Source of the DNA: a virus
Virus record (IMG/VR): IMGVR_UViG_3300008085_000023
Coordinates: 64,001-128,000 of that record
DNA length: 64,000 nt
Direction: 5' to 3' (one strand)
This document shows, piece by piece, positions 1 to 64,000 of this stretch. Numbering within the stretch: the first letter of the stretch is position 1; each line of letters opens with the position of its first letter. The translations under genes and the position numbers were made by a program. Below the pieces are notes generated by a model that searched no databases, was not told where the DNA came from, and saw only the letters and a list, made by a program, of their open reading frames with translations.

Positions 1-150
1 AGCTAACTCTTCATTAATCATCAACAAGCGAAAAGACAGATACTTGCGAAGAGTATCGATATTCCCATCGTCAATCTGTTGTTTCATCCACGTATTCACA
101 CCAAACTTTTGGTGCATTGCTTTCATATCACTAAACCAGTCTACTGACAT
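1..150 (-). CDS. NTP pyrophosphohydrolase (MazG/PRA-PH-like), partial
   Basis: ATG at 150 with AAGGAG SD; MSVDWFSDMKAMHQKFG...FRLLMINEELA runs off the window; R..EE motif of all-alpha NTP-PPases. Confidence 0.55.
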   Translation of the reverse strand, partial: MSVDWFSDMKAMHQKFGVNTWMKQQIDDGNIDTLRKYLSFRLLMINEELA

Positions 151-212
151 AATGTATTCTCCTTTGAGTTCTTGTGAAATTTGTTCGAGTTAGTATTAAT
201 TGTCATGGATCT

Positions 213-242
213 AATATACCATAAAGTAGACATCTTGTACAC
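213..242 (-). promoter_or_regulatory. early-type promoter GTGTACA-N17-TATATT
   Basis: member of a 16-copy repeated motif. Confidence 0.8.
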
Positions 243-338
243 CATTATTTTTCATCTACAGAAGGCCGTCAGGATCACTGAAGTCTTGCTGGCTATATGT
301 TTACCTTGATTCATATGACGATGAGCTTCTAGAGTGAC

Positions 339-1295
339 TCAGGTGTTCCGTATGATGAACGATATGGCTCTTGCAGCCTCCAACTGCAGAGGCCTCTTCT
401 GATATCGTGCGCCAAAGTCTAAATCTATACCCGACATAAGCTCGGCTATCTCAAATGGAGTGATGGGGTATTTCTGCCGAATGGCATTTCCTGCGATAGA
501 AGTCATGATCTTATAGAAGAGACCGTAGCGGCCTGTACCGTCCTGAAATGCTATTGACTGATATTCCCGCAGAAGTTTGCGATTGACGAATGGGCAATCC
601 TGATATGACGTCCATTGAAAGTTATTATTGGTGAGAGATTGCTTACGTTGCTTGATCACTGCGCGCTGTACGTCTTCTGGCAGCTTAGACAAGAAGTCAC
701 GAGGCGGCTCAACGTATTTAGTTTTGGCCATAAGCACATCAGGATTTATGACAGTGCTGCCTCCAAGTCGGAATATGAAGTTGAAAGCGTCTGGATACTC
801 TGCTGGAACATAATACATCCGAGACAAATCCTTGGTCTGAGGATCACTTACATCGTTGAACTCTTTATTGAGAGCAAACCAAAAGTGTCTAATCTTATCG
901 GCGGGAATATCCTTGCTTAGATTAAGGACGATTCGAAACTTTGGATGCTCTTTGGTGCTAGATGCAGATGAATAACATATGCCCCGATACTCCTTAAACA
1001 TCTCAAGCGTCTCTTGGAATGAACCTTCATAGTTATCAATGTCGATAGCAGTCCAGGATGACCAATGCGTAACATTATCGTTAGCTCTAGTCGTGTTAGG
1101 CTTGTACTTCGCAGGTGATATTAGAGGCGCTGCGCCGCGGCGGTGGCGTTCGCCGCGCTTAAGCTTAAAACCCGGCACCTTACTCATTCCGAATAAAGCT
1201 TCCTCAAACTTATCCCAATTCTCAAATGTTAAACCACGCGTGGTGGCGTTAGAGAATATCGATTTGAATACAGTTAGCTCTTTCATTTTCGGCAT
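339..1295 (-). CDS. AEP/Prim-Pol-like primase
   Basis: AIDID, SxSS...PKFRIV and DLSRMYY motifs. Confidence 0.65.
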   Translation of the reverse strand: MPKMKELTVFKSIFSNATTRGLTFENWDKFEEALFGMSKVPGFKLKRGERHRRGAAPLISPAKYKPNTTRANDNVTHWSSWTAIDIDNYEGSFQETLEMFKEYRGICYSSASSTKEHPKFRIVLNLSKDIPADKIRHFWFALNKEFNDVSDPQTKDLSRMYYVPAEYPDAFNFIFRLGGSTVINPDVLMAKTKYVEPPRDFLSKLPEDVQRAVIKQRKQSLTNNNFQWTSYQDCPFVNRKLLREYQSIAFQDGTGRYGLFYKIMTSIAGNAIRQKYPITPFEIAELMSGIDLDFGARYQKRPLQLEAARAISFIIRNT

Positions 1296-1516
1296 TCCTT
1301 AATCATTGTGTTAATCAATTTACGTAAATGCGGCCAATCTTCAGGATCAATTGAAATTGTTAAAAATTCTTCAGTGGTTTCAGTATAACCTGTAAGTCGA
1401 ATATACTCGCCTCCTCCGGCATTAATAATTTCAACGTCAAATGATGATGGACCATTATCGTCTCCAACAACTTCAAGAGAACGTTTTAACACTCGTGTTT
1501 TGCGATACTCGCTCAT
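1283..1516 (-). CDS. hypothetical protein
   Basis: ATG at 1516 overlapping the pol stop, GGAGG upstream. Confidence 0.6.
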   Translation of the reverse strand: MSEYRKTRVLKRSLEVVGDDNGPSSFDVEIINAGGGEYIRLTGYTETTEEFLTISIDPEDWPHLRKLINTMIKECRK

Positions 1517-2430
1517 TGAAAGAAGTCCTCCAAACTTGCTCTCGGTTCCGTTGACCATCCAATAGCGTCTAACACATTTTGAATAGGATCAATATATGTT
1601 TTAGTGAACTGAAGTTCATAATCAATATAGCGTTCAAGACCCAATTCAGTTGGCAACTTATCATCAGGGTACGATATCACATTTTCGTTTATAGGATTAG
1701 GCAACTTAAGATAAACGAACTTGATCTTATCGCCATTGAAGATACTGTGATATTTCCGCAGCTTCTTTGTCTTAAGCATATTGTTATAAAGGATCGCACC
1801 TCTCGCATGGATAGGTGTGCCTTTTGCATATCCATTGTTCGTAACATACTTGGCGACGTCTGATACTGAGCGAGGGAAAGATACTTCATGAATAGGTGCA
1901 TTGAAAAACTTAACCTTGAATTTAGCTACAGCATTTTGAACAGCATGTTCGTCTTCATTCATGATAACATTGAAGATAGATTTCATCGCAGTACGACATA
2001 TCTGTGGTGTAGATGACTTAACGCATTCCAATCCCATGACCTTAAGCTTAGGCTCAGCATAGCGTACACCTTCAGAGTCAAGTACATTAAGGATGTAATG
2101 CTTTTTGCCTGTCCAAAGACCACGGTCGGCGATTACCTCACGGGCCATCACCATACGATTTTCAATCGCACCATGGTGTGCTGCAAATCGTTCGAAGGCT
2201 TCATTGAAAACCTCCACCATAAAGCGCTCACCAAATTCGTTCAGGAATTTAACAGGATCCTTTGGCTTAAACTTTTCAATCACATCCTTAACGCTGATGT
2301 ACAGCGAATTATGCACGCATATATTATTACCAAAAAAGTTGTGATTGCGTTCAACCTCAATGTCATAGACATCTATTTCCTGTATGCCTAAATCCTCTAC
2401 TTCGAAATCATTATACTCGAGTTCTAACAT
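1513..2430 (-). CDS. 43: DNA polymerase C-terminal piece fused to split-intein C-fragment
   Basis: 41-aa IntC ending VHN, then SLY..., KKHYIL, KVMGLECVKSSTP of family B polymerase. Confidence 0.92.
   Translation of the reverse strand: MLELEYNDFEVEDLGIQEIDVYDIEVERNHNFFGNNICVHNSLYISVKDVIEKFKPKDPVKFLNEFGERFMVEVFNEAFERFAAHHGAIENRMVMAREVIADRGLWTGKKHYILNVLDSEGVRYAEPKLKVMGLECVKSSTPQICRTAMKSIFNVIMNEDEHAVQNAVAKFKVKFFNAPIHEVSFPRSVSDVAKYVTNNGYAKGTPIHARGAILYNNMLKTKKLRKYHSIFNGDKIKFVYLKLPNPINENVISYPDDKLPTELGLERYIDYELQFTKTYIDPIQNVLDAIGWSTEPRASLEDFFQ
2308..2430 (-). mobile_element. split intein C-fragment (pol motif C site)
   Basis: VYDIEVERNHNFFGNNICVHN/S: blocks F and G. Confidence 0.92.
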
Positions 2431-3490
2431 AATCTAAAATCCTTTCAATACACTCTGCGGGGTTACGATCCCAATCTCTCTCCCATATCATTATAACAGG
2501 AAACTTGCGACTTATAAACAAATAATTGTTTTTGAAATCATCAGCCGCCCATTTTTCCCTTGCGGTTAAATTGGTGCATCCTCTACCTCGTAATTTATCG
2601 CTCGGCTTGTATAAACTGGGGTTGCCATGATAATGATCGCCATTAAATTCAATCGCAAATTTATACTTTAGAGATACAAAATCGTACTTGAATAAGCAAT
2701 TTTTCACATCGCACCAAACACCATATTCATTCTCTCCATAAAACATTCGTGAATCTTCAAATAATTTAGTATTAGCAAGACGTGAAAAAAGCGCGAAAGA
2801 CTTTTTGCTGTAGAAAGATCTTTGGGAATTAATATATGCATAGTATCGATCAGTGCCATTCTCCTCACCATATCTTTCAATGTACACTGGTAAAGTATGG
2901 CTCTTTTGACGATTAATACTACGGTAGCGCTCAGTTCCCAGGTGTTCTTCAGAATTAGTATATGCTTGTCGCGATCGGTAGTCTTCCCACATTTTTCTAC
3001 CAATTACATCGCCATGTCTACTAATGAAGTTTGCTAGCGTGCAAGAGCGAGAGCGATTAAACTCGTCAAACTCCTTTTTCGTCCACCCAAACCTTCTGTT
3101 CTTATACTCGAATGTATTTGATTCACCCTGTCTTTTGCGATAAGCAGTGAAGCGTCTTTGGCCTTCGCTCTTGCCGTACCTTTCTATCAGTATCTTTAAC
3201 GAAACCCCCCTTGGCCGATGGAGATCATACTGTATTTGCCCTTCTTCATCACCGTATTGCAGCTGATACCGTTCAAGAGTATTGGCTGCGGCGATTTCCG
3301 CTAATCGAATGCAAGCAGAGCAGAATTCTTCCCATGTTCTTAAATTGCGAGCAATAAGGCGGCGGAATCCCACAGTTCGGCGATATCTCCAAATAATCAT
3401 AAAGTCGTCATAATCAATTTTATCAATGTCTGGAATATATGGAATTAACGCCCGAAGCGCATTATAGTGTTTTATCTGTATCTTATGCAT
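2411..3490 (-). CDS. free-standing homing endonuclease (Vsr/EDxHD-like) between intein halves
   Basis: YDFV..KFAIEFNGDHYHGNP...IWERDW; ERYG repeats; late promoter at 3497-3504 favours ATG 3490. Confidence 0.8.
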   Translation of the reverse strand: MHKIQIKHYNALRALIPYIPDIDKIDYDDFMIIWRYRRTVGFRRLIARNLRTWEEFCSACIRLAEIAAANTLERYQLQYGDEEGQIQYDLHRPRGVSLKILIERYGKSEGQRRFTAYRKRQGESNTFEYKNRRFGWTKKEFDEFNRSRSCTLANFISRHGDVIGRKMWEDYRSRQAYTNSEEHLGTERYRSINRQKSHTLPVYIERYGEENGTDRYYAYINSQRSFYSKKSFALFSRLANTKLFEDSRMFYGENEYGVWCDVKNCLFKYDFVSLKYKFAIEFNGDHYHGNPSLYKPSDKLRGRGCTNLTAREKWAADDFKNNYLFISRKFPVIMIWERDWDRNPAECIERILDYVRTRV

Positions 3491-4389
3491 GTACAATATT
3501 TATAATCTGGTGTTTTTTGGTGTTAAGATCCTTTGGCTTAATCGAAAAAACCTTTTTAGACGTTCTATCCCGAACAATACAAGAATGATCTTCTGTGACG
3601 TCAACACTGCCTCTTGGTGTCTTGATACGGAACATCCGCTTTTTAACACTATGCTTCATGACATAGTTAATACGTCTTTCCTCAAGCTTTGCTGTAGAAG
3701 ATACAGAAAGGGTCGTGCAATCTAAATGGCTTGTAGACTTGACGTAATCGCGGTTAAAGTCGTCCTTACGGATATAATGGTCTTCATCTACAGATTCGTA
3801 AAATTCAGCAATAGTCGTTTCCTGACCGTTAACCAAAAGACTGGTTGAACCAGCAACACTATCAGTGTCAATCGCAATTACACGATCTTTGTCCTTCGTA
3901 CCTAAGAAAGCATTAAGTTTTTCATTGATGATACGTTCAGCAAACTGAATAACAGCTTGACCTGTTAATGTAACACCTTCTGCAATACGCAAGTCGAAGT
4001 AACGAAAGTATTGATTAGCCAAGGCGCCATACAGGCTATTTAATCATTGTGTTCAAAATACTGCGTTACGGTATTCCCGGGATTTCCCCAGCTCATATTT
4101 TCATACGAGATCAGACTATATCTTCAACTCAATGAGTTGCCGAGCGCTTCCATTCACTTGAATGTACTCCTTGCGGATAGTCGTTGCACCTTCCACTTTG
4201 TGGCTTGGCTCAGTATTAGCATTTGAAAGCCTTCACTGAATTCACACGGTGTTAACGTGAGCATCGCTGCTCACGGTCCCACTATTTTAGGATCTTGTAA
4301 GCCATTTGCTGATTAGAGAACACCTCAATCTTAGCATCGAGAGTGTGTATCTTCAATCGCAGCTCTGCTATTCTTTCTTCTTTATTCAT
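3483..4389 (-). CDS. 43: DNA polymerase middle piece (exons 4389-4289 and 4044-3483) fused to split-intein N-fragment
   Basis: splicing restores QMAYKIL-LNSLYGALAN (motif B); extein ends IAIDTD; SD GAAAGG before ATG 4389. Confidence 0.9.
3486..3860 (-). mobile_element. split intein N-fragment (125 aa)
   Basis: starts SVAGST directly after DTD; block B VTEDHS; ends at a stop codon. Confidence 0.9.
4045..4288 (-). ncRNA. group I intron (244 nt, no ORF) in DNA polymerase
   Basis: 5' exon ends in U paired to G of GGGAC (P1); terminal G; P4 TCAGT/ACTGA; P7 GACTA/GATATAGTC; removal restores frame and motif. Confidence 0.92.
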
Positions 4390-4413
4390 AAAACTACCTT
4401 TCATTAGAGAACC

Positions 4414-4443
4414 ATTATACCACAATTCACTAAGCATGTACAC
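4414..4443 (-). promoter_or_regulatory. early-type promoter for second pol gene
   Basis: GTGTACA-N17-TATAAT. Confidence 0.8.
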
Positions 4444-5185
4444 TGATGTTTTTACAGTTTGAAAAATGATACCTAGTCATATTACCTCCACTGCCTTCAA
4501 CACCACAATGAGGGCACTTCACTAGCTTTAGAGAGCGTGGTTTACGAAGCTGCAATAGTTGACGCTGTTTAACGGAAGGAGTTATGCCTTGGACAAATCC
4601 CATTGGAATAGCTTCACCATCTCGTAAATATATTGTTTCATCCGTCAAATGATTAGAGTATAAGCGTCGGCCTCTAATACCATTTTTCGACATCTTTGAT
4701 CGTGTAGCATGGCTATGACTAGATCCAGTTCTATAATATACTAACTCCCCCGAGACGTATCGTGGATCATTAACTGCTACTCTAAACGTTTCGCCAATTG
4801 CGTTCTTCACGACAACATAACCCGTTGAACGTTTAGATATTTCATCACGGACAGATTGGCTACGCTTCCGGCCACGGTTTGATGTTGAAATAGCACTACT
4901 AATATATTTTCTAGCAGCCTCGTATAAAACCGACCGACCATTACAAACTCGTTTCATCATATTGAATGCAAACCAAAGCTTGCTATTATTTGTGCTTTTA
5001 GCAAGCAAATAATGGGCGATAAAATGCGCGCGATATGGAAGTTTTATGATATTGGTTTCGTCGTCTGTTCCGCCAGCACACTTAGGTATAATATGGTGTA
5101 GTTCACCTTCAGAAATAATCTGCGAACTATAGTGTTCAATAAAGCGCTGGTAACGACCGTAATAATGTTGTGAGTATATGTTCAT
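4430..5185 (-). CDS. HNH homing endonuclease (Mob-like)
   Basis: ELHHIIPKCAGGTDDETNIIKLPYRAHFIAH; C-terminal CPHC; TATAAATA upstream. Confidence 0.88.
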   Translation of the reverse strand: MNIYSQHYYGRYQRFIEHYSSQIISEGELHHIIPKCAGGTDDETNIIKLPYRAHFIAHYLLAKSTNNSKLWFAFNMMKRVCNGRSVLYEAARKYISSAISTSNRGRKRSQSVRDEISKRSTGYVVVKNAIGETFRVAVNDPRYVSGELVYYRTGSSHSHATRSKMSKNGIRGRRLYSNHLTDETIYLRDGEAIPMGFVQGITPSVKQRQLLQLRKPRSLKLVKCPHCGVEGSGGNMTRYHFSNCKNISVHA

Positions 5186-5218
5186 ACAGACTATTTATAC
5201 TTTAGAAGCTTTAACTCT

Positions 5219-6709
5219 CTATACGGCTTCCAGCAAGCTCAGATCGTTCAACAAAGCTTCCCTTTCCTGCATCGCTTCGATCATCTTGCCTTTGAGACCT
5301 TTGCGCTTAGCATAAATTTCACTAACAATCATTGGGATGAACCCCACTTTGTTAGTTTTGAACTGAGCGCCATTCGCAGCTACGGTTATATCTGGATCAT
5401 CAACTCTAAACGTTTCGTCAATGAAACCTTGGACAGATGCCTCAAGATTGCGCTTAGGCAAAAGAGTTTCCGTAGACATATTGTTCTGAATAATCAACGA
5501 TGGGTACAACGAATTTAAATCGAAACTCATCACCCAATCATGCATACCAACCTGCGGTATTTTAACGAAACCTCCTGCATAACTGGTTGCGGTTTTTCCA
5601 GCATTTGAGATGGGAGGTACAACATTAGCTTCGCACAATCTACGATAAATGATGCCATCCCAGATTGGTGTGGTTTTCAAAGCGTCAGCATAATTCGTGC
5701 CGGCCATATATGATAGTGTGAAGCAAATGTCAATGAATCCAAGCTTATCATCTAAAGCGTCAACCAAACCAACGTCCTTGATGTTGTATTCAATAAACTT
5801 TTGAAAGTTCTTTTCGTACAGGTCATTAAGGTTGCCGATTTCAGAATAGTCCAACTTCGTTTCACCAAGGACTATGTGAGCGATATGATTGAGTGTATAT
5901 GACTCTTGGTTGCCATAGGTATATGCAAACTTTTTGAAGAGTTCAATATAGTCAAGATGCTGGATGCCTGATATCTCAAACGTCGGGCGCTTCTGACCAT
6001 AGAAGTTGACGTCTCGTGCTGAGATAAGTTTCCATGGCGAAAGCAACTTAGCGGTGCCCTCACCTAACACCGCTTCAATACGATTAATGAGATACGGAAC
6101 ATCGAAAAACATTGTGTTCCAACCAGTTAAAACGTCGGGACGATTATATGGTTGCTGCCACCATTCTAAAAAGGTGTTAAGCATATCGGCTTCATCTTTG
6201 CATGGGATAAAGTTCACACCGTCCATATGTGGAGCATACTGCTTTTTGAAAGCAAAGACGTAATACTGACCGTCCCGCGATTGCTTAATAGTAATGGCGC
6301 GGACTTCCTCGGCCGCGGTAGCCGGATTAGGAAACCCATCGCCCACTGCAGTCTCAATATCCATGTTGGAAATATTGATGAAGCGAGAATCATAGTCAAC
6401 ACGGCCTGGAAACTTTTCCTGGGTGAAGGCCATGACATGACGGTCGGTACCAAAGATTTCGAAGCTAGGAATATGTTTATATTGATTGACGAAGTCGCGC
6501 ATATCGCGCATAGAATCAAGGCGCACCTCTTTAACCGGTGCGCCAAAGATCGACTTCTTATCAGTAGCTTCGTTCTTGTCTTTAGTGGGGATGAAAACCT
6601 TTGGCTTAAACATAACGCGTTTCTCAATGCGTTTGCCTTCACCATCGTAGCCGCAGTAAAGCAGCTTGTTACCAAATCTATCTATTGATGTATAAAATTC
6701 ACTGTTCAT
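5219..6709 (-). CDS. 43: DNA polymerase N-terminal piece (exonuclease + motif A), gp43A-like
   Basis: DIET, GWNTMFFDVPY, YNIKDV, SFDLNSLYPS; stops in the fingers helix; ATG 6709 chosen from promoter position. Confidence 0.93.
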   Translation of the reverse strand: MNSEFYTSIDRFGNKLLYCGYDGEGKRIEKRVMFKPKVFIPTKDKNEATDKKSIFGAPVKEVRLDSMRDMRDFVNQYKHIPSFEIFGTDRHVMAFTQEKFPGRVDYDSRFINISNMDIETAVGDGFPNPATAAEEVRAITIKQSRDGQYYVFAFKKQYAPHMDGVNFIPCKDEADMLNTFLEWWQQPYNRPDVLTGWNTMFFDVPYLINRIEAVLGEGTAKLLSPWKLISARDVNFYGQKRPTFEISGIQHLDYIELFKKFAYTYGNQESYTLNHIAHIVLGETKLDYSEIGNLNDLYEKNFQKFIEYNIKDVGLVDALDDKLGFIDICFTLSYMAGTNYADALKTTPIWDGIIYRRLCEANVVPPISNAGKTATSYAGGFVKIPQVGMHDWVMSFDLNSLYPSLIIQNNMSTETLLPKRNLEASVQGFIDETFRVDDPDITVAANGAQFKTNKVGFIPMIVSEIYAKRKGLKGKMIEAMQEREALLNDLSLLEAV

Positions 6710-6715
6710 AGATTT

Positions 6716-6745
6716 ATTATAACACAAAGGGAGCAGATTGTACAC
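6716..6745 (-). promoter_or_regulatory. early-type promoter
   Basis: GTGTACA-N17-TATAAT. Confidence 0.8.
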
Positions 6746-6775
6746 AACAAAATGCTCCCTGAAGTGGATATTAAA

Positions 6776-7216
6776 TTACTTATAAACCGAATTTTTGAGA
6801 TCAGAACCAATAGTGTATTTTGCAACGAGGTTCCAGTTTTTCTTCTCCTTAAAAGGAAGAATTTTAATCTGATTGACCGAGCATCTATCGGTCGTCTTTG
6901 CAGCATCAACTATTTCCAATAGTCCCCAGTCAGACAATAAAGTAGTGATAGTGTTTCTACGGAGTCGATCGTTCTCACTAAACGAACTGCGCTTGCCATC
7001 CAACAAGAATAACTCTTTAAAATGTACAATGAAGTACCGACCTTGCTTATGCAAAATGTGACACGATTGGTACAGCACCTGGCCTTCGGACGTTGCTGAT
7101 ACTCCTATGCGGGTGAGTGTTTCTTTTACACGCAGAAAATCATCTGGTTCTTTCAACGTGACTTCTACCATGTTGGCAGCAGTCCATTTATCACTCACTA
7201 AAGTATCATCATTCAT
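6776..7216 (-). CDS. regA: translational repressor RegA
   Basis: DFLRVKETLTRIG, LYQSCHILHKQGRYFIVHFKELF. Confidence 0.95.
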   Translation of the reverse strand: MNDDTLVSDKWTAANMVEVTLKEPDDFLRVKETLTRIGVSATSEGQVLYQSCHILHKQGRYFIVHFKELFLLDGKRSSFSENDRLRRNTITTLLSDWGLLEIVDAAKTTDRCSVNQIKILPFKEKKNWNLVAKYTIGSDLKNSVYK

Positions 7217-7348
7217 TTACATCTCGCATGGTACACACAACAAATTCATTCTGCTGCTGACAGAACTTATTTATCTTATGTTGTGCTTTAGCGAGATGCT
7301 AGGTTGTTACGATATCACCGACTTTAATCGTATTATCGTACCGAATAA

Positions 7349-7747
7349 TCAAGCTTTCTGTAATCCACCATGGGATAAATGCGATCGCATAGACGCTATA
7401 GCTTCTTTGCTCAGAATTTTTAAAACACCCCTTGCCTTTTCACGAGACATATTGTAGTATTCGACAACAGTATTAACATCCTCATCTTTAAGAGCCTTAG
7501 GCCACTTTGCAAATCGTTTACTTGGCCGAACAATTGCGCGATAGAAGTCAAATTGCAGGCGATTATCAATTCTACTAGAAGCATTCATCATGTTCGCAGC
7601 GAGGATTGTATCAGCAAAATACGAAAACTGCCTATTAATTATGAACGGCAGGTACGCCTTTTCGTTCTCAGGATCGTCAGACATGATATCTGGCTTTTCC
7701 CGAGAACTAATGGCGCTTATAAAATCGAATGGCGACAACTTGGCCAT
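7349..7747 (-). CDS. 62: clamp loader small subunit
   Basis: YLPFIINR, KRFAKW; synteny 45-44-62-regA-43. Confidence 0.9.
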   Translation of the reverse strand: MAKLSPFDFISAISSREKPDIMSDDPENEKAYLPFIINRQFSYFADTILAANMMNASSRIDNRLQFDFYRAIVRPSKRFAKWPKALKDEDVNTVVEYYNMSREKARGVLKILSKEAIASMRSHLSHGGLQKA

Positions 7748-7750
7748 AAG

Positions 7751-7891
7751 TTACTTCCTATTACGATCCGTAGTCTTACCCACAGTGCAACCACACGGAT
7801 TGTATCGCATACAACCGCAATTGTTGCACTTGTGCTTTGGTGACTTTTCACCATGCTTGTCAATAAGCTTCGTTGGTCCTGTATTCTTCAT
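7751..7891 (-). CDS. 46-aa Cys-rich protein
   Basis: AGGAG SD; MKNTG...CNNCGCMRYNPCGC. Confidence 0.6.
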   Translation of the reverse strand: MKNTGPTKLIDKHGEKSPKHKCNNCGCMRYNPCGCTVGKTTDRNRK

Positions 7892-7899
7892 GGTACTCC

Positions 7900-8844
7900 T
7901 TATGCCCATTTGCAGTCGCGCATCAGTTCAGTTAGACACGCGACAGTGTTAATTTCATGATCACTGACGTGAGCATGCTTGTATTGATATTCCGCGATGA
8001 TAATACATGCTGCCGGAATTGATGATGGCTCGGCTTTAAGTGCAAGCGAGTCATAAATCTTACGATAAATTGCGGTTGCATCCAGGTCGGAATTCATACC
8101 AACCCACTTACGCATCGCACCAAAGTTCTTATCTTTGAGATAACCGATCACTTCTGCGAACGAATCATCAGAAAGTGAATGCAAAACCTCAGGAGATAAT
8201 GTTCCACTCATTGAATGGATTTGGCATGCTTCAATAACCCGTCGCCAATCCGGCGCATGACTCATAACGACCTGAGCAACAAGCTTTGGATCATACTTAA
8301 CCTTATTCAGATCAAGGATACCACACATACGCTTATGAAATTTCGCAGCGAGGAGGGGCAAATCCTTTTTGGTAATCTTGAATTCGATCTTTGTCATACG
8401 AGAATCACGAATGGGTTCGATGATCTTGTTTGGGTAGTTACAAGTAAAAATAAACCGGCAACTCTTATTGAATTCTTGAATGAACCCACGGAGAGCGGGC
8501 TGTGTTGAAACAGGATTGAGATAATCCGCCTCGTCAACAATGATGACCTTCGGTTTGTCACCACCCTGCAAAGAGCACGTTGAAGCAAACTGCCTCAACG
8601 TTGTGCGCAGCACCTCAATACCCGAATCTTCAGATCCGTTGATCATCATATAATCGAGATCAAGTTCCTCACACATGGCCCGGGCAGCCGTGGTCTTACC
8701 TCGACCATGACTGCCCGTTAGCAGCATATTAGGAACCATTCCAGTGGAGACGACCTGCTCGAAGGTTGTCTTGAGGTTTGTAGGAAGAACACATTCGTCA
8801 ATGGTCTTCGGGCGATATTCTTCGCTCCAAAGTAGGTTATTCAT
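7900..8844 (-). CDS. 44: clamp loader ATPase subunit
   Basis: LWSEEYRP, GRGKTT, IVDEAD. Confidence 0.95.
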   Translation of the reverse strand: MNNLLWSEEYRPKTIDECVLPTNLKTTFEQVVSTGMVPNMLLTGSHGRGKTTAARAMCEELDLDYMMINGSEDSGIEVLRTTLRQFASTCSLQGGDKPKVIIVDEADYLNPVSTQPALRGFIQEFNKSCRFIFTCNYPNKIIEPIRDSRMTKIEFKITKKDLPLLAAKFHKRMCGILDLNKVKYDPKLVAQVVMSHAPDWRRVIEACQIHSMSGTLSPEVLHSLSDDSFAEVIGYLKDKNFGAMRKWVGMNSDLDATAIYRKIYDSLALKAEPSSIPAACIIIAEYQYKHAHVSDHEINTVACLTELMRDCKWA

Positions 8845-8869
8845 TTGCTTCGCCTTGTGTTTGAGTTGA

Positions 8870-9151
8870 TTAGTCGTCGATGGAAACAGCTGGTTCAGGC
8901 TGTACTTCTTCAGCAGCAGCCTTTTCTTTCTTCTGCGCTTCGACCAGCTGGTCGATTTCGACCTCTACTACGGTGTAGAGAGTGTCACGAATCTTTCCAA
9001 CTGAGCTCAACTCGCCTCCCTGATATGCGCCGCGAGCTGCTGCTGCGTCGATGCACTTAAGCGCGTTGATAATGACGTCAACTGGAACTTCCTTTACCGG
9101 CGCTGGCTGGGACGGGAAGTCGATGGTGGGGTTGTCTTTGTTCTTATGCAT
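8870..9151 (-). CDS. hypothetical protein
   Basis: ORF between 45 and 44. Confidence 0.7.
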   Translation of the reverse strand: MHKNKDNPTIDFPSQPAPVKEVPVDVIINALKCIDAAAARGAYQGGELSSVGKIRDTLYTVVEVEIDQLVEAQKKEKAAAEEVQPEPAVSIDD

Positions 9152-9170
9152 ATACTTTTACTTTCTTTTG

Positions 9171-9866
9171 TTATGCGTTATATTCGGACGACTTTTCAAG
9201 AGCAATCCAGTATGTGATAGGTGAGGTGCTGTCCAATACCCACTTGCTGATGCTTCGTGAGCTGAGCTGCAAGGTGTAATCACCCGGGACAATCTTCATA
9301 TTTCCAATGAGGATGTCAAATGAGAATGCAGGCAGAGAGGCAAATGCTTCATCCGTCGCGACTTCGGCCCGATAGGCATTAGACGACTTATTCGTTGGGT
9401 CAGAAACTACGGCCCAAATGCTATCAGCATCGGCCTGCTTCGTCAATGACACCGTCTCACAATGGAGAACTGAAGCGGCCTTCTTAATCTGGGCCAGCAT
9501 GCCTTCATCCATCTTAAGTGTGACCTCATATTCAGGATCCTTAATATCCTTCTTGGGATACGTCAGAATCTCTGGATTAGAGCAGAAATAATTCAATCCC
9601 TGTGTACCAGATGAGGAGTCCACTGCGATCATGGTGCCATCGAACGTGAACATCGGCTTATTAATTAGCTTGATCGCAGACAAGAACTCGTTGAGGTCAT
9701 AGATACCAAAGGTGGAATCGATTTGCTCAGAAATATCGGCCATAGCCATAATATTCTTCGCTTCAGAAACCGTCTTCAGCTTCCCAGTGTTTTCCTCAAC
9801 GACGATGTTGGGATTGATCATTGCAAAATTCTGCAAGATCGCAAGTGTTTCGGTGGTTAGTTGCAT
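9171..9866 (-). CDS. 45: sliding clamp
   Basis: LQNFAMINPNI, FGIYDLNEFL, YWIALE. Confidence 0.95.
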   Translation of the reverse strand: MQLTTETLAILQNFAMINPNIVVEENTGKLKTVSEAKNIMAMADISEQIDSTFGIYDLNEFLSAIKLINKPMFTFDGTMIAVDSSSGTQGLNYFCSNPEILTYPKKDIKDPEYEVTLKMDEGMLAQIKKAASVLHCETVSLTKQADADSIWAVVSDPTNKSSNAYRAEVATDEAFASLPAFSFDILIGNMKIVPGDYTLQLSSRSISKWVLDSTSPITYWIALEKSSEYNA

Positions 9867-9921
9867 GTGGTCCTTTTCATGTTTTTGTGTTTCTTTCTTT
9901 CTGTATTAAAAGTATGGATCT

Positions 9922-9951
9922 ATTATACCATACTGTTAGCCGTTTGTACAC
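9922..9951 (-). promoter_or_regulatory. early-type promoter
   Basis: GTGTACA-N17-TATAAT. Confidence 0.8.
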
Positions 9952-9958
9952 TACTAAA

Positions 9959-11209
9959 TTATCCCTTGACCGATATCAAAGGACGAAGCTTCACGAGAGG
10001 CTCTACAAGATCACTCTGGTTCGCCATAACAGTATCAATATCCTTGTAAGCGCCGGGGGCTTCAGAGACATCCAAGAGGCCCTTATCTCTACCGTGACGG
10101 AAAGGTTTGAATTCACTATGGATGATGCCGTCTAATGAGGCCTCAACATCAGGAGAGCCAGCCATAGAACGTGAGTAAGCCTTACGACTCATCGTTCGTC
10201 CAGCCCCATGGCTACACGACATCAGAGATAAGTGATTCCCAAGACCTTTGGTAATATATGATGGAGTACCCATAGAACCCGGGATGATGCCTACGAGGCC
10301 TTCTGATGCCTTAGTTGCGCCCTTCCGGTGTACCCATAGGTTCCTACCATAGTGATTCTCCAGCGCCGCGTAGTTGTGGTGAATGTTGATCATATTATAC
10401 TCAGCCTGGCCAGTCACCTTGGACCATGTGATAAACTCAACATCTGGGAAGTGATCCCTGAATGCAGCCTTAACTTCCTGCATCATCACTCTACGGTTTA
10501 GATAGGCAAAGTCCAAAGCGAAGTTCATCCACGAAATATAGCCCTTACCCAATTCAGTGGTCGTTGGGATGTACGCAATATCGTGGGAAATGCAATAATT
10601 ACTCAATACTGACCTCGCAAGATCGTTGAAATAATCACCCGTCACCTTACCCAAGTTACGTGAACCCGAGTGAACCATAGCCCAGATACCTCCAGCTTCG
10701 TCAGCCTGAATTTCGATGAAGTGATTTCCACCGCCCAACGTACCAAGCTGATCCCAAACTGCCCGAGGATAGTCATCAACAGGCGCGTGCTTAATAGCGT
10801 TATCATCCAATTCAAATTCCATATCATTGAAGTCTTTCTCAAAAACAATCGAAAGTTCCCGAGCCCGGTCTTTCGAATTGTGAGAGAAGCCCGTAGGGAT
10901 ACGACGAGTGATGTTGCTGAATAACTTCTGACGAACATCATCACTGAGGTCATCAATTAGGAGGTCGGTTTTCATTGCACACATTCCGCAGCCGATGTCG
11001 GCTCCTACAAAGTTGGGTACGATGATGTTGTCTGTAGCAACAACTCCACCAATACACATATCCATCCCAAGGTGGCCATCAGGCATCAGACAGGAGTGTA
11101 CAGTGAAAGGAAGGTTAGCTATTACCTTCATCTGATCGATAGCATTCTGGGCCACATCAGGAGCCCAAGAACGGATCTCCTTACCAGTATCTGTAGTAAT
11201 AATATTCAT
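9959..11209 (-). CDS. rtcB: RtcB RNA ligase
   Basis: DIGCG, GGGNHFIE, HSGSR, HRKGA, IPGSMG, HGAGR, EAPGAYK. Confidence 0.96.
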   Translation of the reverse strand: MNIITTDTGKEIRSWAPDVAQNAIDQMKVIANLPFTVHSCLMPDGHLGMDMCIGGVVATDNIIVPNFVGADIGCGMCAMKTDLLIDDLSDDVRQKLFSNITRRIPTGFSHNSKDRARELSIVFEKDFNDMEFELDDNAIKHAPVDDYPRAVWDQLGTLGGGNHFIEIQADEAGGIWAMVHSGSRNLGKVTGDYFNDLARSVLSNYCISHDIAYIPTTTELGKGYISWMNFALDFAYLNRRVMMQEVKAAFRDHFPDVEFITWSKVTGQAEYNMINIHHNYAALENHYGRNLWVHRKGATKASEGLVGIIPGSMGTPSYITKGLGNHLSLMSCSHGAGRTMSRKAYSRSMAGSPDVEASLDGIIHSEFKPFRHGRDKGLLDVSEAPGAYKDIDTVMANQSDLVEPLVKLRPLISVKG

Positions 11210-11243
11210 ATTCGTTTCTTTCTTGTATTATAGCATGTTAAGA

Positions 11244-12419
11244 TTATACGAGGCCGTCATCGTCCCTGGGATCACCCATGGGATCGAGCTCGATTTCCTC
11301 GTCGGTGAAGACCTTTTCACCGGCGTCAATCTTAGAGTAGAGCTCTTCGAAAGCCTCCGAGGTTTCGGCCGCAAAGCGGTTTGTCACCAGGGCGATTGCT
11401 GCCTTGCGGTTACCGAGGATCGCATAGGTTTTTACCGTGTGATCGAGGCGGCGGGTGGAGATGACGTCATCAACTCCGCCGGCATCAAACGTCTGGCGGA
11501 TGATCTTGGCCCAATCCACCAACTTGGTAGCAAAGTCCTCATCCATTGCGTTATAGCGTTCCATAGAACGCAGCACAATCTTAAGCTCAGTTGTCCGAGA
11601 CGGGAACGGCTGCTTCACAATGATGGGGAAGCGTTCGAGGAATGCTTCATCCAAGAGACTAGCTGCAGTATATCGTCCATCTTCATCCCCACGACCAGTT
11701 GTATTAGCAGTAGCGATGATGGTGAATCCAGGGGCAGGGTAGACCGTCTGGCAAATCTTCTTTAGGAGGACCGAGTTACCCTCGAGGATAGACTGCAGAC
11801 ACATGATCTTGTTCGTAGCACGGTCGATTTCGTCGAGGAGAAGTACAGCGCCTTCTTCCATAGCCCGAATTACGGGACCCTTGGCAAACACCGTGTCACC
11901 ATCCTGCAAGCGGAACCCACCAATCAGATCGTCCTCATCCGTTTCCGGTGAGAGATTGACACGGATGAACTTCCGCTTGAGCTTAGCACAAAGCTGCTCT
12001 ACCATGATGGTCTTTCCATTACCCGAAGGTCCTGCCACATAGACAGGGAAAAACTGTTCGGACTTGATGATCTTCTCCAACGTGGAATGGTGACCCCACC
12101 GAACGTAAAACGGATCAATGTGGGGGATGTATGTGGCTTCATCCAACACATGACTATGCATTGGCGCCATTTCGAGAGTCTTAGTCTCAATAGCTCGCCG
12201 CTGAATCATCGGCGAAGGCGGCTGGTCAGCAGCCGGTGCAGAGACCGGTTCGTCACCCAATATCTTGGCGATGTTGTAATGACCACGCTTTGCAGTCCGA
12301 AACTCGGGTTTGCAGATGTGTTTATATATCATCTTGTCCTCAATGCCGGCGGCAGCTGCTGCAGTGAGGATCTGACTACGGGATACGGATGCGCCGTGGT
12401 CAGCCATAATGGACTGCAT
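11244..12419 (-). CDS. CobS/MoxR-like AAA+ ATPase
   Basis: GPSGNGKT, LLLDEID, ATANT, AFLERF. Confidence 0.88.
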   Translation of the reverse strand: MQSIMADHGASVSRSQILTAAAAAGIEDKMIYKHICKPEFRTAKRGHYNIAKILGDEPVSAPAADQPPSPMIQRRAIETKTLEMAPMHSHVLDEATYIPHIDPFYVRWGHHSTLEKIIKSEQFFPVYVAGPSGNGKTIMVEQLCAKLKRKFIRVNLSPETDEDDLIGGFRLQDGDTVFAKGPVIRAMEEGAVLLLDEIDRATNKIMCLQSILEGNSVLLKKICQTVYPAPGFTIIATANTTGRGDEDGRYTAASLLDEAFLERFPIIVKQPFPSRTTELKIVLRSMERYNAMDEDFATKLVDWAKIIRQTFDAGGVDDVISTRRLDHTVKTYAILGNRKAAIALVTNRFAAETSEAFEELYSKIDAGEKVFTDEEIELDPMGDPRDDDGLV

Positions 12420-12497
12420 GAGGTGTGTGAGTGATTCGTCTTTGATGAGATGCGCCGTGATTTCTTCTTCCTTATTACTGTACTCGATTGTGATATA

Positions 12498-12527
12498 ATA
12501 ATACCACAGTTAAGACTAAATGTACAC
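12498..12527 (-). promoter_or_regulatory. early-type promoter
   Basis: GTGTACA-N17-TATTAT. Confidence 0.75.
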
Positions 12528-12746
12528 CATTATTTTCGGCCAGATGCATAAATTGGCTTCTGGATGGAATATAGCCATAAAATAGTCTAGATGTCATATA
12601 ATCAGTAGGGATATGGTTATTGTTGTGGTTGTAGAGTCATTCTGGAGCCCTACGGGCATCTAGAACCAGCAGGAGGGTATATCCCAAGGGGATACGAATC
12701 GAGGGCCTCAGGAGTGATCCCGAAGGCCCCGAAACTACAGTTTATA

Positions 12747-15224
12747 CTAGAACTGCCCACAAACTGCAGAAGCAAAGATACTACAGAACAGCTTCTTTGA
12801 CTTATGAGACTTACCAAACCGCATGAAGGTTTGTGTGATTTCCTTGATGTTTTCTTCTTCACACTCAATATCACCAAAGGACGATATATTACCACTATTC
12901 GCAGTTAAGACATAGATGTACTGATCGTACCCAATGATGTTTTCGTAGGCAGCGATGCCAACTTTACGCAGTTCCCGCATTGCGTTGTTAATATCAATCT
13001 TAGTCTCGGATATATTCTCAAGCATCTTAAGATCCTCTTGACCATATTCGTAACTATAAGGACGGCGGGTCAAGTCATACGATTCATTCATACACCCGAT
13101 TGTATTCTTCAACGATCTCTGACTATTGGAGATATAGAAGCATAACGTATTCGTACCATATAGAGCTTTAATGTTCTTTAATAATGCATGATGGTGAACG
13201 TTATGCACATGCGTATTTGTGCGGGTCTTGCCGACGCCATTTGTCAACTTCACCTTGCCTCCAGCTATCCTGCCATACGCAGCGGTTTCAACATTGCGTT
13301 TATCCCATGGAGTATAGACATCATAATTGACAATCTTGCATCGCGAACCAGAACCGTCAGATAGGACAATGAGGTTCGATACCTGAACATTCGTCTTCGC
13401 AATGAATTCCTTCAGTATGTAAGTAACTGCCACGAGAGCTTCGTTTAACGGTGTGGAACCCATGTGTTCAAAACTAGAAATTACCTTGCAAGGGAATTCA
13501 ATAAGACCAAGATAAAGGTCCTTCTTCGCTCGGAGATATATTGACTTAGGCATGGACGAGGATAACACTTCTATAAGATGAAGATTAAGAAGCGAAAGCT
13601 CATGCGTCTGCAACTCAGGTTTTTTAGTATTACCAGGACGCACTTCATCACGTACAGAAGTAAAGGTATATACCGAAAATGGTATGCCAGTGATTCTGCA
13701 GAAGTCCGTTAGAATGATCGTCTTTTCAATTACTGCACCGATGCAGCTCGACATTGAACCCGAGAAATCCACAAGAAAAATCATTCCGTGGTTCTTGGCG
13801 TCAGCCAACTGCATTATGGTTTTAAAAATATTATCATCAGTTTTGTAGCGATGCAGCGAGTTCACATTGATGACACCACGGCGGGACTCACCTGCTCTGG
13901 TGTACTGAAACGCAGCCTTCTTACGCTCAAACTCATTGGCTAACTGGCTAGCTAACTTCTTACTATCCTTGGTGAATACATTCCACCTATTAATGATGTC
14001 AGGCTTATTTCCCATTGATAAAATGTGCGAATTATACCAAGAATCCGCATTGCGAGCAGCAATAGCCTTGGCCCACGGCGTAACAACATAGTCTAGAGCT
14101 TCGCGAGAAGGCTCAATAAATTCGCAATCAAGCGCAAAGTCAGTCTGACCAATTTCCTGCGACTTTTCAGAGAGAGCCTCGTTAAAAGCCTCTTCAGTTT
14201 CAGAAACGAATTCCTCTTCAGGTTCGTTATCTACGTTAGTGCCATCCCCATCCGGCGCCGCATCCGGATTACTCTTGCCGTTATCATCACCTTGCGTAGA
14301 CTTGGCATTAGCATCGTCAGGATTGCTGCTTTCATCATTATCAGAATCTTCAGTTTTGGCCGAGTCAGAATCTTCAGTTTCGTCGCCAGACTTCGTGGGA
14401 ATGTTGTTATCGTTGTCAGAATCTTCAGTTTCGTCGCCAGACTTCGTGGGGATCACATTGTCCTCAGACTTCTCAGGCTCTTCATCGGTTGAGGGTTCAT
14501 CCTCTTCACCGCCAAAGCCCCCAACGTCTTCGCAATCTGATCGATCAGCTTCAGTATCGCTGATGTCGACCTTAATTTCCGGCATTGCGCTAACTTCAGG
14601 TTCGGCTTCCTTAGACATAAAGTTATCGATGATGCGATTAGCGACACGCTCGACGTCCTCCGCAGTTTCTACAGAGAAAGCATCATCTACAAGAGACTTT
14701 TCTTCGGGTGTGAAATTGGGGTTAATTATACCCGTACCACACTTGGCAAGGACGTTCAAGCGATCAAGGACGTTCATGCTATCAAGAGCAATCTGATCCT
14801 TGACGTTCTTTCCGAAGAAGTCGATATCGAATAGATATTTGTACCCAGCGCGGAAGTCCTTGATGAGGCCCGGGTAAGACCGCATAATTTTCTTCTCAAT
14901 GCGGATATCTTCAAGGATGTTGAAGACGGAATGAAAGCGACGATACTTCGGGTTCGATTTGAGAGCATTAAAATCTTCGATTGAGCTCCATAGCGCATGC
15001 CCCACTTCGTGACCTATAAAGAGATCGTACACTGCACGAGGAGCATCAAGCATCACTGGCAATCCCACCGTACGTGTCTCCATATTAAAGAAGGCCGTGC
15101 GATATGTTGCAGAACGATGGATTTTGATGTTTTCCTTGGCGAGTAATCGACCGACAGTATTTTGTACGTCGACGGCGAAGGGCGAATGGACAGCATCATT
15201 GGTCTTTGGTATTGTATCTATCAT
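12747..15224 (-). CDS. CobT-like metallopeptidase/vWA protein
   Basis: HEVGH, acidic linker, MIDAS DFSGS, STPL, LSDG; adjacent to AAA partner. Confidence 0.85.
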   Translation of the reverse strand: MIDTIPKTNDAVHSPFAVDVQNTVGRLLAKENIKIHRSATYRTAFFNMETRTVGLPVMLDAPRAVYDLFIGHEVGHALWSSIEDFNALKSNPKYRRFHSVFNILEDIRIEKKIMRSYPGLIKDFRAGYKYLFDIDFFGKNVKDQIALDSMNVLDRLNVLAKCGTGIINPNFTPEEKSLVDDAFSVETAEDVERVANRIIDNFMSKEAEPEVSAMPEIKVDISDTEADRSDCEDVGGFGGEEDEPSTDEEPEKSEDNVIPTKSGDETEDSDNDNNIPTKSGDETEDSDSAKTEDSDNDESSNPDDANAKSTQGDDNGKSNPDAAPDGDGTNVDNEPEEEFVSETEEAFNEALSEKSQEIGQTDFALDCEFIEPSREALDYVVTPWAKAIAARNADSWYNSHILSMGNKPDIINRWNVFTKDSKKLASQLANEFERKKAAFQYTRAGESRRGVINVNSLHRYKTDDNIFKTIMQLADAKNHGMIFLVDFSGSMSSCIGAVIEKTIILTDFCRITGIPFSVYTFTSVRDEVRPGNTKKPELQTHELSLLNLHLIEVLSSSMPKSIYLRAKKDLYLGLIEFPCKVISSFEHMGSTPLNEALVAVTYILKEFIAKTNVQVSNLIVLSDGSGSRCKIVNYDVYTPWDKRNVETAAYGRIAGGKVKLTNGVGKTRTNTHVHNVHHHALLKNIKALYGTNTLCFYISNSQRSLKNTIGCMNESYDLTRRPYSYEYGQEDLKMLENISETKIDINNAMRELRKVGIAAYENIIGYDQYIYVLTANSGNISSFGDIECEEENIKEITQTFMRFGKSHKSKKLFCSIFASAVCGQF
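14364..14450. repeat. 36-bp direct repeat in acidic linker
   Basis: PTKSGDETEDSD encoded twice. Confidence 0.85.
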
Positions 15225-15230
15225 GATACC

Positions 15231-15261
15231 ATTATACCACAGTTTGGGCCCATTTGTACAC
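15231..15261 (-). promoter_or_regulatory. early-type promoter
   Basis: GTGTACA-N18-TATAAT. Confidence 0.75.
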
Positions 15262-15334
15262 CATTATTTTAGCCAAAATGCGTAAATTGGCCTACAAGAG
15301 ACCTTTAAGACTGAAAATAATCTTGACATGCAGC

Positions 15335-16999
15335 CTAAACTAGGGACGCAAGATAGAAATAATGGCTATTTGCGGTTGGCAATTGGGCGGGATCTGTAGC
15401 TCCAGAGACGTCAATACTGTAGTGAGAGAAGAATGATAAAGTATTTCCGTACGTGGCATTTTCTGCAGTATTAAGTAGAGTAGAATCGCCCAATAATGTC
15501 ATTCTGATAGTTGTTGCTGTAGAAGTTGGATTATACACATTAGCAGAAGGTTGGATGATTGAAGCTGCAGCATTGATCGCCCCCGCGAAGATGTTTGAGC
15601 AATCAGTAAATGTGAACCCAAGTGCTGAAGGACGGAATGTTACTTGTGAACCTTCCCAGATTTTGAATGCTGAAGTGCAGTTGCTGAAGTTACATGGCGC
15701 TATAAATGATATGTTAGAATCCTGCTTCAATGTGAATGTGCATGTATCAAAATTTAGATATGCGAATTCAACTGCTGCATGTTTACGACCAGTGAAAGAA
15801 AGATCCATGCCTTGAATCGTCACACCTGTATCGCCAGTAGAAGCGATTGTTTCACCTGTGATAACCACTTTTCCTGGACCACTAGGGAGATAATCAGTGA
15901 GATTTGAATCACCCACCACAAGTGTTGCCATATCATCAACGGGTGTGGCTAATGGTCTATTAAACTGAATTGTAAGTGTGACGTCTGGGCTTATATAATC
16001 GAAAGCGCGAAGAGCGTTTTGTAATTGTTCAATTGAGCTATATGTTGTTTCATCTGGATTAATGACAAACAGCGTATCTTGGTCGCACGAAACTATACGA
16101 TTATATCCACGGAAATATCCAAGCTTAGTACCATAATCATATGACGCTGCCGTTTGATAAAAATCGAGCATTTCATCCATATATACTTCAAACGCGGCGC
16201 GCTGGTCAATTAATTCTAGATACTGTGCTGACAAATTGTCCCACTGCGCTTCATACGTTTCTGACTCAAGGATGGCATCATTAATTTCCTGATCCCTATC
16301 ATCAAGTGAGCTCACTACTAATGCGTTTAGAGCAGTATCTAACGCCAAATTATCTGATACGACCTGATCCAAAGCGTCCGATGCTAGCTGAAGCGCCGCA
16401 GCATTGGCAGTTTCTTGGCTAGTAATAATGTTGTTAGTTCGAATGACCGTGGTGTTTAATGCATGGAGAACATCTGCGACATTATCTTCATCAAATGCTG
16501 TGTAGTCATTATCAATCTTAATAGTTGAAGCTAAATGCGAAGTAGTGGCCCCAGTCGCATGATTGACAAGATCAGATTGAAGTCCAACAATTACATTGGC
16601 TAATACGGTTATTACTGTTTCGAGATTTGTTGCAGTCGTTAATGCGCGTAGAGCAGCATCTGCACCAAGTCTATCAACTCGAATTGAAGGAGCTTCGTGG
16701 GACACTTCGGCCGTGTTATTGATATGAGCATAAAGAGGAATAAGTGCTTCGGCAACATTATTAACAGTGTTGCTTTCTAGATCAGTAAGGTCAGCTGTTG
16801 AAATTTGATCAGCACGATGGGCACCAACAACGCTGCCTTCTATATGTTGGTTCAATTCATAGATTGCTGCTGCATTTGCCGCGTTCTGTGTCAATATGTC
16901 AGCTGCAATTCCCAACACTGAACGAAGAATGTCTACTTGACCCTGAGTCGGCGCATTAGTGTCAGACCCTATTGTTTTACTTAAATCTATTGTGCTCAT
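15335..16999 (-). CDS. putative virion structural protein
   Basis: late promoter; H-x-A repeats, coiled coil, beta-helix-like C-terminus. Confidence 0.55.
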   Translation of the reverse strand: MSTIDLSKTIGSDTNAPTQGQVDILRSVLGIAADILTQNAANAAAIYELNQHIEGSVVGAHRADQISTADLTDLESNTVNNVAEALIPLYAHINNTAEVSHEAPSIRVDRLGADAALRALTTATNLETVITVLANVIVGLQSDLVNHATGATTSHLASTIKIDNDYTAFDEDNVADVLHALNTTVIRTNNIITSQETANAAALQLASDALDQVVSDNLALDTALNALVVSSLDDRDQEINDAILESETYEAQWDNLSAQYLELIDQRAAFEVYMDEMLDFYQTAASYDYGTKLGYFRGYNRIVSCDQDTLFVINPDETTYSSIEQLQNALRAFDYISPDVTLTIQFNRPLATPVDDMATLVVGDSNLTDYLPSGPGKVVITGETIASTGDTGVTIQGMDLSFTGRKHAAVEFAYLNFDTCTFTLKQDSNISFIAPCNFSNCTSAFKIWEGSQVTFRPSALGFTFTDCSNIFAGAINAAASIIQPSANVYNPTSTATTIRMTLLGDSTLLNTAENATYGNTLSFFSHYSIDVSGATDPAQLPTANSHYFYLASLV

Positions 17000-17016
17000 A
17001 TCTGTATTTATACGGC

Positions 17017-20000
17017 TTAGTTATAACGTGAAAGCCATGTACCCTTTTCTAATGAAGCTTCGGTTAACGTAATTGCTGTAGAAAGATTATCAACTCCCAC
17101 GGTACTTCGTGTAGTACTTTGATTATACTGCAATTGGCCAGGTGTTGAATATTTATGAGTGTTCCACTGGCCATGAACAAAATCGTTATAGTTCAAAAAT
17201 AAGCTACCGCCTCTAATCTCCACAGAGCGCACTGCTAATGACGATAGGGGATTACTAATGAAATTCTTTTCAGCCATCGAGAAGGAAGCTTGAAGACTTC
17301 TGCGACCATCTCCTATCGCAATTGGTCCGTATAGATAAAAGCTTGAACGTTCGTCAATAACAATATTCTGATACCAACCATGATATAGATTACTTCCTGC
17401 ACCGATAAAATGCAAAACAGATAGAGGAACAAACGCAGTGTTTTCATATAGTTCAAATGTCGTTAAGCCTTTATCTGTGTTATTTCCGTTATACTGCGAA
17501 ATAGCGCGCAGATGACTTCTACCCTTGCAACATATTGCGATAGCTTGTCCAACATTAGTGCTTTCAGTATTGTCTAATAGAGGTCCTTCAAATACAAATG
17601 ACAATGCTTCAGGAACATTAGGCCATGTTAAATTTACAACATGCTTACTTGACTGGAATATATCAACCGTGCTACGATCATCAACGAAGATGCCAAACTT
17701 ATTCCATTTGCCCGATAGCTTCATTGGACATACAAAATCTAGCTTGCTATTATTCGTTACTGATACAGCTGTTGAACCATTGCCTGTAGCATGCAGCTCA
17801 ATACTGTTAAGCTCAATATTGCATGCGTCAGGACCAGAAGAATACGTAATACCAGACGATCCAGAAAAACTAAATGTCGTTAGAATATTAGAATAGTTGT
17901 ATGCGAGCAATGGACTTTCAGCACTCTCTAGTTCGCGTTCGCCGCGAAGAATAATCTTACCGGCGCCTGGTAGAGCAATGCGATTCAGATCTAAACCTGT
18001 ACTAAAGTTATAATATCCTGCTGGGAAGTTTAGTGTTAGGACACCCCCAGTCGCAACGTAATCGTAATTAGACTGAATAGTAGAATATACTTCATTGTTA
18101 CGAACAGTATCAGATACTACAAACTGTTGTGTTATTTCTTCATTATCAGTAAATGCTCTTGCTATGATTTTCAATTCATCGGGAGATGCAATACCATACG
18201 TAACTGAATACCCAAGATTAAACATACTATTTGCATTAGTAACCCTCCAACCCATTTCACTCATCACGTCGCGATACGCAGCCATAGATGAATATGTTCG
18301 ATTAACTTTACTATTCAATAGAGAAAAATCAACGCCTTCAGTCGTTGCAACTTTAAAGCCAGAGATCGTTAACTCAGTAGCGCCAGCTGCTGACATATCG
18401 TCGAACGCAGTTGCAAGATCAGAGAAATCGCATGCCAGTGACGCTGCGCCAGAAGTGGTTCGGCCAGTTTGTCTTTGCACGATTGGCTTGTATTCCTTAA
18501 TCGTGTTGAATTCGTAATATGAAAACGCCGGCTGATAACGACTCCTGTTGGCATACCCATCTAGATATAATTCTTCATATGTCGTCCAGGTCGTCTGGAT
18601 TTTCATTGGCCACTCAGTCCATGGAGTCTTGCCAAAGTAAATCACTTCGCCATCAACCGCTTTAACAGCGGCAATCGTCATAACATAATCATCTGATACG
18701 TTAATGGTGTACTTGTTTCCAAGATTCACAGTCCTATCAGCAAGATTTTGAATTGCCCATTTAACTTGATCAATACGTCCAATTGAATACTCAATATTCC
18801 CATTAGCATCTAACTTAGGCGCGCGGGGACCATTGTCAAGTGGAGGGAATGCTGTTTCGTTTAGCAACGAAGCCTCGCGATAAAAGCGTCCATCGTTCAT
18901 TGCTATACCACCATTATGGTATCCAAAATAGTCCCAACTATCATTCTCATTGATTTGATTAAAGAAGTATCCAAACACTTCGTTGAATGCATTAGAATCA
19001 ACTGTTGAATGAATTTCAAAATCAGAAAACCATAATTGAGGTTGCTCCCATGCTTCGCGCGAAGAGTTAATGCTGCTTGGCAACCACGACGATGGGTACC
19101 AATATTTATCTTCGCCTACGGGAATCATTCGGTTGAATAGTTGCTTAAGATCAAACGTTAACGAAGCTCTGACTGCACCGGCGTCACCAATAACACTTTC
19201 TGCGAGAGCTGGGTTAAGTGATTCAAGTTTAACTTCAGTTTCAGCTGATGTTGCGGGATCAATATATTTTGCTATAGGAATTGTATTATTTGGCTCGAAC
19301 GTTACTTCGGTCGATTTAACTATAGCAGGAATAACACCAACAACCTGTGACAGAACTTCTTCGCTATTGAGTGTTTGCGACTTAATAAGCAACGTATTAT
19401 CTTGAAAGGTTATTAGATAATCTGGACCGTAATCTTTTTCAGTGATAGTTGTTTTTAAATCATCAAGGGTAAAGAATATGCCATTGTTTAAATCAGCATT
19501 CAATTGTGTTAGTGCACTAGGTGAACCAACATTACTTACAAATTTAAATCCCTCTAATGTAACGCCCCAAAAAGCATTAGCTTCACCTACTGGATGAGCT
19601 GCAAGGAACACATTATTAAGTGCAGAAAAATCGCATAATATCGATGAACCTTCTTCGATAAGAACACCTGGTTCTGATTCGTATACTGGAGGCGTTGTTG
19701 TGTACTCTTCCCACGATTGCTCGCCTTCAACTTCGATTTTACGACGTACATCATACGTAGCGTCCACTGAAATTAATTCAGTATTTGTTGGATCATTAGC
19801 AACAATACTAAATGTCATTGGATCGCGTGTTACTAATGGATCTACATCGCCATTCTCGTAATCATGATTCCAGCCGTTTTCATTAATCGTAATTGTGTAA
19901 TTTGGAATGAGCTCATTTGCAGCGCGAATCTTCGAAATAATATAACGTCTAAATGATCCAGGTGTGCTATAATCGCCAGGAGGTACTACTAATAGATCAT

Positions 20001-22512
20001 TTAACGCCATGTTAAGATGATACAAGGCCGTAGGATCCACAGTCGTTCTGAATACTAAACCTGTAACTTTAACATCAAAATATCCACCATCAACGTAATC
20101 TTTTGCGATTCCCCACACATCATCATAAAGAGGAATCGTATTCATCGTTAACGAAGCGTTGGCACTTACGAAATTAGATTCAAATTGAGTTGAGTTGGCC
20201 GCATTAAGTGATGGTAACGCAACTTGGTGTGATTCAAATTCAGTGATGCGATAATTAGCAACTGGATCGTTGCTGCTATTAAGAACACTTCGTGAAAGCA
20301 TTCGGCGTTCAATAACTGGAGTTACAGTTCGATTCAAATAAGAATCACCTAACGTGTGCGTTGTACGCGGATCAGTTGTGGCAAGGTCCGTGTTTTCATC
20401 TGGAATGCTATATCGATATGTGGCGTCAGCATGGTCAACAGCGACCGCTTCATCAACAGTATCCCAAATATCTCCAGGCAACGCTTCGGCTCGAGGATCC
20501 TCTTCGGTTGGGTACGTATACGGTGGTGATGGAAGTGTTTCCTTAATGTCAACGACGAAATCAGCAAACCAATATGAAGGTGATTCCGCCAATACGTAGA
20601 GACGTTCATTCAATACTAACATTTTTGTTAATTTGGTACCTAACGCTCTGCCATACCACTCGTAAAGTCTCCATGGCTGATGTTGAGCAGGCGTTGTTGT
20701 AGCAGGCGTGCCTTTAATGAAGTCAGCTGCAGGGTTATGCACGAAACTCGCTAGTTTGGCATCAAGATTTGCAAAGCCTGCTATTAGAGCGCTATTAACT
20801 GAAGCTGCAGTAGTAACGCGAGATTCTTCAGCACTGGCTAAAAGGTCTCTAGATATGTCATAAGGCGGTGTGGGAATTCTACCCTCGGTTAGAACAGCAA
20901 TCCACGAAAGTGCGCGTAATGATTGCGCCAAAGATCCATCAGAAATATCACCCGCTGCCGGTGCAGTAGCTGGAGGAAACTCTATTCCATCGTAAGGTTC
21001 AGACATCCAGTATGCTAACAAATCAAAATCCTGTGTGAGCGATTCGTTGTGCACGGTGTCGATCTGCAACCTAGAAACAGTTAGAATGTTTGCTGCGAGG
21101 GTTACACTAAAGCTTGGTATAGTTACGCCTGCTACTGCTGATTCTAATGCAGCCATGGAAGCATATGAAGTGTTAAGCACGTCATTCAGTACACTTAAAT
21201 CTACACCTGTAGTTGACAAAATATTGAACCCGCTGAGAGTCACATTACCAAATAACACTGGATTGTCCATGATCGCTGCGAGATTGCTAAGATCAAATTC
21301 AATTGACGCGGGCACATCATTTAGAGGATTAGCATCAGGCTTATTACCGACAACCTGTGTTATAGTCACAACAAGAGGATCGTTAGTGTATACCGTATAT
21401 TCGTTTTCAACCAACTCAAGCTTGTATGATGCTCTAATTGCGGGATTTGAATCGAGAGTGCTATCTTGAATCGTATCTGCTGTATGAAAATAATCGATTG
21501 CGTTTTTATGCTTTGTAAATTCTGGTTTATACGTCTGAATGCCATCGTACATGCGAATGAATGAAGATAACAGCGTGTCAACATCAGCAAAACCAGAAAT
21601 AGCATTGATCGTTAAAAGCCCTGCTTCTGAGAACGCCACTTGCTCAAGTGTGTGAGCTGCCGTTTGACGAGTGACGTGAGAATAAATTGAATCGATCGCA
21701 TCTTGTAAATTACTAAAACCAAGTGTAGTGTAAAATGCTTCAAGACTCGCCCAATCAATATTCTGTGTATTATAAAGAGGATCAAGCCACCAATGGTCGT
21801 AATACGGCGAAGCGTAATCAAAACTAATATCATCATCAGTTGGAATTACTAGCTCTATATTTGAAGCTAAATGGCGGGGGTCATCATCACCAAGATCCTC
21901 TACTTCTCTATGTATTGAAACATCGGTATTAAACGCATCGCGATTTGCTACTACCCCGGCGATATCAGTTGGCCATTCAATAAGATTGCGAATAGCATCT
22001 TTGATTTCTTGATTAAGAGCAAGCGTGCCAGAGATTAACGAAATATTGCTATTAACTGTCGTGTTAGGAATGCGGACAACTTCTGATGCATCAGAAGAAC
22101 CATCCCAATATGAGTAAAGGCATTGTAAGTAATCAACATACTCTCCGTATTGCATTCCTGACAATTGCTCCATTGGTCCAATTGGAACACCGGCGTCTGC
22201 TTCAAAAATGATAGTATTTCCAGATCTGCTAACACTATACCCAGTTCCAGGTGTTGCGGCAAGGGCATCTAAAAAATCGTCCAATGAATCATGCGCCGTA
22301 TTATTGCCAAGATTGTTTATATCACTTAAAATGAAGCCAAGCTTTTGCAACGTTAGGAATTCAATCCACACAGAACCAGTGCCGGCCCAGCCCGGATTAT
22401 TTGCTAGAATGTCTAGAAGGCCCTGTTGCGCTGCATCGAATATCGGTTGTAGAAAACTAAAATCGATCGTAAATCTTTGAGTTGCATTTCTGCCTATATC
22501 TATAGTAGCCAT
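17017..22512 (-). CDS. large putative virion/tail-associated protein (1831 aa)
   Basis: late promoter; internal repeated domains; beta-helix-like C-terminus. Confidence 0.6.
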   Translation of the reverse strand: MATIDIGRNATQRFTIDFSFLQPIFDAAQQGLLDILANNPGWAGTGSVWIEFLTLQKLGFILSDINNLGNNTAHDSLDDFLDALAATPGTGYSVSRSGNTIIFEADAGVPIGPMEQLSGMQYGEYVDYLQCLYSYWDGSSDASEVVRIPNTTVNSNISLISGTLALNQEIKDAIRNLIEWPTDIAGVVANRDAFNTDVSIHREVEDLGDDDPRHLASNIELVIPTDDDISFDYASPYYDHWWLDPLYNTQNIDWASLEAFYTTLGFSNLQDAIDSIYSHVTRQTAAHTLEQVAFSEAGLLTINAISGFADVDTLLSSFIRMYDGIQTYKPEFTKHKNAIDYFHTADTIQDSTLDSNPAIRASYKLELVENEYTVYTNDPLVVTITQVVGNKPDANPLNDVPASIEFDLSNLAAIMDNPVLFGNVTLSGFNILSTTGVDLSVLNDVLNTSYASMAALESAVAGVTIPSFSVTLAANILTVSRLQIDTVHNESLTQDFDLLAYWMSEPYDGIEFPPATAPAAGDISDGSLAQSLRALSWIAVLTEGRIPTPPYDISRDLLASAEESRVTTAASVNSALIAGFANLDAKLASFVHNPAADFIKGTPATTTPAQHQPWRLYEWYGRALGTKLTKMLVLNERLYVLAESPSYWFADFVVDIKETLPSPPYTYPTEEDPRAEALPGDIWDTVDEAVAVDHADATYRYSIPDENTDLATTDPRTTHTLGDSYLNRTVTPVIERRMLSRSVLNSSNDPVANYRITEFESHQVALPSLNAANSTQFESNFVSANASLTMNTIPLYDDVWGIAKDYVDGGYFDVKVTGLVFRTTVDPTALYHLNMALNDLLVVPPGDYSTPGSFRRYIISKIRAANELIPNYTITINENGWNHDYENGDVDPLVTRDPMTFSIVANDPTNTELISVDATYDVRRKIEVEGEQSWEEYTTTPPVYESEPGVLIEEGSSILCDFSALNNVFLAAHPVGEANAFWGVTLEGFKFVSNVGSPSALTQLNADLNNGIFFTLDDLKTTITEKDYGPDYLITFQDNTLLIKSQTLNSEEVLSQVVGVIPAIVKSTEVTFEPNNTIPIAKYIDPATSAETEVKLESLNPALAESVIGDAGAVRASLTFDLKQLFNRMIPVGEDKYWYPSSWLPSSINSSREAWEQPQLWFSDFEIHSTVDSNAFNEVFGYFFNQINENDSWDYFGYHNGGIAMNDGRFYREASLLNETAFPPLDNGPRAPKLDANGNIEYSIGRIDQVKWAIQNLADRTVNLGNKYTINVSDDYVMTIAAVKAVDGEVIYFGKTPWTEWPMKIQTTWTTYEELYLDGYANRSRYQPAFSYYEFNTIKEYKPIVQRQTGRTTSGAASLACDFSDLATAFDDMSAAGATELTISGFKVATTEGVDFSLLNSKVNRTYSSMAAYRDVMSEMGWRVTNANSMFNLGYSVTYGIASPDELKIIARAFTDNEEITQQFVVSDTVRNNEVYSTIQSNYDYVATGGVLTLNFPAGYYNFSTGLDLNRIALPGAGKIILRGERELESAESPLLAYNYSNILTTFSFSGSSGITYSSGPDACNIELNSIELHATGNGSTAVSVTNNSKLDFVCPMKLSGKWNKFGIFVDDRSTVDIFQSSKHVVNLTWPNVPEALSFVFEGPLLDNTESTNVGQAIAICCKGRSHLRAISQYNGNNTDKGLTTFELYENTAFVPLSVLHFIGAGSNLYHGWYQNIVIDERSSFYLYGPIAIGDGRRSLQASFSMAEKNFISNPLSSLAVRSVEIRGGSLFLNYNDFVHGQWNTHKYSTPGQLQYNQSTTRSTVGVDNLSTAITLTEASLEKGTWLSRYN

Positions 22513-22520
22513 GTTAGTAT

Positions 22521-22784
22521 TTATATCTCCATTTTACTATGGCTACCAGCACTCTTATGAATGCCTCTCAATACCTCGCCCCATCGGGATCCCATTTTAC
22601 GTTCAGCACGTTTATGCACTGACACTGTGTCATAAACAAAACTAATGCCAGAATAATCGCGTCTAACCTTACCTTTGGTCGAACACTTCGGGCATTTTTC
22701 ACCAATGGGTACTTCACGATCACTTATTGATAAGTCAACGCAAAACACCTCATTGCAATTTTCACACACATATTGGTATATCAT
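22521..22784 (-). CDS. FmdB-like zinc ribbon protein
   Basis: YQYVCENC...CPKC. Confidence 0.8.
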   Translation of the reverse strand: MIYQYVCENCNEVFCVDLSISDREVPIGEKCPKCSTKGKVRRDYSGISFVYDTVSVHKRAERKMGSRWGEVLRGIHKSAGSHSKMEI

Positions 22785-22790
22785 ATCATC

Positions 22791-23303
22791 CTATAGAATG
22801 TTTGGCCATACTTCTTTAACAATATCTTTGGTAATCTTTGGATAAAGCTCTTCAAGCTTTTTATCTTTAACAACACAGATCAACTGCGCGTCTGCAATAT
22901 TTACAGTCTCCAATAAGCTTATAAATGCAGCTTCCTTCTGCAGCTTCGACCCTTTTGCCTGTACAATCAGCTGACCCATTACCGAAATTATACGGTCGGT
23001 GACTTTAACAACTGTCGTGTTTGGCTTAAATGGCGGTTCACCTTCGGGAAATGGGAACTGCACCTTATCATTGAAATTTGCTGCAAGAATTGTCTTAAGG
23101 ACAAACGATTCGTTTTCCTTTAAACGTAAAATAAGCTCTTCACGATCACGCTTTGCGGACGGTCTACCTGCGCGCTTGCGCTTTGACAAATCAACAATGT
23201 TGTCGAAAATTGCTGTAATGGTACCATTTAAAATTGGTGTTTCTTCGTTTAGTACGACACCAGGCGTGGTCTGTGTTGCGCGGTTTTTAGCATCTGCGGC
23301 CAT
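22791..23303 (-). CDS. conserved T4-like hypothetical protein
   Basis: PEGEPPFKPN, FISLLE, YPKIT; typical neighbour of rnh. Confidence 0.7.
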   Translation of the reverse strand: MAADAKNRATQTTPGVVLNEETPILNGTITAIFDNIVDLSKRKRAGRPSAKRDREELILRLKENESFVLKTILAANFNDKVQFPFPEGEPPFKPNTTVVKVTDRIISVMGQLIVQAKGSKLQKEAAFISLLETVNIADAQLICVVKDKKLEELYPKITKDIVKEVWPNIL

Positions 23304-23333
23304 AATTATATCTCCATTGTGTATTAGTATTTA

Positions 23334-24209
23334 TCAGAAAAACTCAGGCAGCTTTTCGATCATTGTATTACAACGCTTCTTGATGAGATAATTCAAGAAT
23401 GCATTTTTGTTGACAGGTTTGCCAACCTTACTCTTAGCTTCGAACTCAGTCCGAATAGCTTCTACGATATCACGGGGGAGAAAATTTAAATCGATGACAG
23501 TTTGATTGCGATCAAAGTTTCTTCGATGAACATCCTTTTCGAAAGCAGTATCTTCATCGTTTAGAAAACTATGGTATAATGCTTCTAACTTTTTCTTAGA
23601 CACAGGCGTTTGGCGTTTTCCTTCAGTCACTAGAACATCATCATCAGAAAAGATGTTGGGAACTCCATCACCTGTATCGCCCTTAACAATATGCTCAAAC
23701 AGATAACGTCTCGGATCTTTCTCCACAAGCTTCTTCTTTAGCAGATTCGAATACTGACTGACGTTGGAATATCGCTGTAGTTGGAGAAAATCCTTATCAG
23801 CCGAGACGATCATCACGGGCTCATGACATCCGAACTCTTGGGTTCCCTTAACCAATACTGCTATGACATCGTCTGCCTCCGCTCTAGGAACATCTACAAC
23901 CGTAAATGGGGAGTATTGATCAATCTCCGATTTAATATTATCCAACCAACCATAAACTTCAACCCAATCAATAGGCGAAAGCTCTCGGCCCTTTTTACGA
24001 TTGGCTTTGTAGAACTCAAAAACTTCTTTTCGCCAAGACCCATGATCGCATGCGAGAACTATATCTCCATGTGATTGCTTGAACTTTCGATTATAGAAGC
24101 TAATGCTATTCAAAATCATATGCCGCATCATATTCTCAGACAGTTCTTCTCTACCATGCTGCACAAAAATACTTGCTACGGAAATTCCTGAAAAATCGAT
24201 AATTGTCAT
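23334..24209 (-). CDS. rnh: RNase H / 5'-3' exonuclease
   Basis: EADDVI, SADKDFLQL, GDTGDGVPN. Confidence 0.93.
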   Translation of the reverse strand: MTIIDFSGISVASIFVQHGREELSENMMRHMILNSISFYNRKFKQSHGDIVLACDHGSWRKEVFEFYKANRKKGRELSPIDWVEVYGWLDNIKSEIDQYSPFTVVDVPRAEADDVIAVLVKGTQEFGCHEPVMIVSADKDFLQLQRYSNVSQYSNLLKKKLVEKDPRRYLFEHIVKGDTGDGVPNIFSDDDVLVTEGKRQTPVSKKKLEALYHSFLNDEDTAFEKDVHRRNFDRNQTVIDLNFLPRDIVEAIRTEFEAKSKVGKPVNKNAFLNYLIKKRCNTMIEKLPEFF

Positions 24210-24238
24210 AATATATTCCTATGTTAATTTCTAGATCT

Positions 24239-24268
24239 AATATAACATAAAGGAGCGGTGTTGTACAC
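24239..24268 (-). promoter_or_regulatory. early-type promoter
   Basis: GTGTACA-N17-TATATT. Confidence 0.75.
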
Positions 24269-24270
24269 TA

Positions 24271-24699
24271 TTATTTTTCTATGGACATATGTTTAACGTG
24301 AGTTGCGTTAATTCTGCAGTTAATTATGCCGTTATAATATTCATCCTGCTTCAGCAAAACGCCGCGCGTAAATTGCTCTTCGCTTTCGCGATACGATAGT
24401 TCGCCTTTAGTGTAGCAGAGATGAAGGATCTCTCGATGAAAGATATCAAGGCCATGCTCTTCAAGCAGCAGCTTAATATTTTCGCTTGATCCACAGTATT
24501 TTTTCCAATCGGACTCTGGGTATGAAACGCGTTTACGCTTATTTCCTTTTAGTGGTGGTCGCGAAACTTTGCGAAAGAACCGCTTTTGTCCGATGTACTT
24601 TTTGTTATTCTGAAGATTAGTGACGCAATATACAAACCCTACAGCATCGCCAATCATCTCACTAGTAAACTCTTTGCCATCATATATCCATTCATTCAT
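24271..24699 (-). CDS. GIY-YIG endonuclease
   Basis: GFVY..TN...KYIG. Confidence 0.82.
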   Translation of the reverse strand: MNEWIYDGKEFTSEMIGDAVGFVYCVTNLQNNKKYIGQKRFFRKVSRPPLKGNKRKRVSYPESDWKKYCGSSENIKLLLEEHGLDIFHREILHLCYTKGELSYRESEEQFTRGVLLKQDEYYNGIINCRINATHVKHMSIEK

Positions 24700-24707
24700 A
24701 TAGTTAT

Positions 24708-25037
24708 TTATACCTTGTCGTGATAGCCACGCTTAAGTATCACTATATCTCTTTGACCAAACTGAATACAATTCTTGCGAATATGTGGATTCCAATCTCG
24801 CCAATATGAATGATGGCCGAAACGAAAATGGCATTCACGGCAAAGAGTGATAAGATTATCTGGATCGAATCTAAGTTCTGTTACCATTGCCCATGGTTGG
24901 ATATGATGAACTTCTAATTGTTTGATTCGACCACAACATTGACAAAAGGCCTCGGTAAGTAGGTGACTCTTCCTGACCTTACGCCAGTCGCCACCTCTTA
25001 CCGAGGCCTTCAATTTATCTTGTATAGTCGTTATCAC
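24708..25037 (-). CDS. HNH endonuclease
   Basis: CQCC..EVHHI..NLITLCRECH. Confidence 0.85.
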   Translation of the reverse strand: MITTIQDKLKASVRGGDWRKVRKSHLLTEAFCQCCGRIKQLEVHHIQPWAMVTELRFDPDNLITLCRECHFRFGHHSYWRDWNPHIRKNCIQFGQRDIVILKRGYHDKV

Positions 25038-25045
25038 ATGACTAT

Positions 25046-25657
25046 TTATTCATCATCGTCGTCATTAGTCTTCTCCCTAACAAGGAATGAATCCAAGAAG
25101 GGTTTCCACTGAGGCTTCATATCGATATGAGCAGTCATTTGATTCATATGCAAAAACCACGAAGGCTTCTTAGGTTCAAACAACAATCTCATTCCTGCTT
25201 CTTCAGGTGTACGGTCAGCCTTGAAATGATTGCAGGGCTTGCATGCAGAAATTGTATTCTGCCATGACTTTGGTCCACCGAATGATTTCGGATTGATGTG
25301 ATCAACCGTCAATTCCTTTTTGGTGAATGTTTGGCCGCAGTAACCACAACGATATCCATCGCGCACAAATAAGCTTTCACGCGAAAACTTTACTTGGTTC
25401 TTTGGAAGACGATCGAACTGGGTTAGAATTACAACCTGTGGTACAGCTATACGATTATTAACCGTATGGATGATGTGCTGAGTAGGGCTCTGCTCAATCT
25501 TAAGAGAAGCGTCTAGCCAACTTTTGAAGTTATATTGAATATAGTTTTGATCCACTACGTGGCATTTGTCCTGCATCAGCAGCGACATAGTACGCTTCCA
25601 ATTGATAACATGTATAGGCATGAAAACCTTGTTTAAAACTAGTGCGTCTCTTTTCAT
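25046..25657 (-). CDS. HNH endonuclease (McrA-like)
   Basis: RDGYRCGYCG, TVDHINP, ACKPCN; start moved to ATG 25657 because the longer ORF overlaps tRNA-Cys. Confidence 0.88.
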   Translation of the reverse strand: MKRDALVLNKVFMPIHVINWKRTMSLLMQDKCHVVDQNYIQYNFKSWLDASLKIEQSPTQHIIHTVNNRIAVPQVVILTQFDRLPKNQVKFSRESLFVRDGYRCGYCGQTFTKKELTVDHINPKSFGGPKSWQNTISACKPCNHFKADRTPEEAGMRLLFEPKKPSWFLHMNQMTAHIDMKPQWKPFLDSFLVREKTNDDDDE

Positions 25658-25673
25658 AATATTACTTTCAATT

Positions 25674-25749
25674 TGGAGGATGCAGTGAGAATCCAACTCA
25701 CACAATCACGGTTTGCAGCCGTGCGCCTTTAGCATTCAGCCATACACCC
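25674..25749 (-). tRNA. tRNA-Cys(GCA)
   Basis: cloverleaf, CCA; T-loop TTGGATT. Confidence 0.88.
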
Positions 25750-25767
25750 ATTAAACTACTTTGATCT

Positions 25768-25797
25768 ATATTAACATATTTAGGTGTAATTGTACAC
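25768..25797 (-). promoter_or_regulatory. early-type promoter for tRNA-Cys
   Basis: GTGTACA-N17-TAATAT. Confidence 0.7.
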
Positions 25798-25962
25798 CAT
25801 TAGTTTTGCTGCCCAAGGTGAAAGCTCTCACCTTAGGACTTTAAATAGGTCAACCTTTAAGTCGCATTATTGGAATTGCTTCTTCACATATTACATATAT
25901 CGGAGACTCATACGTCCAATTTGACGTCTCCTATTATGCGTATACCGATTGAATGTGTAAAT

Positions 25963-26044
25963 TGGTGCGGATGGTGAGAATCGAACTCACAAATAATTCA
26001 CCAAGGTTTGAGCTTGGCCGCTTTGCCAGATTGCGTACATCCGC
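25963..26044 (-). tRNA. tRNA-Leu(CAA)
   Basis: class II cloverleaf, CCA. Confidence 0.92.
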
Positions 26045-26053
26045 ATTTTGAAA

Positions 26054-26127
26054 TGGTTGCTTCACCGGGATTCGCACCCAGACAAAGAGCTTCAAAGACT
26101 CCTGTGCTGCTATTACACTATGAAGCA
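26054..26127 (-). tRNA. tRNA-Gln(TTG)
   Basis: cloverleaf, CCA. Confidence 0.88.
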
Positions 26128-26133
26128 ATAAAA

Positions 26134-26215
26134 TGGTACCAGTGGAGGGAATCGAACCCACAAACATATCACCTGCTTCTAAGGCAGGCCGCTTTGCCAG
26201 ATTGCGTACACTGGT
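26134..26215 (-). tRNA. tRNA-Leu(TAG)
   Basis: class II cloverleaf, CCA. Confidence 0.92.
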
Positions 26216-26379
26216 ATTAAAATGTGTTTAGTAGTGAACTTTACAACGCGAGAATTTATTGCTTCGCTCCACAATCGCTATATCAAGCAATTACTTCTGT
26301 TAGCATCAACCATCCTCGTAGATGTGATATCATCTATCTTCAACGTATTTCACAGTGTGATACCATGACTAAACATAAA

Positions 26380-26463
26380 TGGTGTGGATAGGGAGACTTG
26401 AACTCCCACGCCTTTCAGCACAACGTTCTCGACGTTGCATGTCTGCCATTTCATCATATCCAC
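26380..26463 (-). tRNA. tRNA-Leu(GAG), C33 variant
   Basis: class II cloverleaf, loop TC-GAG-AA, CCA. Confidence 0.85.
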
Positions 26464-26586
26464 ATAAAAGGTTTCGGCCCTTTGGAGATTTGAGCATTAT
26501 CTATATTCTTGCTACTTATGCGCTGGGAATATTGCTTAGACAAGAGGCTTTCCTCATTGGCCTTGACACTCGTCAGTGCCCATTAT

Positions 26587-26668
26587 TGGTGCGGATGGCG
26601 AGACTCGAACTCGCAAATAAATCACCAAGGTTTAAGCTTGGCCGCTTTGCCAGATTGCGTACATCCGC
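26587..26668 (-). tRNA. tRNA-Leu(TAA)
   Basis: near copy of Leu(CAA), CCA. Confidence 0.92.
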
Positions 26669-26719
26669 ATGAATTGACACTAAAAGGATTCGAACCTTCA
26701 TCTCTCTTACTTTAATCGA

Positions 26720-26795
26720 TGGTGCGATAGGCGGGGTACGATCCCGCAACCTCCACGTTGGCAACGTGGTATTCTCCCAGTTGAATTACTATCGC
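26720..26795 (-). tRNA. tRNA-Gly(GCC)
   Basis: cloverleaf, CCA. Confidence 0.88.
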
Positions 26796-26801
26796 ATAAA
26801 C

Positions 26802-26875
26802 TGGAGCCGACAGACAGACTTGAACTGACATCATCTGATTACGAAACAGATATTCTTCCTTTGAACTATATCGGC
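26802..26875 (-). tRNA. tRNA-Thr(CGT)
   Basis: cloverleaf, CCA. Confidence 0.85.
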
Positions 26876-26880
26876 GAAAT

Positions 26881-26956
26881 TGGTGCACCGGCAGGGACTC
26901 GAACCCTGATCTCACGCATTAAAAGTGCGTTGCTAAGCCAATTTAGCTACCGATGC
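26881..26956 (-). tRNA. tRNA-Lys(TTT)
   Basis: cloverleaf, CCA. Confidence 0.92.
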
Positions 26957-26965
26957 ATTTTAAAT

Positions 26966-27041
26966 TGGTACCTCTGTTCGGTAACGATCCGAATTCTCCG
27001 GGGTAAAGGCCCGGTCATCATCCATATAATGTTTCAGAGGC
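26966..27041 (-). tRNA. tRNA-Lys(TTT), atypical loop
   Basis: paralog of Lys(CTT) at 31370; loop CC-TTT-AC. Confidence 0.75.
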
Positions 27042-27050
27042 ATTGTAAAG

Positions 27051-27126
27051 TGGAGCCGACACTGAGACTTAAACTCAGTTCCCATCCGTACCAAGGATGA
27101 ATTCTAATCAGTTGAACTATGTCGGC
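27051..27126 (-). tRNA. tRNA-Thr(GGT)
   Basis: cloverleaf, CCA. Confidence 0.87.
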
Positions 27127-27137
27127 ATTAAAAAAAA

Positions 27138-27213
27138 TGGTTGGCCTGAGTGGATTTGAACCACTAACCTGCTGAGTCAGAGTCAGCCGCACCGCCAATT
27201 GTGCTACAGGCCA
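27138..27213 (-). tRNA. tRNA-Gln(CTG)
   Basis: cloverleaf, CCA. Confidence 0.92.
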
Positions 27214-27219
27214 ATAAGA

Positions 27220-27294
27220 TGGTCCCTAAGGAGAATTTCGAAATCTCGACATTTCGGATATGAACCGAACGCTCTGCCTCTGAGCTACCTAGGG
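27220..27294 (-). tRNA. tRNA-Met(CAT) (elongator Met or Ile2)
   Basis: cloverleaf, CCA. Confidence 0.85.
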
Positions 27295-27299
27295 ATGAA

Positions 27300-27390
27300 T
27301 GGCGGAAGTAAGAGGTATCGAACCCCAACCGCTTTTACACGGTCCAACTGTTTAGCAAACAGCGCCCATCACCATCAGGGATTTACTTCC
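27300..27390 (-). tRNA. tRNA-Ser(GCT)
   Basis: class II cloverleaf, G73, CCA. Confidence 0.9.
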
Positions 27391-27396
27391 AAAAAT

Positions 27397-27471
27397 TGGC
27401 TCGCGAGGCTGGATTCGAACCAGCGACAACTTGCTTAACAGGCAAACGCTCTACCACTGAACTACACGCGA
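27397..27471 (-). tRNA. tRNA-Asn(GTT)
   Basis: cloverleaf, CCA. Confidence 0.93.
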
Positions 27472-27478
27472 ATTAAAT

Positions 27479-27554
27479 TGGAGCCGCCACACAGACTCGA
27501 ACTGTGATCACTGGAGTACAAAACCAGGGCTCTAAGCCTTTGAGCTATAGCGGC
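27479..27554 (-). tRNA. tRNA-Thr(TGT)
   Basis: cloverleaf, CCA. Confidence 0.9.
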
Positions 27555-27561
27555 AATAAAT

Positions 27562-27637
27562 TGGTACTCCTACTAGGACTCGAACCTAGACTAAAAGCTT
27601 AGAAGGCTCTTGTGCTATTCCCTTACACCATAAGAGT
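27562..27637 (-). tRNA. tRNA-Arg(TCT)
   Basis: cloverleaf, CCA. Confidence 0.92.
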
Positions 27638-27645
27638 ATTAAAAT

Positions 27646-27721
27646 TGGTGGCACAGGTGGGGAATGATCCCACGACCGGCAGGGTTTCAATCTGCTACTC
27701 TACCAACTGAGTTACTGTACC
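27646..27721 (-). tRNA. tRNA-Phe(GAA)
   Basis: cloverleaf, CCA; T-loop ATCATTC. Confidence 0.85.
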
Positions 27722-27728
27722 ATGAAAT

Positions 27729-27812
27729 TGGTGGCGAAGGTAGGAATTGCACTTACAAGTCCGAAGAGGGTGATTTACAATCACTTGAGCCCACTACCTG
27801 CTCAACTCCGCC
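27729..27812 (-). tRNA. tRNA-Tyr(GTA)
   Basis: class II cloverleaf, CCA. Confidence 0.85.
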
Positions 27813-27821
27813 GTGTTAAAT

Positions 27822-27910
27822 TGGTGGGAAATGGTGGTAACGCACCACTTGTCTACTTCCGTTCTGTTTTTCGACGTTGGTTTTACAGACCAATGAACGG
27901 TACATCTCCC
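27822..27910 (-). tRNA. D-armless tRNA-Tyr(GTA)-like
   Basis: 7-bp acceptor, anticodon arm CT-GTA-AA, T arm, ACCA; only 10 nt in place of the D arm. Confidence 0.75.
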
Positions 27911-27976
27911 AAATAAAAATATGGGCCCTTATTACGGGTTTTCGACCGCGCGAGGGGCTAACGCCATGCTATTTGT

Positions 27977-28143
27977 TTTTGAAAGAGGTTCACCATAAAC
28001 GCTCAACAATTACCTAGGATGTTAAGCTTTCTCTGCTGACGTATCTTGCGATTGGATAGCTAATCCGGTGCGGCGAGAGTCGATTTAAGGACGTTTGCCA
28101 GACAAAACTAGAAACTGACCACAGACTGGTGAATCTTTCAAAA
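27977..28143 (-). ncRNA. unassigned structured RNA
   Basis: 17-bp terminal helix enclosing several hairpins, between tRNAs. Confidence 0.6.
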
Positions 28144-28220
28144 TGGTAGGACAGTTCAGAATCGAACTGAAATTATTTCTCGGTGTAAACGAGGTGCCAT
28201 AACCATTAGGCGACTGTCCC
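28144..28220 (-). tRNA. tRNA-Val(TAC)
   Basis: cloverleaf, CCA. Confidence 0.87.
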
Positions 28221-28900
28221 TACATAAATTTTCCACGAAGACCATCTCGTTTGCGGCCTTTCGTGTGATGTTGTGTATTTTCGTATCTCTTAATCAATGC
28301 TTCTTTTACATTTTTTACATGCTCAAGTGTTTTTGGTGTGCCCTTAAGCGCGTTTTTTACAATTGCTCTTCGACAATTCTCTGAACAAGACATACGATCC
28401 AAGCTAATTGATTTACCACAGTTTTTACAAAGGCCAGAACCCCTTTTATTCCAAGCGCTTCTGCCTTTCACCCACCCTTTCGGAATAATGGTATCATTAG
28501 AAATTCGGCTATTCTCTTTAAGCTCGATATTAGAAATCCACATTGTTCCAAACGAGCCATTAAATTTACCAACGCGCTTCTTACCATTAGCGCGCCATGT
28601 ATCTAAGCACATTTTTCGAACCGCTTCATACATGCGGGAATTGCGAATATGAGGAATACCACGTTCTTCACATCTCATTGCCATCATATGACAAGCATGG
28701 GCCATCTGTTTATTTTTATATATTCTAAATAAAAGTAGATGAGCAATCCAATGTTCACGACCTGTTAAAATTACTATATTAGTTAAAGAATAATCACCAC
28801 CCATTGATTTGGGTAATATGTGATGCCGCTCGGTATAGCCTATGGCCGGGTGCTGAAGACGTGTATTGATTAGTGAATCGTAAATATATTTGTAGTTCAT
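28220..28900 (-). CDS. HNH homing endonuclease (Mob-like)
   Basis: YTERHHILPKSMGG...NIVILTGREHWIAH; start ATG 28900 after TATAAATA. Confidence 0.88.
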   Translation of the reverse strand: MNYKYIYDSLINTRLQHPAIGYTERHHILPKSMGGDYSLTNIVILTGREHWIAHLLLFRIYKNKQMAHACHMMAMRCEERGIPHIRNSRMYEAVRKMCLDTWRANGKKRVGKFNGSFGTMWISNIELKENSRISNDTIIPKGWVKGRSAWNKRGSGLCKNCGKSISLDRMSCSENCRRAIVKNALKGTPKTLEHVKNVKEALIKRYENTQHHTKGRKRDGLRGKFM

Positions 28901-28926
28901 AAGGTTATTTATATATTTGCGAACTT

Positions 28927-28984
28927 TCAAACCCCCACAATCTGCGTGTAAAACAGAGGTTCTAGACCTTTGAACTAACAGGGC
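28927..28984 (-). pseudogene. truncated tRNA-Val(TAC)
   Basis: acceptor 5' strand, D arm and anticodon arm present; breaks off in the T loop. Confidence 0.75.
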
Positions 28985-28992
28985 ATTAAAAT

Positions 28993-29083
28993 TGGCGGAT
29001 GGAGTGAGACTCGAACTCACACGTGTTTTACCACTAACTGTTTTCAAGACAGCAGCCCGTAGACCGACTTGGCTTATCCATCC
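28993..29083 (-). tRNA. tRNA-Ser(TGA)
   Basis: class II cloverleaf, CCA. Confidence 0.92.
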
Positions 29084-29093
29084 ATAAAAAATT

Positions 29094-29163
29094 GTTCGGT
29101 GTCCTACCGTTAGACGACCACCCCGCAGTGGAGTAAGCAGGACTCGAACCTGCATTTCCGAAC
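29094..29163 (-). ncRNA. circularly permuted tRNA-like RNA (YrlA-type topology)
   Basis: order T arm, loop-closed acceptor stem, D arm; ends pair as the anticodon stem. Confidence 0.8.
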
Positions 29164-29169
29164 GTTCAT

Positions 29170-29268
29170 TGGTCAGGGATGTGGGATTCGAACCCACGAG
29201 GCATACACGCTTAGTATACCTATCCGGTTCCAAGCCGGACGAAGATAACCAGACTCTTCCAATCCCTG
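29170..29268 (-). tRNA. tRNA-Pro(TGG) with long variable arm
   Basis: C1-G72, A73, CCA; about 26-nt paired variable arm. Confidence 0.85.
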
Positions 29269-29273
29269 TAAAT

Positions 29274-29348
29274 TGGTGCCCTCTGAGAGAATCAAACTCC
29301 CATCATTCGGTTCGTAGCCGAGTATTCTATTCGTTGAAATAAGAGGGC
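29274..29348 (-). tRNA. tRNA-Arg(ACG)
   Basis: cloverleaf, CCA. Confidence 0.85.
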
Positions 29349-29359
29349 ATCTTATAAAT

Positions 29360-29445
29360 TGGCACCTAGGGTAGGAGTCGAACCTACAGTTGACTTTCGT
29401 CGACGGGTTAACAGCCCGCTGCAATACCATTCTGCTCACCTAGGT
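29360..29445 (-). tRNA. tRNA-Asn(GTT) with long variable arm
   Basis: G73, CCA; GAC-GAAA-GTC variable hairpin. Confidence 0.83.
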
Positions 29446-29453
29446 ATTAAAAT

Positions 29454-29527
29454 TGGCGCCCCATAGGAGTATCGATCTCCTTCTGCTACCGTGACAGGGT
29501 AGTGTGCTTCCATTACACCAATGGGGC
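29454..29527 (-). tRNA. tRNA-Asp(GTC)
   Basis: cloverleaf, CCA. Confidence 0.9.
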
Positions 29528-29535
29528 TTGTAAAT

Positions 29536-29610
29536 TGGTGCGGCAACTGAGTAACGCTCTCAGAACTAATGGGTGGAAGCCATTCGTGTATCTATTAACA
29601 CCTCTGCCGC
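29536..29610 (-). tRNA. tRNA-Gly(TCC)
   Basis: cloverleaf, CCA; T-loop AGCGTTA. Confidence 0.83.
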
Positions 29611-29751
29611 TCGAAAAATGAGAGAGGATCCTTACCATCACTATTCTAAATTTGTGATGATCATTTAATTTCCGGATAGGAGAAGTCTTTAGAAACCTCT
29701 ACGTCCTTGCCCTACTCTGAAACCCCTCGTAACAGAATCAACAGGCAATAT

Positions 29752-29826
29752 TGGGTTGACCAACGGAAATCGAATCCGTATCCCCGCATTCACAGTGCAG
29801 TGCTTTTGCCGTTAAGCTATGGCCAA
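29752..29826 (-). tRNA. tRNA-His(GTG)
   Basis: cloverleaf, C73, CCA; no encoded G-1. Confidence 0.88.
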
Positions 29827-29837
29827 ATTGTAAAAAT

Positions 29838-29914
29838 TGGTGCCCCCATCGGGCTTCGAACCCGAATCGCCGGATTGAGAGTCCAGTATTCTATACCGTT
29901 TAAACTATGGGGAC
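29838..29914 (-). tRNA. tRNA-Glu(CTC)
   Basis: cloverleaf, CCA. Confidence 0.9.
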
Positions 29915-29921
29915 GATAAAT

Positions 29922-29996
29922 TGGTGCCTCCTGTAAAACTCGAACTTACAACGTCAGGTTCGTAGCCTGATGTGATATCCGTTTCACCAAAGAAGC
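29922..29996 (-). tRNA. tRNA-Arg(ACG)
   Basis: cloverleaf, CCA. Confidence 0.88.
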
Positions 29997-30005
29997 AATA
30001 CCGTA

Positions 30006-30674
30006 TTAAAACTTTATCTTACGGCCGATAAGCCAGCCCTCAGGCACCAGCATATCTTTTGGAACTCGTTTTGAGACCTTTTCATATGGGTTGTAAATCC
30101 ACTTGGTCCCAAATTGGGAATTCCGACTGCCCAATTGACTAATTTTATTAGCCGACCCGATTCTTTTCTTAGCATCTTCTGAATGAGTTTTGCCAAGAAA
30201 TGCTCGAGTATTCTTACGCTTTAAGAAATCTGGATCATCTTCAATTTTTAGTTTCAAACCCGTAACCCCTTGAATTGCGAGAATACTTCGCCAATTAGGA
30301 CCATACTTCGCCTTTAATTTTTCATCTGCAGCGATCCGGCCTTTACGGGCAACTTCAACGTTGGAAAATCCATTGAGATTGTTTTTATTGATTAAATCCC
30401 AACCTCCAGAACCACCAACCTTTAGGTTATATGTGTTTTCTTCAGTTAAGAAATCTTCATTAACGATCTCAGCTTCTTTAGCATACATGTCTTCAGGGTT
30501 GTCGTAAACGAACAAAATCTCTTTGGTAAAGTTTTCAATACCATTCTTCTTTTGAGCTCGTTTTAGATACTTACCTGAACCCATATAATTGTCATTCGGA
30601 TCAATGGTCTTATGGCTTCCAATATAGAACTTGCCATTGATCCGATTCGTTATCTTGTATATCGTATAGAACAT
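30006..30674 (-). CDS. GIY-YIG homing endonuclease (Seg-like)
   Basis: IYKITNRINGKFYIGSH, YMGSG, YNLKVGG, NUMOD3-like GKTHSED. Confidence 0.92.
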   Translation of the reverse strand: MFYTIYKITNRINGKFYIGSHKTIDPNDNYMGSGKYLKRAQKKNGIENFTKEILFVYDNPEDMYAKEAEIVNEDFLTEENTYNLKVGGSGGWDLINKNNLNGFSNVEVARKGRIAADEKLKAKYGPNWRSILAIQGVTGLKLKIEDDPDFLKRKNTRAFLGKTHSEDAKKRIGSANKISQLGSRNSQFGTKWIYNPYEKVSKRVPKDMLVPEGWLIGRKIKF

Positions 30675-30730
30675 AGAATTACTCCATGTTCTTATTTATA
30701 CAAGTTCGAGTCTTGACTAGACTCTGAAAG

Positions 30731-30803
30731 TAGCGGAGGTTGGAATCGAACCAACGTCACTGGGGTTATGAGCCGCAGCGGGGAACCAGCACCCCACTCT
30801 GCA
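30731..30803 (-). tRNA. tRNA-Met(CAT), initiator-like, degenerate
   Basis: 1:72 mismatch, loop CT-CAT-AA, bulged anticodon stem, no CCA. Confidence 0.7.
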
Positions 30804-30806
30804 AAT

Positions 30807-30881
30807 TGGTACCCCTGAGCGGTTTCGATCCGCCTCCCTTTGGGTGAAAACCAAAGATCCTAGCCAGTAGACGACAGGGGC
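30807..30881 (-). tRNA. tRNA-Glu(TTC)
   Basis: cloverleaf, CCA. Confidence 0.9.
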
Positions 30882-30893
30882 ATTAAAAATTGT

Positions 30894-30968
30894 TGGTGGA
30901 CGATGCCGAACTCGAATCGGCATCCTCTGAGTGCAGGTCAGAGATTCTAGCCTTTGAACTAATCGCCC
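30894..30968 (-). tRNA. tRNA-Ala(TGC), C33 variant
   Basis: G3-U70, CCA; loop CC-TGC-AC. Confidence 0.88.
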
Positions 30969-31118
30969 TTAAAATGAAAATATAATGATCTATGTTTTAG
31001 CTGTTGATCACGGTCTACAACCATATCAACAAATTTCGAAAATGATAATGTTGATAAGCAAAATTCAGCTTTAAGCTGAGAAATATACTTTGCGAACTTT
31101 GAACAACTTCTATGCAAT

Positions 31119-31196
31119 TGGTACGAGGAGAGGGCCTTGAACCCCCATATCAACTGGTTATAAGCCAGCCGGCTTCACCGATTTGCCTATCCTCGC
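31119..31196 (-). tRNA. tRNA-Ile(TAT)
   Basis: loop CT-TAT-AA, A73, CCA. Confidence 0.87.
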
Positions 31197-31203
31197 ATTA
31201 AAA

Positions 31204-31278
31204 TGGTCCGCGATGGTGGTAACGCACCACCTTTCCCTGTGTATCAGACAGGAGTAATAACTTTTATACTAATCGCGG
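31204..31278 (-). tRNA. tRNA-Ile(GAT)
   Basis: cloverleaf, CCA. Confidence 0.85.
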
Positions 31279-31284
31279 ATAAAT

Positions 31285-31359
31285 TGGCAGGTCCACCCAG
31301 ATTCGAACTGAGACAATGAGTTTTGGAGACTCTCGTGCTACGCATTACACTATGAACCT
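31285..31359 (-). tRNA. tRNA-Trp(CCA)
   Basis: cloverleaf, G73, CCA. Confidence 0.9.
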
Positions 31360-31369
31360 AACGTAAAAA

Positions 31370-31445
31370 TGGTACCCCCGTTCGGTAACGATCCGAATTC
31401 TTCCGGTTAAGAGCCGGAACATCATCCATATAATGTTTCGGGGGC
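31370..31445 (-). tRNA. tRNA-Lys(CTT)
   Basis: cloverleaf, CCA. Confidence 0.87.
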
Positions 31446-31540
31446 AACTTGAAAAAAGGACACTCGCATTTTTGATAACAAGGTTGTAGAGTGTCAGCTC
31501 TCTATCCTTGGATTTTTTCCAATTTTCAAAACTATATTCA

Positions 31541-31554
31541 ATTGTCAATGATCG
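31541..31554 (-). promoter_or_regulatory. boxA-like antitermination element
   Basis: CGATCATTGACAAT, 10/14 match to rrn boxA TGCTCTTTAACAAT. Confidence 0.5.
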
Positions 31555-31559
31555 ATAAC

Positions 31560-31591
31560 AAAAAAGCCTCTTGGCTTTTCAGCTAAGAGGC
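31560..31591 (-). terminator. intrinsic terminator (attenuator) upstream of tRNA array
   Basis: GCCTCTTAGCT-GAAA-AGCCAAGAGGC-TTTTTT. Confidence 0.9.
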
Positions 31592-31625
31592 AAACATAAA
31601 CGAGCTATGTATGCGTCTTAACCGA
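31579..31625 (-). promoter_or_regulatory. antiterminator hairpin overlapping leader stop codon
   Basis: 31625-31606 pairs with 31598-31579 at 18 of 20 positions. Confidence 0.8.
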
Positions 31626-31719
31626 CACCCTCATCAGGTGTAATTTCGGCATTATGTTTCCATTGTGTGGAACATGTCCCTGCCAGGGGATTACTAAATC
31701 TATATAACTTCTTTATCAT
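31618..31719 (-). CDS. leader peptide containing all 20 amino acids
   Basis: MIKKLYRFSNPLAGTCSTQWKHNAEITPDEGVG*; lies between promoters and attenuator. Confidence 0.8.
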   Translation of the reverse strand: MIKKLYRFSNPLAGTCSTQWKHNAEITPDEGVG

Positions 31720-31727
31720 TCTACTCT

Positions 31728-31735
31728 TATTTATA
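31728..31735 (-). promoter_or_regulatory. T4-type late promoter
   Basis: TATAAATA. Confidence 0.75.
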
Positions 31736-31790
31736 CAACTTACTGCCTTCAATCTCAAATTATTTTCAATTATTTTCAAACTCTGGTAAT

Positions 31791-31906
31791 ACTATACCAC
31801 AATGTCCGTGGATTGTACACCGTTATTTTTCAATAACCGCTGCTTTCAGGTTGCTATCCCTTTAGCATCTAGATCTAGTATAACACAATGGCCATGGCAT
31901 GTACAC
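31791..31906 (-). promoter_or_regulatory. two tandem early-type promoters for the tRNA operon
   Basis: GTGTACA-N17-TATAGT (31791-31820) and GTGTACA-N17-TATACT (31877-31906). Confidence 0.8.
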
Positions 31907-31996
31907 CATTATTTTCAGTTTTCGGTAACTTTTTTGCTAAGTTGGCCATTATCAGGTACTTAGGGCTAAAAATAGTTTCCCGTACCGCGCGCGCGC

Positions 31997-33391
31997 CTAT
32001 ATATTAAGATCGCACACGCCGCCTGCACATGCCTGAGAGCCCATTTCATCTGCCTTTATTAAAAAGCTCTCTTCCACGAGGTTCACCCAATCTACAGTTT
32101 TATATGTGCGTGATAGGTCACACCATAGTTTCCAGTTAGAAACATCCTTGAGGCAATACGTCATTTGACGAAGATCGCCATTGAAATAGCGATCAGCAAA
32201 CTGCCGGCCCCGGCGGATCCAATCCATTTTTGCCGTGCGGGAATGTATAAAATCGTTTGATGGACAATCATAAGCGTCTATTGGTTCAAATTCTGTGTTT
32301 TCGCCAACACCTAATAATGTATCACACGCACGATATAGATTCTTGAAAGCCGCTAGGCCATCAACAATCATTCCAGATGCAAACACTGAAGCATCTCCAT
32401 ACATTTTGACTAGTTCTAAAGGTGAGTATACAGCACAGAATGGCGCTTGGTCGTAGTCCTTATCACCTGCGAACGACAATAGGGAAATACCAGCAAAGCT
32501 TTTACGGTTACGATAAATGTAGCTTTCGACAGCATCCCATTCATTATCCTGAAGTGTGATAGTGTTAGAGACGTTATTCCGTACAAAGTCTCTAACGCAT
32601 AATTCCTTTGTTGTGCCTTCTTCGACCCAATTCATTTGAGTCAGTTTAACATGCTCAAGCAAATCAATAGCAGACATCTTATTCTTAACCTTAGCGCCAT
32701 CTGGCACCTCGCACAAGAAGGTGATGACTTCATCGGTATCGTTAGCGCTCCATACACTATCTTCAACAGCATCAATATTTACGGATTTGAAATGTTGTGC
32801 AGGAAACTCTAGTTTATTAGCTTGAACTCTACGCATATATCGTTTGGCGTGATGAGGATGAATTCCAGAAGCAGTTCCCAATATGCAGCTTGCGCTTCCG
32901 CTCGGTTTGACGCATGTGCAGCGTGCGGCGGGATTGATGCCTATAAGATTTGCTGTAATCCGATTCCACTTCTTGACGACTCTCGCGCCTTTTCGCTGAA
33001 TACGTTCATCAAACAATACTTCAGGATTATCCATCATACCTGTAATAGAAACACCAAGCAGAGCTTCGCGGCGGGTGATCTTTTCTGTTATTTCACCAAG
33101 ATATGGGAAGTCTGTATATCCTGCCTGAAGTGTACCCAGAATTGCGGCGGCCTTGCACGCATCATAAAACTTTTCTTCATCAGAAGCCTTCTTCCCATTA
33201 ATCTCTGTAAGGTTGCAAAACTGAAAGCCTGATTCTTCAGATCCATCATCATTATACCAAATGGGCCACATCCCGATTTCAACGCAGTTGTGTACAAGCA
33301 TTCCATTTGCAAAAAAGTTATGATTACTTTCTACAGTAATATCATATACATCTTCATTGCGTTCAATTGAGAGTCTTTTAACTTTGGACAC
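31997..33391 (-). CDS. nrdJ: ribonucleotide reductase (class II, NrdJ-type) C-terminal piece fused to IntC
   Basis: 35-aa IntC then CVEI, FCNLTEIN, TCVKPSG, C-terminal CAGGVC. Confidence 0.88.
   Translation of the reverse strand: MSKVKRLSIERNEDVYDITVESNHNFFANGMLVHNCVEIGMWPIWYNDDGSEESGFQFCNLTEINGKKASDEEKFYDACKAAAILGTLQAGYTDFPYLGEITEKITRREALLGVSITGMMDNPEVLFDERIQRKGARVVKKWNRITANLIGINPAARCTCVKPSGSASCILGTASGIHPHHAKRYMRRVQANKLEFPAQHFKSVNIDAVEDSVWSANDTDEVITFLCEVPDGAKVKNKMSAIDLLEHVKLTQMNWVEEGTTKELCVRDFVRNNVSNTITLQDNEWDAVESYIYRNRKSFAGISLLSFAGDKDYDQAPFCAVYSPLELVKMYGDASVFASGMIVDGLAAFKNLYRACDTLLGVGENTEFEPIDAYDCPSNDFIHSRTAKMDWIRRGRQFADRYFNGDLRQMTYCLKDVSNWKLWCDLSRTYKTVDWVNLVEESFLIKADEMGSQACAGGVCDLNI
33287..33391 (-). 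mobile_element. split intein C-fragment
   Basis: VYDITVESNHNFFANGMLVHN/C. Confidence 0.93.
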
Positions 33392-34142
33392 GTCTTACCT
33401 CTTTCCATTTCTGTAATTCTTTTTCATAAGTTGATCTTTCTTCAATAAATTTACAAATTGACTTTCCTTTAATAATGCAAACTTCAACATCAGTAATTTC
33501 ACTGAGGATAATGGCTTTATCTGAGTTATTATCCCAATATCCTTTAATCTCAACAATTTTTAACAAATTCCAGTTATCGTCATATAGAAAAAAATCCGGA
33601 CGATAGATTCGGCCATCTGGCATTACGTAATGCGTAACTTCAATTTTCCAATTTTGTTTAGTACGGTTGAGCCACTTCGCAAAGATGAATTCGTATGTTG
33701 ATCTTAACCAAACATCATTATTTGTTGTGCTATTATAAAAATACCCCTGAACACCTCGGGCGTTGTACTTTTTAATTTTACGTCTAATATCTGGATTAAA
33801 CCATCCACTATGCGTTTTCCATTCACTAATTGCTTTATCAGATCTTCTTTTTCGTAGAGCGTCAGTTACAACGGACTGTCCTTTGCGAAGTGGAATTTGA
33901 TATAGATTCATCACTTGGCGCATTAACATATATGACGTGTTCAATTCCTTAGCAATGACCTTTAGACCTTCTTTGTCTATTAGGTATCTTTTATTTAGCA
34001 AATCATACAATTCTTGACCTGTGGGTGAAAGCATTCTTTCATATCTGAAGTTTTGGCGCTCGTTCTGAGTAAAATTACACCAAAAGGGATGGCACGAATC
34101 ATATTTTCCATATAATCTATAAAATAACATTTGTGAATCCAT
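33378..34142 (-). CDS. free-standing PD-(D/E)XK endonuclease between intein halves
   Basis: RSTYE...YRPDFF...VEIKGYW; TATAAATA upstream. Confidence 0.82.
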   Translation of the reverse strand: MDSQMLFYRLYGKYDSCHPFWCNFTQNERQNFRYERMLSPTGQELYDLLNKRYLIDKEGLKVIAKELNTSYMLMRQVMNLYQIPLRKGQSVVTDALRKRRSDKAISEWKTHSGWFNPDIRRKIKKYNARGVQGYFYNSTTNNDVWLRSTYEFIFAKWLNRTKQNWKIEVTHYVMPDGRIYRPDFFLYDDNWNLLKIVEIKGYWDNNSDKAIILSEITDVEVCIIKGKSICKFIEERSTYEKELQKWKEVRRVQS

Positions 34143-34157
34143 GTTATTATTTATAAA

Positions 34158-35465
34158 TCATAGAATTTCAACATCATCGTCTTCTGTCAAATCTTTTGCT
34201 TCAACATATCCTCTATTAGTTGTCCATATCTTATGATCGGGCGTGCATTTAAGAAACTGACCATTGCATAATTCAATTTTAACTATTTCCGCGTCAGCAC
34301 GAGTCATCGCAGCATTAGTAATCGTTTTCCATTCACGAACGTTAGTCTCAATATTCATACTTAATGCTTCTAGCGTAACCTTCTTCGATATAAACAAACT
34401 AACCAAAACGTCCATTCGCACAAGCCGTTCTTCGCCATTCACTTTTACGTTGACCAATGTATCAGCAGTCACGCATGGGTTTACACTTACATTTTCATGC
34501 TCGGCCCATACAAACCCCGGCTCGCCGAATTCGCGGGTCTGTTTGAATAGATCTGCAAATTGCTGACGACCCACATCATTTCGAATAAGAAGAGCGCTGT
34601 TATTACTTCGAGCACGCTGGGGATTAGTCAGGAACCAATCTCCAGTTTTTGCCATGGCCATTTCTGTATCTTCTGGCGAAAACAAATTGATACAAGCGGA
34701 TCTACGGATACCACCTGACAGAACCGAGTCAGAGATGTGCATCAGAATATCATAGCAGTCAATTGGAGGTAACTGGACGGTTCCAGAATCACTTGATTCT
34801 ATTCGCCTATTAATCAACCCCTGTATACGCTCCAACGCCCTCTCGAGGCCCTCAGGACCAGGTGCAATTCCACCCCAACTGATCAAAGAACCTCTTGGAC
34901 GAATCTTGGAAAAATCAAATTCAATGTGCCAACCGAAGTATTCTGGAAATGGCTGATCTTCAACAAAGAAGGAAGACATAAGAACACCAACAGCATCGGC
35001 CCAACCTTCGACACTATCTTCAACGACATACTTTTTAGCACCAACGGTTTCGCGATATACTCGTTTTTGAACCTTTGGCAACTTGTTGACATGACAATAC
35101 TGCGTCGAAAATCCTACACCAACTCCACACAGCAAAAGGTATAGGGCTTCTTGGAATGCCCGAGGGCGGTCAACATGACCAGATGAGCAATTATAGATTC
35201 GTTCGTTTTTCTTAAGGATAGCTTCTCCTCCAAATTGCAATGCTCGCTGTGAACCAAGGATTGTCTTTGAAGCCAATGCCCGTTCTGCAATAGAAATGAG
35301 CTCGCGAAGTTCTTCCGACTGTGCAAGCTCATTTACATATTTTCTACGGTGCATATCAAAAACCCGATCCACTGTTTCGCGGAATGTTTCACGACGTTTC
35401 TTCTCTGGAAGATGACGCGCATAGCGTGAATAAAAAATGTAATCCTGTAACGCTCGAATGCTCAT
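34158..35465 (-). CDS. nrdJ: ribonucleotide reductase N-terminal piece fused to IntN
   Basis: SRYAR..RRET, YNCS, GVGVGFS, GGIRRSA, GEPG, NP then intein. Confidence 0.88.
   Translation of the reverse strand: MSIRALQDYIFYSRYARHLPEKKRRETFRETVDRVFDMHRRKYVNELAQSEELRELISIAERALASKTILGSQRALQFGGEAILKKNERIYNCSSGHVDRPRAFQEALYLLLCGVGVGFSTQYCHVNKLPKVQKRVYRETVGAKKYVVEDSVEGWADAVGVLMSSFFVEDQPFPEYFGWHIEFDFSKIRPRGSLISWGGIAPGPEGLERALERIQGLINRRIESSDSGTVQLPPIDCYDILMHISDSVLSGGIRRSACINLFSPEDTEMAMAKTGDWFLTNPQRARSNNSALLIRNDVGRQQFADLFKQTREFGEPGFVWAEHENVSVNPCVTADTLVNVKVNGEERLVRMDVLVSLFISKKVTLEALSMNIETNVREWKTITNAAMTRADAEIVKIELCNGQFLKCTPDHKIWTTNRGYVEAKDLTEDDDVEIL
34161..34475 (-). mobile_element. split intein N-fragment (105 aa)
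   Basis: CVTADT...CTPDHKIWTTNRGYVEAKDL then stop. Confidence 0.93.
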
Positions 35466-35498
35466 GTTAGTTTCCTTTTACTTATTAAATCATGTTCT

Positions 35499-35528
35499 AT
35501 CTTATCACATAATTCAAGTCTTGTACAC
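35499..35528 (-). promoter_or_regulatory. early-type promoter
   Basis: GTGTACA-N17-TAAGAT. Confidence 0.75.
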
Positions 35529-35550
35529 TGTTATTATGGGAATGATGTTC

Positions 35551-36402
35551 TTAGAATCCGTTGGCAGCACGTCTACGAATAGATCTTACAGCACCGGTAT
35601 CTTCATCTTGAAGAATTACTGTAGCCTTTGGATACTTCTTTACAAAGCTACGGATTTGTGTTTGTGTGTCATCTGCAAGATCGAGATAGTTATTCCAACG
35701 CTCATGTTTGTTGCGACCTGTATCAAATCTACGAAATACGTCTGAAGGTACTTTGAAATGCTGATACTTTGCACCAGTATGATGAACTAACGGCTTTGGA
35801 ATATCGGGCATGTCTGCAGTAGTCATTACCTCTTCTTTCATCAAGTCTTCTGAAATATCATGGCCACTAACAATAACAGGACAGCCTGTCAGCTTATGTG
35901 TAGCCTCGAATAACTCAGTAGCAAAATGAATGCCCAAGGATTTTTTAATTACTATAGTCGTTCCTGCTGCGGCTTCGACATACTGATTTTGCAAAGTATG
36001 TAGTGGCACAGAATTACCCAACTGATAAAGGCAATTCTCTTTAAGGTCAAAAGGCGTTTGGTTTGATTCGTTCAATTCATCAATATCAATGCCCAGTGCT
36101 TCAACCAATTGCTCTTCAGTGCATTCAACATGAGCCTTAAGAAGATATAGCGCTGCGGCGTATGATCCAACTTTGCGAAGCATTGAAGGCATCCGCTGCA
36201 TAACACGTTTAATGTTAAACACTAAACGATGGAAATATGTAAAGGCACTCTTCTCATCGCCTGTTTCTGGCTTGCGTATAAGCGCGCCATTATCATCGAT
36301 CAATCCCATTTCATACGCCTGAGTCTTGTCCCAATCCTGCGTCAACAAACGTAGGAATCTAAATGCATATGCTGTATCCGATGCTCTCTTTAATAACCCC
36401 AT
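35551..36402 (-). CDS. conserved T4-like hypothetical protein
   Basis: FRFLRLL, GLIDDNG, FHRLVFNIKR. Confidence 0.75.
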   Translation of the reverse strand: MGLLKRASDTAYAFRFLRLLTQDWDKTQAYEMGLIDDNGALIRKPETGDEKSAFTYFHRLVFNIKRVMQRMPSMLRKVGSYAAALYLLKAHVECTEEQLVEALGIDIDELNESNQTPFDLKENCLYQLGNSVPLHTLQNQYVEAAAGTTIVIKKSLGIHFATELFEATHKLTGCPVIVSGHDISEDLMKEEVMTTADMPDIPKPLVHHTGAKYQHFKVPSDVFRRFDTGRNKHERWNNYLDLADDTQTQIRSFVKKYPKATVILQDEDTGAVRSIRRRAANGF

Positions 36403-36420
36403 CTCAATACTCTCCAAATA

Positions 36421-36771
36421 TTACAGTAACTTCAATCGATTAACGACATTTTGATCAATGGCGCCAGATGACTCTGGAGGAAGATAATTCAAAAATCCCA
36501 AAAACCCTCGCAAAGCCGGATGCGAACTCTTATCACATCTAAAGAATAACATTTCATTCGCGCAAGCAATATCAAAAACATTATATATTGACACTAAATG
36601 ATTAACCAAAAGTCGCTCTTGTAGATTCTTACTTTTAGTATATCGATTCAATAACCGTTTAACATACTTAATCCTCGCAAAGTCCTCCATAAATTCCTCT
36701 ACAGAGAAGCATCGCGGATTAGTATAACTCTTCACAGCGAACTCGAAAAAGTTCTTTTCATTAAGCATCAT
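36421..36771 (-). CDS. conserved T4-like hypothetical protein
   Basis: YTNP, KYVKRLL, ERLLVNH. Confidence 0.75.
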   Translation of the reverse strand: MMLNEKNFFEFAVKSYTNPRCFSVEEFMEDFARIKYVKRLLNRYTKSKNLQERLLVNHLVSIYNVFDIACANEMLFFRCDKSSHPALRGFLGFLNYLPPESSGAIDQNVVNRLKLL

Positions 36772-36785
36772 ATAGTTATTTATTC

Positions 36786-38639
36786 CTATATCGCGTCATC
36801 ACGGAATGCTACCAATTCGTCTTTTCCAGTGTGACTAAACACATCTGGAATGATGAAGTAAATCAACTTGTGAGCAAACTCACCCGAACCACGCTCTTCT
36901 GCACCAAGACTCTTCAACTGCAGCTCACGATTAGTTTTGAATTTTGGAATGTTCTGGCGCTGAGTTGTAAAAATAAAGCCCAATGTGCCCTTCTTAATCG
37001 TATACTCTTTACCAATATCAGATAGTCCCTTTGGCACTCTATTCATCAAACTGGCTTCATCAATCTGAGATTCTTCCATATCGTTCATAACAACATCGAT
37101 TGCAATATCAGGATCCATGCCATTCTCAATAAGAGCGTCAATCATTTTGATTTCATCGGCAAATACTTCTTCATCATATGCCGTGAAATATTCGTCTTCG
37201 CTGACATCCTCTGTCATACCACTGGCATTCTTCTTCAACCAATTATACGTATCTTCGAGTTCCTTAATGTTTGCCTTCTGAAGCTTATCATCTGGCTTAG
37301 CATTATGAGGAAGAGCACTCATCTCTGCACCTGTCTTTTTGAACATCTCGGACATTTTATATGAAGGTGATGTAATAAGCAGGCCTTGATAATTCCACCA
37401 TGTACCCCATTTAGAATCTGGCATCCAGAATTCAAGAGTAAATGCCCAGCCATTCATAACAAAATCGATATATGTCATGGCTGACTGCTTAGTCTTTTTA
37501 GCCTTTTCACTCCATGGAAGTTGGCTAATCTTTTTGATCAAATCGTTATATTGTGAATCGTACTGTGTCTTCACTACAGCCTCTTCTATACCAACATTCA
37601 CATCATCTGAAATACCAGACTTAGCACGAGCTTTCTTAATTTGTCGGCTCTTAGCTTTATTGACCTTAAGTGTTCCGGCCTTCAACTTCTTGTTACGCTT
37701 TGCTGCGTACTTCTTAAGTTTCAGTTTGTTCTTTTTACGATAGATTGCCGCATCGCGCTTTGCAGATGCTGACATTTTCTTTTCATCTAATTCTGTTTCT
37801 TCAACGGATTCATTTTTGTCCAATTGTGCAAAATCCTTCTTTGATACTGAAAAGTTTTTCAATTTAAGACTATTGATAATTTTCAAAATTTCTTCCTGAG
37901 ACATGCCACTTGCCTTAAGAATCTTCAGTGTATCCATCGTCCGATATGTGTCCTCTGTCGATTTTGCTTCAGGAAGTATAAGAGTGGGTTCAGTAGCCTC
38001 TTCGATGAAGAGATCAGTAAAATCGTATGTTGCAACAGGCTTACCCTTAAATGTGTAAACGATTTTGTCTGGATCGCTTTCGTCCCAGCCGTCCCACTTC
38101 ACCTTATACTTCTTCATTGTGGCTTCAACACCACCAGCATCAACGTTTGTGATAGTCTTCTTTTCGGTAATTTCAACTGATTCACTAATACCAACAAGCG
38201 ACTTAGCTAACTTAACAGCATCAACAACCTTAGCAGTACGATACCAACCTGTCGCGGATTTCTCAAGCTTACCATTCTTCGAAACGCTGCCATAAATCTC
38301 ATTGCCGCTGTTATTAAACATCCAAACCAATTCCCAACCGCCGCCAAGATCTTCAATGCCTGACTTCCCTGACTTCTTAAAATCTCCTTCAAAAATAGTT
38401 GAAGATTCATCAATATCGGTAGATTCTTTCTTATCTTCTGAATCACCCTTCCAATTCTTATCGATGTAATCGAAAAATGACTTTTTCTTCTCGTCGTCGA
38501 GTTCGCTAGGTGACTTCACTCCATATTTGTCAAGAGCCTTCTGAAAAAACTTTTGATAATCTTCTTTATCGCCTGAAGCTTCACATAATACACTTCTTGC
38601 GCTTGCAATAAGACTTTTACTAATACCATTCGATGCCAT
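36786..38639 (-). CDS. putative internal head (poly)protein
   Basis: repeated (I/L)xE gp21-type cleavage motifs between segments. Confidence 0.55.
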   Translation of the reverse strand: MASNGISKSLIASARSVLCEASGDKEDYQKFFQKALDKYGVKSPSELDDEKKKSFFDYIDKNWKGDSEDKKESTDIDESSTIFEGDFKKSGKSGIEDLGGGWELVWMFNNSGNEIYGSVSKNGKLEKSATGWYRTAKVVDAVKLAKSLVGISESVEITEKKTITNVDAGGVEATMKKYKVKWDGWDESDPDKIVYTFKGKPVATYDFTDLFIEEATEPTLILPEAKSTEDTYRTMDTLKILKASGMSQEEILKIINSLKLKNFSVSKKDFAQLDKNESVEETELDEKKMSASAKRDAAIYRKKNKLKLKKYAAKRNKKLKAGTLKVNKAKSRQIKKARAKSGISDDVNVGIEEAVVKTQYDSQYNDLIKKISQLPWSEKAKKTKQSAMTYIDFVMNGWAFTLEFWMPDSKWGTWWNYQGLLITSPSYKMSEMFKKTGAEMSALPHNAKPDDKLQKANIKELEDTYNWLKKNASGMTEDVSEDEYFTAYDEEVFADEIKMIDALIENGMDPDIAIDVVMNDMEESQIDEASLMNRVPKGLSDIGKEYTIKKGTLGFIFTTQRQNIPKFKTNRELQLKSLGAEERGSGEFAHKLIYFIIPDVFSHTGKDELVAFRDDAI

Positions 38640-38673
38640 TTTATTTCCTCTGTTTCTATTAAATTTAATGTTG

Positions 38674-38919
38674 TTAGCTAAATTGCTTCAATACGTTTAC
38701 GATGTCCTTTTTAACATCGCGGCCAGATGTTGGCGAAACCATAATACTATCGTCTTTACTATTCCACATCGTGCCATGGCCAAAAAATGCGAGCTTATTA
38801 GTAACTTTTGTGATCATCTTTGAATCTTTTGGAAGATCTTCCTTTGGAATAATAACTAGATTCTCTTCGGTTAAAACCGCTGTTGCTGAGGCTATTAGAC
38901 TTTTTGTAATGCCTGTCAT
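38674..38919 (-). CDS. putative internal head protein
   Basis: N-terminus GITKSLIASA..VLTE shared with the neighbouring gene. Confidence 0.6.
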   Translation of the reverse strand: MTGITKSLIASATAVLTEENLVIIPKEDLPKDSKMITKVTNKLAFFGHGTMWNSKDDSIMVSPTSGRDVKKDIVNVLKQFS

Positions 38920-38939
38920 TTTGTTCCTTATAATATTTA

Positions 38940-40718
38940 TTATGCGTAAGTTGCAATCATTCGGGCCAGTTCTGGTCCATTGACATCCACACCGGACTTA
39001 AGTGCACCGGCCTTCATGTTTAAAGCGCGGGCTAACTTACGTAGGTTAGCTGTTTGTTTTGATCCACCTGTACGAAGCAGAGCTACAACTTCAACACGCT
39101 GTTTCTTATCTAAGAATAAATCACCATCAAGAGGGATCTTATCGCAGATATTTTCCATGAAATCATAAATCTCTGCATCAGTAGGATCAATATCAATAAG
39201 GAAGGCGCGAGTACGAATAGCACCGTCAGGATCAAGCTTATCCATTGGTAGGTTCGAGATAAAAATGATCTTACCTGTGAACTCAAAATAACGTGGAATC
39301 TTACCATCGTCAATCATCTCGTCATGTGTGCCATCATAATTCTCAGGCTCGATAACGTTCTTACCCATTTTATTCCACACCAACTTACGAATAGGTTTCG
39401 TATCAGTTGCTGCTTTAATCATATTTCGGGCTTCTTGATCCTTGAGAGCATCATCCGAATCGTCGAATAGAATAATACCATCTTGGTATTTGAATAGCAG
39501 TGTATACATACCAGCAGCCGATGCTGTACCAGTATTCTTGAAGTAGCCATCTCCGTCCTTCAGACCGGCGGATTCGAGGGTTTTCTCAACGGTGTGGGTT
39601 TTACCTACACCACCTCGACCTGCCACGAATAAGGCATTGGAAGCGCCTGAAATGGTCAACTTAATAAGTTTCTCTAAGTCATCTAACTGCTTCTCAAATG
39701 TGATACGTTCCTTTTGCGCTTCGAGATCATCCAGTTTCTTATTGTATGTGTAGCTCTCCTTTGAAGCTCCGCCTCCAACACGACCCTTAACAGCTCCAAG
39801 CTGATGAAGGAATGTATCCTTTTGTTTGCTCATCTCTTTGATGTCATCGTCAGTGCCTTCCCAGGTATAACCACGGCCGGCTTTAACGATAAGTTCAGGA
39901 TAGGCCATTTCCAAAGCATCAAAGATCTTAAGACCCATTGACTTCCAAATAGACCATACTTTATTCTTGGTGAAATTTGGTGATGCAAGCAAATTTAAAA
40001 CTCCATCAAAAGCTTCAATTGGATCTATTGCTTCAGCCAAGACCATTTCAACAGTATCAACACTTTCCTTTAATGAAATGTCTGTTGGATAGGTCATGAA
40101 CCCACCCTTCTTAACGCCACTCATAAGCATATCCACAAATTGTGGAAGGACCTGCACCAGAGAAATAGGTTTTTCAAAGACTATATGGTACGTAGGGCCT
40201 TGAGTTTTACCATTCCACATATCGATTGAATTGAGGTTATGATAATCAGCGCTGGATTCTGATTTCCAGTTAAAGCGCCATGATTCAATTTTCTTCCCAG
40301 GTGCAAAGAAACGAATTCCTACACCAGAACTTGTTGAATTCTTATACTCTTCAACACCCAAGCTTGTAAAGATTTTCTTATTTCCGGTCTTACGTCGAAT
40401 GTACTTAAGAATAATATTCGCGGCTTTGTCAATAGCGCCTGTAGAAAGTGATTCGTTGAGCATTTCATCGATGTTCAACACAGTGTACTCTTCAAGTGTA
40501 GCTGGGTCATTTAGACCAGCTTGGTGGGGAAGAGCTTTAGTAATAGTAAAGGCGTCAAAGATCGACAATGCTTCAATCTCTTCTTGAATGGCCTGCACCT
40601 CTTCGCGAGACGAGTACCAATTTGAGATTTCCGTATTGCTGCCTTTAACGCCAGCTAGTTGATATTTTGAATGTTTGTCAAGCACACGTCCGGCGATTGA
40701 CTTTATAGGTGAAGTCAT
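38940..40718 (-). CDS. AAA-type ATPase with N-terminal extension
   Basis: GRGGVGKT, ILFDDSD, IIFISN; late promoter at 40751. Confidence 0.8.
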   Translation of the reverse strand: MTSPIKSIAGRVLDKHSKYQLAGVKGSNTEISNWYSSREEVQAIQEEIEALSIFDAFTITKALPHQAGLNDPATLEEYTVLNIDEMLNESLSTGAIDKAANIILKYIRRKTGNKKIFTSLGVEEYKNSTSSGVGIRFFAPGKKIESWRFNWKSESSADYHNLNSIDMWNGKTQGPTYHIVFEKPISLVQVLPQFVDMLMSGVKKGGFMTYPTDISLKESVDTVEMVLAEAIDPIEAFDGVLNLLASPNFTKNKVWSIWKSMGLKIFDALEMAYPELIVKAGRGYTWEGTDDDIKEMSKQKDTFLHQLGAVKGRVGGGASKESYTYNKKLDDLEAQKERITFEKQLDDLEKLIKLTISGASNALFVAGRGGVGKTHTVEKTLESAGLKDGDGYFKNTGTASAAGMYTLLFKYQDGIILFDDSDDALKDQEARNMIKAATDTKPIRKLVWNKMGKNVIEPENYDGTHDEMIDDGKIPRYFEFTGKIIFISNLPMDKLDPDGAIRTRAFLIDIDPTDAEIYDFMENICDKIPLDGDLFLDKKQRVEVVALLRTGGSKQTANLRKLARALNMKAGALKSGVDVNGPELARMIATYA

Positions 40719-40822
40719 AAATAGATCCTTTTCCAGTGTTATTCTATTGTTATTTATAACATCTAGAAGCTTGGATCTATTTATGACTGCTGCATTAGTC
40801 CATTTGATTGCAAAACGTTAGA

Positions 40823-41440
40823 CTATTTGCGAAATGTTTCCTCAACAGCTTCGTCTACCACCACATCCTTAACAATTTTAACGGTGATTGTCTTAGTGAG
40901 TTTCTGATGAGGATATGTATACTTTTCCCAAGTCGTTTCAATCTCATCACCTGCAATAAAAATAGTCTTCTTGTAGGTAATTCGTTTTTGCACGCCTCGA
41001 TATATCTTTTGCACCTTAGGATAATCATCAATATGTTCTTTATTACAACTGATAGCAAACATGTGGCCATCGAATGATCCCATCCTAACATCACCAATAA
41101 TACAAGCAGAATTTGTCGCCGCAAAAACATAATCATTGAATTGGCCAACCATGTATGCATATTCAGGCGCGCATATTTGCTTAAGACCGCGGTCATAATT
41201 GGATATGCATTGAGTCCAACTGTTCGTTACTAGCTCTTCGCTCGCTGTGGTTGGTTCTACCCTCTCGGCCGCGCTATAATTGACGACGTCGACATGTGCA
41301 ATTACACCCCATACATAGTTTGTCATGGTCGGCAAAGTGATGCGCTCATTCTCCCATATAGCTTTCTTATCCAGCTCTTCAGCTCTGCAGCCAATTGTAA
41401 TCAGCATCAAAGCAATTATCGTACTCGCTTTATTCATCAT
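40823..41440 (-). CDS. hypothetical exported protein
   Basis: signal-peptide-like N-terminus. Confidence 0.55.
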   Translation of the reverse strand: MMNKASTIIALMLITIGCRAEELDKKAIWENERITLPTMTNYVWGVIAHVDVVNYSAAERVEPTTASEELVTNSWTQCISNYDRGLKQICAPEYAYMVGQFNDYVFAATNSACIIGDVRMGSFDGHMFAISCNKEHIDDYPKVQKIYRGVQKRITYKKTIFIAGDEIETTWEKYTYPHQKLTKTITVKIVKDVVVDEAVEETFRK

Positions 41441-41454
41441 ATATATATTCCTTA

Positions 41455-42075
41455 TTATATTTCAACCGTAATTGGTTGGTTTGTTATATCGTAGTGTTCA
41501 TCACATTGACATGCATTAATATATGTCGTTCCATCAATATCAATACGCCCGTGGGCCTCGTGGATGTGGCCGAAAAGGTGATACTTAGGGGAAACCCTTC
41601 TAAGTTCGATCTGCAGCTCTGATGATCCCACGCTACCATCTCGACATACATCCATGACACCATAAGGCGGGCAGTGCGTGATTAAAAAGTCTGTAGACTC
41701 TGGAATCTGTCTGTATATCTCTCGAAGTTGAAATACATCACGAACATTAAAAGCCCAATTGCAAAAGAATGGCTGATATGGCGTACCATAAAACTCAATG
41801 CCATCAATTACAACACTGGAGTCCTTTAAGTATATAATGCCTGCAGCACGGATGTCATCTTCGAGATTTAATTGCGTTTCAAGGCATCTATCATGATTTC
41901 CTGCAACGAAAATCTTATGTGTGCAAGGATAATCCTTGTACCATTCAATAAAGCTCTTTAATTCATTAACGCTTCCATGGCCACACACATCTCCTGCATG
42001 CACTACAACGTCTGCATGTACCTTATCAACTTGGGCGTGGTAGCGGTGCGTATCTGATATACAAACTATTTTCAT
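41455..42075 (-). CDS. metallophosphoesterase
   Basis: SDTH, AGD, GNHD, THCPP, GHIHE. Confidence 0.93.
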   Translation of the reverse strand: MKIVCISDTHRYHAQVDKVHADVVVHAGDVCGHGSVNELKSFIEWYKDYPCTHKIFVAGNHDRCLETQLNLEDDIRAAGIIYLKDSSVVIDGIEFYGTPYQPFFCNWAFNVRDVFQLREIYRQIPESTDFLITHCPPYGVMDVCRDGSVGSSELQIELRRVSPKYHLFGHIHEAHGRIDIDGTTYINACQCDEHYDITNQPITVEI

Positions 42076-42281
42076 GTTCTATTCCTTATTGATTCGTTCC
42101 ATGTTCGGCACAGAAGGTGAAACTCATGGGATTGTAAATGATAGCCGCAGCGTTCACACCGTATCAAAAACACACCAACAATACATCTAACTGTTGGCGC
42201 ACCGTTTTGACAACACTTATCAAGCAATCCATGCGCATACGCGCGATAACCAATAATTCTTTTAATCTCTTTAGCAGTCAT
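42072..42281 (-). CDS. small zinc-finger protein
   Basis: CC..CERC..WN. Confidence 0.55.
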   Translation of the reverse strand: MTAKEIKRIIGYRAYAHGLLDKCCQNGAPTVRCIVGVFLIRCERCGYHLQSHEFHLLCRTWNESIRNRT

Positions 42282-42380
42282 TGGTCTTCACAGCAATTCA
42301 TTAAAATGATTAGGTCTTCCGACTCTAACGGCAACGCTACTTTCGTGGGCCGACCTACCAGACCACAACGCTGTCTAATT

Positions 42381-42530
42381 TCACTTAGGGGCTGAAAACA
42401 CGTGACGCGGCTTGCACGTAAAACACTCACTACGCTGTGGCTTGCCGTCAGTGCGAGGCAGGATTGAAAATTCCTTACCACAACCACTATTTGCACATGT
42501 AACATTGATTCGTTTCTTCATCGTATTCAT
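42381..42530 (-). CDS. 49-aa zinc-finger protein
   Basis: MNTMKKRINVTCANSGCGKEF...CFTCKP; SD and promoter upstream. Confidence 0.6.
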   Translation of the reverse strand: MNTMKKRINVTCANSGCGKEFSILPRTDGKPQRSECFTCKPRHVFSAPK

Positions 42531-42558
42531 AATTTATACCTTCCTTAACTAGGGATCT

Positions 42559-42588
42559 ATTCTACCATAGTCTATTATTATTGTACAC
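42559..42588 (-). promoter_or_regulatory. early-type promoter
   Basis: GTGTACA-N17-TAGAAT. Confidence 0.75.
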
Positions 42589-42612
42589 TGTTTTTTTACA
42601 ACTATAGTTACT

Positions 42613-42650
42613 TATTGTATTGCAATGGCAATATTGTATTGCAATGGCAA
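42613..42650. repeat. 19-bp tandem duplication
   Basis: TATTGTATTGCAATGGCAA x2. Confidence 0.9.
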
Positions 42651-42656
42651 CACTGC

Positions 42657-42730
42657 TGGTTGGCCTAACAGGATTTGAACCTGTCCCAAGAGTGTCAAAG
42701 ACTCTTGTGCTGCCACTACACTATAGGCCA
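42657..42730 (-). tRNA. tRNA-Gln(TTG)
   Basis: cloverleaf, CCA. Confidence 0.9.
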
Positions 42731-42734
42731 GACA

Positions 42735-42895
42735 AATATTCAGAAGGATTCGAACCTTCATCTCCCTGAACTATCAGGGGCGTTACACTAGGCTTCGGGA
42801 ATCTTTACGCAGTAGAGTGTCTCACCGTGTTCGCATCTGCAACCCTGACTTTATGTGCCCTTTGTGGTATTCATTCCCACTTACGCTATGAATAA
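42735..42895 (-). ncRNA. tRNA-like RNA with 99-nt D-loop insertion and 4-nt anticodon loop
   Basis: acceptor, D stem, anticodon stem and canonical T arm all present. Confidence 0.7.
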
Positions 42896-42909
42896 AATTT
42901 TAAATTATC

Positions 42910-43031
42910 GTCGTAGATAAGGTGCCAACCTAACAGCTGCCTACTCTTTCGAGTCGCTGGGTCTTACGGGGTTACTGGTTTGTTGGCTTTACTATTAACC
43001 CTTTTTCAAAAATCTATTCATAATCTACGAC
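42910..43031 (-). ncRNA. unassigned structured RNA
   Basis: 9-bp terminal helix with nested helices. Confidence 0.5.
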
Positions 43032-43079
43032 ATTAACAATTAAACTTATTACACTCAGGTACTTATACACAATTGGAAT

Positions 43080-43310
43080 CTATTCATGAGTTGGGCGTTG
43101 GCTAATCAAATAGCAATCCTTGCCACCACAGAACTTTTCGCGAAACTCTGCTGCATCAGTAAATAAGTGATGTTCGAAATAATCAGCTGTAGCAACCTTA
43201 GTACCAACATCATGGTGAGCTTCTTCCGACCGATGCCATTTATTTATAGCTATACGTTCTGATAGAAATTCTAGCTGAGCGGCAATCATTTCGTGGCAAG
43301 GGCATCTCAT
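43080..43310 (-). CDS. hypothetical protein
   Basis: ORF with TATAAATA upstream. Confidence 0.6.
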   Translation of the reverse strand: MRCPCHEMIAAQLEFLSERIAINKWHRSEEAHHDVGTKVATADYFEHHLFTDAAEFREKFCGGKDCYLISQRPTHE

Positions 43311-43318
43311 GATAATCC

Positions 43319-43672
43319 CTATTTATAAATGTCTCTCCACCACAATATAAGAGCACGTTTAAATTTGCTCATTGACTGTATTTGTTCCAGTGTGTATCCT
43401 TTATTCTTCAAATACATATAATCGCCGCAATACTTCTTTTGCTGTAACTTACGTCTGGTCTTCTCTGCAAGAAATGCGGCAAGATTATTCTCACCTTCAT
43501 GTGGACACTCATATTCATCAGGCCAAATAGTTACCAGAGTACACTCATCGGGATTATCTATAGAATATAGTTTTTCGTCGATGGTATTTTTGCATAGCAA
43601 ATGCTGATGATCATCGAGAATTAGTGTACCATCACGATACACCTTATAATACACGACGTTGGCGCTTGTCAT
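43319..43672 (-). CDS. hypothetical protein
   Basis: ATG 43672 with GAAAGG SD. Confidence 0.6.
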   Translation of the reverse strand: MTSANVVYYKVYRDGTLILDDHQHLLCKNTIDEKLYSIDNPDECTLVTIWPDEYECPHEGENNLAAFLAEKTRRKLQQKKYCGDYMYLKNKGYTLEQIQSMSKFKRALILWWRDIYK

Positions 43673-43692
43673 AATATACCTTTCACTAAAAA

Positions 43693-43822
43693 TGGAGATC
43701 CGGCTGGGAATGTCTACCCAACGCCAAAAGTGCAACTCCTGAGAAGGATGTTTATCGGTTCTACCAGCACTTAGAGGCTTATATATGCGCAAAGTCTCGG
43801 TTACATTTGCGCACCACGGATT
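43693..43822 (-). ncRNA. CCA-ended structured RNA downstream of tmRNA
   Basis: ATCCG/CGGAT closing helix, CCA end, three internal hairpins. Confidence 0.5.
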
Positions 43823-43834
43823 ATTCATAAAAAT

Positions 43835-44202
43835 TGGTGGAGGTGGAGGAGAGTCGAACTCCTCGTCCGTAAGTAAATTAAATACAAACTTCTACATGCT
43901 TAGTTAACAATTACTTGGCCGTTAACTAGCCGCAATAGCCACTTTCCAAGGGAACGTAATGCAGGCTATATCCCTATTGCAACTAATCAAGAGCAGTTAC
44001 CAACTCTGGTCTCTTTGCGTAGCGTGTCCTACTCCTAGTTACTCCCAAAGAATATCTTCACTAGTTTCGTATCGCTGGGTTTAAGCAGCGAGAGGAAGTG
44101 CGTTATCAGCTACTTCATGAAAGGCTTTTAGAGAGGCCAACCTTGTCATTCCTCTGCATGCGGTCTGTGTTAGATTCCAAACGTCGAAACCAAAACACCC
44201 CC
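43835..44202 (-). ncRNA. ssrA: tmRNA
   Basis: GGGGGTG...TTCGAC 5' end, G3-U70 acceptor, T arm, ACCA, tag ...ADNALPLAA*. Confidence 0.95.
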
Positions 44203-44266
44203 GTTTATTAAATCAATACATCACTATTTCCAAGCATCACCTTCTCTCTAATTTGATTATGGTACT

Positions 44267-44296
44267 AATATACCATAGTCGAGCTAGAATGTACAC
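44267..44296 (-). promoter_or_regulatory. early-type promoter for tmRNA
   Basis: GTGTACA-N17-TATATT; TATTTATC late-like variant adjacent. Confidence 0.75.
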
Positions 44297-44330
44297 TGTT
44301 ATTTATCTACAGTTTATCGCTACTTTATTT

Positions 44331-44585
44331 TTATACTGTCTGCAGAATGAACGAAGCCAAGAAACCATGAATATCTTCGTCTTCAAAACCATCATCACGC
44401 ATATCCTCTGCAATCTCGTTGATCGCTGTGCGTAATGCCCGCATAGATGCTGTGCGAACGAGGCCTTCGGCACGTTTATTGTTTGCGCGTTCGCCTACTT
44501 TAATGCTCAATGCTTCGTCAATAGGTTTCTTTTGCTCCGGCTCTTTGCTGACGGCTTCTGCGATACTTTGAATTAAACTACTCAT
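44331..44585 (-). CDS. putative internal head protein
   Basis: late promoter; IAEA and IDEA motifs. Confidence 0.55.
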   Translation of the reverse strand: MSSLIQSIAEAVSKEPEQKKPIDEALSIKVGERANNKRAEGLVRTASMRALRTAINEIAEDMRDDGFEDEDIHGFLASFILQTV

Positions 44586-44642
44586 GCTACGTATTCCTTA
44601 TGTATTATTAGGTTAGATTATTGACCAAAATATTATTTATAT

Positions 44643-44933
44643 TCATGTCCAATCCCACTGATCTGTATGTTTAAAAAGAGGAATGTTTGTGTACCGTTCG
44701 TTAACCATTGCATCTCGTACTTTTGCACGTTCGATGCGACGTTTCATTTGTTTGAAAAGGCTTGAGGGTTTATTCCAAGGCTTGCGATCACGATTGCGTG
44801 TAGTGATCTTCTCAAACCACGCTACTCCTGACCATTTTGGAATATCTTCATGAGACCAATCATCACGCCAGTGATAAATGTTACCTTTAACTTTTACAAA
44901 ACTGCTTAGTTGTGTACGATATGTTCTGCTCAT
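44643..44933 (-). CDS. basic hypothetical protein (MSRTYR type)
   Basis: AGGAG SD; Arg/Lys/Trp-rich. Confidence 0.7.
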   Translation of the reverse strand: MSRTYRTQLSSFVKVKGNIYHWRDDWSHEDIPKWSGVAWFEKITTRNRDRKPWNKPSSLFKQMKRRIERAKVRDAMVNERYTNIPLFKHTDQWDWT

Positions 44934-44953
44934 ATTATCTCCTAGTTTGTTAT

Positions 44954-44995
44954 CTAGAAGACCGAGTATAACCTGTTTGTCATTAAACGATTCAT
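44954..44995 (-). CDS. 13-aa upstream ORF
   Basis: AAGGA SD; MNRLMTNRLYSVF*; stop lies in an SD-occluding hairpin. Confidence 0.5.
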   Translation of the reverse strand: MNRLMTNRLYSVF

Positions 44996-45015
44996 ATTGA
45001 ACTTATCCTTTTCAT

Positions 45016-45091
45016 TGGAGCCCGCAGTAGGCTTCGAACCAACGACCTGCTCATTACAAGTGAGCTGCTCTACCAACTGAGCTATACGGGC
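45016..45091 (-). tRNA. tRNA-Thr(TGT)
   Basis: canonical cloverleaf, CCA. Confidence 0.93.
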
Positions 45092-45297
45092 AAGACGCTG
45101 CTAGGCCTATCTACGATTTACGCAGAGGAAGGGATCAAACAGCTTAATATTTATTACATTAAACTAATGGATCATAAAATGTACATTATACTGGCTTAAT
45201 GACTACTATATGATACATTAGCTGGCATATACTGCCATAACAGACCATATAATAGCTCTTCTGGCCAGATATAGGTATATCTGAATAATCTGGTAAT

Positions 45298-45326
45298 AGT
45301 ATATCATAATCCAATAGAATTGTACA
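45298..45326 (-). promoter_or_regulatory. early-type promoter
   Basis: TGTACA-N17-TATACT; TATAAATA adjacent. Confidence 0.65.
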
Positions 45327-45333
45327 TCATTAT

Positions 45334-47250
45334 TTATAACATGTCTTTGTATGCGGATTCGACTATATTAAAATAGTTATCCCACGTTCGATCAGCCACC
45401 AAACTTGGAGCTATCTTTTTAAAATCAGCAAGGATCTGACGATCCTGTTCAATATCTTTGAGTTTGTCAACGAACGCTTCTGCTAAATCCCAACATATAT
45501 TTTTAGGTGGAAGTATTTCTGACGCGACACCACACTTCGTTGTTAGAACATAGATACCTGCAGCAGTAGCTTCTATTAACGGCAAAGGTGTTCCTTCATA
45601 TTTCGAACATATCACTAACACGTCGATCTTTTTAGCAGCGTTTACCGTAAATCTTTTTAGCAGCGGATCATTTATAACAGCAGCGTGTTCAGATATAACC
45701 AATTCAAATTTATTAGGGTCAAGCTTTTTAATAATATCAAAAAATAGATTCTCGCCCTTAACTCCATCAGGATAACTTCGCGTGATGTATCCTACCCGCA
45801 ATTTGCGGGTGCGGTTTATTGGCGAAGGTTTAAAGAGTGTAGTGTTAATAGGCGCCAATGGTGTAAGAACCCGGCGGGATGCCGATACATTATCGTAAAA
45901 CTTTAGTTGTTCTTGAGACGTGTAAAATACTTTAGCAAAACTACTAATCATAATTCTACGATACCCTGGTTTGTGCCGCTGTTCATCAAATGGACTGTCA
46001 TGCATCATATGAATGCCATGCTTGCAATACTTACTTGAACGTTCTATTGTCTTAAAAAACTTCTTTGAAATTTCACACGTCGGGCGCCAATACTGATATA
46101 TGTCAGCATCTGCTAATGGATTACATGTTTCAATGATTTCGTATTTGCCGGCAAATCTCTCTTTATAAAGATTAAGCATTTTCTCAAATACCCAATCTGA
46201 CTTACCGGACATTACCATATTGACCTTCGGCAAATTGGTTATCATTGCCGGACTGGCTGTAGTCATATCACGCTGTAAATATTCGTCGATACAATTTTTT
46301 ATCTTTTCTTTAAATGTCGGTATGTTAACATCACAAATTTCTTGCCACCAGTTGTATAGGAAGCGTTTTAATTTAGCGGGGTCAATGACGTCCTTTTTTG
46401 CAAGGGCTGTAGCTATTTGATCAGAAGTGTAATTCTGAAAAGTTCCAAGATAATAATCGGACTGCGCAAAAGTGAACACTGGTTTTAATCGACATAACGC
46501 TTCAAAGCCAACGCCCGAATTCATAACACAAACTGCTATTGCTTTGTCTAATAATAAGCGAACATCAGCTGTTGATACAAAGACGTCAGAATTACTTTTC
46601 ACAAGAGCTGCGATTGCAGTTCTCGATACATGCTGCTTATCAGTACCCGGATGTATCTTGATGACAGTTGCTATACCCAACATACGAGCGGCATCTATTG
46701 CGCGTCTTATCATTACAGTCGTCGACATAAATCGGCGCGTCATCACTGTATCGTCTTCAACTTGTAACGCAACAAAAATAAAGTCGTTTGGAATTGCAGC
46801 TTCAAGAGGAGCAGTGTTTTTCTCTTTGTATTTCGTATCACTTAGACATGGTTTAATGTGTTGTTCGTAAAAATCATTATACACTGATTCTCTAAGTATT
46901 TTACCAGACATCAAAGGTTTGTGGCATATATCAGAAAAACAACTATATCCACCCGATCCGAAATAAAACTGGTTTGGATAATAAACAGATTTGTACGTTA
47001 TCGTCTTAGGTAATGCTGGCGATGTTAAGTGGTGAGCTAGAAATAACTCAAACGTATGCTGATTAACTAAAATGTGTTGTGTTAAATCGGTTATCCCTTG
47101 AGTCGTTGGCGTTACTTCAAATATTTCGATATCATAGTCGTTCGAATATACATCACAGACGACTTGATACATTGCGTTCCAGTACAACCATGTCTGAGCA
47201 TCTGCGGCCCAACGGGGTTTGCTGACAACTATTTTTGGTTTTGAATTCAT
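45334..47250 (-). CDS. two-domain glycosyltransferase (KpsS/KpsC-like + GT4-like)
   Basis: ALQVEDD, KIHP, NSGVGFEAL; EGTPLPLIEA. Confidence 0.8.
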   Translation of the reverse strand: MNSKPKIVVSKPRWAADAQTWLYWNAMYQVVCDVYSNDYDIEIFEVTPTTQGITDLTQHILVNQHTFELFLAHHLTSPALPKTITYKSVYYPNQFYFGSGGYSCFSDICHKPLMSGKILRESVYNDFYEQHIKPCLSDTKYKEKNTAPLEAAIPNDFIFVALQVEDDTVMTRRFMSTTVMIRRAIDAARMLGIATVIKIHPGTDKQHVSRTAIAALVKSNSDVFVSTADVRLLLDKAIAVCVMNSGVGFEALCRLKPVFTFAQSDYYLGTFQNYTSDQIATALAKKDVIDPAKLKRFLYNWWQEICDVNIPTFKEKIKNCIDEYLQRDMTTASPAMITNLPKVNMVMSGKSDWVFEKMLNLYKERFAGKYEIIETCNPLADADIYQYWRPTCEISKKFFKTIERSSKYCKHGIHMMHDSPFDEQRHKPGYRRIMISSFAKVFYTSQEQLKFYDNVSASRRVLTPLAPINTTLFKPSPINRTRKLRVGYITRSYPDGVKGENLFFDIIKKLDPNKFELVISEHAAVINDPLLKRFTVNAAKKIDVLVICSKYEGTPLPLIEATAAGIYVLTTKCGVASEILPPKNICWDLAEAFVDKLKDIEQDRQILADFKKIAPSLVADRTWDNYFNIVESAYKDML

Positions 47251-47493
47251 TATAAACTATTACTCCGTTTCTGTCGCAAAATATAATTTCCGGCTTTAAT
47301 ATGTTTATCACACTGTGTGACAGTTTCAGCATGATCATCTATGAACGAAAAGAGTCATATCCATATGACATACAAAACTTAGAAACTTCATCAAACGATT
47401 GACTTGATAGTAGCTCAATGAAAATGACAGGCTTGTCCTTCTTTACAAGCATCTCAACTTGGTGATTGGATATCTCTATAGATGTTGTTTCAT
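47247..47493 (-). pseudogene. FkbM-like methyltransferase remnant
   Basis: LVKKDKPVIFIE...GY C-terminal fragment only, broken frames. Confidence 0.45.
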
Positions 47494-48122
47494 TCATTTC
47501 TTTTTGTACCCCAATATCGCAAAGTCATCAGCATAAAACTCGTTGATATGTTTAATTGTATTTGGCGTTAAGTAGTAATCTACGCTTTGGCGGGAAATGG
47601 GATTATTATTTTCTTTACGTGCTGTAGCATTTATATGCTTCAGTTCATCTTTAGAAGTATTGAATGGAAGCGATAACCATGCTTCGTTCAAATCTTCAAA
47701 TGGTATAATTGCATCGAACATGTTAGGATATATCCAATCGATTTGGGGCTGGGCGTGGATGCAATGGGTTCCAGATTGTCCGAGTTCTGGCAAATGCCTA
47801 CAGAAGTTTTCGAATGAAATGTCATTTCCTAAAATAGCTATCATCTTTCCACCCTTGGCCCAACGTTTCAGGGGCGGAACTGGCTCTATTGGTCCGTCAG
47901 CTTGTCCGCGGTGTGTAGTGGCCCACCATACTGACACAATACGGTCATACGGATTTCGAACAATTGTGAATTTGAAAAAGTCTCTGTATTCTTTAGGAAT
48001 TACTTTATGATGTTCTTTATACAATTCGCCTGCAAACACATTGCGTAAAGAATTGTATACACTACGTGTTCCCGTTTTTGGAATTGCAACAAAACTACTT
48101 TATGTTTATTTGATATAATCAT
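47494..48122 (-). pseudogene. sulfotransferase family 2, frameshifted near the N-terminus
   Basis: MIISNKHK in one frame; FVAIPKTGT, FTIVRNPYDRIVS, HAQPQ in another. Confidence 0.8.
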
Positions 48123-48129
48123 GGTCACC

Positions 48130-48363
48130 TCACAAACTTAAACATTCGCGCATCCATTGAATTTGTTTTACAGGCGAGGATGTTTCTGTTACAACTGGTA
48201 ATTCATTGACATCTGTTAGTGTTACATCAACAAATGCTGCTTCTAGGATGCTTAGTATGTAGCGAGGATGGGAATTATAAAACAGGTGTTGACCTAATGT
48301 CTGTAAACCGACGTCATTCCAGAACTTTGTATACTTTGGAAATCTCGCTGTTAGATTCTTCAT
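48130..48363 (-). CDS. hypothetical protein
   Basis: short ORF filling the gap. Confidence 0.45.
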   Translation of the reverse strand: MKNLTARFPKYTKFWNDVGLQTLGQHLFYNSHPRYILSILEAAFVDVTLTDVNELPVVTETSSPVKQIQWMRECLSL

Positions 48364-48393
48364 TATAAAATTATCGCATGTAACGCCTTAGCG

Positions 48394-49200
48394 CTATGAT
48401 ATAGGAATTAGATCGCTGATGAAATATCGTTTTCCGCTATAATCAACAACATAATTTGTTTTCCGCTCTTTAATGACAAAGCGTATGTTCGTCTTAATAG
48501 AACATACTGTTTCACCGAGTCTAAAAATCTCATTAGCAACATAAAGTTCACGAACATCTGACTTTTTCGGTAGTTGCACGTGCTCGCGGAAAGACTTTAT
48601 AACCGGCATATTCATACCTTTACGAATGTCATTCAAGAGTTTCTCGACATCATTAAAACCCCGAGGCATTCCAGTTGAAAACAATTTCAGATCACCATCT
48701 GCTGCGGCGGCGCGGAGTTTAGAAGCTGACATTGCACTTACTACATCATCTGCATCGGGATCACGAGCTCCGGCCGAGATCAGGTGAATACCATCAGGGA
48801 AGTTATAGTACTTACCATTTGATTCAACACCATTATATTTAACAAGGAACTCGAACGCTTTCAGGCGGTCTGAACCAACTACTAACTGCGCCTTAGTATA
48901 TCCCATATCATATAGCTTTATAATGGCATCTAGGGGTGTCTTGATGGCTCGATCGATGTCTATGTTCTTGGCGTACTTCGGAAACATCTTCTTGAGATAT
49001 TTTCCCTTTAGTTCAAACGGTAATGGATTCTTTTTAGGATCCTCTGATTGTGATGGAAAGATAAAGAAGTCTCCACCTTTAGCGGTTTGCTTTACTTTGT
49101 CAAGTAGCTTTTCGTGACCTACTGTGGGAGGATTAAAACGGCCAAAGGCAAACGTAACTGTCTTTGTGGTTTCTTCTCTAAATTGACTAAATGATTTCAT
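48394..49200 (-). CDS. cytidyltransferase-like (HIGH) protein
   Basis: FGRFNPPTVGH, VVGSDR, MSASKLR. Confidence 0.88.
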   Translation of the reverse strand: MKSFSQFREETTKTVTFAFGRFNPPTVGHEKLLDKVKQTAKGGDFFIFPSQSEDPKKNPLPFELKGKYLKKMFPKYAKNIDIDRAIKTPLDAIIKLYDMGYTKAQLVVGSDRLKAFEFLVKYNGVESNGKYYNFPDGIHLISAGARDPDADDVVSAMSASKLRAAAADGDLKLFSTGMPRGFNDVEKLLNDIRKGMNMPVIKSFREHVQLPKKSDVRELYVANEIFRLGETVCSIKTNIRFVIKERKTNYVVDYSGKRYFISDLIPIS

Positions 49201-49619
49201 GATCGTTTCCCTAAAATATATTTATTTGTTATGGCATTCGAAGTTATGAAGTCAACTCGAAAATTAGTTGGATCGGCCGGACGCAGTTCTGGTAATTTAT
49301 CACGGGCAAATGATACTAATACAGCGCCATCTTTATGATCCTTCCAAGCTCTAATTGCAAATCGTCCTGCGAGCTGGATGTCTTCTGTAACGTATGGTGA
49401 ATCCCCTCCACGCGTGTTGCCCTGACCCATTGAGGTAATCATCTTCTCATGAATAAGCGCTCTATACTCTTTCATGCACATCCCGCGATACACCTCACGA
49501 GGATTGCTTATCATCTTCGAAATCTTTATTGCTATCTTAAGCTCTTCGCCCTTAGGTTCAAACAACAAGTAATCAAAAACTGTTTTAGCTTCTCGTAAAT
49601 ATGTTAGAAAGTTTTTCAT
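49197..49619 (-). CDS. hypothetical, possibly ADP-ribosyltransferase fold
   Basis: VYRG...YVTED..A..FA pattern. Confidence 0.4.
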   Translation of the reverse strand: MKNFLTYLREAKTVFDYLLFEPKGEELKIAIKISKMISNPREVYRGMCMKEYRALIHEKMITSMGQGNTRGGDSPYVTEDIQLAGRFAIRAWKDHKDGAVLVSFARDKLPELRPADPTNFRVDFITSNAITNKYILGKRS

Positions 49620-49628
49620 TAGTTAAAT

Positions 49629-50864
49629 TCAATTCCAACCTTTTAAAATGTCCGGCGAGAAGTTAAGATATGAAAAGTTTAGTCTATCAACCAACTTAAC
49701 AGCATTACCTTTTTGATCAATAGCAACATATCCTTCGGGCTCAGTCACTTTATATGTACCATCCTGCATTTTAACAAACGTTGATGTCTGTTGAATCTCG
49801 TTCATCTTGTTGACGATATACATTTTAGCATCGACGATAGCGTTCTGCAATTGAAATAACTTGTCAAGCTCAGCCATGTTTTTCTTAGAGAAGAAAGCCA
49901 TAAACTCGTCGTGTTTAGCCTGCACTGAAATTTTGCCTTTTTCTGATTTACGCTTTTCGATTTCAGCTGCTGCTCGAGCGTTAAACCAATCAATGAGGTT
50001 TGAAACATGCCGCGATGTATTACCAATTCGCTCTCCCTTTCGAACGAGTGTATTGTTATACTGCTCGATTAGACGGGCGAGTGCTGGATCATTTTCTAGA
50101 TCCTTGAGAATGCTGCTAGATAACTTTTGGAATATCTTGCCTGCATTTGAAAGAATCTTTGTTACTGCATCGGAATCCTTCTTTGTAAATGTTGCTGTAC
50201 CAGAAAGATCGTGGTACTCGGCATCTTGCATCCACACCGTAGGTTTCTGCATAATACCTGATAGGTTAACTTTATATGAAGCCTTCATGTTATCAAGAGA
50301 TGGTCCTGTATAAGTCGTATGGAATACCACACCAATATTAGCCTTCTTGATCTTATTAGCTAGATCTGAGCCTACAGGTACTGCATATACAATCGTATTG
50401 GGCTGGAAGGTGATATACTTCTCTCCACCAATCGTCTCGGTTGTCAGGTCACTCTTGGTGAACATTAAATCCCCTTGGATTATATTCACTATACCCGTAT
50501 CCTTAAGTTCATTGAAGGCCGTCTTGAGCTTCTCTGCCAAATCACCCGATGTATCAGCATCAATGTCTTCTACAGATTTATACACCTTTGGATTCTTAGC
50601 AAATAGTCCTTTCTTCGCAATAAAAAATTTGTTATCTGCGGGATCCTCTCCAACAAAAATTGCCGGCGCGCCGTCCCATTTAACCGTGCGGTTAATAGGT
50701 GATGTGGCGTTACCTGCCATTGTATCGCGGATTCCCCGAAGCATGTTAATAGCGTTGCGTACACCACCGACTCCACCATAAAGCACGAGGTCATCAATGT
50801 GTGTCATATGGGTGTTTTTACCGTCGGCATACGCCTCGGCTAAGTATTCTCTAAATGATTGCAT
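49629..50864 (-). CDS. conserved T4-like protein with ligase-like motifs
   Basis: KWDG, QGD, EGYV, VKLVDR. Confidence 0.65.
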   Translation of the reverse strand: MQSFREYLAEAYADGKNTHMTHIDDLVLYGGVGGVRNAINMLRGIRDTMAGNATSPINRTVKWDGAPAIFVGEDPADNKFFIAKKGLFAKNPKVYKSVEDIDADTSGDLAEKLKTAFNELKDTGIVNIIQGDLMFTKSDLTTETIGGEKYITFQPNTIVYAVPVGSDLANKIKKANIGVVFHTTYTGPSLDNMKASYKVNLSGIMQKPTVWMQDAEYHDLSGTATFTKKDSDAVTKILSNAGKIFQKLSSSILKDLENDPALARLIEQYNNTLVRKGERIGNTSRHVSNLIDWFNARAAAEIEKRKSEKGKISVQAKHDEFMAFFSKKNMAELDKLFQLQNAIVDAKMYIVNKMNEIQQTSTFVKMQDGTYKVTEPEGYVAIDQKGNAVKLVDRLNFSYLNFSPDILKGWN

Positions 50865-50873
50865 ATTATTTCC

Positions 50874-52376
50874 TTAATGAAATAGCGCCTTGAGTTCAGG
50901 ACGCATTGTAGCCATGATTGAAGGTGAACTTCTAAAGTTACCTTTATAACGCATAACGATATCTAATAGAGGAGTTCCACCGACCGTCAAAATATATGTT
51001 AACGTTGCCGATGTTGCTCCAGCCTGAAATGCCTGCTTAACCTTGGGGTTTTGCTTCATTTCAATTTTACCTTTGCTAAGTAAGTCGTCAAGAACAGTCG
51101 TCATCGTGTTAACGTCTTTATACTCGCCCTTTTCAATAACCGGGCCACTCTTAAGATATCGACCGATGCCTGTAACTAGAGCAAAATCAAAGTTAACCTC
51201 TTTAAGATCCTTCAGCTCAGATTTGAAGATTAGTTTAATAAGACTTTCGGCAAATGGTTTAGCTTGAGCTTTAAACAATTCATCAATCGTTTTTAACACA
51301 CTCTTCTGCGATTTGAGAGCAGCATTAATTAAACGATTATCAAGCGCATTCACGAATGTCTTCCATGGACGCTTAGCGCCTGAACCAATGAGCTCTGTAA
51401 GCGCAGCAGCTTTACCCTTTTTAAGAATTGTTTGTAATTCTTTTTGAATCGCTGGTTGGAATTCATTTACATTATCAATGATCATTCCTGAATAGAACTT
51501 GCCAATTTGATCATCCAATTTATCCAACGCCATTCGTTGTTCTGCATTAGGGTTGTCATCCATCTCGTTAAGAGCCGCGGCTAATCCAGTGAATCCTTTA
51601 TTAATAAGCGTGGGATCGGCAGCGTTACCAGAGCCCTTCTTTTTTAATGATACACCAAGAAAGTTTTTACCCTTTTTGATAATGTAATCTGAAGAGTTAA
51701 AATCCTTCATTCCATACTTGGAAACTTGGAACTGCTTAACGTCATCGTCCCAAGCTTGGCCGGTAAGATATACTGTATCAGCACCTTGATACATAGAAGG
51801 AATCGTTGCCGCCGCTGATATAGCAGCACAAAGGTTTCCATAATCAGCCGCCATTCCGGAAATCTGACCCGCCGTAGCGCCTTTAACTTTGCCGCTCTTT
51901 ACAACCTTTTGTAATTCAGCGATGATAGTATCTAGTTCTTCAGGCGTTTTTGGATCGGGCACTGACGACAACAGTGCGATGGCTGCTGAGAATAATTCGT
52001 TTGGATCGCCATCAGACTTGAATCCTGCAGCGGGACGGTTTTGGATGTATACTGACTTCTTAATATCGGGATGAGTGAGCGCAAGGTCTTTACCAATACG
52101 ATCAGGCTTGGTGACCTTGCCGAGTTTCCACTTTTCATCCGCCTTTACAATTTCTTCAGCTTTAGATACATAGGAGGTGCGTAAATGTCCTGGTATATAC
52201 TGATCAACATAGATTGTTTTACTATTTGTTTTAGAGTTGATTGAACTTTCGGTAACATCTACAGACTGAATTCCAGTATCCAGCTTTTCTAGAAATTGGA
52301 TTGTGATTATCTCTGCATCAGTTTGTGGCGGCCGAACAGCTTCATTTAGATGAAGATAGTCGATAAAATTAAGCAT
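50874..52376 (-). CDS. hypothetical, possibly PD-(D/E)XK nuclease
   Basis: E...SSDYII...GVSLKK; late promoter. Confidence 0.5.
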   Translation of the reverse strand: MLNFIDYLHLNEAVRPPQTDAEIITIQFLEKLDTGIQSVDVTESSINSKTNSKTIYVDQYIPGHLRTSYVSKAEEIVKADEKWKLGKVTKPDRIGKDLALTHPDIKKSVYIQNRPAAGFKSDGDPNELFSAAIALLSSVPDPKTPEELDTIIAELQKVVKSGKVKGATAGQISGMAADYGNLCAAISAAATIPSMYQGADTVYLTGQAWDDDVKQFQVSKYGMKDFNSSDYIIKKGKNFLGVSLKKKGSGNAADPTLINKGFTGLAAALNEMDDNPNAEQRMALDKLDDQIGKFYSGMIIDNVNEFQPAIQKELQTILKKGKAAALTELIGSGAKRPWKTFVNALDNRLINAALKSQKSVLKTIDELFKAQAKPFAESLIKLIFKSELKDLKEVNFDFALVTGIGRYLKSGPVIEKGEYKDVNTMTTVLDDLLSKGKIEMKQNPKVKQAFQAGATSATLTYILTVGGTPLLDIVMRYKGNFRSSPSIMATMRPELKALFH

Positions 52377-52418
52377 AAAAATCCTTGTGATTAGCTATTC
52401 TATAGTATTTATATAGGT

Positions 52419-54134
52419 TTAGGTCTCTATAGCTGCGTGGGTGAATAAGTCTTTTTTGTAAACCTTAATCAATCGACTAAAATCAGATGACTCTTTAACT
52501 TCGCCACGATGCGAAATAACCACAATATTACTGTCAGCTTCAAGCGTGTCAAATACTGTCTTTAATGCGTTCAACCCAGGTTCGTCAAGTGATGCGTCCA
52601 TGATCTCATCAAGAATAAGCAAGTTGACGTCAGTGCTATGCTTCAATTTAGCAATACGTCTCCATGTAAACATTAACGCTAAATCAATCCGCGCCTTTTC
52701 ACCTTCTGAGAAGGATGCGTATGAAAAATCATCGCGGTGGCGTGATCTAATCTTTTCATTGAAATTCTCATCAATGGTAAACGATACGAAAAAGTCAAAC
52801 AACTGGAGATATTCATTGATCATACGATTCATTGCAGGAAGGTACTGCTTAATGATCTTGGTTTTAATTCCAGTATCCTTAAGCAATTCATCACACATAC
52901 TTTGATAGCGTATACCTTCGAGATGCTTTGTACGTATATCTCGTTTCTCATTTAACTCGACCAATAGACTAGTAAGATGCTCTTTGGCGTGAATCAGTCT
53001 ATTTTCACTATGCGTTTCATTAATTGAATCGAGCTTAGCAAGCTTTTCAGCTTCTTTTGTTTGAATCAAACGCTGAAGATACGAAATATCACCGTGTAGT
53101 TTATTACGCTCAGTTTGAATATCAATAGCAGTCTGATAATTCTTTTCGATTTCAACAACTTTAGCTTTAAGTGCAGCATAACCATCGCTGACATTACTAA
53201 TCTTGTGAGTCAGACTGTCAATCATTTTCTGCTTGGTTTTCATTGTAATAGTCTGAGAACACGAAGGACACACATCATGTTCTTTGAAAAACTCTGCACT
53301 TGCCGAAAGGCGTTTTATCTTCCCGCTAGTACTAGCCTCGTATTGGCGTATTAGGTCGCGCTGCTTGCGAGTTTCCTTAACATTTAACGTTTCAAGCTCA
53401 CCAAGCGTATAAGAAATGTCTTCAATTTTAATTCCCAAATCAACAATTTCTTGATCGATGACGTTAATCTCAGTTTCAATACGATCGCGGTTATTATCTG
53501 TAATAGATGTAATATCATTGATGTGCTCTTTTTGTAATTCAATCTTTGATTCAATTACGTCACATTCGCGATCAAGGGTTGCAAGGGTTTCCTTAGTGGC
53601 CGCCTTTTCATCACGCAAGACACTATTCATTTTCGAAAAGATACTAATGTCTAGCAAATCCTCAATAACACCACGACGATGATACGGCGCTAATTGCATA
53701 AATGGAATAAATGATGAAGATCCAAGCACTACAATTTGATGAAACGAACGATGATTCAACTTAAGAATGCTATTCTCTAGAACCTTCTGATAATCACGTG
53801 AATGCGATTGTTGGTTAATCATAACACCATTTTTGAATATTTCAAAAATGTTGGGTTTGATCCCACGACGAACGCAATACTTAGTTGTGCCAATGCTGAA
53901 TTCAATTTCAACAAGCGTGTCTTTACCGTTTACAGAGTTAACTAATTGTGGCTTGTTAATATCACGATGCGGTTTACCAAATAATCCAAATGACAATGCG
54001 TCCAGTAAAATAGATTTACCTTCCCCATTGGCTCCAACAATTAAAGTCGTAGGTGAAGTATTAAGTTCAATTTCAACTGGCTTATCACCAGTGCTTAAAA
54101 AGTTAGAATAAGTAATCTTCTTAAAGACTATCAT
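52419..54134 (-). CDS. 46: recombination exonuclease ATPase subunit
   Basis: GANGEGKS, CPSC hook, FSEGE, LILDE. Confidence 0.95.
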   Translation of the reverse strand: MIVFKKITYSNFLSTGDKPVEIELNTSPTTLIVGANGEGKSILLDALSFGLFGKPHRDINKPQLVNSVNGKDTLVEIEFSIGTTKYCVRRGIKPNIFEIFKNGVMINQQSHSRDYQKVLENSILKLNHRSFHQIVVLGSSSFIPFMQLAPYHRRGVIEDLLDISIFSKMNSVLRDEKAATKETLATLDRECDVIESKIELQKEHINDITSITDNNRDRIETEINVIDQEIVDLGIKIEDISYTLGELETLNVKETRKQRDLIRQYEASTSGKIKRLSASAEFFKEHDVCPSCSQTITMKTKQKMIDSLTHKISNVSDGYAALKAKVVEIEKNYQTAIDIQTERNKLHGDISYLQRLIQTKEAEKLAKLDSINETHSENRLIHAKEHLTSLLVELNEKRDIRTKHLEGIRYQSMCDELLKDTGIKTKIIKQYLPAMNRMINEYLQLFDFFVSFTIDENFNEKIRSRHRDDFSYASFSEGEKARIDLALMFTWRRIAKLKHSTDVNLLILDEIMDASLDEPGLNALKTVFDTLEADSNIVVISHRGEVKESSDFSRLIKVYKKDLFTHAAIET

Positions 54135-55216
54135 ATTACTGTCTCCAACATTGATGCTTCTGCATAAAGGTGCTGCAACATGGTTTTTAGTTTATCCTTA
54201 TCAAGAGGAGTCGAAAGTGTATTATCGACGTAATCATCTATAAGCGTCGATGTGTCTTCAATTGCTTCAATGTTTTCTTCAGCTTCAATTGATGAACCAA
54301 CGTCAAAGTTTTCAATAACCGAAAGATCAAATGGATTCTTCTGTTGAATCTGATTAATGAACTGATCAAAAATATGATAGTTGTTTTTTTTCTGCACAAC
54401 AACTCTAACAAACGTATCAGTAATATTGCTGATATCGGCGTTAGCTAAAATGTCTTCAATCGACTCAGCATCTGTATCATTGTAATAGAAACGATAATAC
54501 AAATAATTAGTGTTCTGCACGGCGTGCACGTCTCGCGATACAGTATCTAGCACGTGGAAGAATTTGCCATCATCAACATCACTCCAATTGAATTCGTACT
54601 GAGATCCCAAATACATTACATTTTGATGGGTGCCCCGTGTATGATAATGACCAGATAACACTAAATCGTATTGAGAAAATACTGAAAGGTTCTCACCCTG
54701 TGATTTAATATTTGAATTTGCTATGTACTTGAATCCAGCAACTTCAAAGTGGCCGGCAAGTATTGGACATGTAGAATTAGCAATGAAGTGGAGTGAGTCG
54801 CTATAGTTCGTATTATTGATCCATGGAACAAGACCAACATCAACGCCATCATAATCGATAATAGTAGGTTCCATGTGCAGTGTAACACAATCAGAATAAT
54901 GCTTTAGCACTTCAACCAATGAACAAAGGTCATTGGTATTACGAAAAAATGTATCGTGATTTCCAGGAATAACATGCATATGCATATTATTTTCTGCAAG
55001 TTTTTCCAAGAATTGTTCACGAACAAAACGTAATGTCTTAATTGATATTTGACGTCTATTATCAAACATGTCACCAAGATGAAGTATTTCTGTGATACCA
55101 TGTTCTTTACAATATGGAAAGAAAACGTTTCTATAAAACAAACTTTGATAGTTCATATAATGTGATGAACCGTTTTTATACCCAAAGTGTGTGTCATTAA
55201 GGATTGCTATTTTCAA
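54131..55216 (-). CDS. 47: recombination nuclease subunit
   Basis: DTHFG, GDMFD, GNHD, SGHYH; likely TTG start at 55216. Confidence 0.95.
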   Translation of the reverse strand: MKIAILNDTHFGYKNGSSHYMNYQSLFYRNVFFPYCKEHGITEILHLGDMFDNRRQISIKTLRFVREQFLEKLAENNMHMHVIPGNHDTFFRNTNDLCSLVEVLKHYSDCVTLHMEPTIIDYDGVDVGLVPWINNTNYSDSLHFIANSTCPILAGHFEVAGFKYIANSNIKSQGENLSVFSQYDLVLSGHYHTRGTHQNVMYLGSQYEFNWSDVDDGKFFHVLDTVSRDVHAVQNTNYLYYRFYYNDTDAESIEDILANADISNITDTFVRVVVQKKNNYHIFDQFINQIQQKNPFDLSVIENFDVGSSIEAEENIEAIEDTSTLIDDYVDNTLSTPLDKDKLKTMLQHLYAEASMLETVI

Positions 55217-55220
55217 AGTA

Positions 55221-55700
55221 TCACCAGTTTTCGTGCCGCGTCCGCATTCTCTCAACTATACCATTGGCTTCGTTGTTATAGCTATCATTCTGCATAAATT
55301 GATCAATACCAGAATTACTAATGACGCGTTCTTTAATTTCCTGCTGGCGCTTCTCTTTAGCTATACGGCGCAGAAATGCAAAGTAAATGATTTGAGTAAA
55401 ATATCCAAAAGCATTTGGTGCACCGCCTCGTGTTTTTGCCTTAGGGTTATAGTTACCAACGGCTTTCACACAATTCTCAACACCATCCATCACCATATCT
55501 TGACGATACGAATAAGAATAAAAGCATGGTTTGTGGGATAAACCTTCGGCCATCCTCAAAAAACACTCTGCTACATAATCTGGCATAGGCGTGTCTCGGT
55601 CCTTGCGTAAAGTATATTCAACTACAGCCGCAGTAAAATCCTTGTTACTGACGTAGTGCTCTGGAGCTCGTCTAGTTCGTGTTTGTTTCATATTAGCCAA
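55221..55700 (-). CDS. 55: late sigma factor
   Basis: HYVSNK, NAFGYFTQIIYFAFLRRIAKEK. Confidence 0.95.
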   Translation of the reverse strand: MANMKQTRTRRAPEHYVSNKDFTAAVVEYTLRKDRDTPMPDYVAECFLRMAEGLSHKPCFYSYSYRQDMVMDGVENCVKAVGNYNPKAKTRGGAPNAFGYFTQIIYFAFLRRIAKEKRQQEIKERVISNSGIDQFMQNDSYNNEANGIVERMRTRHENW

Positions 55701-55720
55701 TCTGTTTAATTGATAGATCT

Positions 55721-55750
55721 ATACTACCATAATTTAAAGGGTTTGTACAC
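55721..55750 (-). promoter_or_regulatory. early-type promoter for 55-47-46
   Basis: GTGTACA-N17-TAGTAT. Confidence 0.75.
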
Positions 55751-55786
55751 AACTTTGTGTTGTTAACATATTGTGTAAAAATAAAA

Positions 55787-55816
55787 GTGTACAAGCTTAT
55801 TCGAGTATGGTATAAT
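55787..55816 (+). promoter_or_regulatory. divergent early-type promoter with no plus-strand gene
   Basis: GTGTACA-N17-TATAAT with TG extension. Confidence 0.8.
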
Positions 55817-55863
55817 CCTATCTAAGTTAATCGAACAAACAAAGCCAGTTGGAGTTTTAATAT

Positions 55864-56322
55864 CTAAATCTCGTCAGGCTTCCATTTGAATCTATTTAAC
55901 CACTCTAATCCATCATCGATAGATGATGAGTTCCTAGACCTGTTATTAGTCTTCTTACAGTTATATTTGGGTACGGTTTTACCCATTCGTTCAGCATTGT
56001 CTTCTATGATGGACTTACCGAATTTAATAAAGATTGATAGTGAAGGCTTATATGCAGTTAAGATATCATCTCCAGTAATAGGTACTAAAGGAAGATCTGC
56101 GCCTACAGCCCATTGAGTCATGAATGTGTGTAAGGTATCGTCGGCAACAACCTGATGCAGAACGTATGGATATTGCAGAATATAGAAATCTTCGTGCTCA
56201 CCTTCATTCAATATAGCGATTATAGTTTCCCCAGTTGTTAACTTAAGAATTTGAGTTCTTTGATAGAACTCTGACTTTTTGATATCGGGATCACTACTAG
56301 TATCTTCTTGTATATAATACAT
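55864..56322 (-). CDS. Sm-like hypothetical protein
   Basis: LKLTTGETII; usual position between uvsW and 55. Confidence 0.65.
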   Translation of the reverse strand: MYYIQEDTSSDPDIKKSEFYQRTQILKLTTGETIIAILNEGEHEDFYILQYPYVLHQVVADDTLHTFMTQWAVGADLPLVPITGDDILTAYKPSLSIFIKFGKSIIEDNAERMGKTVPKYNCKKTNNRSRNSSSIDDGLEWLNRFKWKPDEI

Positions 56323-56344
56323 AATTCACTGTCTCTTATACTAT

Positions 56345-57826
56345 TTATAACTTAAATGAGAACATGGCGTGATCAAACTTCTCTCGCATATATAACTTCA
56401 TTCGTTCAAGACCATGTTTCAAAGCAAAGTTCTTCTTTGACTTGCCATCTGTAATATCATCAATAATGTCATATACCCGCAGAATTGAATTCTCTCCATG
56501 TTTCCTGAGGCCTCGGCCGATGGATTGTAAAACTCTAATAACGGATTTTGTTGGACTTGCTAAAATGATGTTGTGTAGATTCTTAATGTTCACACCTGTT
56601 GAGAACGTACCCATTGAAGCTACCAGTATTGCATTACTCTCCGTTTCCATTATTTTACGGATATATTCGCGGCTAGCAGTATCAATAGCCCCCGATATAA
56701 AGAACGTGGTACGGCCTGAGTCACCCAATAGTTGTTTTAACTTCTCAAATAATGGTATACCATGGGTGTCCACATAGTTGTACAGGATGAGGGTATTTTT
56801 CTTCTGTGCTATAGCTAACCTGCATATAAATTCATTACGCCTATCATTTGAAACAAGGTATGCCATTTCGTCCGGATAACTAGATACCTCACGTCTAAAA
56901 TCCTTAGCATCTTGGGATGAGTATTCTAAACGGAGCAAATTTATCTTAGTCTTTGACAAGGTATCAGCATCAATTAGCTTCTTCGTCGTAGTAGCTTTAA
57001 ACACATCACCAAATAATCCCTGTAACACTAGCTTATGCGTTTCACTATTATCTAATGTTCCTGTTGTACCAATACGATGTGTTGCGTTTACACATTTATC
57101 CATGACGCTTGTAATCGACTTGGCCTTGGCTAGATGTGCTTCATCACAAATAACAGTGCCAAATGGTTCAAACCACCCACGACCAAGACGGAATATCGAT
57201 TGCCATGTAGTAATAACAATAGGTTTGTCACTAAGCTTTTCATGCCCTGAATAAATTTTATGTACATAGTCATCAGTTGACCAACCATTATTAATTGAAT
57301 AATCAGCAAAATCGGAAGTCATTTGCTCAACTAATGATGTTGTAGGCACAATGATAAGAGTCTTCTGTTCAAGCACGGTTTGACTATATAACGCAGTAAG
57401 GTAAATAACTAATGATTTGCCAGAACCTGTAGGCGATACAATAACATGTCTTTGATTCTGTATAATCTTGCGGAATGTCTCGAGTTGGTAATCCCTCAAC
57501 ACAAAAGGAATATCTATACACTCAAGAAATTTCTTGCACTGCTCGATGTCAACCGACGTAGGTTTTACAGACTCTTCTAAAGTAATATCGTAGTTGCTTT
57601 GTTTTGCAAACTTCAATAAATCTGTTACGAGTCCGTGCGGTAATACTTGATTACGCGTGTCAAGCAGACGGAGTTTTCCGTCCCAAAGACCATTGCGGTA
57701 CTTTGGCATGAAACGATAGTTTGGAACGAAGAACGTATATCTATCGTTTATCTCGTGTAGAATCCCTCGATCGCATTGGATCCTTACATGGGATTCATTC
57801 ATTTTTTCAACGTGTATGTCACTCAC
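56345..57826 (-). CDS. uvsW: UvsW helicase
   Basis: SPTGSGKS, DEAH, QSIGRGLR. Confidence 0.95.
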   Translation of the reverse strand: MSDIHVEKMNESHVRIQCDRGILHEINDRYTFFVPNYRFMPKYRNGLWDGKLRLLDTRNQVLPHGLVTDLLKFAKQSNYDITLEESVKPTSVDIEQCKKFLECIDIPFVLRDYQLETFRKIIQNQRHVIVSPTGSGKSLVIYLTALYSQTVLEQKTLIIVPTTSLVEQMTSDFADYSINNGWSTDDYVHKIYSGHEKLSDKPIVITTWQSIFRLGRGWFEPFGTVICDEAHLAKAKSITSVMDKCVNATHRIGTTGTLDNSETHKLVLQGLFGDVFKATTTKKLIDADTLSKTKINLLRLEYSSQDAKDFRREVSSYPDEMAYLVSNDRRNEFICRLAIAQKKNTLILYNYVDTHGIPLFEKLKQLLGDSGRTTFFISGAIDTASREYIRKIMETESNAILVASMGTFSTGVNIKNLHNIILASPTKSVIRVLQSIGRGLRKHGENSILRVYDIIDDITDGKSKKNFALKHGLERMKLYMREKFDHAMFSFKL

Positions 57827-58275
57827 TAGATACCAGATTGAAACTTTCTAAACTCAATAATATTTTTGATCGCGCTGTGTCTCCAACGCAAAACACCGAG
57901 TATTTCTTCGATTGCTTCTGTCGTAATCTTTGAATACTCAATTTTCAGTTGAAGCGCTTGTACGTCTGAATCTGAATCGATGTAAATACTAAGTTCAGAT
58001 TTCATTGGCTTAGAGCATCCATTGAAAGGATCGTATGGCCAACCATAAGCATCCATTTCGTCTTGAGTCATCTTGCCAGTGTAGTACCGCCATTTATCCT
58101 TTTTCATTTGCGAAAGCTTTAACTCACGCCTTTTTAACAGCATCCTTGATGCGTCAAATAATGATAGATATTTTGCGTGTAGTTTCGACGTATCAATAGA
58201 CGCTGAATCGAGCTCGACTTTGTCAATGATAGCGTCATTTTCCCACATTTTGTGAATCGTATCTAAGTCAATCAT
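57826..58275 (-). CDS. uvsY: recombination mediator
   Basis: LHAKYL, YYTGK, IKNIIEFRKF. Confidence 0.92.
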   Translation of the reverse strand: MIDLDTIHKMWENDAIIDKVELDSASIDTSKLHAKYLSLFDASRMLLKRRELKLSQMKKDKWRYYTGKMTQDEMDAYGWPYDPFNGCSKPMKSELSIYIDSDSDVQALQLKIEYSKITTEAIEEILGVLRWRHSAIKNIIEFRKFQSGI

Positions 58276-58293
58276 AATGTAATTACCTCACTG

Positions 58294-58758
58294 TTATACT
58301 ATTTCAAAGCTTTGATATGCGAACTCAACACTGCATGTCAGATATTCTAGATCTGTAATTTGTGTATTGAATTCTAAACCAGTCAAACTGGAAGGAATGA
58401 CATTATGAAAAAGCACCTGTTTATTCGTAGTATTTCTATTTGTAAGAATACTTAATGTCATGTCACGCCATATCAATTCGTTTGAGTGCGCGTTGTTGTA
58501 TATCCAATTGAAGAGCTCGATATAGTTACGAAGTTTGTCGTCAACTAGAAACGTCACCGGCAAAGGCTGATAAGAAATTGTATCACCTGGAATAGGCGTT
58601 CTTCCATTTCTAAAAGAGGCCTCGATTGATTCTAGAGTTATAGAAGGCAATTCAGCTGCTATACAAAAATACTCAAGTCCCTTAAACTCTTCCGAATTGA
58701 TAGTCAAACGAAAACCAGTCGGGGATAACATCGCACTGCTATTAATTTCTTCTGCCAT
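58294..58758 (-). CDS. 3: tail completion protein
   Basis: LSPTGF, PGD, FLVD..NYIELFNWI. Confidence 0.8.
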   Translation of the reverse strand: MAEEINSSAMLSPTGFRLTINSEEFKGLEYFCIAAELPSITLESIEASFRNGRTPIPGDTISYQPLPVTFLVDDKLRNYIELFNWIYNNAHSNELIWRDMTLSILTNRNTTNKQVLFHNVIPSSLTGLEFNTQITDLEYLTCSVEFAYQSFEIV

Positions 58759-58772
58759 ATAGTTATTTATAC

Positions 58773-58810
58773 AAAAAAAGAAGAGCAGAGAATTTCTTCT
58801 CTGCTCTTCT
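58773..58810 (-). terminator. intrinsic terminator after capsid gene
   Basis: AGAAGAGCAGAGAA/TTCTCTGCTCTTCT stem plus T-run. Confidence 0.9.
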
Positions 58811-58830
58811 AGGGGAGGTTAAACTATCGC

Positions 58831-60063
58831 TTAGATAGAAGAAACCGTGAAGCGGCGGAAGTACACGTTAGACGCGGCCGTTCCGAACTCATCAGTTCCT
58901 GCACCAACCACAAATGGGTTAGCGGTCATACCATAGCGAGTCTTGAATCCGATACGAGGTTGGAAATCATCTTCACCAATCGCGCGCATCATTGTCAAAG
59001 GAACGTATGGGCAGTAGAACACACCGGCATCGTAGGCATTTGAGCCACGATAAACAACTGTGATATACTCAGCAGCAGCAAACGGGTCAACAAAGACCTT
59101 CATGCGGCCGTTCAACGTACCAGCAAACAAGTTACCGGTAACATCGACCTGCAGATCAGCTGCAAGCTGTGGGTTATGCTCAAGCATACCAGATGCACCC
59201 AAGGCAGATGCAATGTTTGCAGAGCAGATTACCACATTACCCTTACCACGGCGAGTCGTAAGTGCGATAGCGTTAGCCTGGCGCTCGATCTCTTGGATAA
59301 GGTTCTTGTACTTCTCAACAGCCCAACGGCCATCGTTAACTGCCATGTCATAGTCGCCCGATACCATCAATGTTCCGCGGTCAGCAGGAACAACAGCGGC
59401 AATGTTAACACCATCGATCATTTCACGATTGATTTCGTTAATGATTTCGCTTGAAAGGATGGATGCCAGTTCAGACTCTGCATCGAGACCATGAACAGCC
59501 TTCAAATCCTGAGCAAGCTCAGTGGTATAACGAGCACGAAGAGCGCGGGACTTAACACCCACGGTCTGCTTCTCGATTGAGAATCCCATCTCACCAAAAC
59601 CGCCTGGGTTCCGGACAGCATCGCGGGTACCTTCAAGTGCTTCAGCCTGAGTAGTTGTCAAACGACCTGAGAAGGCAGTATCAACATAATCATGCAGAGC
59701 TTCACGTGAAGTTTCAACAGCATCGGTGGTCGTGTTGTATTCAGACTTCATTGCGAAGATAAGACCAGTAGGTCCTGTCATTGGCTGAACACCAGCAACA
59801 TCATAAGCGATGATGTTAGGCATTGCACGGCGAACAAGGCTAATCAGAACTGGATCGTATGTAGCAACCTTACCAGCAGCAACATTCATCTCAGCTTCCG
59901 AAAGGAATCCGCTCATTGATGTGGTCTGTTCGCGATTCGCGATTTCCTGATTCTCGAGCAAGCGAGCCGTAACTGACTTACGCAGAGGATCGGTGATTGG
60001 AGCGCAGTCTTCGTGTTCTAGAACTGCTTGCCATTTCTTAACTAGTTGGTCGGTATTAAACAT
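58831..60063 (-). CDS. 23: major capsid protein
   Basis: LVRRAMP, GVQPMTGPTG, ELAQDLKAVHG, FYCPYVPL, FKTRYG. Confidence 0.97.
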   Translation of the reverse strand: MFNTDQLVKKWQAVLEHEDCAPITDPLRKSVTARLLENQEIANREQTTSMSGFLSEAEMNVAAGKVATYDPVLISLVRRAMPNIIAYDVAGVQPMTGPTGLIFAMKSEYNTTTDAVETSREALHDYVDTAFSGRLTTTQAEALEGTRDAVRNPGGFGEMGFSIEKQTVGVKSRALRARYTTELAQDLKAVHGLDAESELASILSSEIINEINREMIDGVNIAAVVPADRGTLMVSGDYDMAVNDGRWAVEKYKNLIQEIERQANAIALTTRRGKGNVVICSANIASALGASGMLEHNPQLAADLQVDVTGNLFAGTLNGRMKVFVDPFAAAEYITVVYRGSNAYDAGVFYCPYVPLTMMRAIGEDDFQPRIGFKTRYGMTANPFVVGAGTDEFGTAASNVYFRRFTVSSI

Positions 60064-60103
60064 TTTTTGTTTCCTAATTTGTGATTACGTAATTATTTAT
60101 AAA

Positions 60104-61615
60104 TTACGCTGTTTTCGAGTGTCGGCTAATCGCCTTTACATATCTTCCCATAACAGAATTTTCGTCACTATCGTCTGGCGTCTCTTCTTCTACAATAGTA
60201 GAACGAATAGTCACCTCTTTTGAAGGAGCCTTATCAGCATCTTCAGTAATTTCACTTTGCCCATTATTAAAGTAAGTTTCTTTGATGATGCCGACCTGCT
60301 CTGCAAAGCTAGTCTCATCTTCAAAATCAAATTTTGATGTCAACTTCGTTAGTCGCTCAATTTCAGTCTGGCACAAACCATCGGAAGCTTCAGCAATAAC
60401 GGCATTGCGCTTTGCTTGCTTCAATTCAGTAGTGGCTTCAATCAAAGCAGTTTGAGCTTCTTCGAGCTTCGTATTCACTGCTGCCGTTTGATTTAGCAAA
60501 TCATTATACATATCCAATTTGCCTTCAGGAATTTCAGCATAGTGATCTTCAAACACTGTCTTGAGCTGTGTCATGAAAGATTCTGCAACTTCAGTCTTAA
60601 GCTGAGCTTCAATTGAATCGCTATGGGTTTCAGCATACTGCTCAAGAGCATATGTAAGGTAGCCATCAAGCTTCTTAGCGATGCGGTTAATTTCCTCTTC
60701 AATCTTGTCAGCGATAATCAATTGTACCTCTTCGCGAAGAGTAGCAACTTCATCAATCATGCGAGCGCTTACAGCAGCTTCAAAAATAGTAGCAGCCTTA
60801 GACTTAAATTCTTCAGACAATGAATCATCACTTGCAACGAGCTCGTCAATTGATTCACCCGACTCAGATATTTTCACAGAATTAAGATGTGTATCAGCAG
60901 CAGCTTTGACCTTAGCAATAGCAGCTTCTTCCATGTCCTTCTTATCAGAATCTTCCTCGTCGTCCTTCTTATCAGAATCTTCCTCGTCGTCCTTCTTATC
61001 AGGATCTTCCTCTTCAGATTTAGACTTCTTGGATTCTTCCATGTCCTCGTCGTCCTTCTTATCAGGATCTTCCTCGTCGTCCTTCTTATCAGGATCTTCC
61101 TCTTCAGATTTAGACTTAGACTTCTTGGCTTCTTCCATGTCCTTCTTATCAGGATCTTCCTCGTCGTCCTTTTTCGGAGCCTTTTCTTCAGCTTCCTTTT
61201 TAGCTTTCTTCACAGCTTCAGTTACAGCAATTTCCTCTTCAGTTTCCGCGGTATTTGTCTTCTTAAGATCTTTCATATCCTTTTCCTTATTGTCTGATTT
61301 CTCAATGACCAGATAAACCTCGCCATTTGTATCTTCAACGCCTTCGATAGCATAAAAGAATACATCAATATCATCATATGCGTATACTGATGTTTCGCCA
61401 TCATCGTTAAATTTAATTGCAACAGCATTATCATTTGCCTTCATGTCGCCGTTAGCCATGGCTTCCCTTGCTGCGCCAGAACTATCATACCGCATCAGCT
61501 GCGATACCTTTCCAGTATCAATAACGGTTGCTTCTGGTTTATGCTTAGCAGCATCAAGCACCTTATCGCCTGCTTTGATTTTTGCAAAGGCTTTTATTTT
61601 TTCTTGTAAATTCAT
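60104..61615 (-). CDS. 22: prohead core scaffold protein
   Basis: LSEEFKSKAATIFEAAV; position between 21 and 23. Confidence 0.9.
   Translation of the reverse strand: MNLQEKIKAFAKIKAGDKVLDAAKHKPEATVIDTGKVSQLMRYDSSGAAREAMANGDMKANDNAVAIKFNDDGETSVYAYDDIDVFFYAIEGVEDTNGEVYLVIEKSDNKEKDMKDLKKTNTAETEEEIAVTEAVKKAKKEAEEKAPKKDDEEDPDKKDMEEAKKSKSKSEEEDPDKKDDEEDPDKKDDEDMEESKKSKSEEEDPDKKDDEEDSDKKDDEEDSDKKDMEEAAIAKVKAAADTHLNSVKISESGESIDELVASDDSLSEEFKSKAATIFEAAVSARMIDEVATLREEVQLIIADKIEEEINRIAKKLDGYLTYALEQYAETHSDSIEAQLKTEVAESFMTQLKTVFEDHYAEIPEGKLDMYNDLLNQTAAVNTKLEEAQTALIEATTELKQAKRNAVIAEASDGLCQTEIERLTKLTSKFDFEDETSFAEQVGIIKETYFNNGQSEITEDADKAPSKEVTIRSTIVEEETPDDSDENSVMGRYVKAISRHSKTA
60925..61175. repeat. tandem EEDPDKKD repeats in scaffold gene
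   Basis: six copies of a TCCTTCTTATCAG(G/A)ATCTTCCTC unit. Confidence 0.9.
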
Positions 61616-61650
61616 TGAGACTTTCTGTTAAGCTATTCTTATTTATACTT

Positions 61651-62304
61651 TTATTTAGTTTGAAGCATGCGCATAAATCGATTCCACGATTCAACTTGAG
61701 CTTCAGCTAGTTGTGCAGATGGTGTTTTGTGAATGCGCTTTCTAACGTCGTCAGCAAATTGTTCAAATGTGCCATCATCGTTCTTTACCCACTCAACACC
61801 TTCCATGATACCATTCACAAAAGCCTGAGGAGCAGATGGATTCTGAACAATATCAACAGTGCTTAGAATATATCCTTCGCTAACGTATGAAACACCGCTC
61901 TTTTCCTTAACCGATCCCATACCACGACTAGATACGGCTAATTGCACTCCTCCGTCTAATAAACCTTTAACAATTTGGCCCATAGGAGTATTCAATACTT
62001 CGGCGCGCCCAACAACATTATTGCCTTCAAAGACGAGTGACGTGATTTTGTGAGATACCTTGTCTAGATTGACTGAGGGACCCTCTGGATGATTTAGTTC
62101 TCCGACAGCACGGTTTGTATTAACCTGTTCCCGTACGTACACTTCTACAGCCGATTCAAGAACATTCTTAGGGTATACACGCCGATTACGGTTAACCTCT
62201 TCAGCCTGCATAAAAACACCTTGAAGTACCGAAGCCTTTGAACCATCCTTCTTTGCTTCACTCAGATATTCTAGATCGTCAACATATTCGGTAATTAACT
62301 TCAT
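61651..62304 (-). CDS. 21: prohead protease
   Basis: NRNRRVY, GELNHP, VSSRGMGS. Confidence 0.96.
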   Translation of the reverse strand: MKLITEYVDDLEYLSEAKKDGSKASVLQGVFMQAEEVNRNRRVYPKNVLESAVEVYVREQVNTNRAVGELNHPEGPSVNLDKVSHKITSLVFEGNNVVGRAEVLNTPMGQIVKGLLDGGVQLAVSSRGMGSVKEKSGVSYVSEGYILSTVDIVQNPSAPQAFVNGIMEGVEWVKNDDGTFEQFADDVRKRIHKTPSAQLAEAQVESWNRFMRMLQTK

Positions 62305-62471
62305 TACTTTACAGCCTCTTCTTGGTTTAGCATTTTCCGCGCGACAGCTACTCGACGATTGTCTTTAATAGCTGTCATGCGTTGATCCGCCATCTTATGG
62401 AATATCACATTTGCGTGTTGGGTATTATCTTTGAGTACGAAATCAATCATACCTCTCATTGGTGTTGTCAT
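62304..62471 (-). CDS. small prohead core protein (gp67-like)
   Basis: 55-aa ORF between 20 and 21. Confidence 0.6.
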   Translation of the reverse strand: MTTPMRGMIDFVLKDNTQHANVIFHKMADQRMTAIKDNRRVAVARKMLNQEEAVK

Positions 62472-62473
62472 AA

Positions 62474-64000
62474 TTACCATCCTTTATCTCCGGCATCATC
62501 GCCGTCTGTTGGTGCTGCCGCAGCTTCTTTTTTCATTTGAGCTTTACGCTCTTTAATTTCGTCATCAGTTAGGAATAGCACATTCTTAAAAACCCACTCC
62601 TCTGAGAAGTATTTGCCAACGTAGTCCTGTATATCTCTAAGGATTGTAAGCTTATCCTGAAGAACTTCAAACTCTTTAGCCTGATAGAAATGATTGTCCT
62701 GAATAAAATCTATAATCAGATGTTGCTCAAATTTCTTCCATTCAGTCTCTGTCATTATCGATTTCAATCGAACTTGCTGCTTGAGCATATTAATAAAGAG
62801 GAATGCGAATTTGCTACGTAGACGATTAATAAACTTTTGGAATTTCACTTCATCGCGGGTAATCTCAGTTGCTCTACCAGATCCACCATTAAATCCAGCA
62901 TCAGGATCCAGACGTGTTTGAGGAACATTTAGTGAACGATATAAATTATTCTTAAAGTAAATAATATCGTCAATGGAACCGAGGTTATCTCCACCCGGAA
63001 GTGTACTAATCTCTGTACTATTACTACCTTCACGACGAGGAATCCAGAAATCCTCAAGCATACTCATATGACGACGGCTGTCTTTAATTTCACCAGTCTG
63101 AACATCATACGTAATTTTATTACGATACTTCGACATAATCTGCCGGAAGTATTCTTCTGCTTTACCACGAGGTAGGTTGCCTGTATCAACATAAAAAATT
63201 CTGCGTTCAGGTGCACGTGCGATTCTATAGATAACTAGTGAATCTTCCATTGTACGCAATTGGTTAACAACCTTCAATGCCTTATGCAAATGCGAAAGAC
63301 GTAATCGGCGTTTAGAATCAAGTATACCACTATTGACTTCAATGATTGCGTCCTTCGCAATCTTAACGCCAGTGGCTGTAACAGCTGTTGTATTGATAAG
63401 ATCTGTGTTTTGATACATGAAAAACTCTTCAACGGTCTCAGATATCTTTACACCGGTTCGCTTATCAAATGATTCTTTTACTTCCTTAACACGCTTTAAT
63501 CGTGTAGGATCAATAAGTCGTGCTTCAAAAATGCCATCGCCCGGTTTGTCGCGATCAACAACGATATGATAATATAGTCTTCCATCGATATACCACCTAC
63601 GGAAAATATCATATCCAGATTTTGCAAAATCTAAAAGTGAAAGGACTTTATCGAATTCATCGTATACCTTCTCAATGATGGCCGCGCTGAATCCACTTTC
63701 GGCTGTTGCAATAATAAGCTTAACAGGTGGGCCCATTTCGGGAGATGCGATAGCTTCGTTTACAATATCAGAAATAGCAGCATCCACTTCAGCATGTTGC
63801 GCTGCGCCTCGATACTTGTAAATAAGATCAACTTCTGACTGAGCTGTACTATCAATTCCGCCTATATCATAGTAATGTCCAATATGACCTCCGGCGCCAA
63901 CCGTAGTCACATCGCTTTCCTCCTCATCCTTTGGGACAGGAGAAATCAATTCGCGTTCTGGTTCCTTGTTCGCATCTTTTTGCTTTGAGAACCATTGGGC
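62474..64000 (-). CDS. 20: portal protein, 5' partial
   Basis: WYIDGR, IYRIARAPERRIFY, EDFWIPRREG, EITRDE. Confidence 0.97.
   Translation of the reverse strand, partial: AQWFSKQKDANKEPERELISPVPKDEEESDVTTVGAGGHIGHYYDIGGIDSTAQSEVDLIYKYRGAAQHAEVDAAISDIVNEAIASPEMGPPVKLIIATAESGFSAAIIEKVYDEFDKVLSLLDFAKSGYDIFRRWYIDGRLYYHIVVDRDKPGDGIFEARLIDPTRLKRVKEVKESFDKRTGVKISETVEEFFMYQNTDLINTTAVTATGVKIAKDAIIEVNSGILDSKRRLRLSHLHKALKVVNQLRTMEDSLVIYRIARAPERRIFYVDTGNLPRGKAEEYFRQIMSKYRNKITYDVQTGEIKDSRRHMSMLEDFWIPRREGSNSTEISTLPGGDNLGSIDDIIYFKNNLYRSLNVPQTRLDPDAGFNGGSGRATEITRDEVKFQKFINRLRSKFAFLFINMLKQQVRLKSIMTETEWKKFEQHLIIDFIQDNHFYQAKEFEVLQDKLTILRDIQDYVGKYFSEEWVFKNVLFLTDDEIKERKAQMKKEAAAAPTDGDDAGDKGW

Follow-up and report, generated by a model that had tools for sequence, protein, structure and literature searches.

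Described split inteins of the polymerase and reductase families

Fractured genes, in which an N-intein half-gene, a free-standing endonuclease gene and a C-intein half-gene lie on one strand, were described by Dassa, London, Stoddard, Schueler-Furman and Pietrokovski (2009, PMC2677866). Both charge polarities, together with opposite local charges of the interface strands, were already documented in that study from short metagenomic fragments, a material unable to reveal which inteins reside together in one genome. Two described families are relevant here: NrdJ-1 from ocean metagenomes (Dassa et al. 2009; PDB 8UBS) and the Aes123 PolB1 intein (PDB 9HTH), parent of CL and CLm, with its Aes508 locus in JN377894. 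The AesN and AesC halves carry opposite charges and associate by capture and collapse, and in vitro splicing has been shown for the Aes123 homologue (PMC11923092). The combination of both families is already carried by the cultured Campylobacter phage F379 of the CP21 group (MT932329 and others), one genome of which holds a PolB split intein with an acidic C-intein and a ribonucleotide reductase (RNR) split intein with a basic C-intein head, akin to the reductase intein studied here.

The stretch of DNA analysed here (64,000 nucleotides of IMG/VR record IMGVR_UViG_3300008085_000023, hereafter the window) matches the fractured gene layout at two loci, PolB and NrdJ. A preliminary description had reported these as two split inteins of opposite charge polarity in one genome; both are present, but the 142-kb genome contains four, the other two being atypically split inteins in the terminase, both outside the window. 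Unlike the published fragments, it thus places four split inteins together. The two loci most probably represent the usual kind of fractured gene, in an uncultured T4-like phage, in which each polarity would be inherited with its intein family and the opposition between them would be a by-product.

Organization of the fractured polymerase and reductase genes

The features of both loci are listed in Table 1. All are encoded on the minus strand with the borders outlined previously, the last base of the PolB C-intein (IntC) being position 2308 and the first base of the NrdJ N-intein (IntN) position 34475.

Table 1. Features of the fractured polymerase and reductase genes in the window
Feature	Coordinates	Strand	Evidence
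gp43A, N-terminal part of PolB with exonuclease domain and motif A, own stop codon	5219..6745	-	Pfam DNA_pol_B_exo1 3.4e-20, DNA_pol_B 1.3e-15; colinear with uninterrupted homologues
HNH homing endonuclease gene, free-standing, between gp43A and gp43B	4430..5185	-	PHROG 655 homing endonuclease 5.8e-42
gp43B exon 1 (MNKEER...QQMAYKIL)	4289..4389	-	Joined product colinear with homologues across motif B
ORF-less group I intron in motif B (K-I-L/L-N-S-L-Y-G)	4045..4288	-	Rfam RF00028, 95.7 bits, at 4298..4092
gp43B exon 2, N-extein with ..AIDTD (motif C) at its end	3861..4044	-	Colinear alignment
PolB N-intein, 125 aa; Ser1, TEDH in block B, C-terminal tail basic	3486..3860	-	PDB 9HTH (Aes123 PolB1 intein), E 2.5e-20
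Vsr-like homing endonuclease gene, free-standing, overlapping both PolB intein ORFs	2411..3496	-	31% identical (E 1e-32) to Aes508_035; PHROG 22677
PolB C-intein, 41 aa, net -10, VHN end; SD-like AAGGA upstream	2308..2430	-	9HTH, E 1.8e-15
PolB C-extein, Ser+1 first (SLYISV)	1513..2307	-	tblastn match to T4-like polymerases, beginning at residue 41
NrdJ N-extein, ending ..VNP	34476..35465	-	Pfam RNR-II_ins_dom; colinear alignment
NrdJ N-intein, 105 aa; Cys1, TPDH in block B, LTEDDDVEIL as acidic tail	34161..34475	-	PDB 8UBS (NrdJ-1 intein), E 1.5e-14
PD-(D/E)xK-type endonuclease gene, free-standing	33378..34142	-	PHROG 9019/945; 61% identical to L107 endonuclease in equivalent place
NrdJ C-intein, 35 aa, with GTG as start codon, basic head and VHN end; GAGG upstream	33287..33391	-	8UBS, E 3.2e-5; L107 ortholog
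NrdJ C-extein, Cys+1 first (CVEIG)	31997..33286	-	Colinear alignment

Gap-free colinear alignment with uninterrupted homologues sets the polymerase intein borders at ..VIAIDTD/S..HN/SLYISV (slashes marking junctions), so that the insertion falls between DTD and S of family-B polymerase motif C. The nucleophiles are Ser1 and Ser+1 (SVAGST...VHN/SLY), and catalysis would need no cysteine; since the intein retains three non-catalytic cysteines, the term cysteine-less holds solely at the catalytic positions. The splice sites of the gp43B intron were assigned by the U/...G/ rule and gap-free colinearity. An arrangement with the HNH reading frame inside a single large intron was considered and refuted by the Rfam match and the reading frame, as the 244-nt ORF-less intron lies downstream of the separate gp43B start and the HNH gene stands free of it. 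A megablast with the polymerase locus gave no match among phage records, and the genome is distant from cultured phages, with polymerase identity below 50%.

The polymerase locus resembles that of Aes508, whose GenBank layout likewise comprises gp43A, a homing endonuclease gene, a group I intron with the N-intein, a Vsr-like ORF (Aes508_035, annotated with a VSR endonuclease domain) and the C-intein. The host gene and the motif C site are shared with Aes123 PolB1, the Aes508 junction reading YIDTD/SVVGDT, as are Ser1, Ser+1, the terminal HN, the conserved MKH histidine region, the acidic IntC, the basic IntN tail and the split at the endonuclease position with an intervening Vsr-like gene. However, the IntN is just ~43% identical to that of Aes123 PolB1 (32 of 43 aligned residues in the IntC), and the three non-catalytic cysteines set the window intein apart. 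Also, gp43A and gp43B are separated by an HNH gene here and by a GIY-YIG gene in Aes508, and the group I intron near motif B lies before NSLYG in the window and after NSLYGA in Aes508.

In the reductase, colinear gap-free alignment with uninterrupted homologues places the borders at ..VNP/C..HN/CVEIG. The Cys+1 is the conserved cysteine of the NPCxEI motif, the thiyl-radical active site according to Dassa et al. (2009, PMC2677866). Both intein halves are homologous to those of NrdJ-1 and share with it the CTPDH..NRGYV..DLT(E/D)DD tail, the basic IntC head, Cys1 and the fractured layout in a class II reductase. The insertion sites differ, the window intein standing directly before the active-site cysteine (NP/C), the common RNR/NrdA site, and NrdJ-1 one residue further C-terminal (PMC2677866); the intervening endonuclease of the window, of the PD-(D/E)xK type, is a further difference. 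Judged by site and homology, the window intein is a relative of NrdJ-1 at a neighbouring site and not the same allele. F379 differs from the window in its reductase, a class Ia NrdA, in its PolB IntN tail, which is not basic (-2), and in its intervening ORFs, which are partly decayed.

Predicted assembly and splicing

From these features we infer that both inteins splice, assemble by charge-assisted association and do not cross-splice. Each essential gene would have been invaded by an intein whose endonuclease is now a free-standing gene between the N- and C-intein half-genes, each polarity having been brought in with its own intein through homing: an Aes123 PolB1-type intein, a family whose IntN tail is basic and whose IntC is acidic, and a NrdJ-1-type intein, a family in which the tail is acidic and the head basic. 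After translation, the disordered, oppositely charged cognate IntN tail and IntC head would attract each other (capture), and the captured halves would fold into the HINT horseshoe (collapse) before ligation of the exteins, presumably by Ser1/Ser+1 chemistry in PolB and Cys1/Cys+1 chemistry in NrdJ.

A different reading, that one or both inteins are splicing-dead and the enzyme halves form non-covalent complexes in which the charges serve docking alone, draws on the break between gp43A and gp43B, which are separately translated with no intein between them, so that the polymerase evidently tolerates non-covalent assembly. It is nonetheless quite improbable, as both inteins retain an intact Ser1 or Cys1, T-x-x-H in block B, D..H in block F, a terminal HN and a Ser or Cys at +1, the insertions within motif C and just before the reductase active-site cysteine would disrupt the active sites if left unspliced, and the Aes123 homologue is splicing-competent in vitro.

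Charge distribution in the two split inteins

The charges ascribed to the four intein pieces were borne out by recounting. The PolB IntC contains 11 acidic residues (4 Asp, 7 Glu), no Lys and a single Arg. Its IntN has a net charge of +5 overall and -6 across the first 50 aa, and the Lys/Arg-rich tail (last 30 aa) of +6, from 6 Lys, 2 Arg and 2 Asp. In NrdJ, the IntN is net -5, as are its closing 10 aa (LTEDDDVEIL), and the basic start of the IntC amounts to +3 in the first 11 aa; since the whole NrdJ IntC is just -1, the reversal on this side is local, confined to tail and head, and not global. The resemblance of the F and G blocks was likewise confirmed, 15 of the 23 C-terminal residues (65%) being identical between the two IntC pieces; in the IntN pieces merely 21 of 125 residues are common (~17%).

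A reading of the charges as compositional chance without any role draws on the size of the single values: the four intein charge values fall only within the 1.5%, 2.0%, 0.6% and 5.7% tails of all equal-length segments in the genome's own ORFs of at least 150 aa. Chance is, however, the least credible of the explanations weighed and highly improbable: IntN tail and IntC head charges are anticorrelated over 15 natural pairs (Spearman rho -0.70, p 0.003, kinship ignored), the charge patterns are kept in relatives at 35-45% identity, and charge-driven association has been demonstrated experimentally for related inteins (PMC11923092).

Polarity across relatives and its bearing on specificity

In order to identify relatives, searches with the exteins were performed; these returned nearly exclusively intein-less alleles, which fixed the borders and gave few intein relatives, and a search with the IntN alone succeeded. 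A regular-expression scan for C-inteins overlooked the terminase inteins and the PolB pair of the window, which were treated by hand. The genomes compared are those reached by homology to the PolB and NrdJ intein families and constitute a biased sample.

The DTD/S insertion site is common to the window, Aes508, L123, L125, L127 and F379. The net charge of the IntC is -10 in the window, -12 in L123, -11 in Aes508 and -8 in F379, and that of L125 and L127 is acidic too, judged by eye. In the complete genome of Aeromonas phage Aes508 no intein was found besides the PolB one. An acidic IntC in all PolB-family members examined, including Aes508, marks polarity as a lineage trait. In L107, the closest NrdJ relative found, one NrdJ contains three split inteins, all of the acidic-N/basic-C type, and the N-pieces of both terminase inteins in the window's genome are acidic. 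In all three cases polarity follows the intein lineage and not the presence of a second intein.

These patterns bear on the proposal of the preliminary description that charge reversal prevents cross-splicing between polymerase and reductase. The local charges are indeed opposite and like charges would meet in both cross pairs, a physically plausible source of repulsion; also, with the F and G blocks so similar, discrimination must come from elsewhere, and engineered charge networks have rendered NpuDnaB halves orthogonal (Beyer et al., bioRxiv 10.1101/546465). Opposite polarity between co-resident canonical inteins occurs in three genomes, those of the window, of F379 and of G005 (in its NrdA), which were found by homology and are not independent. 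The causal part of the proposal, in which reversal is the mechanism, perhaps an adaptation, that stops cross-splicing and yields a charge-encoded orthogonal set, is however unlikely, given that polarity is fixed per family with or without a second intein and that like polarities coexist in L107 and acidic N-pieces in the terminase. Moreover, NrdJ-1 and IMPDH-1 are orthogonal despite their like polarity (Dassa et al. 2009, PMC2677866; Pinto 2020, PMC7090010), and a charge-swapped NpuDnaE IntN retains splicing with the wild-type IntC (bioRxiv 10.1101/546465).

Charge complementarity is therefore neither necessary for orthogonality nor demonstrated as its mechanism; the mixed outcomes of published charge swaps suggest that it probably accelerates the assembly of cognate halves and contributes some discrimination. 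The PolB and NrdJ split inteins are very probably mutually orthogonal, with specificity arising mainly from the strongly diverged IntN/IntC interface and the opposition of charges probably adding repulsion between non-cognate pairs. Since each polarity comes from an intein family known before, the opposition is most probably nothing out of the ordinary, and no dedicated safeguard against mispairing.

Some selection for divergent polarity may still have operated. There is a slim chance that in phages with several canonically split inteins selection favours sets of unlike polarity, through the retention or acquisition of inteins that differ in this respect, so that charge would be a single evolved layer among several in an orthogonality code; if so, the pairing of PolB(+/-) with NrdJ(-/+) in the window's genome, in F379 and in the NrdA of G005 would be beyond coincidence.

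The engineering value foreseen for the pair is small, as the toolbox already includes the characterised NrdJ-1 and Aes123 PolB1 with its derivatives CL and CLm, and mutually orthogonal split inteins are numerous. The genome instead offers a tidy natural example: to make three essential enzymes, a gene break and a group I intron must be correctly resolved along with four split inteins. The comparison of relatives speaks against charge polarity as the code that separates the inteins, and the three like-polarity inteins within the single NrdJ of L107 steer studies of specificity to interface sequence over net charge.

Organization of the two split loci

The window covers bases 64001-128000 of an IMG/VR virus record (141,905 bp) that has direct terminal repeats, and its polymerase (PolB) is T4-like, yet less than 50% identical to those of cultured phages. 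All genes treated at the PolB and NrdJ loci lie on the minus strand. At both loci the end of the endonuclease ORF is overlapped by the C-intein (IntC) ORF, which in each case has a Shine-Dalgarno-like motif. The polymerase region (1513-6745, minus strand) needs three repairs together, namely of the gp43A/gp43B gene break with its free-standing HNH gene, of the motif B intron and of the motif C split intein.

Features of the split loci, the tRNA arrays and the terminase region (window positions unless stated)
Feature	Position	Strand	Evidence
gp43A, exonuclease domain and motif A, own stop	6745..5219	-	domain match
HNH homing endonuclease gene, free-standing	5185..4430	-	PHROG 655, 5.8e-42
gp43B exon 1	4389..4289	-	
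Group I intron, 244 nt, ORF-less, motif B	4288..4045	-	Rfam RF00028, 95.7 bits
gp43B exon 2, ends ..AIDTD	4044..3861	-	
PolB N-intein	3860..3486	-	
Vsr-like endonuclease gene, 361 aa	3496..2411	-	
PolB C-intein	2430..2308	-	
Remainder of polymerase	2307..1513	-	
NrdJ N-extein	35465..34476	-	
NrdJ N-intein	34475..34161	-	
PD-(D/E)xK-type endonuclease gene, NrdJ locus	34142..33378	-	
NrdJ C-intein, GTG start	33391..33287	-	
NrdJ C-extein	33286..31997	-	
HNH homing endonuclease gene inside tRNA arrays; 5' part overlaps tRNA-like sequence	28220-29233		
GIY-YIG homing endonuclease gene inside tRNA arrays	30006-30674		
tmRNA gene	43835-44202		Rfam 100.5 bits
Terminase large subunit, three ORFs (L004)	G000:C1:130807-134729, outside window	-	

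Intein borders were obtained by joining the predicted exteins and aligning the products with homologues on viral contigs that have no interruption. The polymerase intron (QQMAYKIL^LNSLYGAL; caret, junction) and intein (VIAIDTD^SLYISVKDV) junctions aligned without gaps against L006, L008 and L010, as did the NrdJ junction (VNP^CVEIGMWP) against L087, L088, L089 and L113. Therefore, Ser is both the first residue of the PolB intein and the residue after it; for the NrdJ intein the first residue is Cys, and the residue after it is the conserved active-site Cys of NPCxEI, the thiyl-radical site (Dassa et al. 2009, PMC2677866). The inteins are absent from most close extein relatives, as expected of mobile elements.

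Relationship to known intein families

Each intein adds a new member to a known family, and their arrangement is known as well. For the PolB intein the match is to the Aes123 PolB1 intein, whose structure is solved (PDB 9HTH; N-intein, IntN, 2.5e-20; IntC, 1.8e-15), and for the NrdJ IntN it is to NrdJ-1 (PDB 8UBS; 1.5e-14); both loci are 'fractured genes' as described by Dassa et al. 2009. The related Aeromonas phage Aes508 has the gene order of the window in its GenBank annotation: gp43A, a homing endonuclease, gp43B-1 (which holds the group I intron and the N-intein), a VSR-domain ORF and gp43B-2 with the C-intein; the PolB insertion site is identical (YIDTD^S), and the VSR-domain endonuclease shares 31% identity with the Vsr-like one of the window. 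However, the Aes508 intron lies about 7 codons further downstream and its first endonuclease is GIY-YIG instead of HNH.

The NrdJ intein (junctions, 34473-34475 / 33284-33286) immediately precedes the active-site Cys (NP^C), at the position common in NrdA, whereas NrdJ-1, its closest solved relative, is described as inserted one residue further on, with Ser+1 (Dassa et al. 2009), so that related inteins are found at neighbouring sites. Both Campylobacter phage F379 and phage CJLB-13 gave matches to PolB and RNR intein queries alike, and in F379 both PolB and NrdA are split, with intervening ORFs.

Charge polarity and discrimination between the pairs

The preliminary description had proposed that the opposite charges of the two split inteins prevent cross-splicing, making them an orthogonal pair. 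The opposite charges themselves were confirmed: the PolB IntC has 11 Asp/Glu and one Arg (net -10), the last 30 residues of its IntN carry +6, and the NrdJ IntN ends in the acidic LTEDDDVEIL (-5). The basic start ascribed to the NrdJ IntC holds for its first 11 residues (+3), but the whole IntC is only -1. These four charge values fall in the 0.6-5.7% tails of the genome's own proteins. In blocks F/G the two C-inteins are identical at 15/23 residues, and the N-inteins have 21 of 125 residues in common.

The proposed interpretation is supported in part. Cross-reaction between the two pairs is very improbable, and repulsion of like charges would contribute to this. Nevertheless, the charge reversal is a family trait acquired by inheritance, unnecessary for discrimination and a candidate mechanism at most. 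All lineages examined have an acidic PolB-family IntC (net charge, as computed, -10 in the window, -12 in contig locus L123, -11 in Aes508 and -8 in F379; L125 and L127 judged by eye), and in F379, as in the window, an acidic PolB IntC accompanies a basic RNR IntC head (+3, NrdA). The complete 160-kb genome of Aes508 gave no intein matches besides the PolB intein.

The closest NrdJ relative found (L107:1452-5939, IMGVR_UViG_3300008255_001543; 69% identity over the best tblastn segment) encodes NrdJ as four pieces that are linked through three split inteins, with the same endonuclease as the NrdJ locus of the window (61%). All three inteins have an acidic IntN tail and a basic IntC head, and two of them share an almost identical DL(T/N)xDDDV tail and (M/V)xKIK(K/R)I head. 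The terminase of the window genome, encoded as three pieces, has two inteins with an atypical split, and the short N-piece of each is acidic. Therefore, same-polarity split inteins coexist, even inside one protein, and polarity is, judging by these loci, not tied to co-residence of inteins.

Within pairs, the IntC head and the last 20 IntN residues have anticorrelated net charges (Spearman -0.70, p 0.003; 15 natural pairs from the loci, relatedness ignored), and this complementarity is real. In L128a and L131 the acidic tail is weak and the basic head is missing too, which suggests co-evolution within pairs. Opposite local charges on the interface strands have been reported (Dassa et al. 2009, PMC2677866), and the two oppositely charged pieces of the Aes intein are described as assembling by electrostatically driven capture and collapse (PMC11923092; PMC13014065). 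Among the mutually orthogonal gp41-1, gp41-8, NrdJ-1 and IMPDH-1 (PMC7090010), NrdJ-1 and IMPDH-1 have the same polarity despite their orthogonality. In a direct test, the NpuDnaE N-piece retained splicing with the wild-type C-piece after its charges had been swapped, whereas NpuDnaB halves did become orthogonal through engineered charges (Beyer et al., bioRxiv 10.1101/546465).

Other gene breaks and mobile elements

In L107 the endonuclease gene, an ortholog of the one at the NrdJ locus of the window, occurs at the middle intein only, the other gaps being 44 and about 110 nt. The terminase inteins are AceL/GOS TerL-like, with a short N-piece and a C-piece of roughly 100 aa; the first N-piece continues in frame, without a stop, into a GIY-YIG endonuclease domain, which predicts a TerL-N/IntN/endonuclease fusion protein. 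In L128/L129:3552-7027 (records G005, 306 kb, and G002, 141 kb, with 12 and 8 intein-model matches, respectively) two split inteins divide NrdA into three pieces, and endonuclease genes are lacking; in the first intein the tail is near-neutral and the head acidic, and the second combines an acidic tail with a basic head.

In L131-L133:4104-6296 the RNR intein halves share a frame; nothing but a stop and 19 nt lies between them, and an endonuclease gene is absent. This may represent recent endonuclease loss or a minimal break. The relative L123/L124:3034-5348 has its gp43A/gp43B break at the finger-tip position as well, but stop and start overlap there, and both the endonuclease gene and the intron are absent. 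Finally, about 30 tRNA genes occur in arrays at 25677-31359 and 42660-45091 (minus strand) of the window.

Follow-up and report, generated by a model that had tools for sequence, protein, structure and literature searches.

An open reading frame containing all 20 amino acids upstream of a phage tRNA array as a candidate transcription attenuator responding to decoding speed

Leader locus, promoters and tRNA array

The window analysed here is a stretch of 64,000 nucleotides (positions 64,001 to 128,000 of IMG/VR virus record IMGVR_UViG_3300008085_000023) from the 141.9-kb genome of a T4-like phage. A large tRNA array on its minus strand is preceded by a leader region with promoters, a short open reading frame (ORF) and hairpins. 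The positions of these features are listed in Table 1.

Table 1. Features of the leader region and the tRNA array in window coordinates, in the order of transcription
Feature	Position	Strand	Properties
Promoter P1	31877..31923	-	A-rich upstream element, GTGTACA (-35-like), extended -10 TGTGTTATACT
Promoter P2	31791..31837	-	Tandem copy of P1, 86 nt downstream of P1
T4-type late promoter box TATAAATA (P3)	31728..31735	-	8 nt 5' of the leader ATG
Leader ORF	31618..31719	-	TAA stop at 31620-31618; 20/20 amino acids in 33 codons
Antiterminator hairpin	31579..31625	-	19 bp, -20.6 kcal/mol
Intrinsic terminator T1	31560..31591	-	Stem 31591-31566, U6 31565-31560, -15.6 kcal/mol
boxA-like GATCATTGACA	31543..31553	-	Compared with the boxA core, GCTCTTTAACA-like
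Second weak hairpin	31452..31495	-	7-bp stem, 23-nt loop, U6; adjoins the first tRNA
tRNA array	25674..31445	-	About 34 tRNA genes, 20/20 amino acids, interrupted by homing-endonuclease genes

The original prediction had described three promoters feeding a 33-codon ORF with every amino acid in 28 distinct codons, and tRNAs for every amino acid downstream of it. These elements were all recovered from the sequence. P1 and P2 are arranged in tandem and belong to a promoter family with 23 members, P3 is a T4-type late box, the recount of the ORF (window:31618-31719:-, ATG to TAA) returned 33 sense codons, 20 kinds of amino acid and 28 distinct codons, and the ARAGORN calls in the region 25674-31445 covered all 20 amino acids, i.e. 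the amino-acid sets of leader and downstream array match. Rfam gave no score to the Pro call or to the first tRNA, Lys-CTT (31370-31445). Synteny was followed via two neighbouring genes, those for class II ribonucleotide reductase (RNR) and RNaseH; the amino-acid identity of relatives did not exceed 72-75%, and an array at the equivalent position near RNR/RNaseH was absent from all relatives examined. A conserved 20-mer from the array matched only G010; in this genome, the nearest of the long relatives, the contig end cuts the array.

The family to which P1 (here assigned to 31906-31877) and P2 (31820-31791) belong has the form aAAATAAtgGTGTACA-N13-TGGTATAAT and is present in 23 copies in the phage, 22 of them on the coding strand; P1 and P2 are its only tandem pair genome-wide. 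A P1-type motif was additionally located 5' of RNaseH in the relative L021 (12763-12806). No member of the family was found between the terminator and position 25797, and early transcription of the array must therefore cross the terminator. The late box TATAAATA has 33 occurrences genome-wide, compared with 12.6 expected; 32 of them are on the coding strand, and the box usually lies 5-9 nt ahead of the ATG of long ORFs. The start signals of the leader ORF (TATAAATA-N8-ATG) thus resemble those of late genes of the same phage. Due to the short distance between late box and ATG, the late transcript is expected to be leaderless or nearly so, and judged from the sequence it is probably leaderless. 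For transcripts from P1 and P2, the Shine-Dalgarno sequence of the ORF is weak (AAGAG).

Codon runs are absent from the leader ORF; its 20 amino acids are dispersed, each being sampled one to three times, and Asp and Val are found at codons 29 and 32 only. How often 33-residue windows of this genome contain all 20 residues had been raised as a check by the original prediction, and the computation over the six frames gave 28 of 79,854 stop-free windows (3.5e-4). Among 726 complete ATG ORFs of up to 40 amino acids in the genome, the leader ORF was the sole all-20 case, and the chance of such a short ORF occurring genome-wide was about 1 in 3. For this reason, the weight of the argument rests on the location of the ORF and on the data from other phages. 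The leader codons were not enriched for those read by the phage's own tRNAs (26/32 compared with a background of 0.83), and across 14 leaders such codons showed a modest excess only (z = 2.6).

No protein homologue of the leader was detected among 5.8 billion sequences, and no homologue of its sequence was found in cultured phages (blastn), in IMG/VR (exact pattern) or in the fetched relatives (tblastn and blastn). Ten metagenome copies obtained by exact-protein look-up were at least 99.97% identical and hence without informative variation. Homology between the leader peptides of the window and of G011 was considered and rejected (p = 0.14), the KHN motif common to both being attributed to chance.

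Hairpins of the leader and the modelled effect of ribosome position

The stem of terminator T1 starts 26 nt past the leader stop codon and is followed by the first tRNA 114 nt further on. Upstream of it, the antiterminator is formed by the pairings 31625-31616/31588-31579, 31614-31612/31592-31590 and 31610-31605/31599-31594. Its 5' arm includes GUC-GGU-UAA, i.e. codons 32-33 and the stop codon, and its 3' arm is the 5' arm of T1. The leader region folds far better than shuffled sequences (z = -3.6 and -4.35), and the probability of T1 in the ensemble was 0.002. Control contexts of 69 nt placed upstream masked T1 equally strongly in only 0.8% of cases when shuffled and in 0.2% when drawn at random from the genome.

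In a thermodynamic model with ribosome-masked RNA, the probability of the terminator was 0.976 for a ribosome at the leader stop, 0.000 for a stall at codon 8, 0.001 for a stall in the middle of the ORF and 0.06 for free RNA without a ribosome. The thermodynamic exclusivity of antiterminator and terminator is established in silico only, with the choice between them set by the position of the ribosome. According to the original prediction, the stop codon forms part of the 5' arm of a hairpin capturing the terminator's complete 5' arm, and a ribosome reaching the stop was proposed to free the terminator and switch the array off. The pairing described above agrees with the former claim, and the modelled terminator probability of 0.98 with the latter. 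Its further claim that a stall at almost any codon leaves the array on was upheld by the model for codon 8 and mid-ORF positions. By inference, it would not apply to Asp and Val, since a ribosome stalled at these late codons would itself hide the antiterminator arm, and sensing would be confined to the codons of about 18 amino acids. No comparable switch was found among 150 ordinary gene-end terminators.

The leader in the window lacks a 1:2 (pause/anti-antiterminator) hairpin, and the untranslated RNA is predicted to read through. In the model, the default state without translation is thus ON. Given this and the weak Shine-Dalgarno sequence, transcripts from P1 and P2 may be largely unregulated, and early transcripts may simply read through into the array.

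The region 31446-32000 was without an Rfam match at E <= 1, the T-box model included. The spacer containing the second hairpin folds no better than shuffles (z = -0.73), and this hairpin is probably a poor terminator. The boxA-like GATCATTGACA may provide a start site for antitermination of the rrn type in the array, which is not translated. Of 204 arrays sampled, 10 had a motif of this class between -17 and -38 relative to the first tRNA, whereas 1.2 were expected. However, the pattern is frequent in the window (9 occurrences, 4.3 expected) and the copy in the leader is for this reason weak evidence when taken alone.

Occurrence of the architecture in other phages

Two independent IMG/VR samples with 202 arrays in total were analysed, of which 63 were large (at least 12 tRNAs). 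Following the proposal of the original prediction, short ORFs ahead of other arrays were searched for conserved composition without conserved sequence, and the outcome was positive in both samples. Upstream of the large arrays, 7 of 69 short ORFs on the sense strand contained all 20 amino acids, whereas a model of Met followed by residues from real proteins predicted 0.45 (p = 4.8e-7). There was none among 64 ORFs on the antisense strand before large arrays and no excess before small arrays (1 found, 1.07 expected). Modules composed of an ORF and a terminator contained all 20 amino acids in 5 of 16 cases before large arrays and in 1 of 92 elsewhere (Fisher p = 2e-4). An all-20 ORF was present at just 7 of the 63 large arrays.

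In all 13 modules, 25-34 nt separated the stop codon from the terminator, compared with 15% of 162 gene-end terminators (binomial p = 4e-8 for the nine automated measurements and 2e-11 for all thirteen). This is approximately the minimum separation needed for a ribosome on the stop codon to leave a terminator unrepressed (Li et al. 2015, PMC4824070). The modelled switch was obtained for 3 of the 13 modules and for 0 of the 150 controls (p = 4e-4); L128 and L167 share it with the window, and L297 nearly does so. An equilibrium switch was not found in the five modules L166, L126, L240, L312 and KVP40, and modules lacking any modelled switch make up about half of the analogous set. In several arrays (L297, L255, L284 and G011), a promoter of their own is located 3' of the terminator.

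The free-RNA terminator probability was at least 0.96 in L128, L167 and CcrRogue, which represents an anti-antiterminator feature in these modules. Two layouts are leaderless, namely those of L128 (TTGACG-17-TATCGT-7-ATG) and of the Caulobacter phage CcrRogue (TTGACC-17-TAGCTT-7-ATG). In CcrRogue, a 31-aa ORF with the run QFVQIQVV lies ahead of a Phe-Val-Ile-Ile-Val-Gln-Gln tRNA block; the gap to the terminator is 29 nt, and the terminator probability was 0.999 in free RNA, 0.097 for a ribosome stalled in the run and 0.999 for a ribosome at the stop. A mirror test, in which the ORFs upstream of small arrays were examined for an excess of the amino acids of these arrays, was negative (p = 0.71); this test was crude, with blocks being merged and arrays truncated by locus ends.

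KVP40 and CcrRogue are cultured phages with related modules, and for the L284 and L321 leaders no relatives were found in cultured phages. The leader ORF is located at NC_005083.2 178804-178917 (minus strand) in the Vibrio phage KVP40 and at NC_019408.1 51649-51744 in CcrRogue. The module-bearing phages have only tRNA genes as DNA in common and their leader peptides are without common sequence. Peptide sequence is kept with synonymous changes in the related pairs L255/L284, L312/L240 and L333/L247; L166 and L167 likewise belong to one leader family. It is the architecture, and not the sequence, that recurs before large arrays of unrelated phages.

Attenuation and other readings of the locus

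Phage tRNA genes are discussed as aids to codon usage and as counter-measures to depletion of host tRNAs. To our knowledge, the control of their expression is essentially unknown, and no description of an all-amino-acid leader ahead of a phage tRNA array was found in the literature. On the basis of the sequence elements, the folding models and the recurrence in other phages, we favour, as reasonably probable, a reading in which the leader is a ribosome-mediated transcription attenuator that reports the overall speed of decoding and gates read-through into the tRNA array. Transcripts from P1, P2 and the late promoter would all carry the 33-codon ORF, the translation of which is inferred, and would in this way sample every amino acid. 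In the inferred kinetic race, a first ribosome keeping up with the polymerase would reach the UAA and its footprint would hide the antiterminator 5' arm (31625-31616); the terminator (31591-31560) would then fold and transcription would end. If the ribosome is late owing to scarcity of any aminoacyl-tRNA, or if none is loaded, the more stable antiterminator would form first and sequester the 5' arm of the terminator, and the polymerase would enter the array. The phage would thus probably make the array tRNAs when decoding is slow, and fresh tRNAs would speed up decoding and close an inferred negative-feedback loop. A role against host tRNA-cleaving defences is likewise inferred, and a link to host anticodon nucleases is speculation.

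An unlikely explanation is that the ORF forms an independent mini-gene, equipped with a promoter and terminator of its own and coding for a small late protein, that its position is incidental, and that the tRNAs are expressed by leaky read-through or from unrecognised promoters. The late-gene start signature of the ORF would fit this explanation, as would the sigma-70-type promoter between many analogous modules and their tRNAs, the absence of the modelled switch from about half of the modules and the peptides conserved with synonymous changes in the three related pairs. However, a protein-coding gene is difficult to reconcile with the absence of peptide homologues among the billions of proteins searched and with unrelated phages repeating the composition and not the sequence. 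The confinement of the all-20 excess to the sense strand before large arrays, the fixed spacing and the masking of the terminator by the hairpin around the stop codon also argue against it, and the run QFVQIQVV before tRNAs for Phe, Val, Ile and Gln in CcrRogue would be left unexplained. Less likely still, the ORF is untranslated and the region serves as structured non-coding RNA, either as a leader the hairpins of which help to process or stabilise the tRNA precursor or as a small RNA of about 165-290 nt acting in trans. In T4, stable RNAs of unknown function adjoin the tRNA genes and are thought to act in trans; together with this precedent, the fold far above shuffles and the weak Shine-Dalgarno sequence can be cited for such an RNA. 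Structure alone, however, gives no cause for an all-20 open frame, for which no antisense excess exists, nor does it account for a late box at gene-start distance from the ATG, and no Rfam family matched the leader region.

The polarity could also be reversed, the elements acting as a sensor of coupling similar to pyrBI in which a trailing ribosome suppresses termination and fast translation means ON and slow translation OFF; this was ranked below the non-coding leader. Trailing ribosomes do repress terminators near stop codons (PMC4824070), and L166, L240, L312 and KVP40, for which no antiterminator was predicted, would need some other effect of the ribosome. On the other hand, 25-34 nt is at or beyond the distance where this repression fades (PMC4824070), and in the models of the window, L128, L167 and CcrRogue a ribosome at the stop codon lets the terminator form. 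Positive feedback on tRNA supply would, by inference, also make little regulatory sense. That the features are due to chance and were picked post hoc is already very unlikely. One all-20 ORF among the short ORFs of a single genome is unremarkable and the property was spotted after looking, but the prediction was replicated on independent data, and both the stop-to-terminator spacing and the frequency of the modelled switch relative to the controls gave the low p values stated above.

Known attenuators share parts of the design favoured here. The enterobacterial multivalent attenuators comprise ilvGMEDA, ilvBN (32 codons), thr, leu, his, trp and pheA, of which the ilv and thr leaders sense two or three amino acids. 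Like these, the region in the window combines a short leader ORF, an intrinsic terminator and a strand-sharing antiterminator with a choice of hairpin by ribosome position, and the ilv leaders are similar in length to its 33 codons. Unlike these, it has no codon runs and no 1:2 anti-antiterminator, its late transcript is probably leaderless and its target is a phage tRNA array instead of a biosynthetic operon. In the leaders of Bacillus vmlR and bmrCD, Listeria lmo0919, erm and cat, a stall in a short upstream ORF that is not tied to a single amino acid remodels the RNA and opens downstream expression. This stall-driven opening resembles the proposal made here; however, these leaders respond to ribosomes arrested by drugs at particular peptide or codon contexts and have resistance genes as targets, whereas in the window the all-20 composition of the ORF appears to be the selected property. 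T-box riboswitches likewise sense tRNA status by a choice between terminator and antiterminator, but they bind uncharged tRNA directly and without translation; in the window leader, which has no match to the T-box model of Rfam, the more stable hairpin is the antiterminator, unlike in T-boxes. In the mycobacterial polycysteine attenuators, a leaderless short first cistron controls downstream genes in a layout as in L128 and CcrRogue; these reportedly respond to cysteine only, act on a host operon and do not control tRNA genes, unlike the phage modules (bioRxiv 10.1101/834739). By this comparison, the leader would belong to the known kind of leader-peptide attenuators, and what appears to be new is an all-amino-acid leader before a tRNA array.

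It is an evenly balanced question whether many phages with large tRNA arrays have such a 'decoding speedometer', i.e. whether in these a usually leaderless all-amino-acid mini-ORF races the polymerase to a terminator 25-34 nt past its stop and tRNA supply is raised when any tRNA becomes limiting. The cultured carriers of related modules (KVP40 and the phiCbK-like CcrRogue) make the idea directly testable, and the portable element of about 170 nt is a candidate for a synthetic-biology sensor with which translation speed or the loss of a single tRNA could be monitored. If the proposal is true, attenuation would be widened from one pathway and one amino acid to global decoding capacity, and a tRNA might become limiting through mismatched codons, shut-off of the host, starvation or anticodon nucleases of the host. 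The tRNA supply of the phage would then be self-tuning, and phage tRNA genes would be subject to a general level of regulation that has so far gone undescribed.

Layout of the leader region and the tRNA array

The source virus record, of which bases 64001-128000 were analysed, comprises 141.9 kb with 42% G+C, and genes of the window run on the minus strand. From sequence, the phage is read as an uncultured, distant T4-like myovirus, because its RNaseH shares ~40% identity with the enzymes of pelagiphage HTVC008M and the cyanomyoviruses and because it uses the T4 late-promoter box. The leader ORF, promoters, terminator and competing hairpin (the antiterminator) described in the original prediction were all found in place, as were tRNAs for all 20 amino acids downstream. 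GIY-YIG and HNH homing-endonuclease genes interrupt the array, which has RNaseH on one side and, on the other, a class II ribonucleotide reductase (RNR) gene that is fractured.

The first tRNA of the array, identified by ARAGORN, has an unusual T loop (AUCGUUA) and received no score from the Rfam tRNA model at E <= 1. A ~230-nt non-tRNA stretch within the array shares near-identical blocks of 21-39 nt with the relative G010, the RNR of which is only 69% identical, and is probably a conserved stable RNA. The array position differs between relatives: in the window, isolated Gln and Thr tRNAs lie upstream of the RNR gene at a distance of ~10-13 kb, roughly where G010 carries its entire array.

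Coordinates of the leader module, the tRNA array, promoter motifs and modules in other phages
Feature	Position	Strand	Remarks
Leader ORF	31618-31719	minus	33 sense codons, 20 amino-acid kinds, 28 distinct codons
Terminator	stem 31591-31566 plus U6	minus	-15.6 kcal/mol
Competing hairpin	31625-31579	minus	-20.6 kcal/mol
tRNA array	25674-31445	minus	~34 genes, all 20 amino acids; ARAGORN, Rfam
First array tRNA	31370-31445	minus	Lys, anticodon CTT
Non-tRNA stretch in array	about 27900-28143	minus	~230 nt; exact 39-mer shared with G010, 27975-28013
Its counterpart in G010	L085 2096-2330
Isolated tRNAs Gln, Thr	42657-42730, 45016-45091	minus
G010 array	L085 172-5139
P1/P2 family sites (examples)	242, 4443, 6745, 9951, 12527, 15261, 24268, 25797, 35528, 42588, 44296, 55750	minus	motif
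Same motif, relative	L021 12763-12806		upstream of RNaseH
TATAAATA-N5-ATG long ORFs (examples)	22525, 17012, 34155, 28913, 24712	minus	motif
KVP40 leader ORF	L337 12805-12918 = NC_005083.2 178804-178917	minus	unannotated
CcrRogue leader ORF	L338 12055-12150 = NC_019408.1 51649-51744	+	unannotated
G008 leader module	L086 4352-4483	minus	fold z = -7.3
Paired leader ORFs	L255 13694-13813 / L284 3115-3213	minus / +
Paired leader ORFs	L312 2190-2294 / L240 280-378	minus / +

As had been claimed, the stop codon lies in the 5′ arm of the stronger hairpin: this arm includes codons 32-33 and the UAA, and the 3′ arm includes the complete 5′ arm of the terminator. When other 69-nt upstream contexts were substituted, only 0.2% of those taken at random from the genome and 0.8% of shuffled ones masked the terminator equally strongly. 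The late transcript folded well beyond shuffles (z = -4.35). A second hairpin before the first tRNA would probably be weak, because the modelled fold of the spacer downstream of the terminator was no better than that of shuffles (z = -0.73).

Regarding the three proposed promoters, P1 and P2 were confirmed as members, and sole tandem pair, of a family with 23 copies in the genome (22 on the coding minus strand), composed of an A-rich element, GTGTACA, 13 nt and TGGTATAAT with the sharply conserved consensus aAAATAAtgGTGTACA-N13-TGGTATAAT-agatc; this family is probably the early class of the phage. The third proved to be a T4-type late box, TATAAATA. No family member was found between the terminator and position 25797, and the copy at 25797 serves the last array tRNA (Cys) separately. 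The same motif precedes RNaseH in the relative L021. The late box occurs 33 times in the genome against 12.6 expected. The coding strand carries 32 of these copies, and at least 12 copies lie exactly 5 nt upstream of the ATG of a long ORF; at the leader ORF the spacing is N8, as in a 521-aa gene. This box at gene-start distance provides independent evidence for a real leader ATG, the Shine-Dalgarno sequence of which is weak. In T4, late transcription starts about 6 nt past the box. If the same applied here, many late mRNAs of the phage would be leaderless and that of the leader nearly so, and ribosomes could load as soon as its 5′ end emerges.

Modelled switch and stop-to-terminator spacing

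For modelling of the switch, ribosome-covered nucleotides were masked and the ensemble probability of the terminator was computed. This probability was 0.06 in free RNA, 0.000 and 0.001 with a ribosome stalled at codon 8 or mid-ORF, and 0.976 with a ribosome at the stop codon, which agrees with the proposal that a ribosome reaching the stop turns the array off. The proposed response to a stall at almost any codon was borne out in the model at codon 8 and mid-ORF; the Asp and Val codons are inferred to be too near the stop for sensing. In the model, the untranslated leader defaults to read-through. The same treatment of 150 ordinary gene-end terminators did not yield a comparable switch in any of them.

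The terminator stem starts 25-34 nt past the stop codon in the window and in all 12 analogous modules (13/13; the distances of L255 and L284 were measured by hand). For ordinary gene-end terminators (n=162) the median was 22.5 nt and 15% fell within 25-34 nt, and 33% of 92 short-ORF-plus-terminator modules off arrays fell in 24-34 nt. According to Li et al., terminators become fully efficient at a distance of about 30 bp from the stop codon, and nearer ones are repressed by the ribosome (PMC4824070). Given this repression distance, 25-34 nt is about the nearest position at which a ribosome parked at the stop permits terminator folding and at the same time shields the spacer from pairing with the terminator.

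Short ORFs upstream of phage tRNA arrays

Sequence homologues of the leader were found neither in cultured phages, IMG/VR searched by exact pattern and 5.8 billion proteins nor in fetched relatives; other metagenome copies were identical, and RNR- and RNaseH-anchored searches yielded only relatives at <=75% identity without an array at this position. Therefore, short ORFs upstream of other phage tRNA arrays were examined, as the original prediction had suggested together with a computation of how often 33-residue windows of this genome contain all 20 amino acids. This frequency is 3.5e-4, and the leader is the sole such "all-20" ORF in the genome when complete ATG ORFs of <=40 aa are considered (n=726), which by itself is unremarkable.

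IMG/VR was scanned twice with a pattern of three closely spaced T-arms, which recovered 226 contig stretches containing 250 arrays. Upstream sequence of >=250 nt was available for 202 arrays (63 large arrays of >=12 tRNAs and 139 small ones). Complete ATG ORFs of 20-60 aa within 500 nt upstream were counted, and expectations were based on Met plus residues of real proteins, for which 1248 long ORFs on these contigs served as the source. Upstream of large arrays, 7 of 69 sense ORFs were all-20 with 0.45 expected (Poisson p = 4.8e-7), compared with none of 64 antisense ORFs (0.50 expected, uncorrected real-protein null); small arrays gave 1 of 149 (1.07 expected), and random short ORFs of the same contigs 7/3904. 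The first sample contributed four all-20 ORFs, every one before a large array (L194, L128, L126, L166), and the replication sample three before large arrays (L255, L321, L325) and one, L278, ahead of 7 tRNAs. Among modules with a terminator, 5/16 before large arrays were all-20 vs 1/92 elsewhere (Fisher p = 2e-4). The all-20-positive phages have only tRNA genes in common at the DNA level.

All-20 ORFs are present at only ~1/9 of large arrays, and any ORF-plus-terminator module at ~1/4; several arrays have their own promoters downstream of the terminator. G011, a relative with 50% RNR identity, carries a 47-aa all-20 ORF upstream of its array, preceded by an early-type promoter and TATAAATA and followed by a consensus promoter without a U-tract terminator. 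The phage's own tRNAs read 26/32 window leader codons vs a background of 0.83, no better than for its genes; codon-anticodon matching of the pooled leaders gave z = 2.6, and the test for composition matching of upstream ORFs at small arrays failed. In two pairs of leader ORFs the peptide is conserved across contigs with synonymous changes (for example PIIC..SYG..ART..WSL).

In scans of 200 nt upstream of first tRNAs, 10/204 phage arrays carried a boxA-like element (GTTCTTTGACA) at a distance of 17-38 nt from that tRNA, vs 1.2 expected and one on the antisense strand (L136, L165, L166, L167, L217, L240, L247, L293, L297, L333; exact GCTCTTTAACA in L136 and L297). The pattern, present after the window terminator, is not rare in the window. 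These motif counts suggest that rrn-type antitermination may act on phage tRNA operons.

Modules in other phages and the attenuator interpretation

The modelled terminator probabilities for free, stalled and stop-codon states were 1.0, 0.012 and 1.0 in the GC-rich phage L128, whose promoter and ATG are in a textbook leaderless arrangement, 0.96, 0.09 and 1.0 in L167, and 0.14, 0.06-0.23 and 1.0 in L297. L194, L325 and L126 showed a partial switch, and no equilibrium switch was obtained in the models of L166, L240, L312 and the Vibrio phage KVP40. This variation is a caveat, not a refutation, because equilibrium folding leaves out co-transcriptional kinetics. KVP40 has a 37-aa leader ORF that uses every amino acid except Gly (19 kinds), followed after 28 nt by a terminator ~70 nt ahead of tRNA-Pro-2, which heads its main array; the KVP40 record instead places a CDS on the opposite strand.

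In Caulobacter phage CcrRogue, a strong terminator lies 29 nt past a leaderless 31-aa ORF with the run QFVQIQVV, directly upstream of the tRNA block Phe-Val-Ile-Ile-Val-Gln-Gln, and a modelled stall within the run lowered the terminator probability from 0.999 to 0.097. In G008 (62 kb, part of a much larger phage), a leader of 23 aa has Leu at 7 positions (through five different codons), Tyr at 2 and Ser at 6, and a 15-bp terminator with U7 comes next, directly upstream of tRNA-Leu (CAA, TAG, GAG, TAA) and tRNA-Tyr. These leaders fit a codon-matched class, and an all-20 leader ahead of a complete array represents the limit of that class.

Multivalent ilv and thr leaders and stall-responsive antibiotic attenuators are among the closest published systems. 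The leaderless polycysteine attenuators of mycobacteria also belong here (10.1101/834739). In full-text literature searches, neither leader peptides nor attenuators were found described upstream of phage tRNA genes, nor was an all-amino-acid leader, in line with the statement that no description of such a pan-codon sensor was known; as far as could be searched, the all-20 design before a phage tRNA array is unpublished. The observation behind the original prediction is real, and we lean, with some reserve, towards its attenuator interpretation as the best-supported reading of a mechanism that was modelled, not measured. The module resembles known ribosome-mediated attenuators in mode of action but differs from them in the signal sensed and the target controlled. 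This reading is directly testable, and the paired leader families would permit covariation and dN/dS tests.
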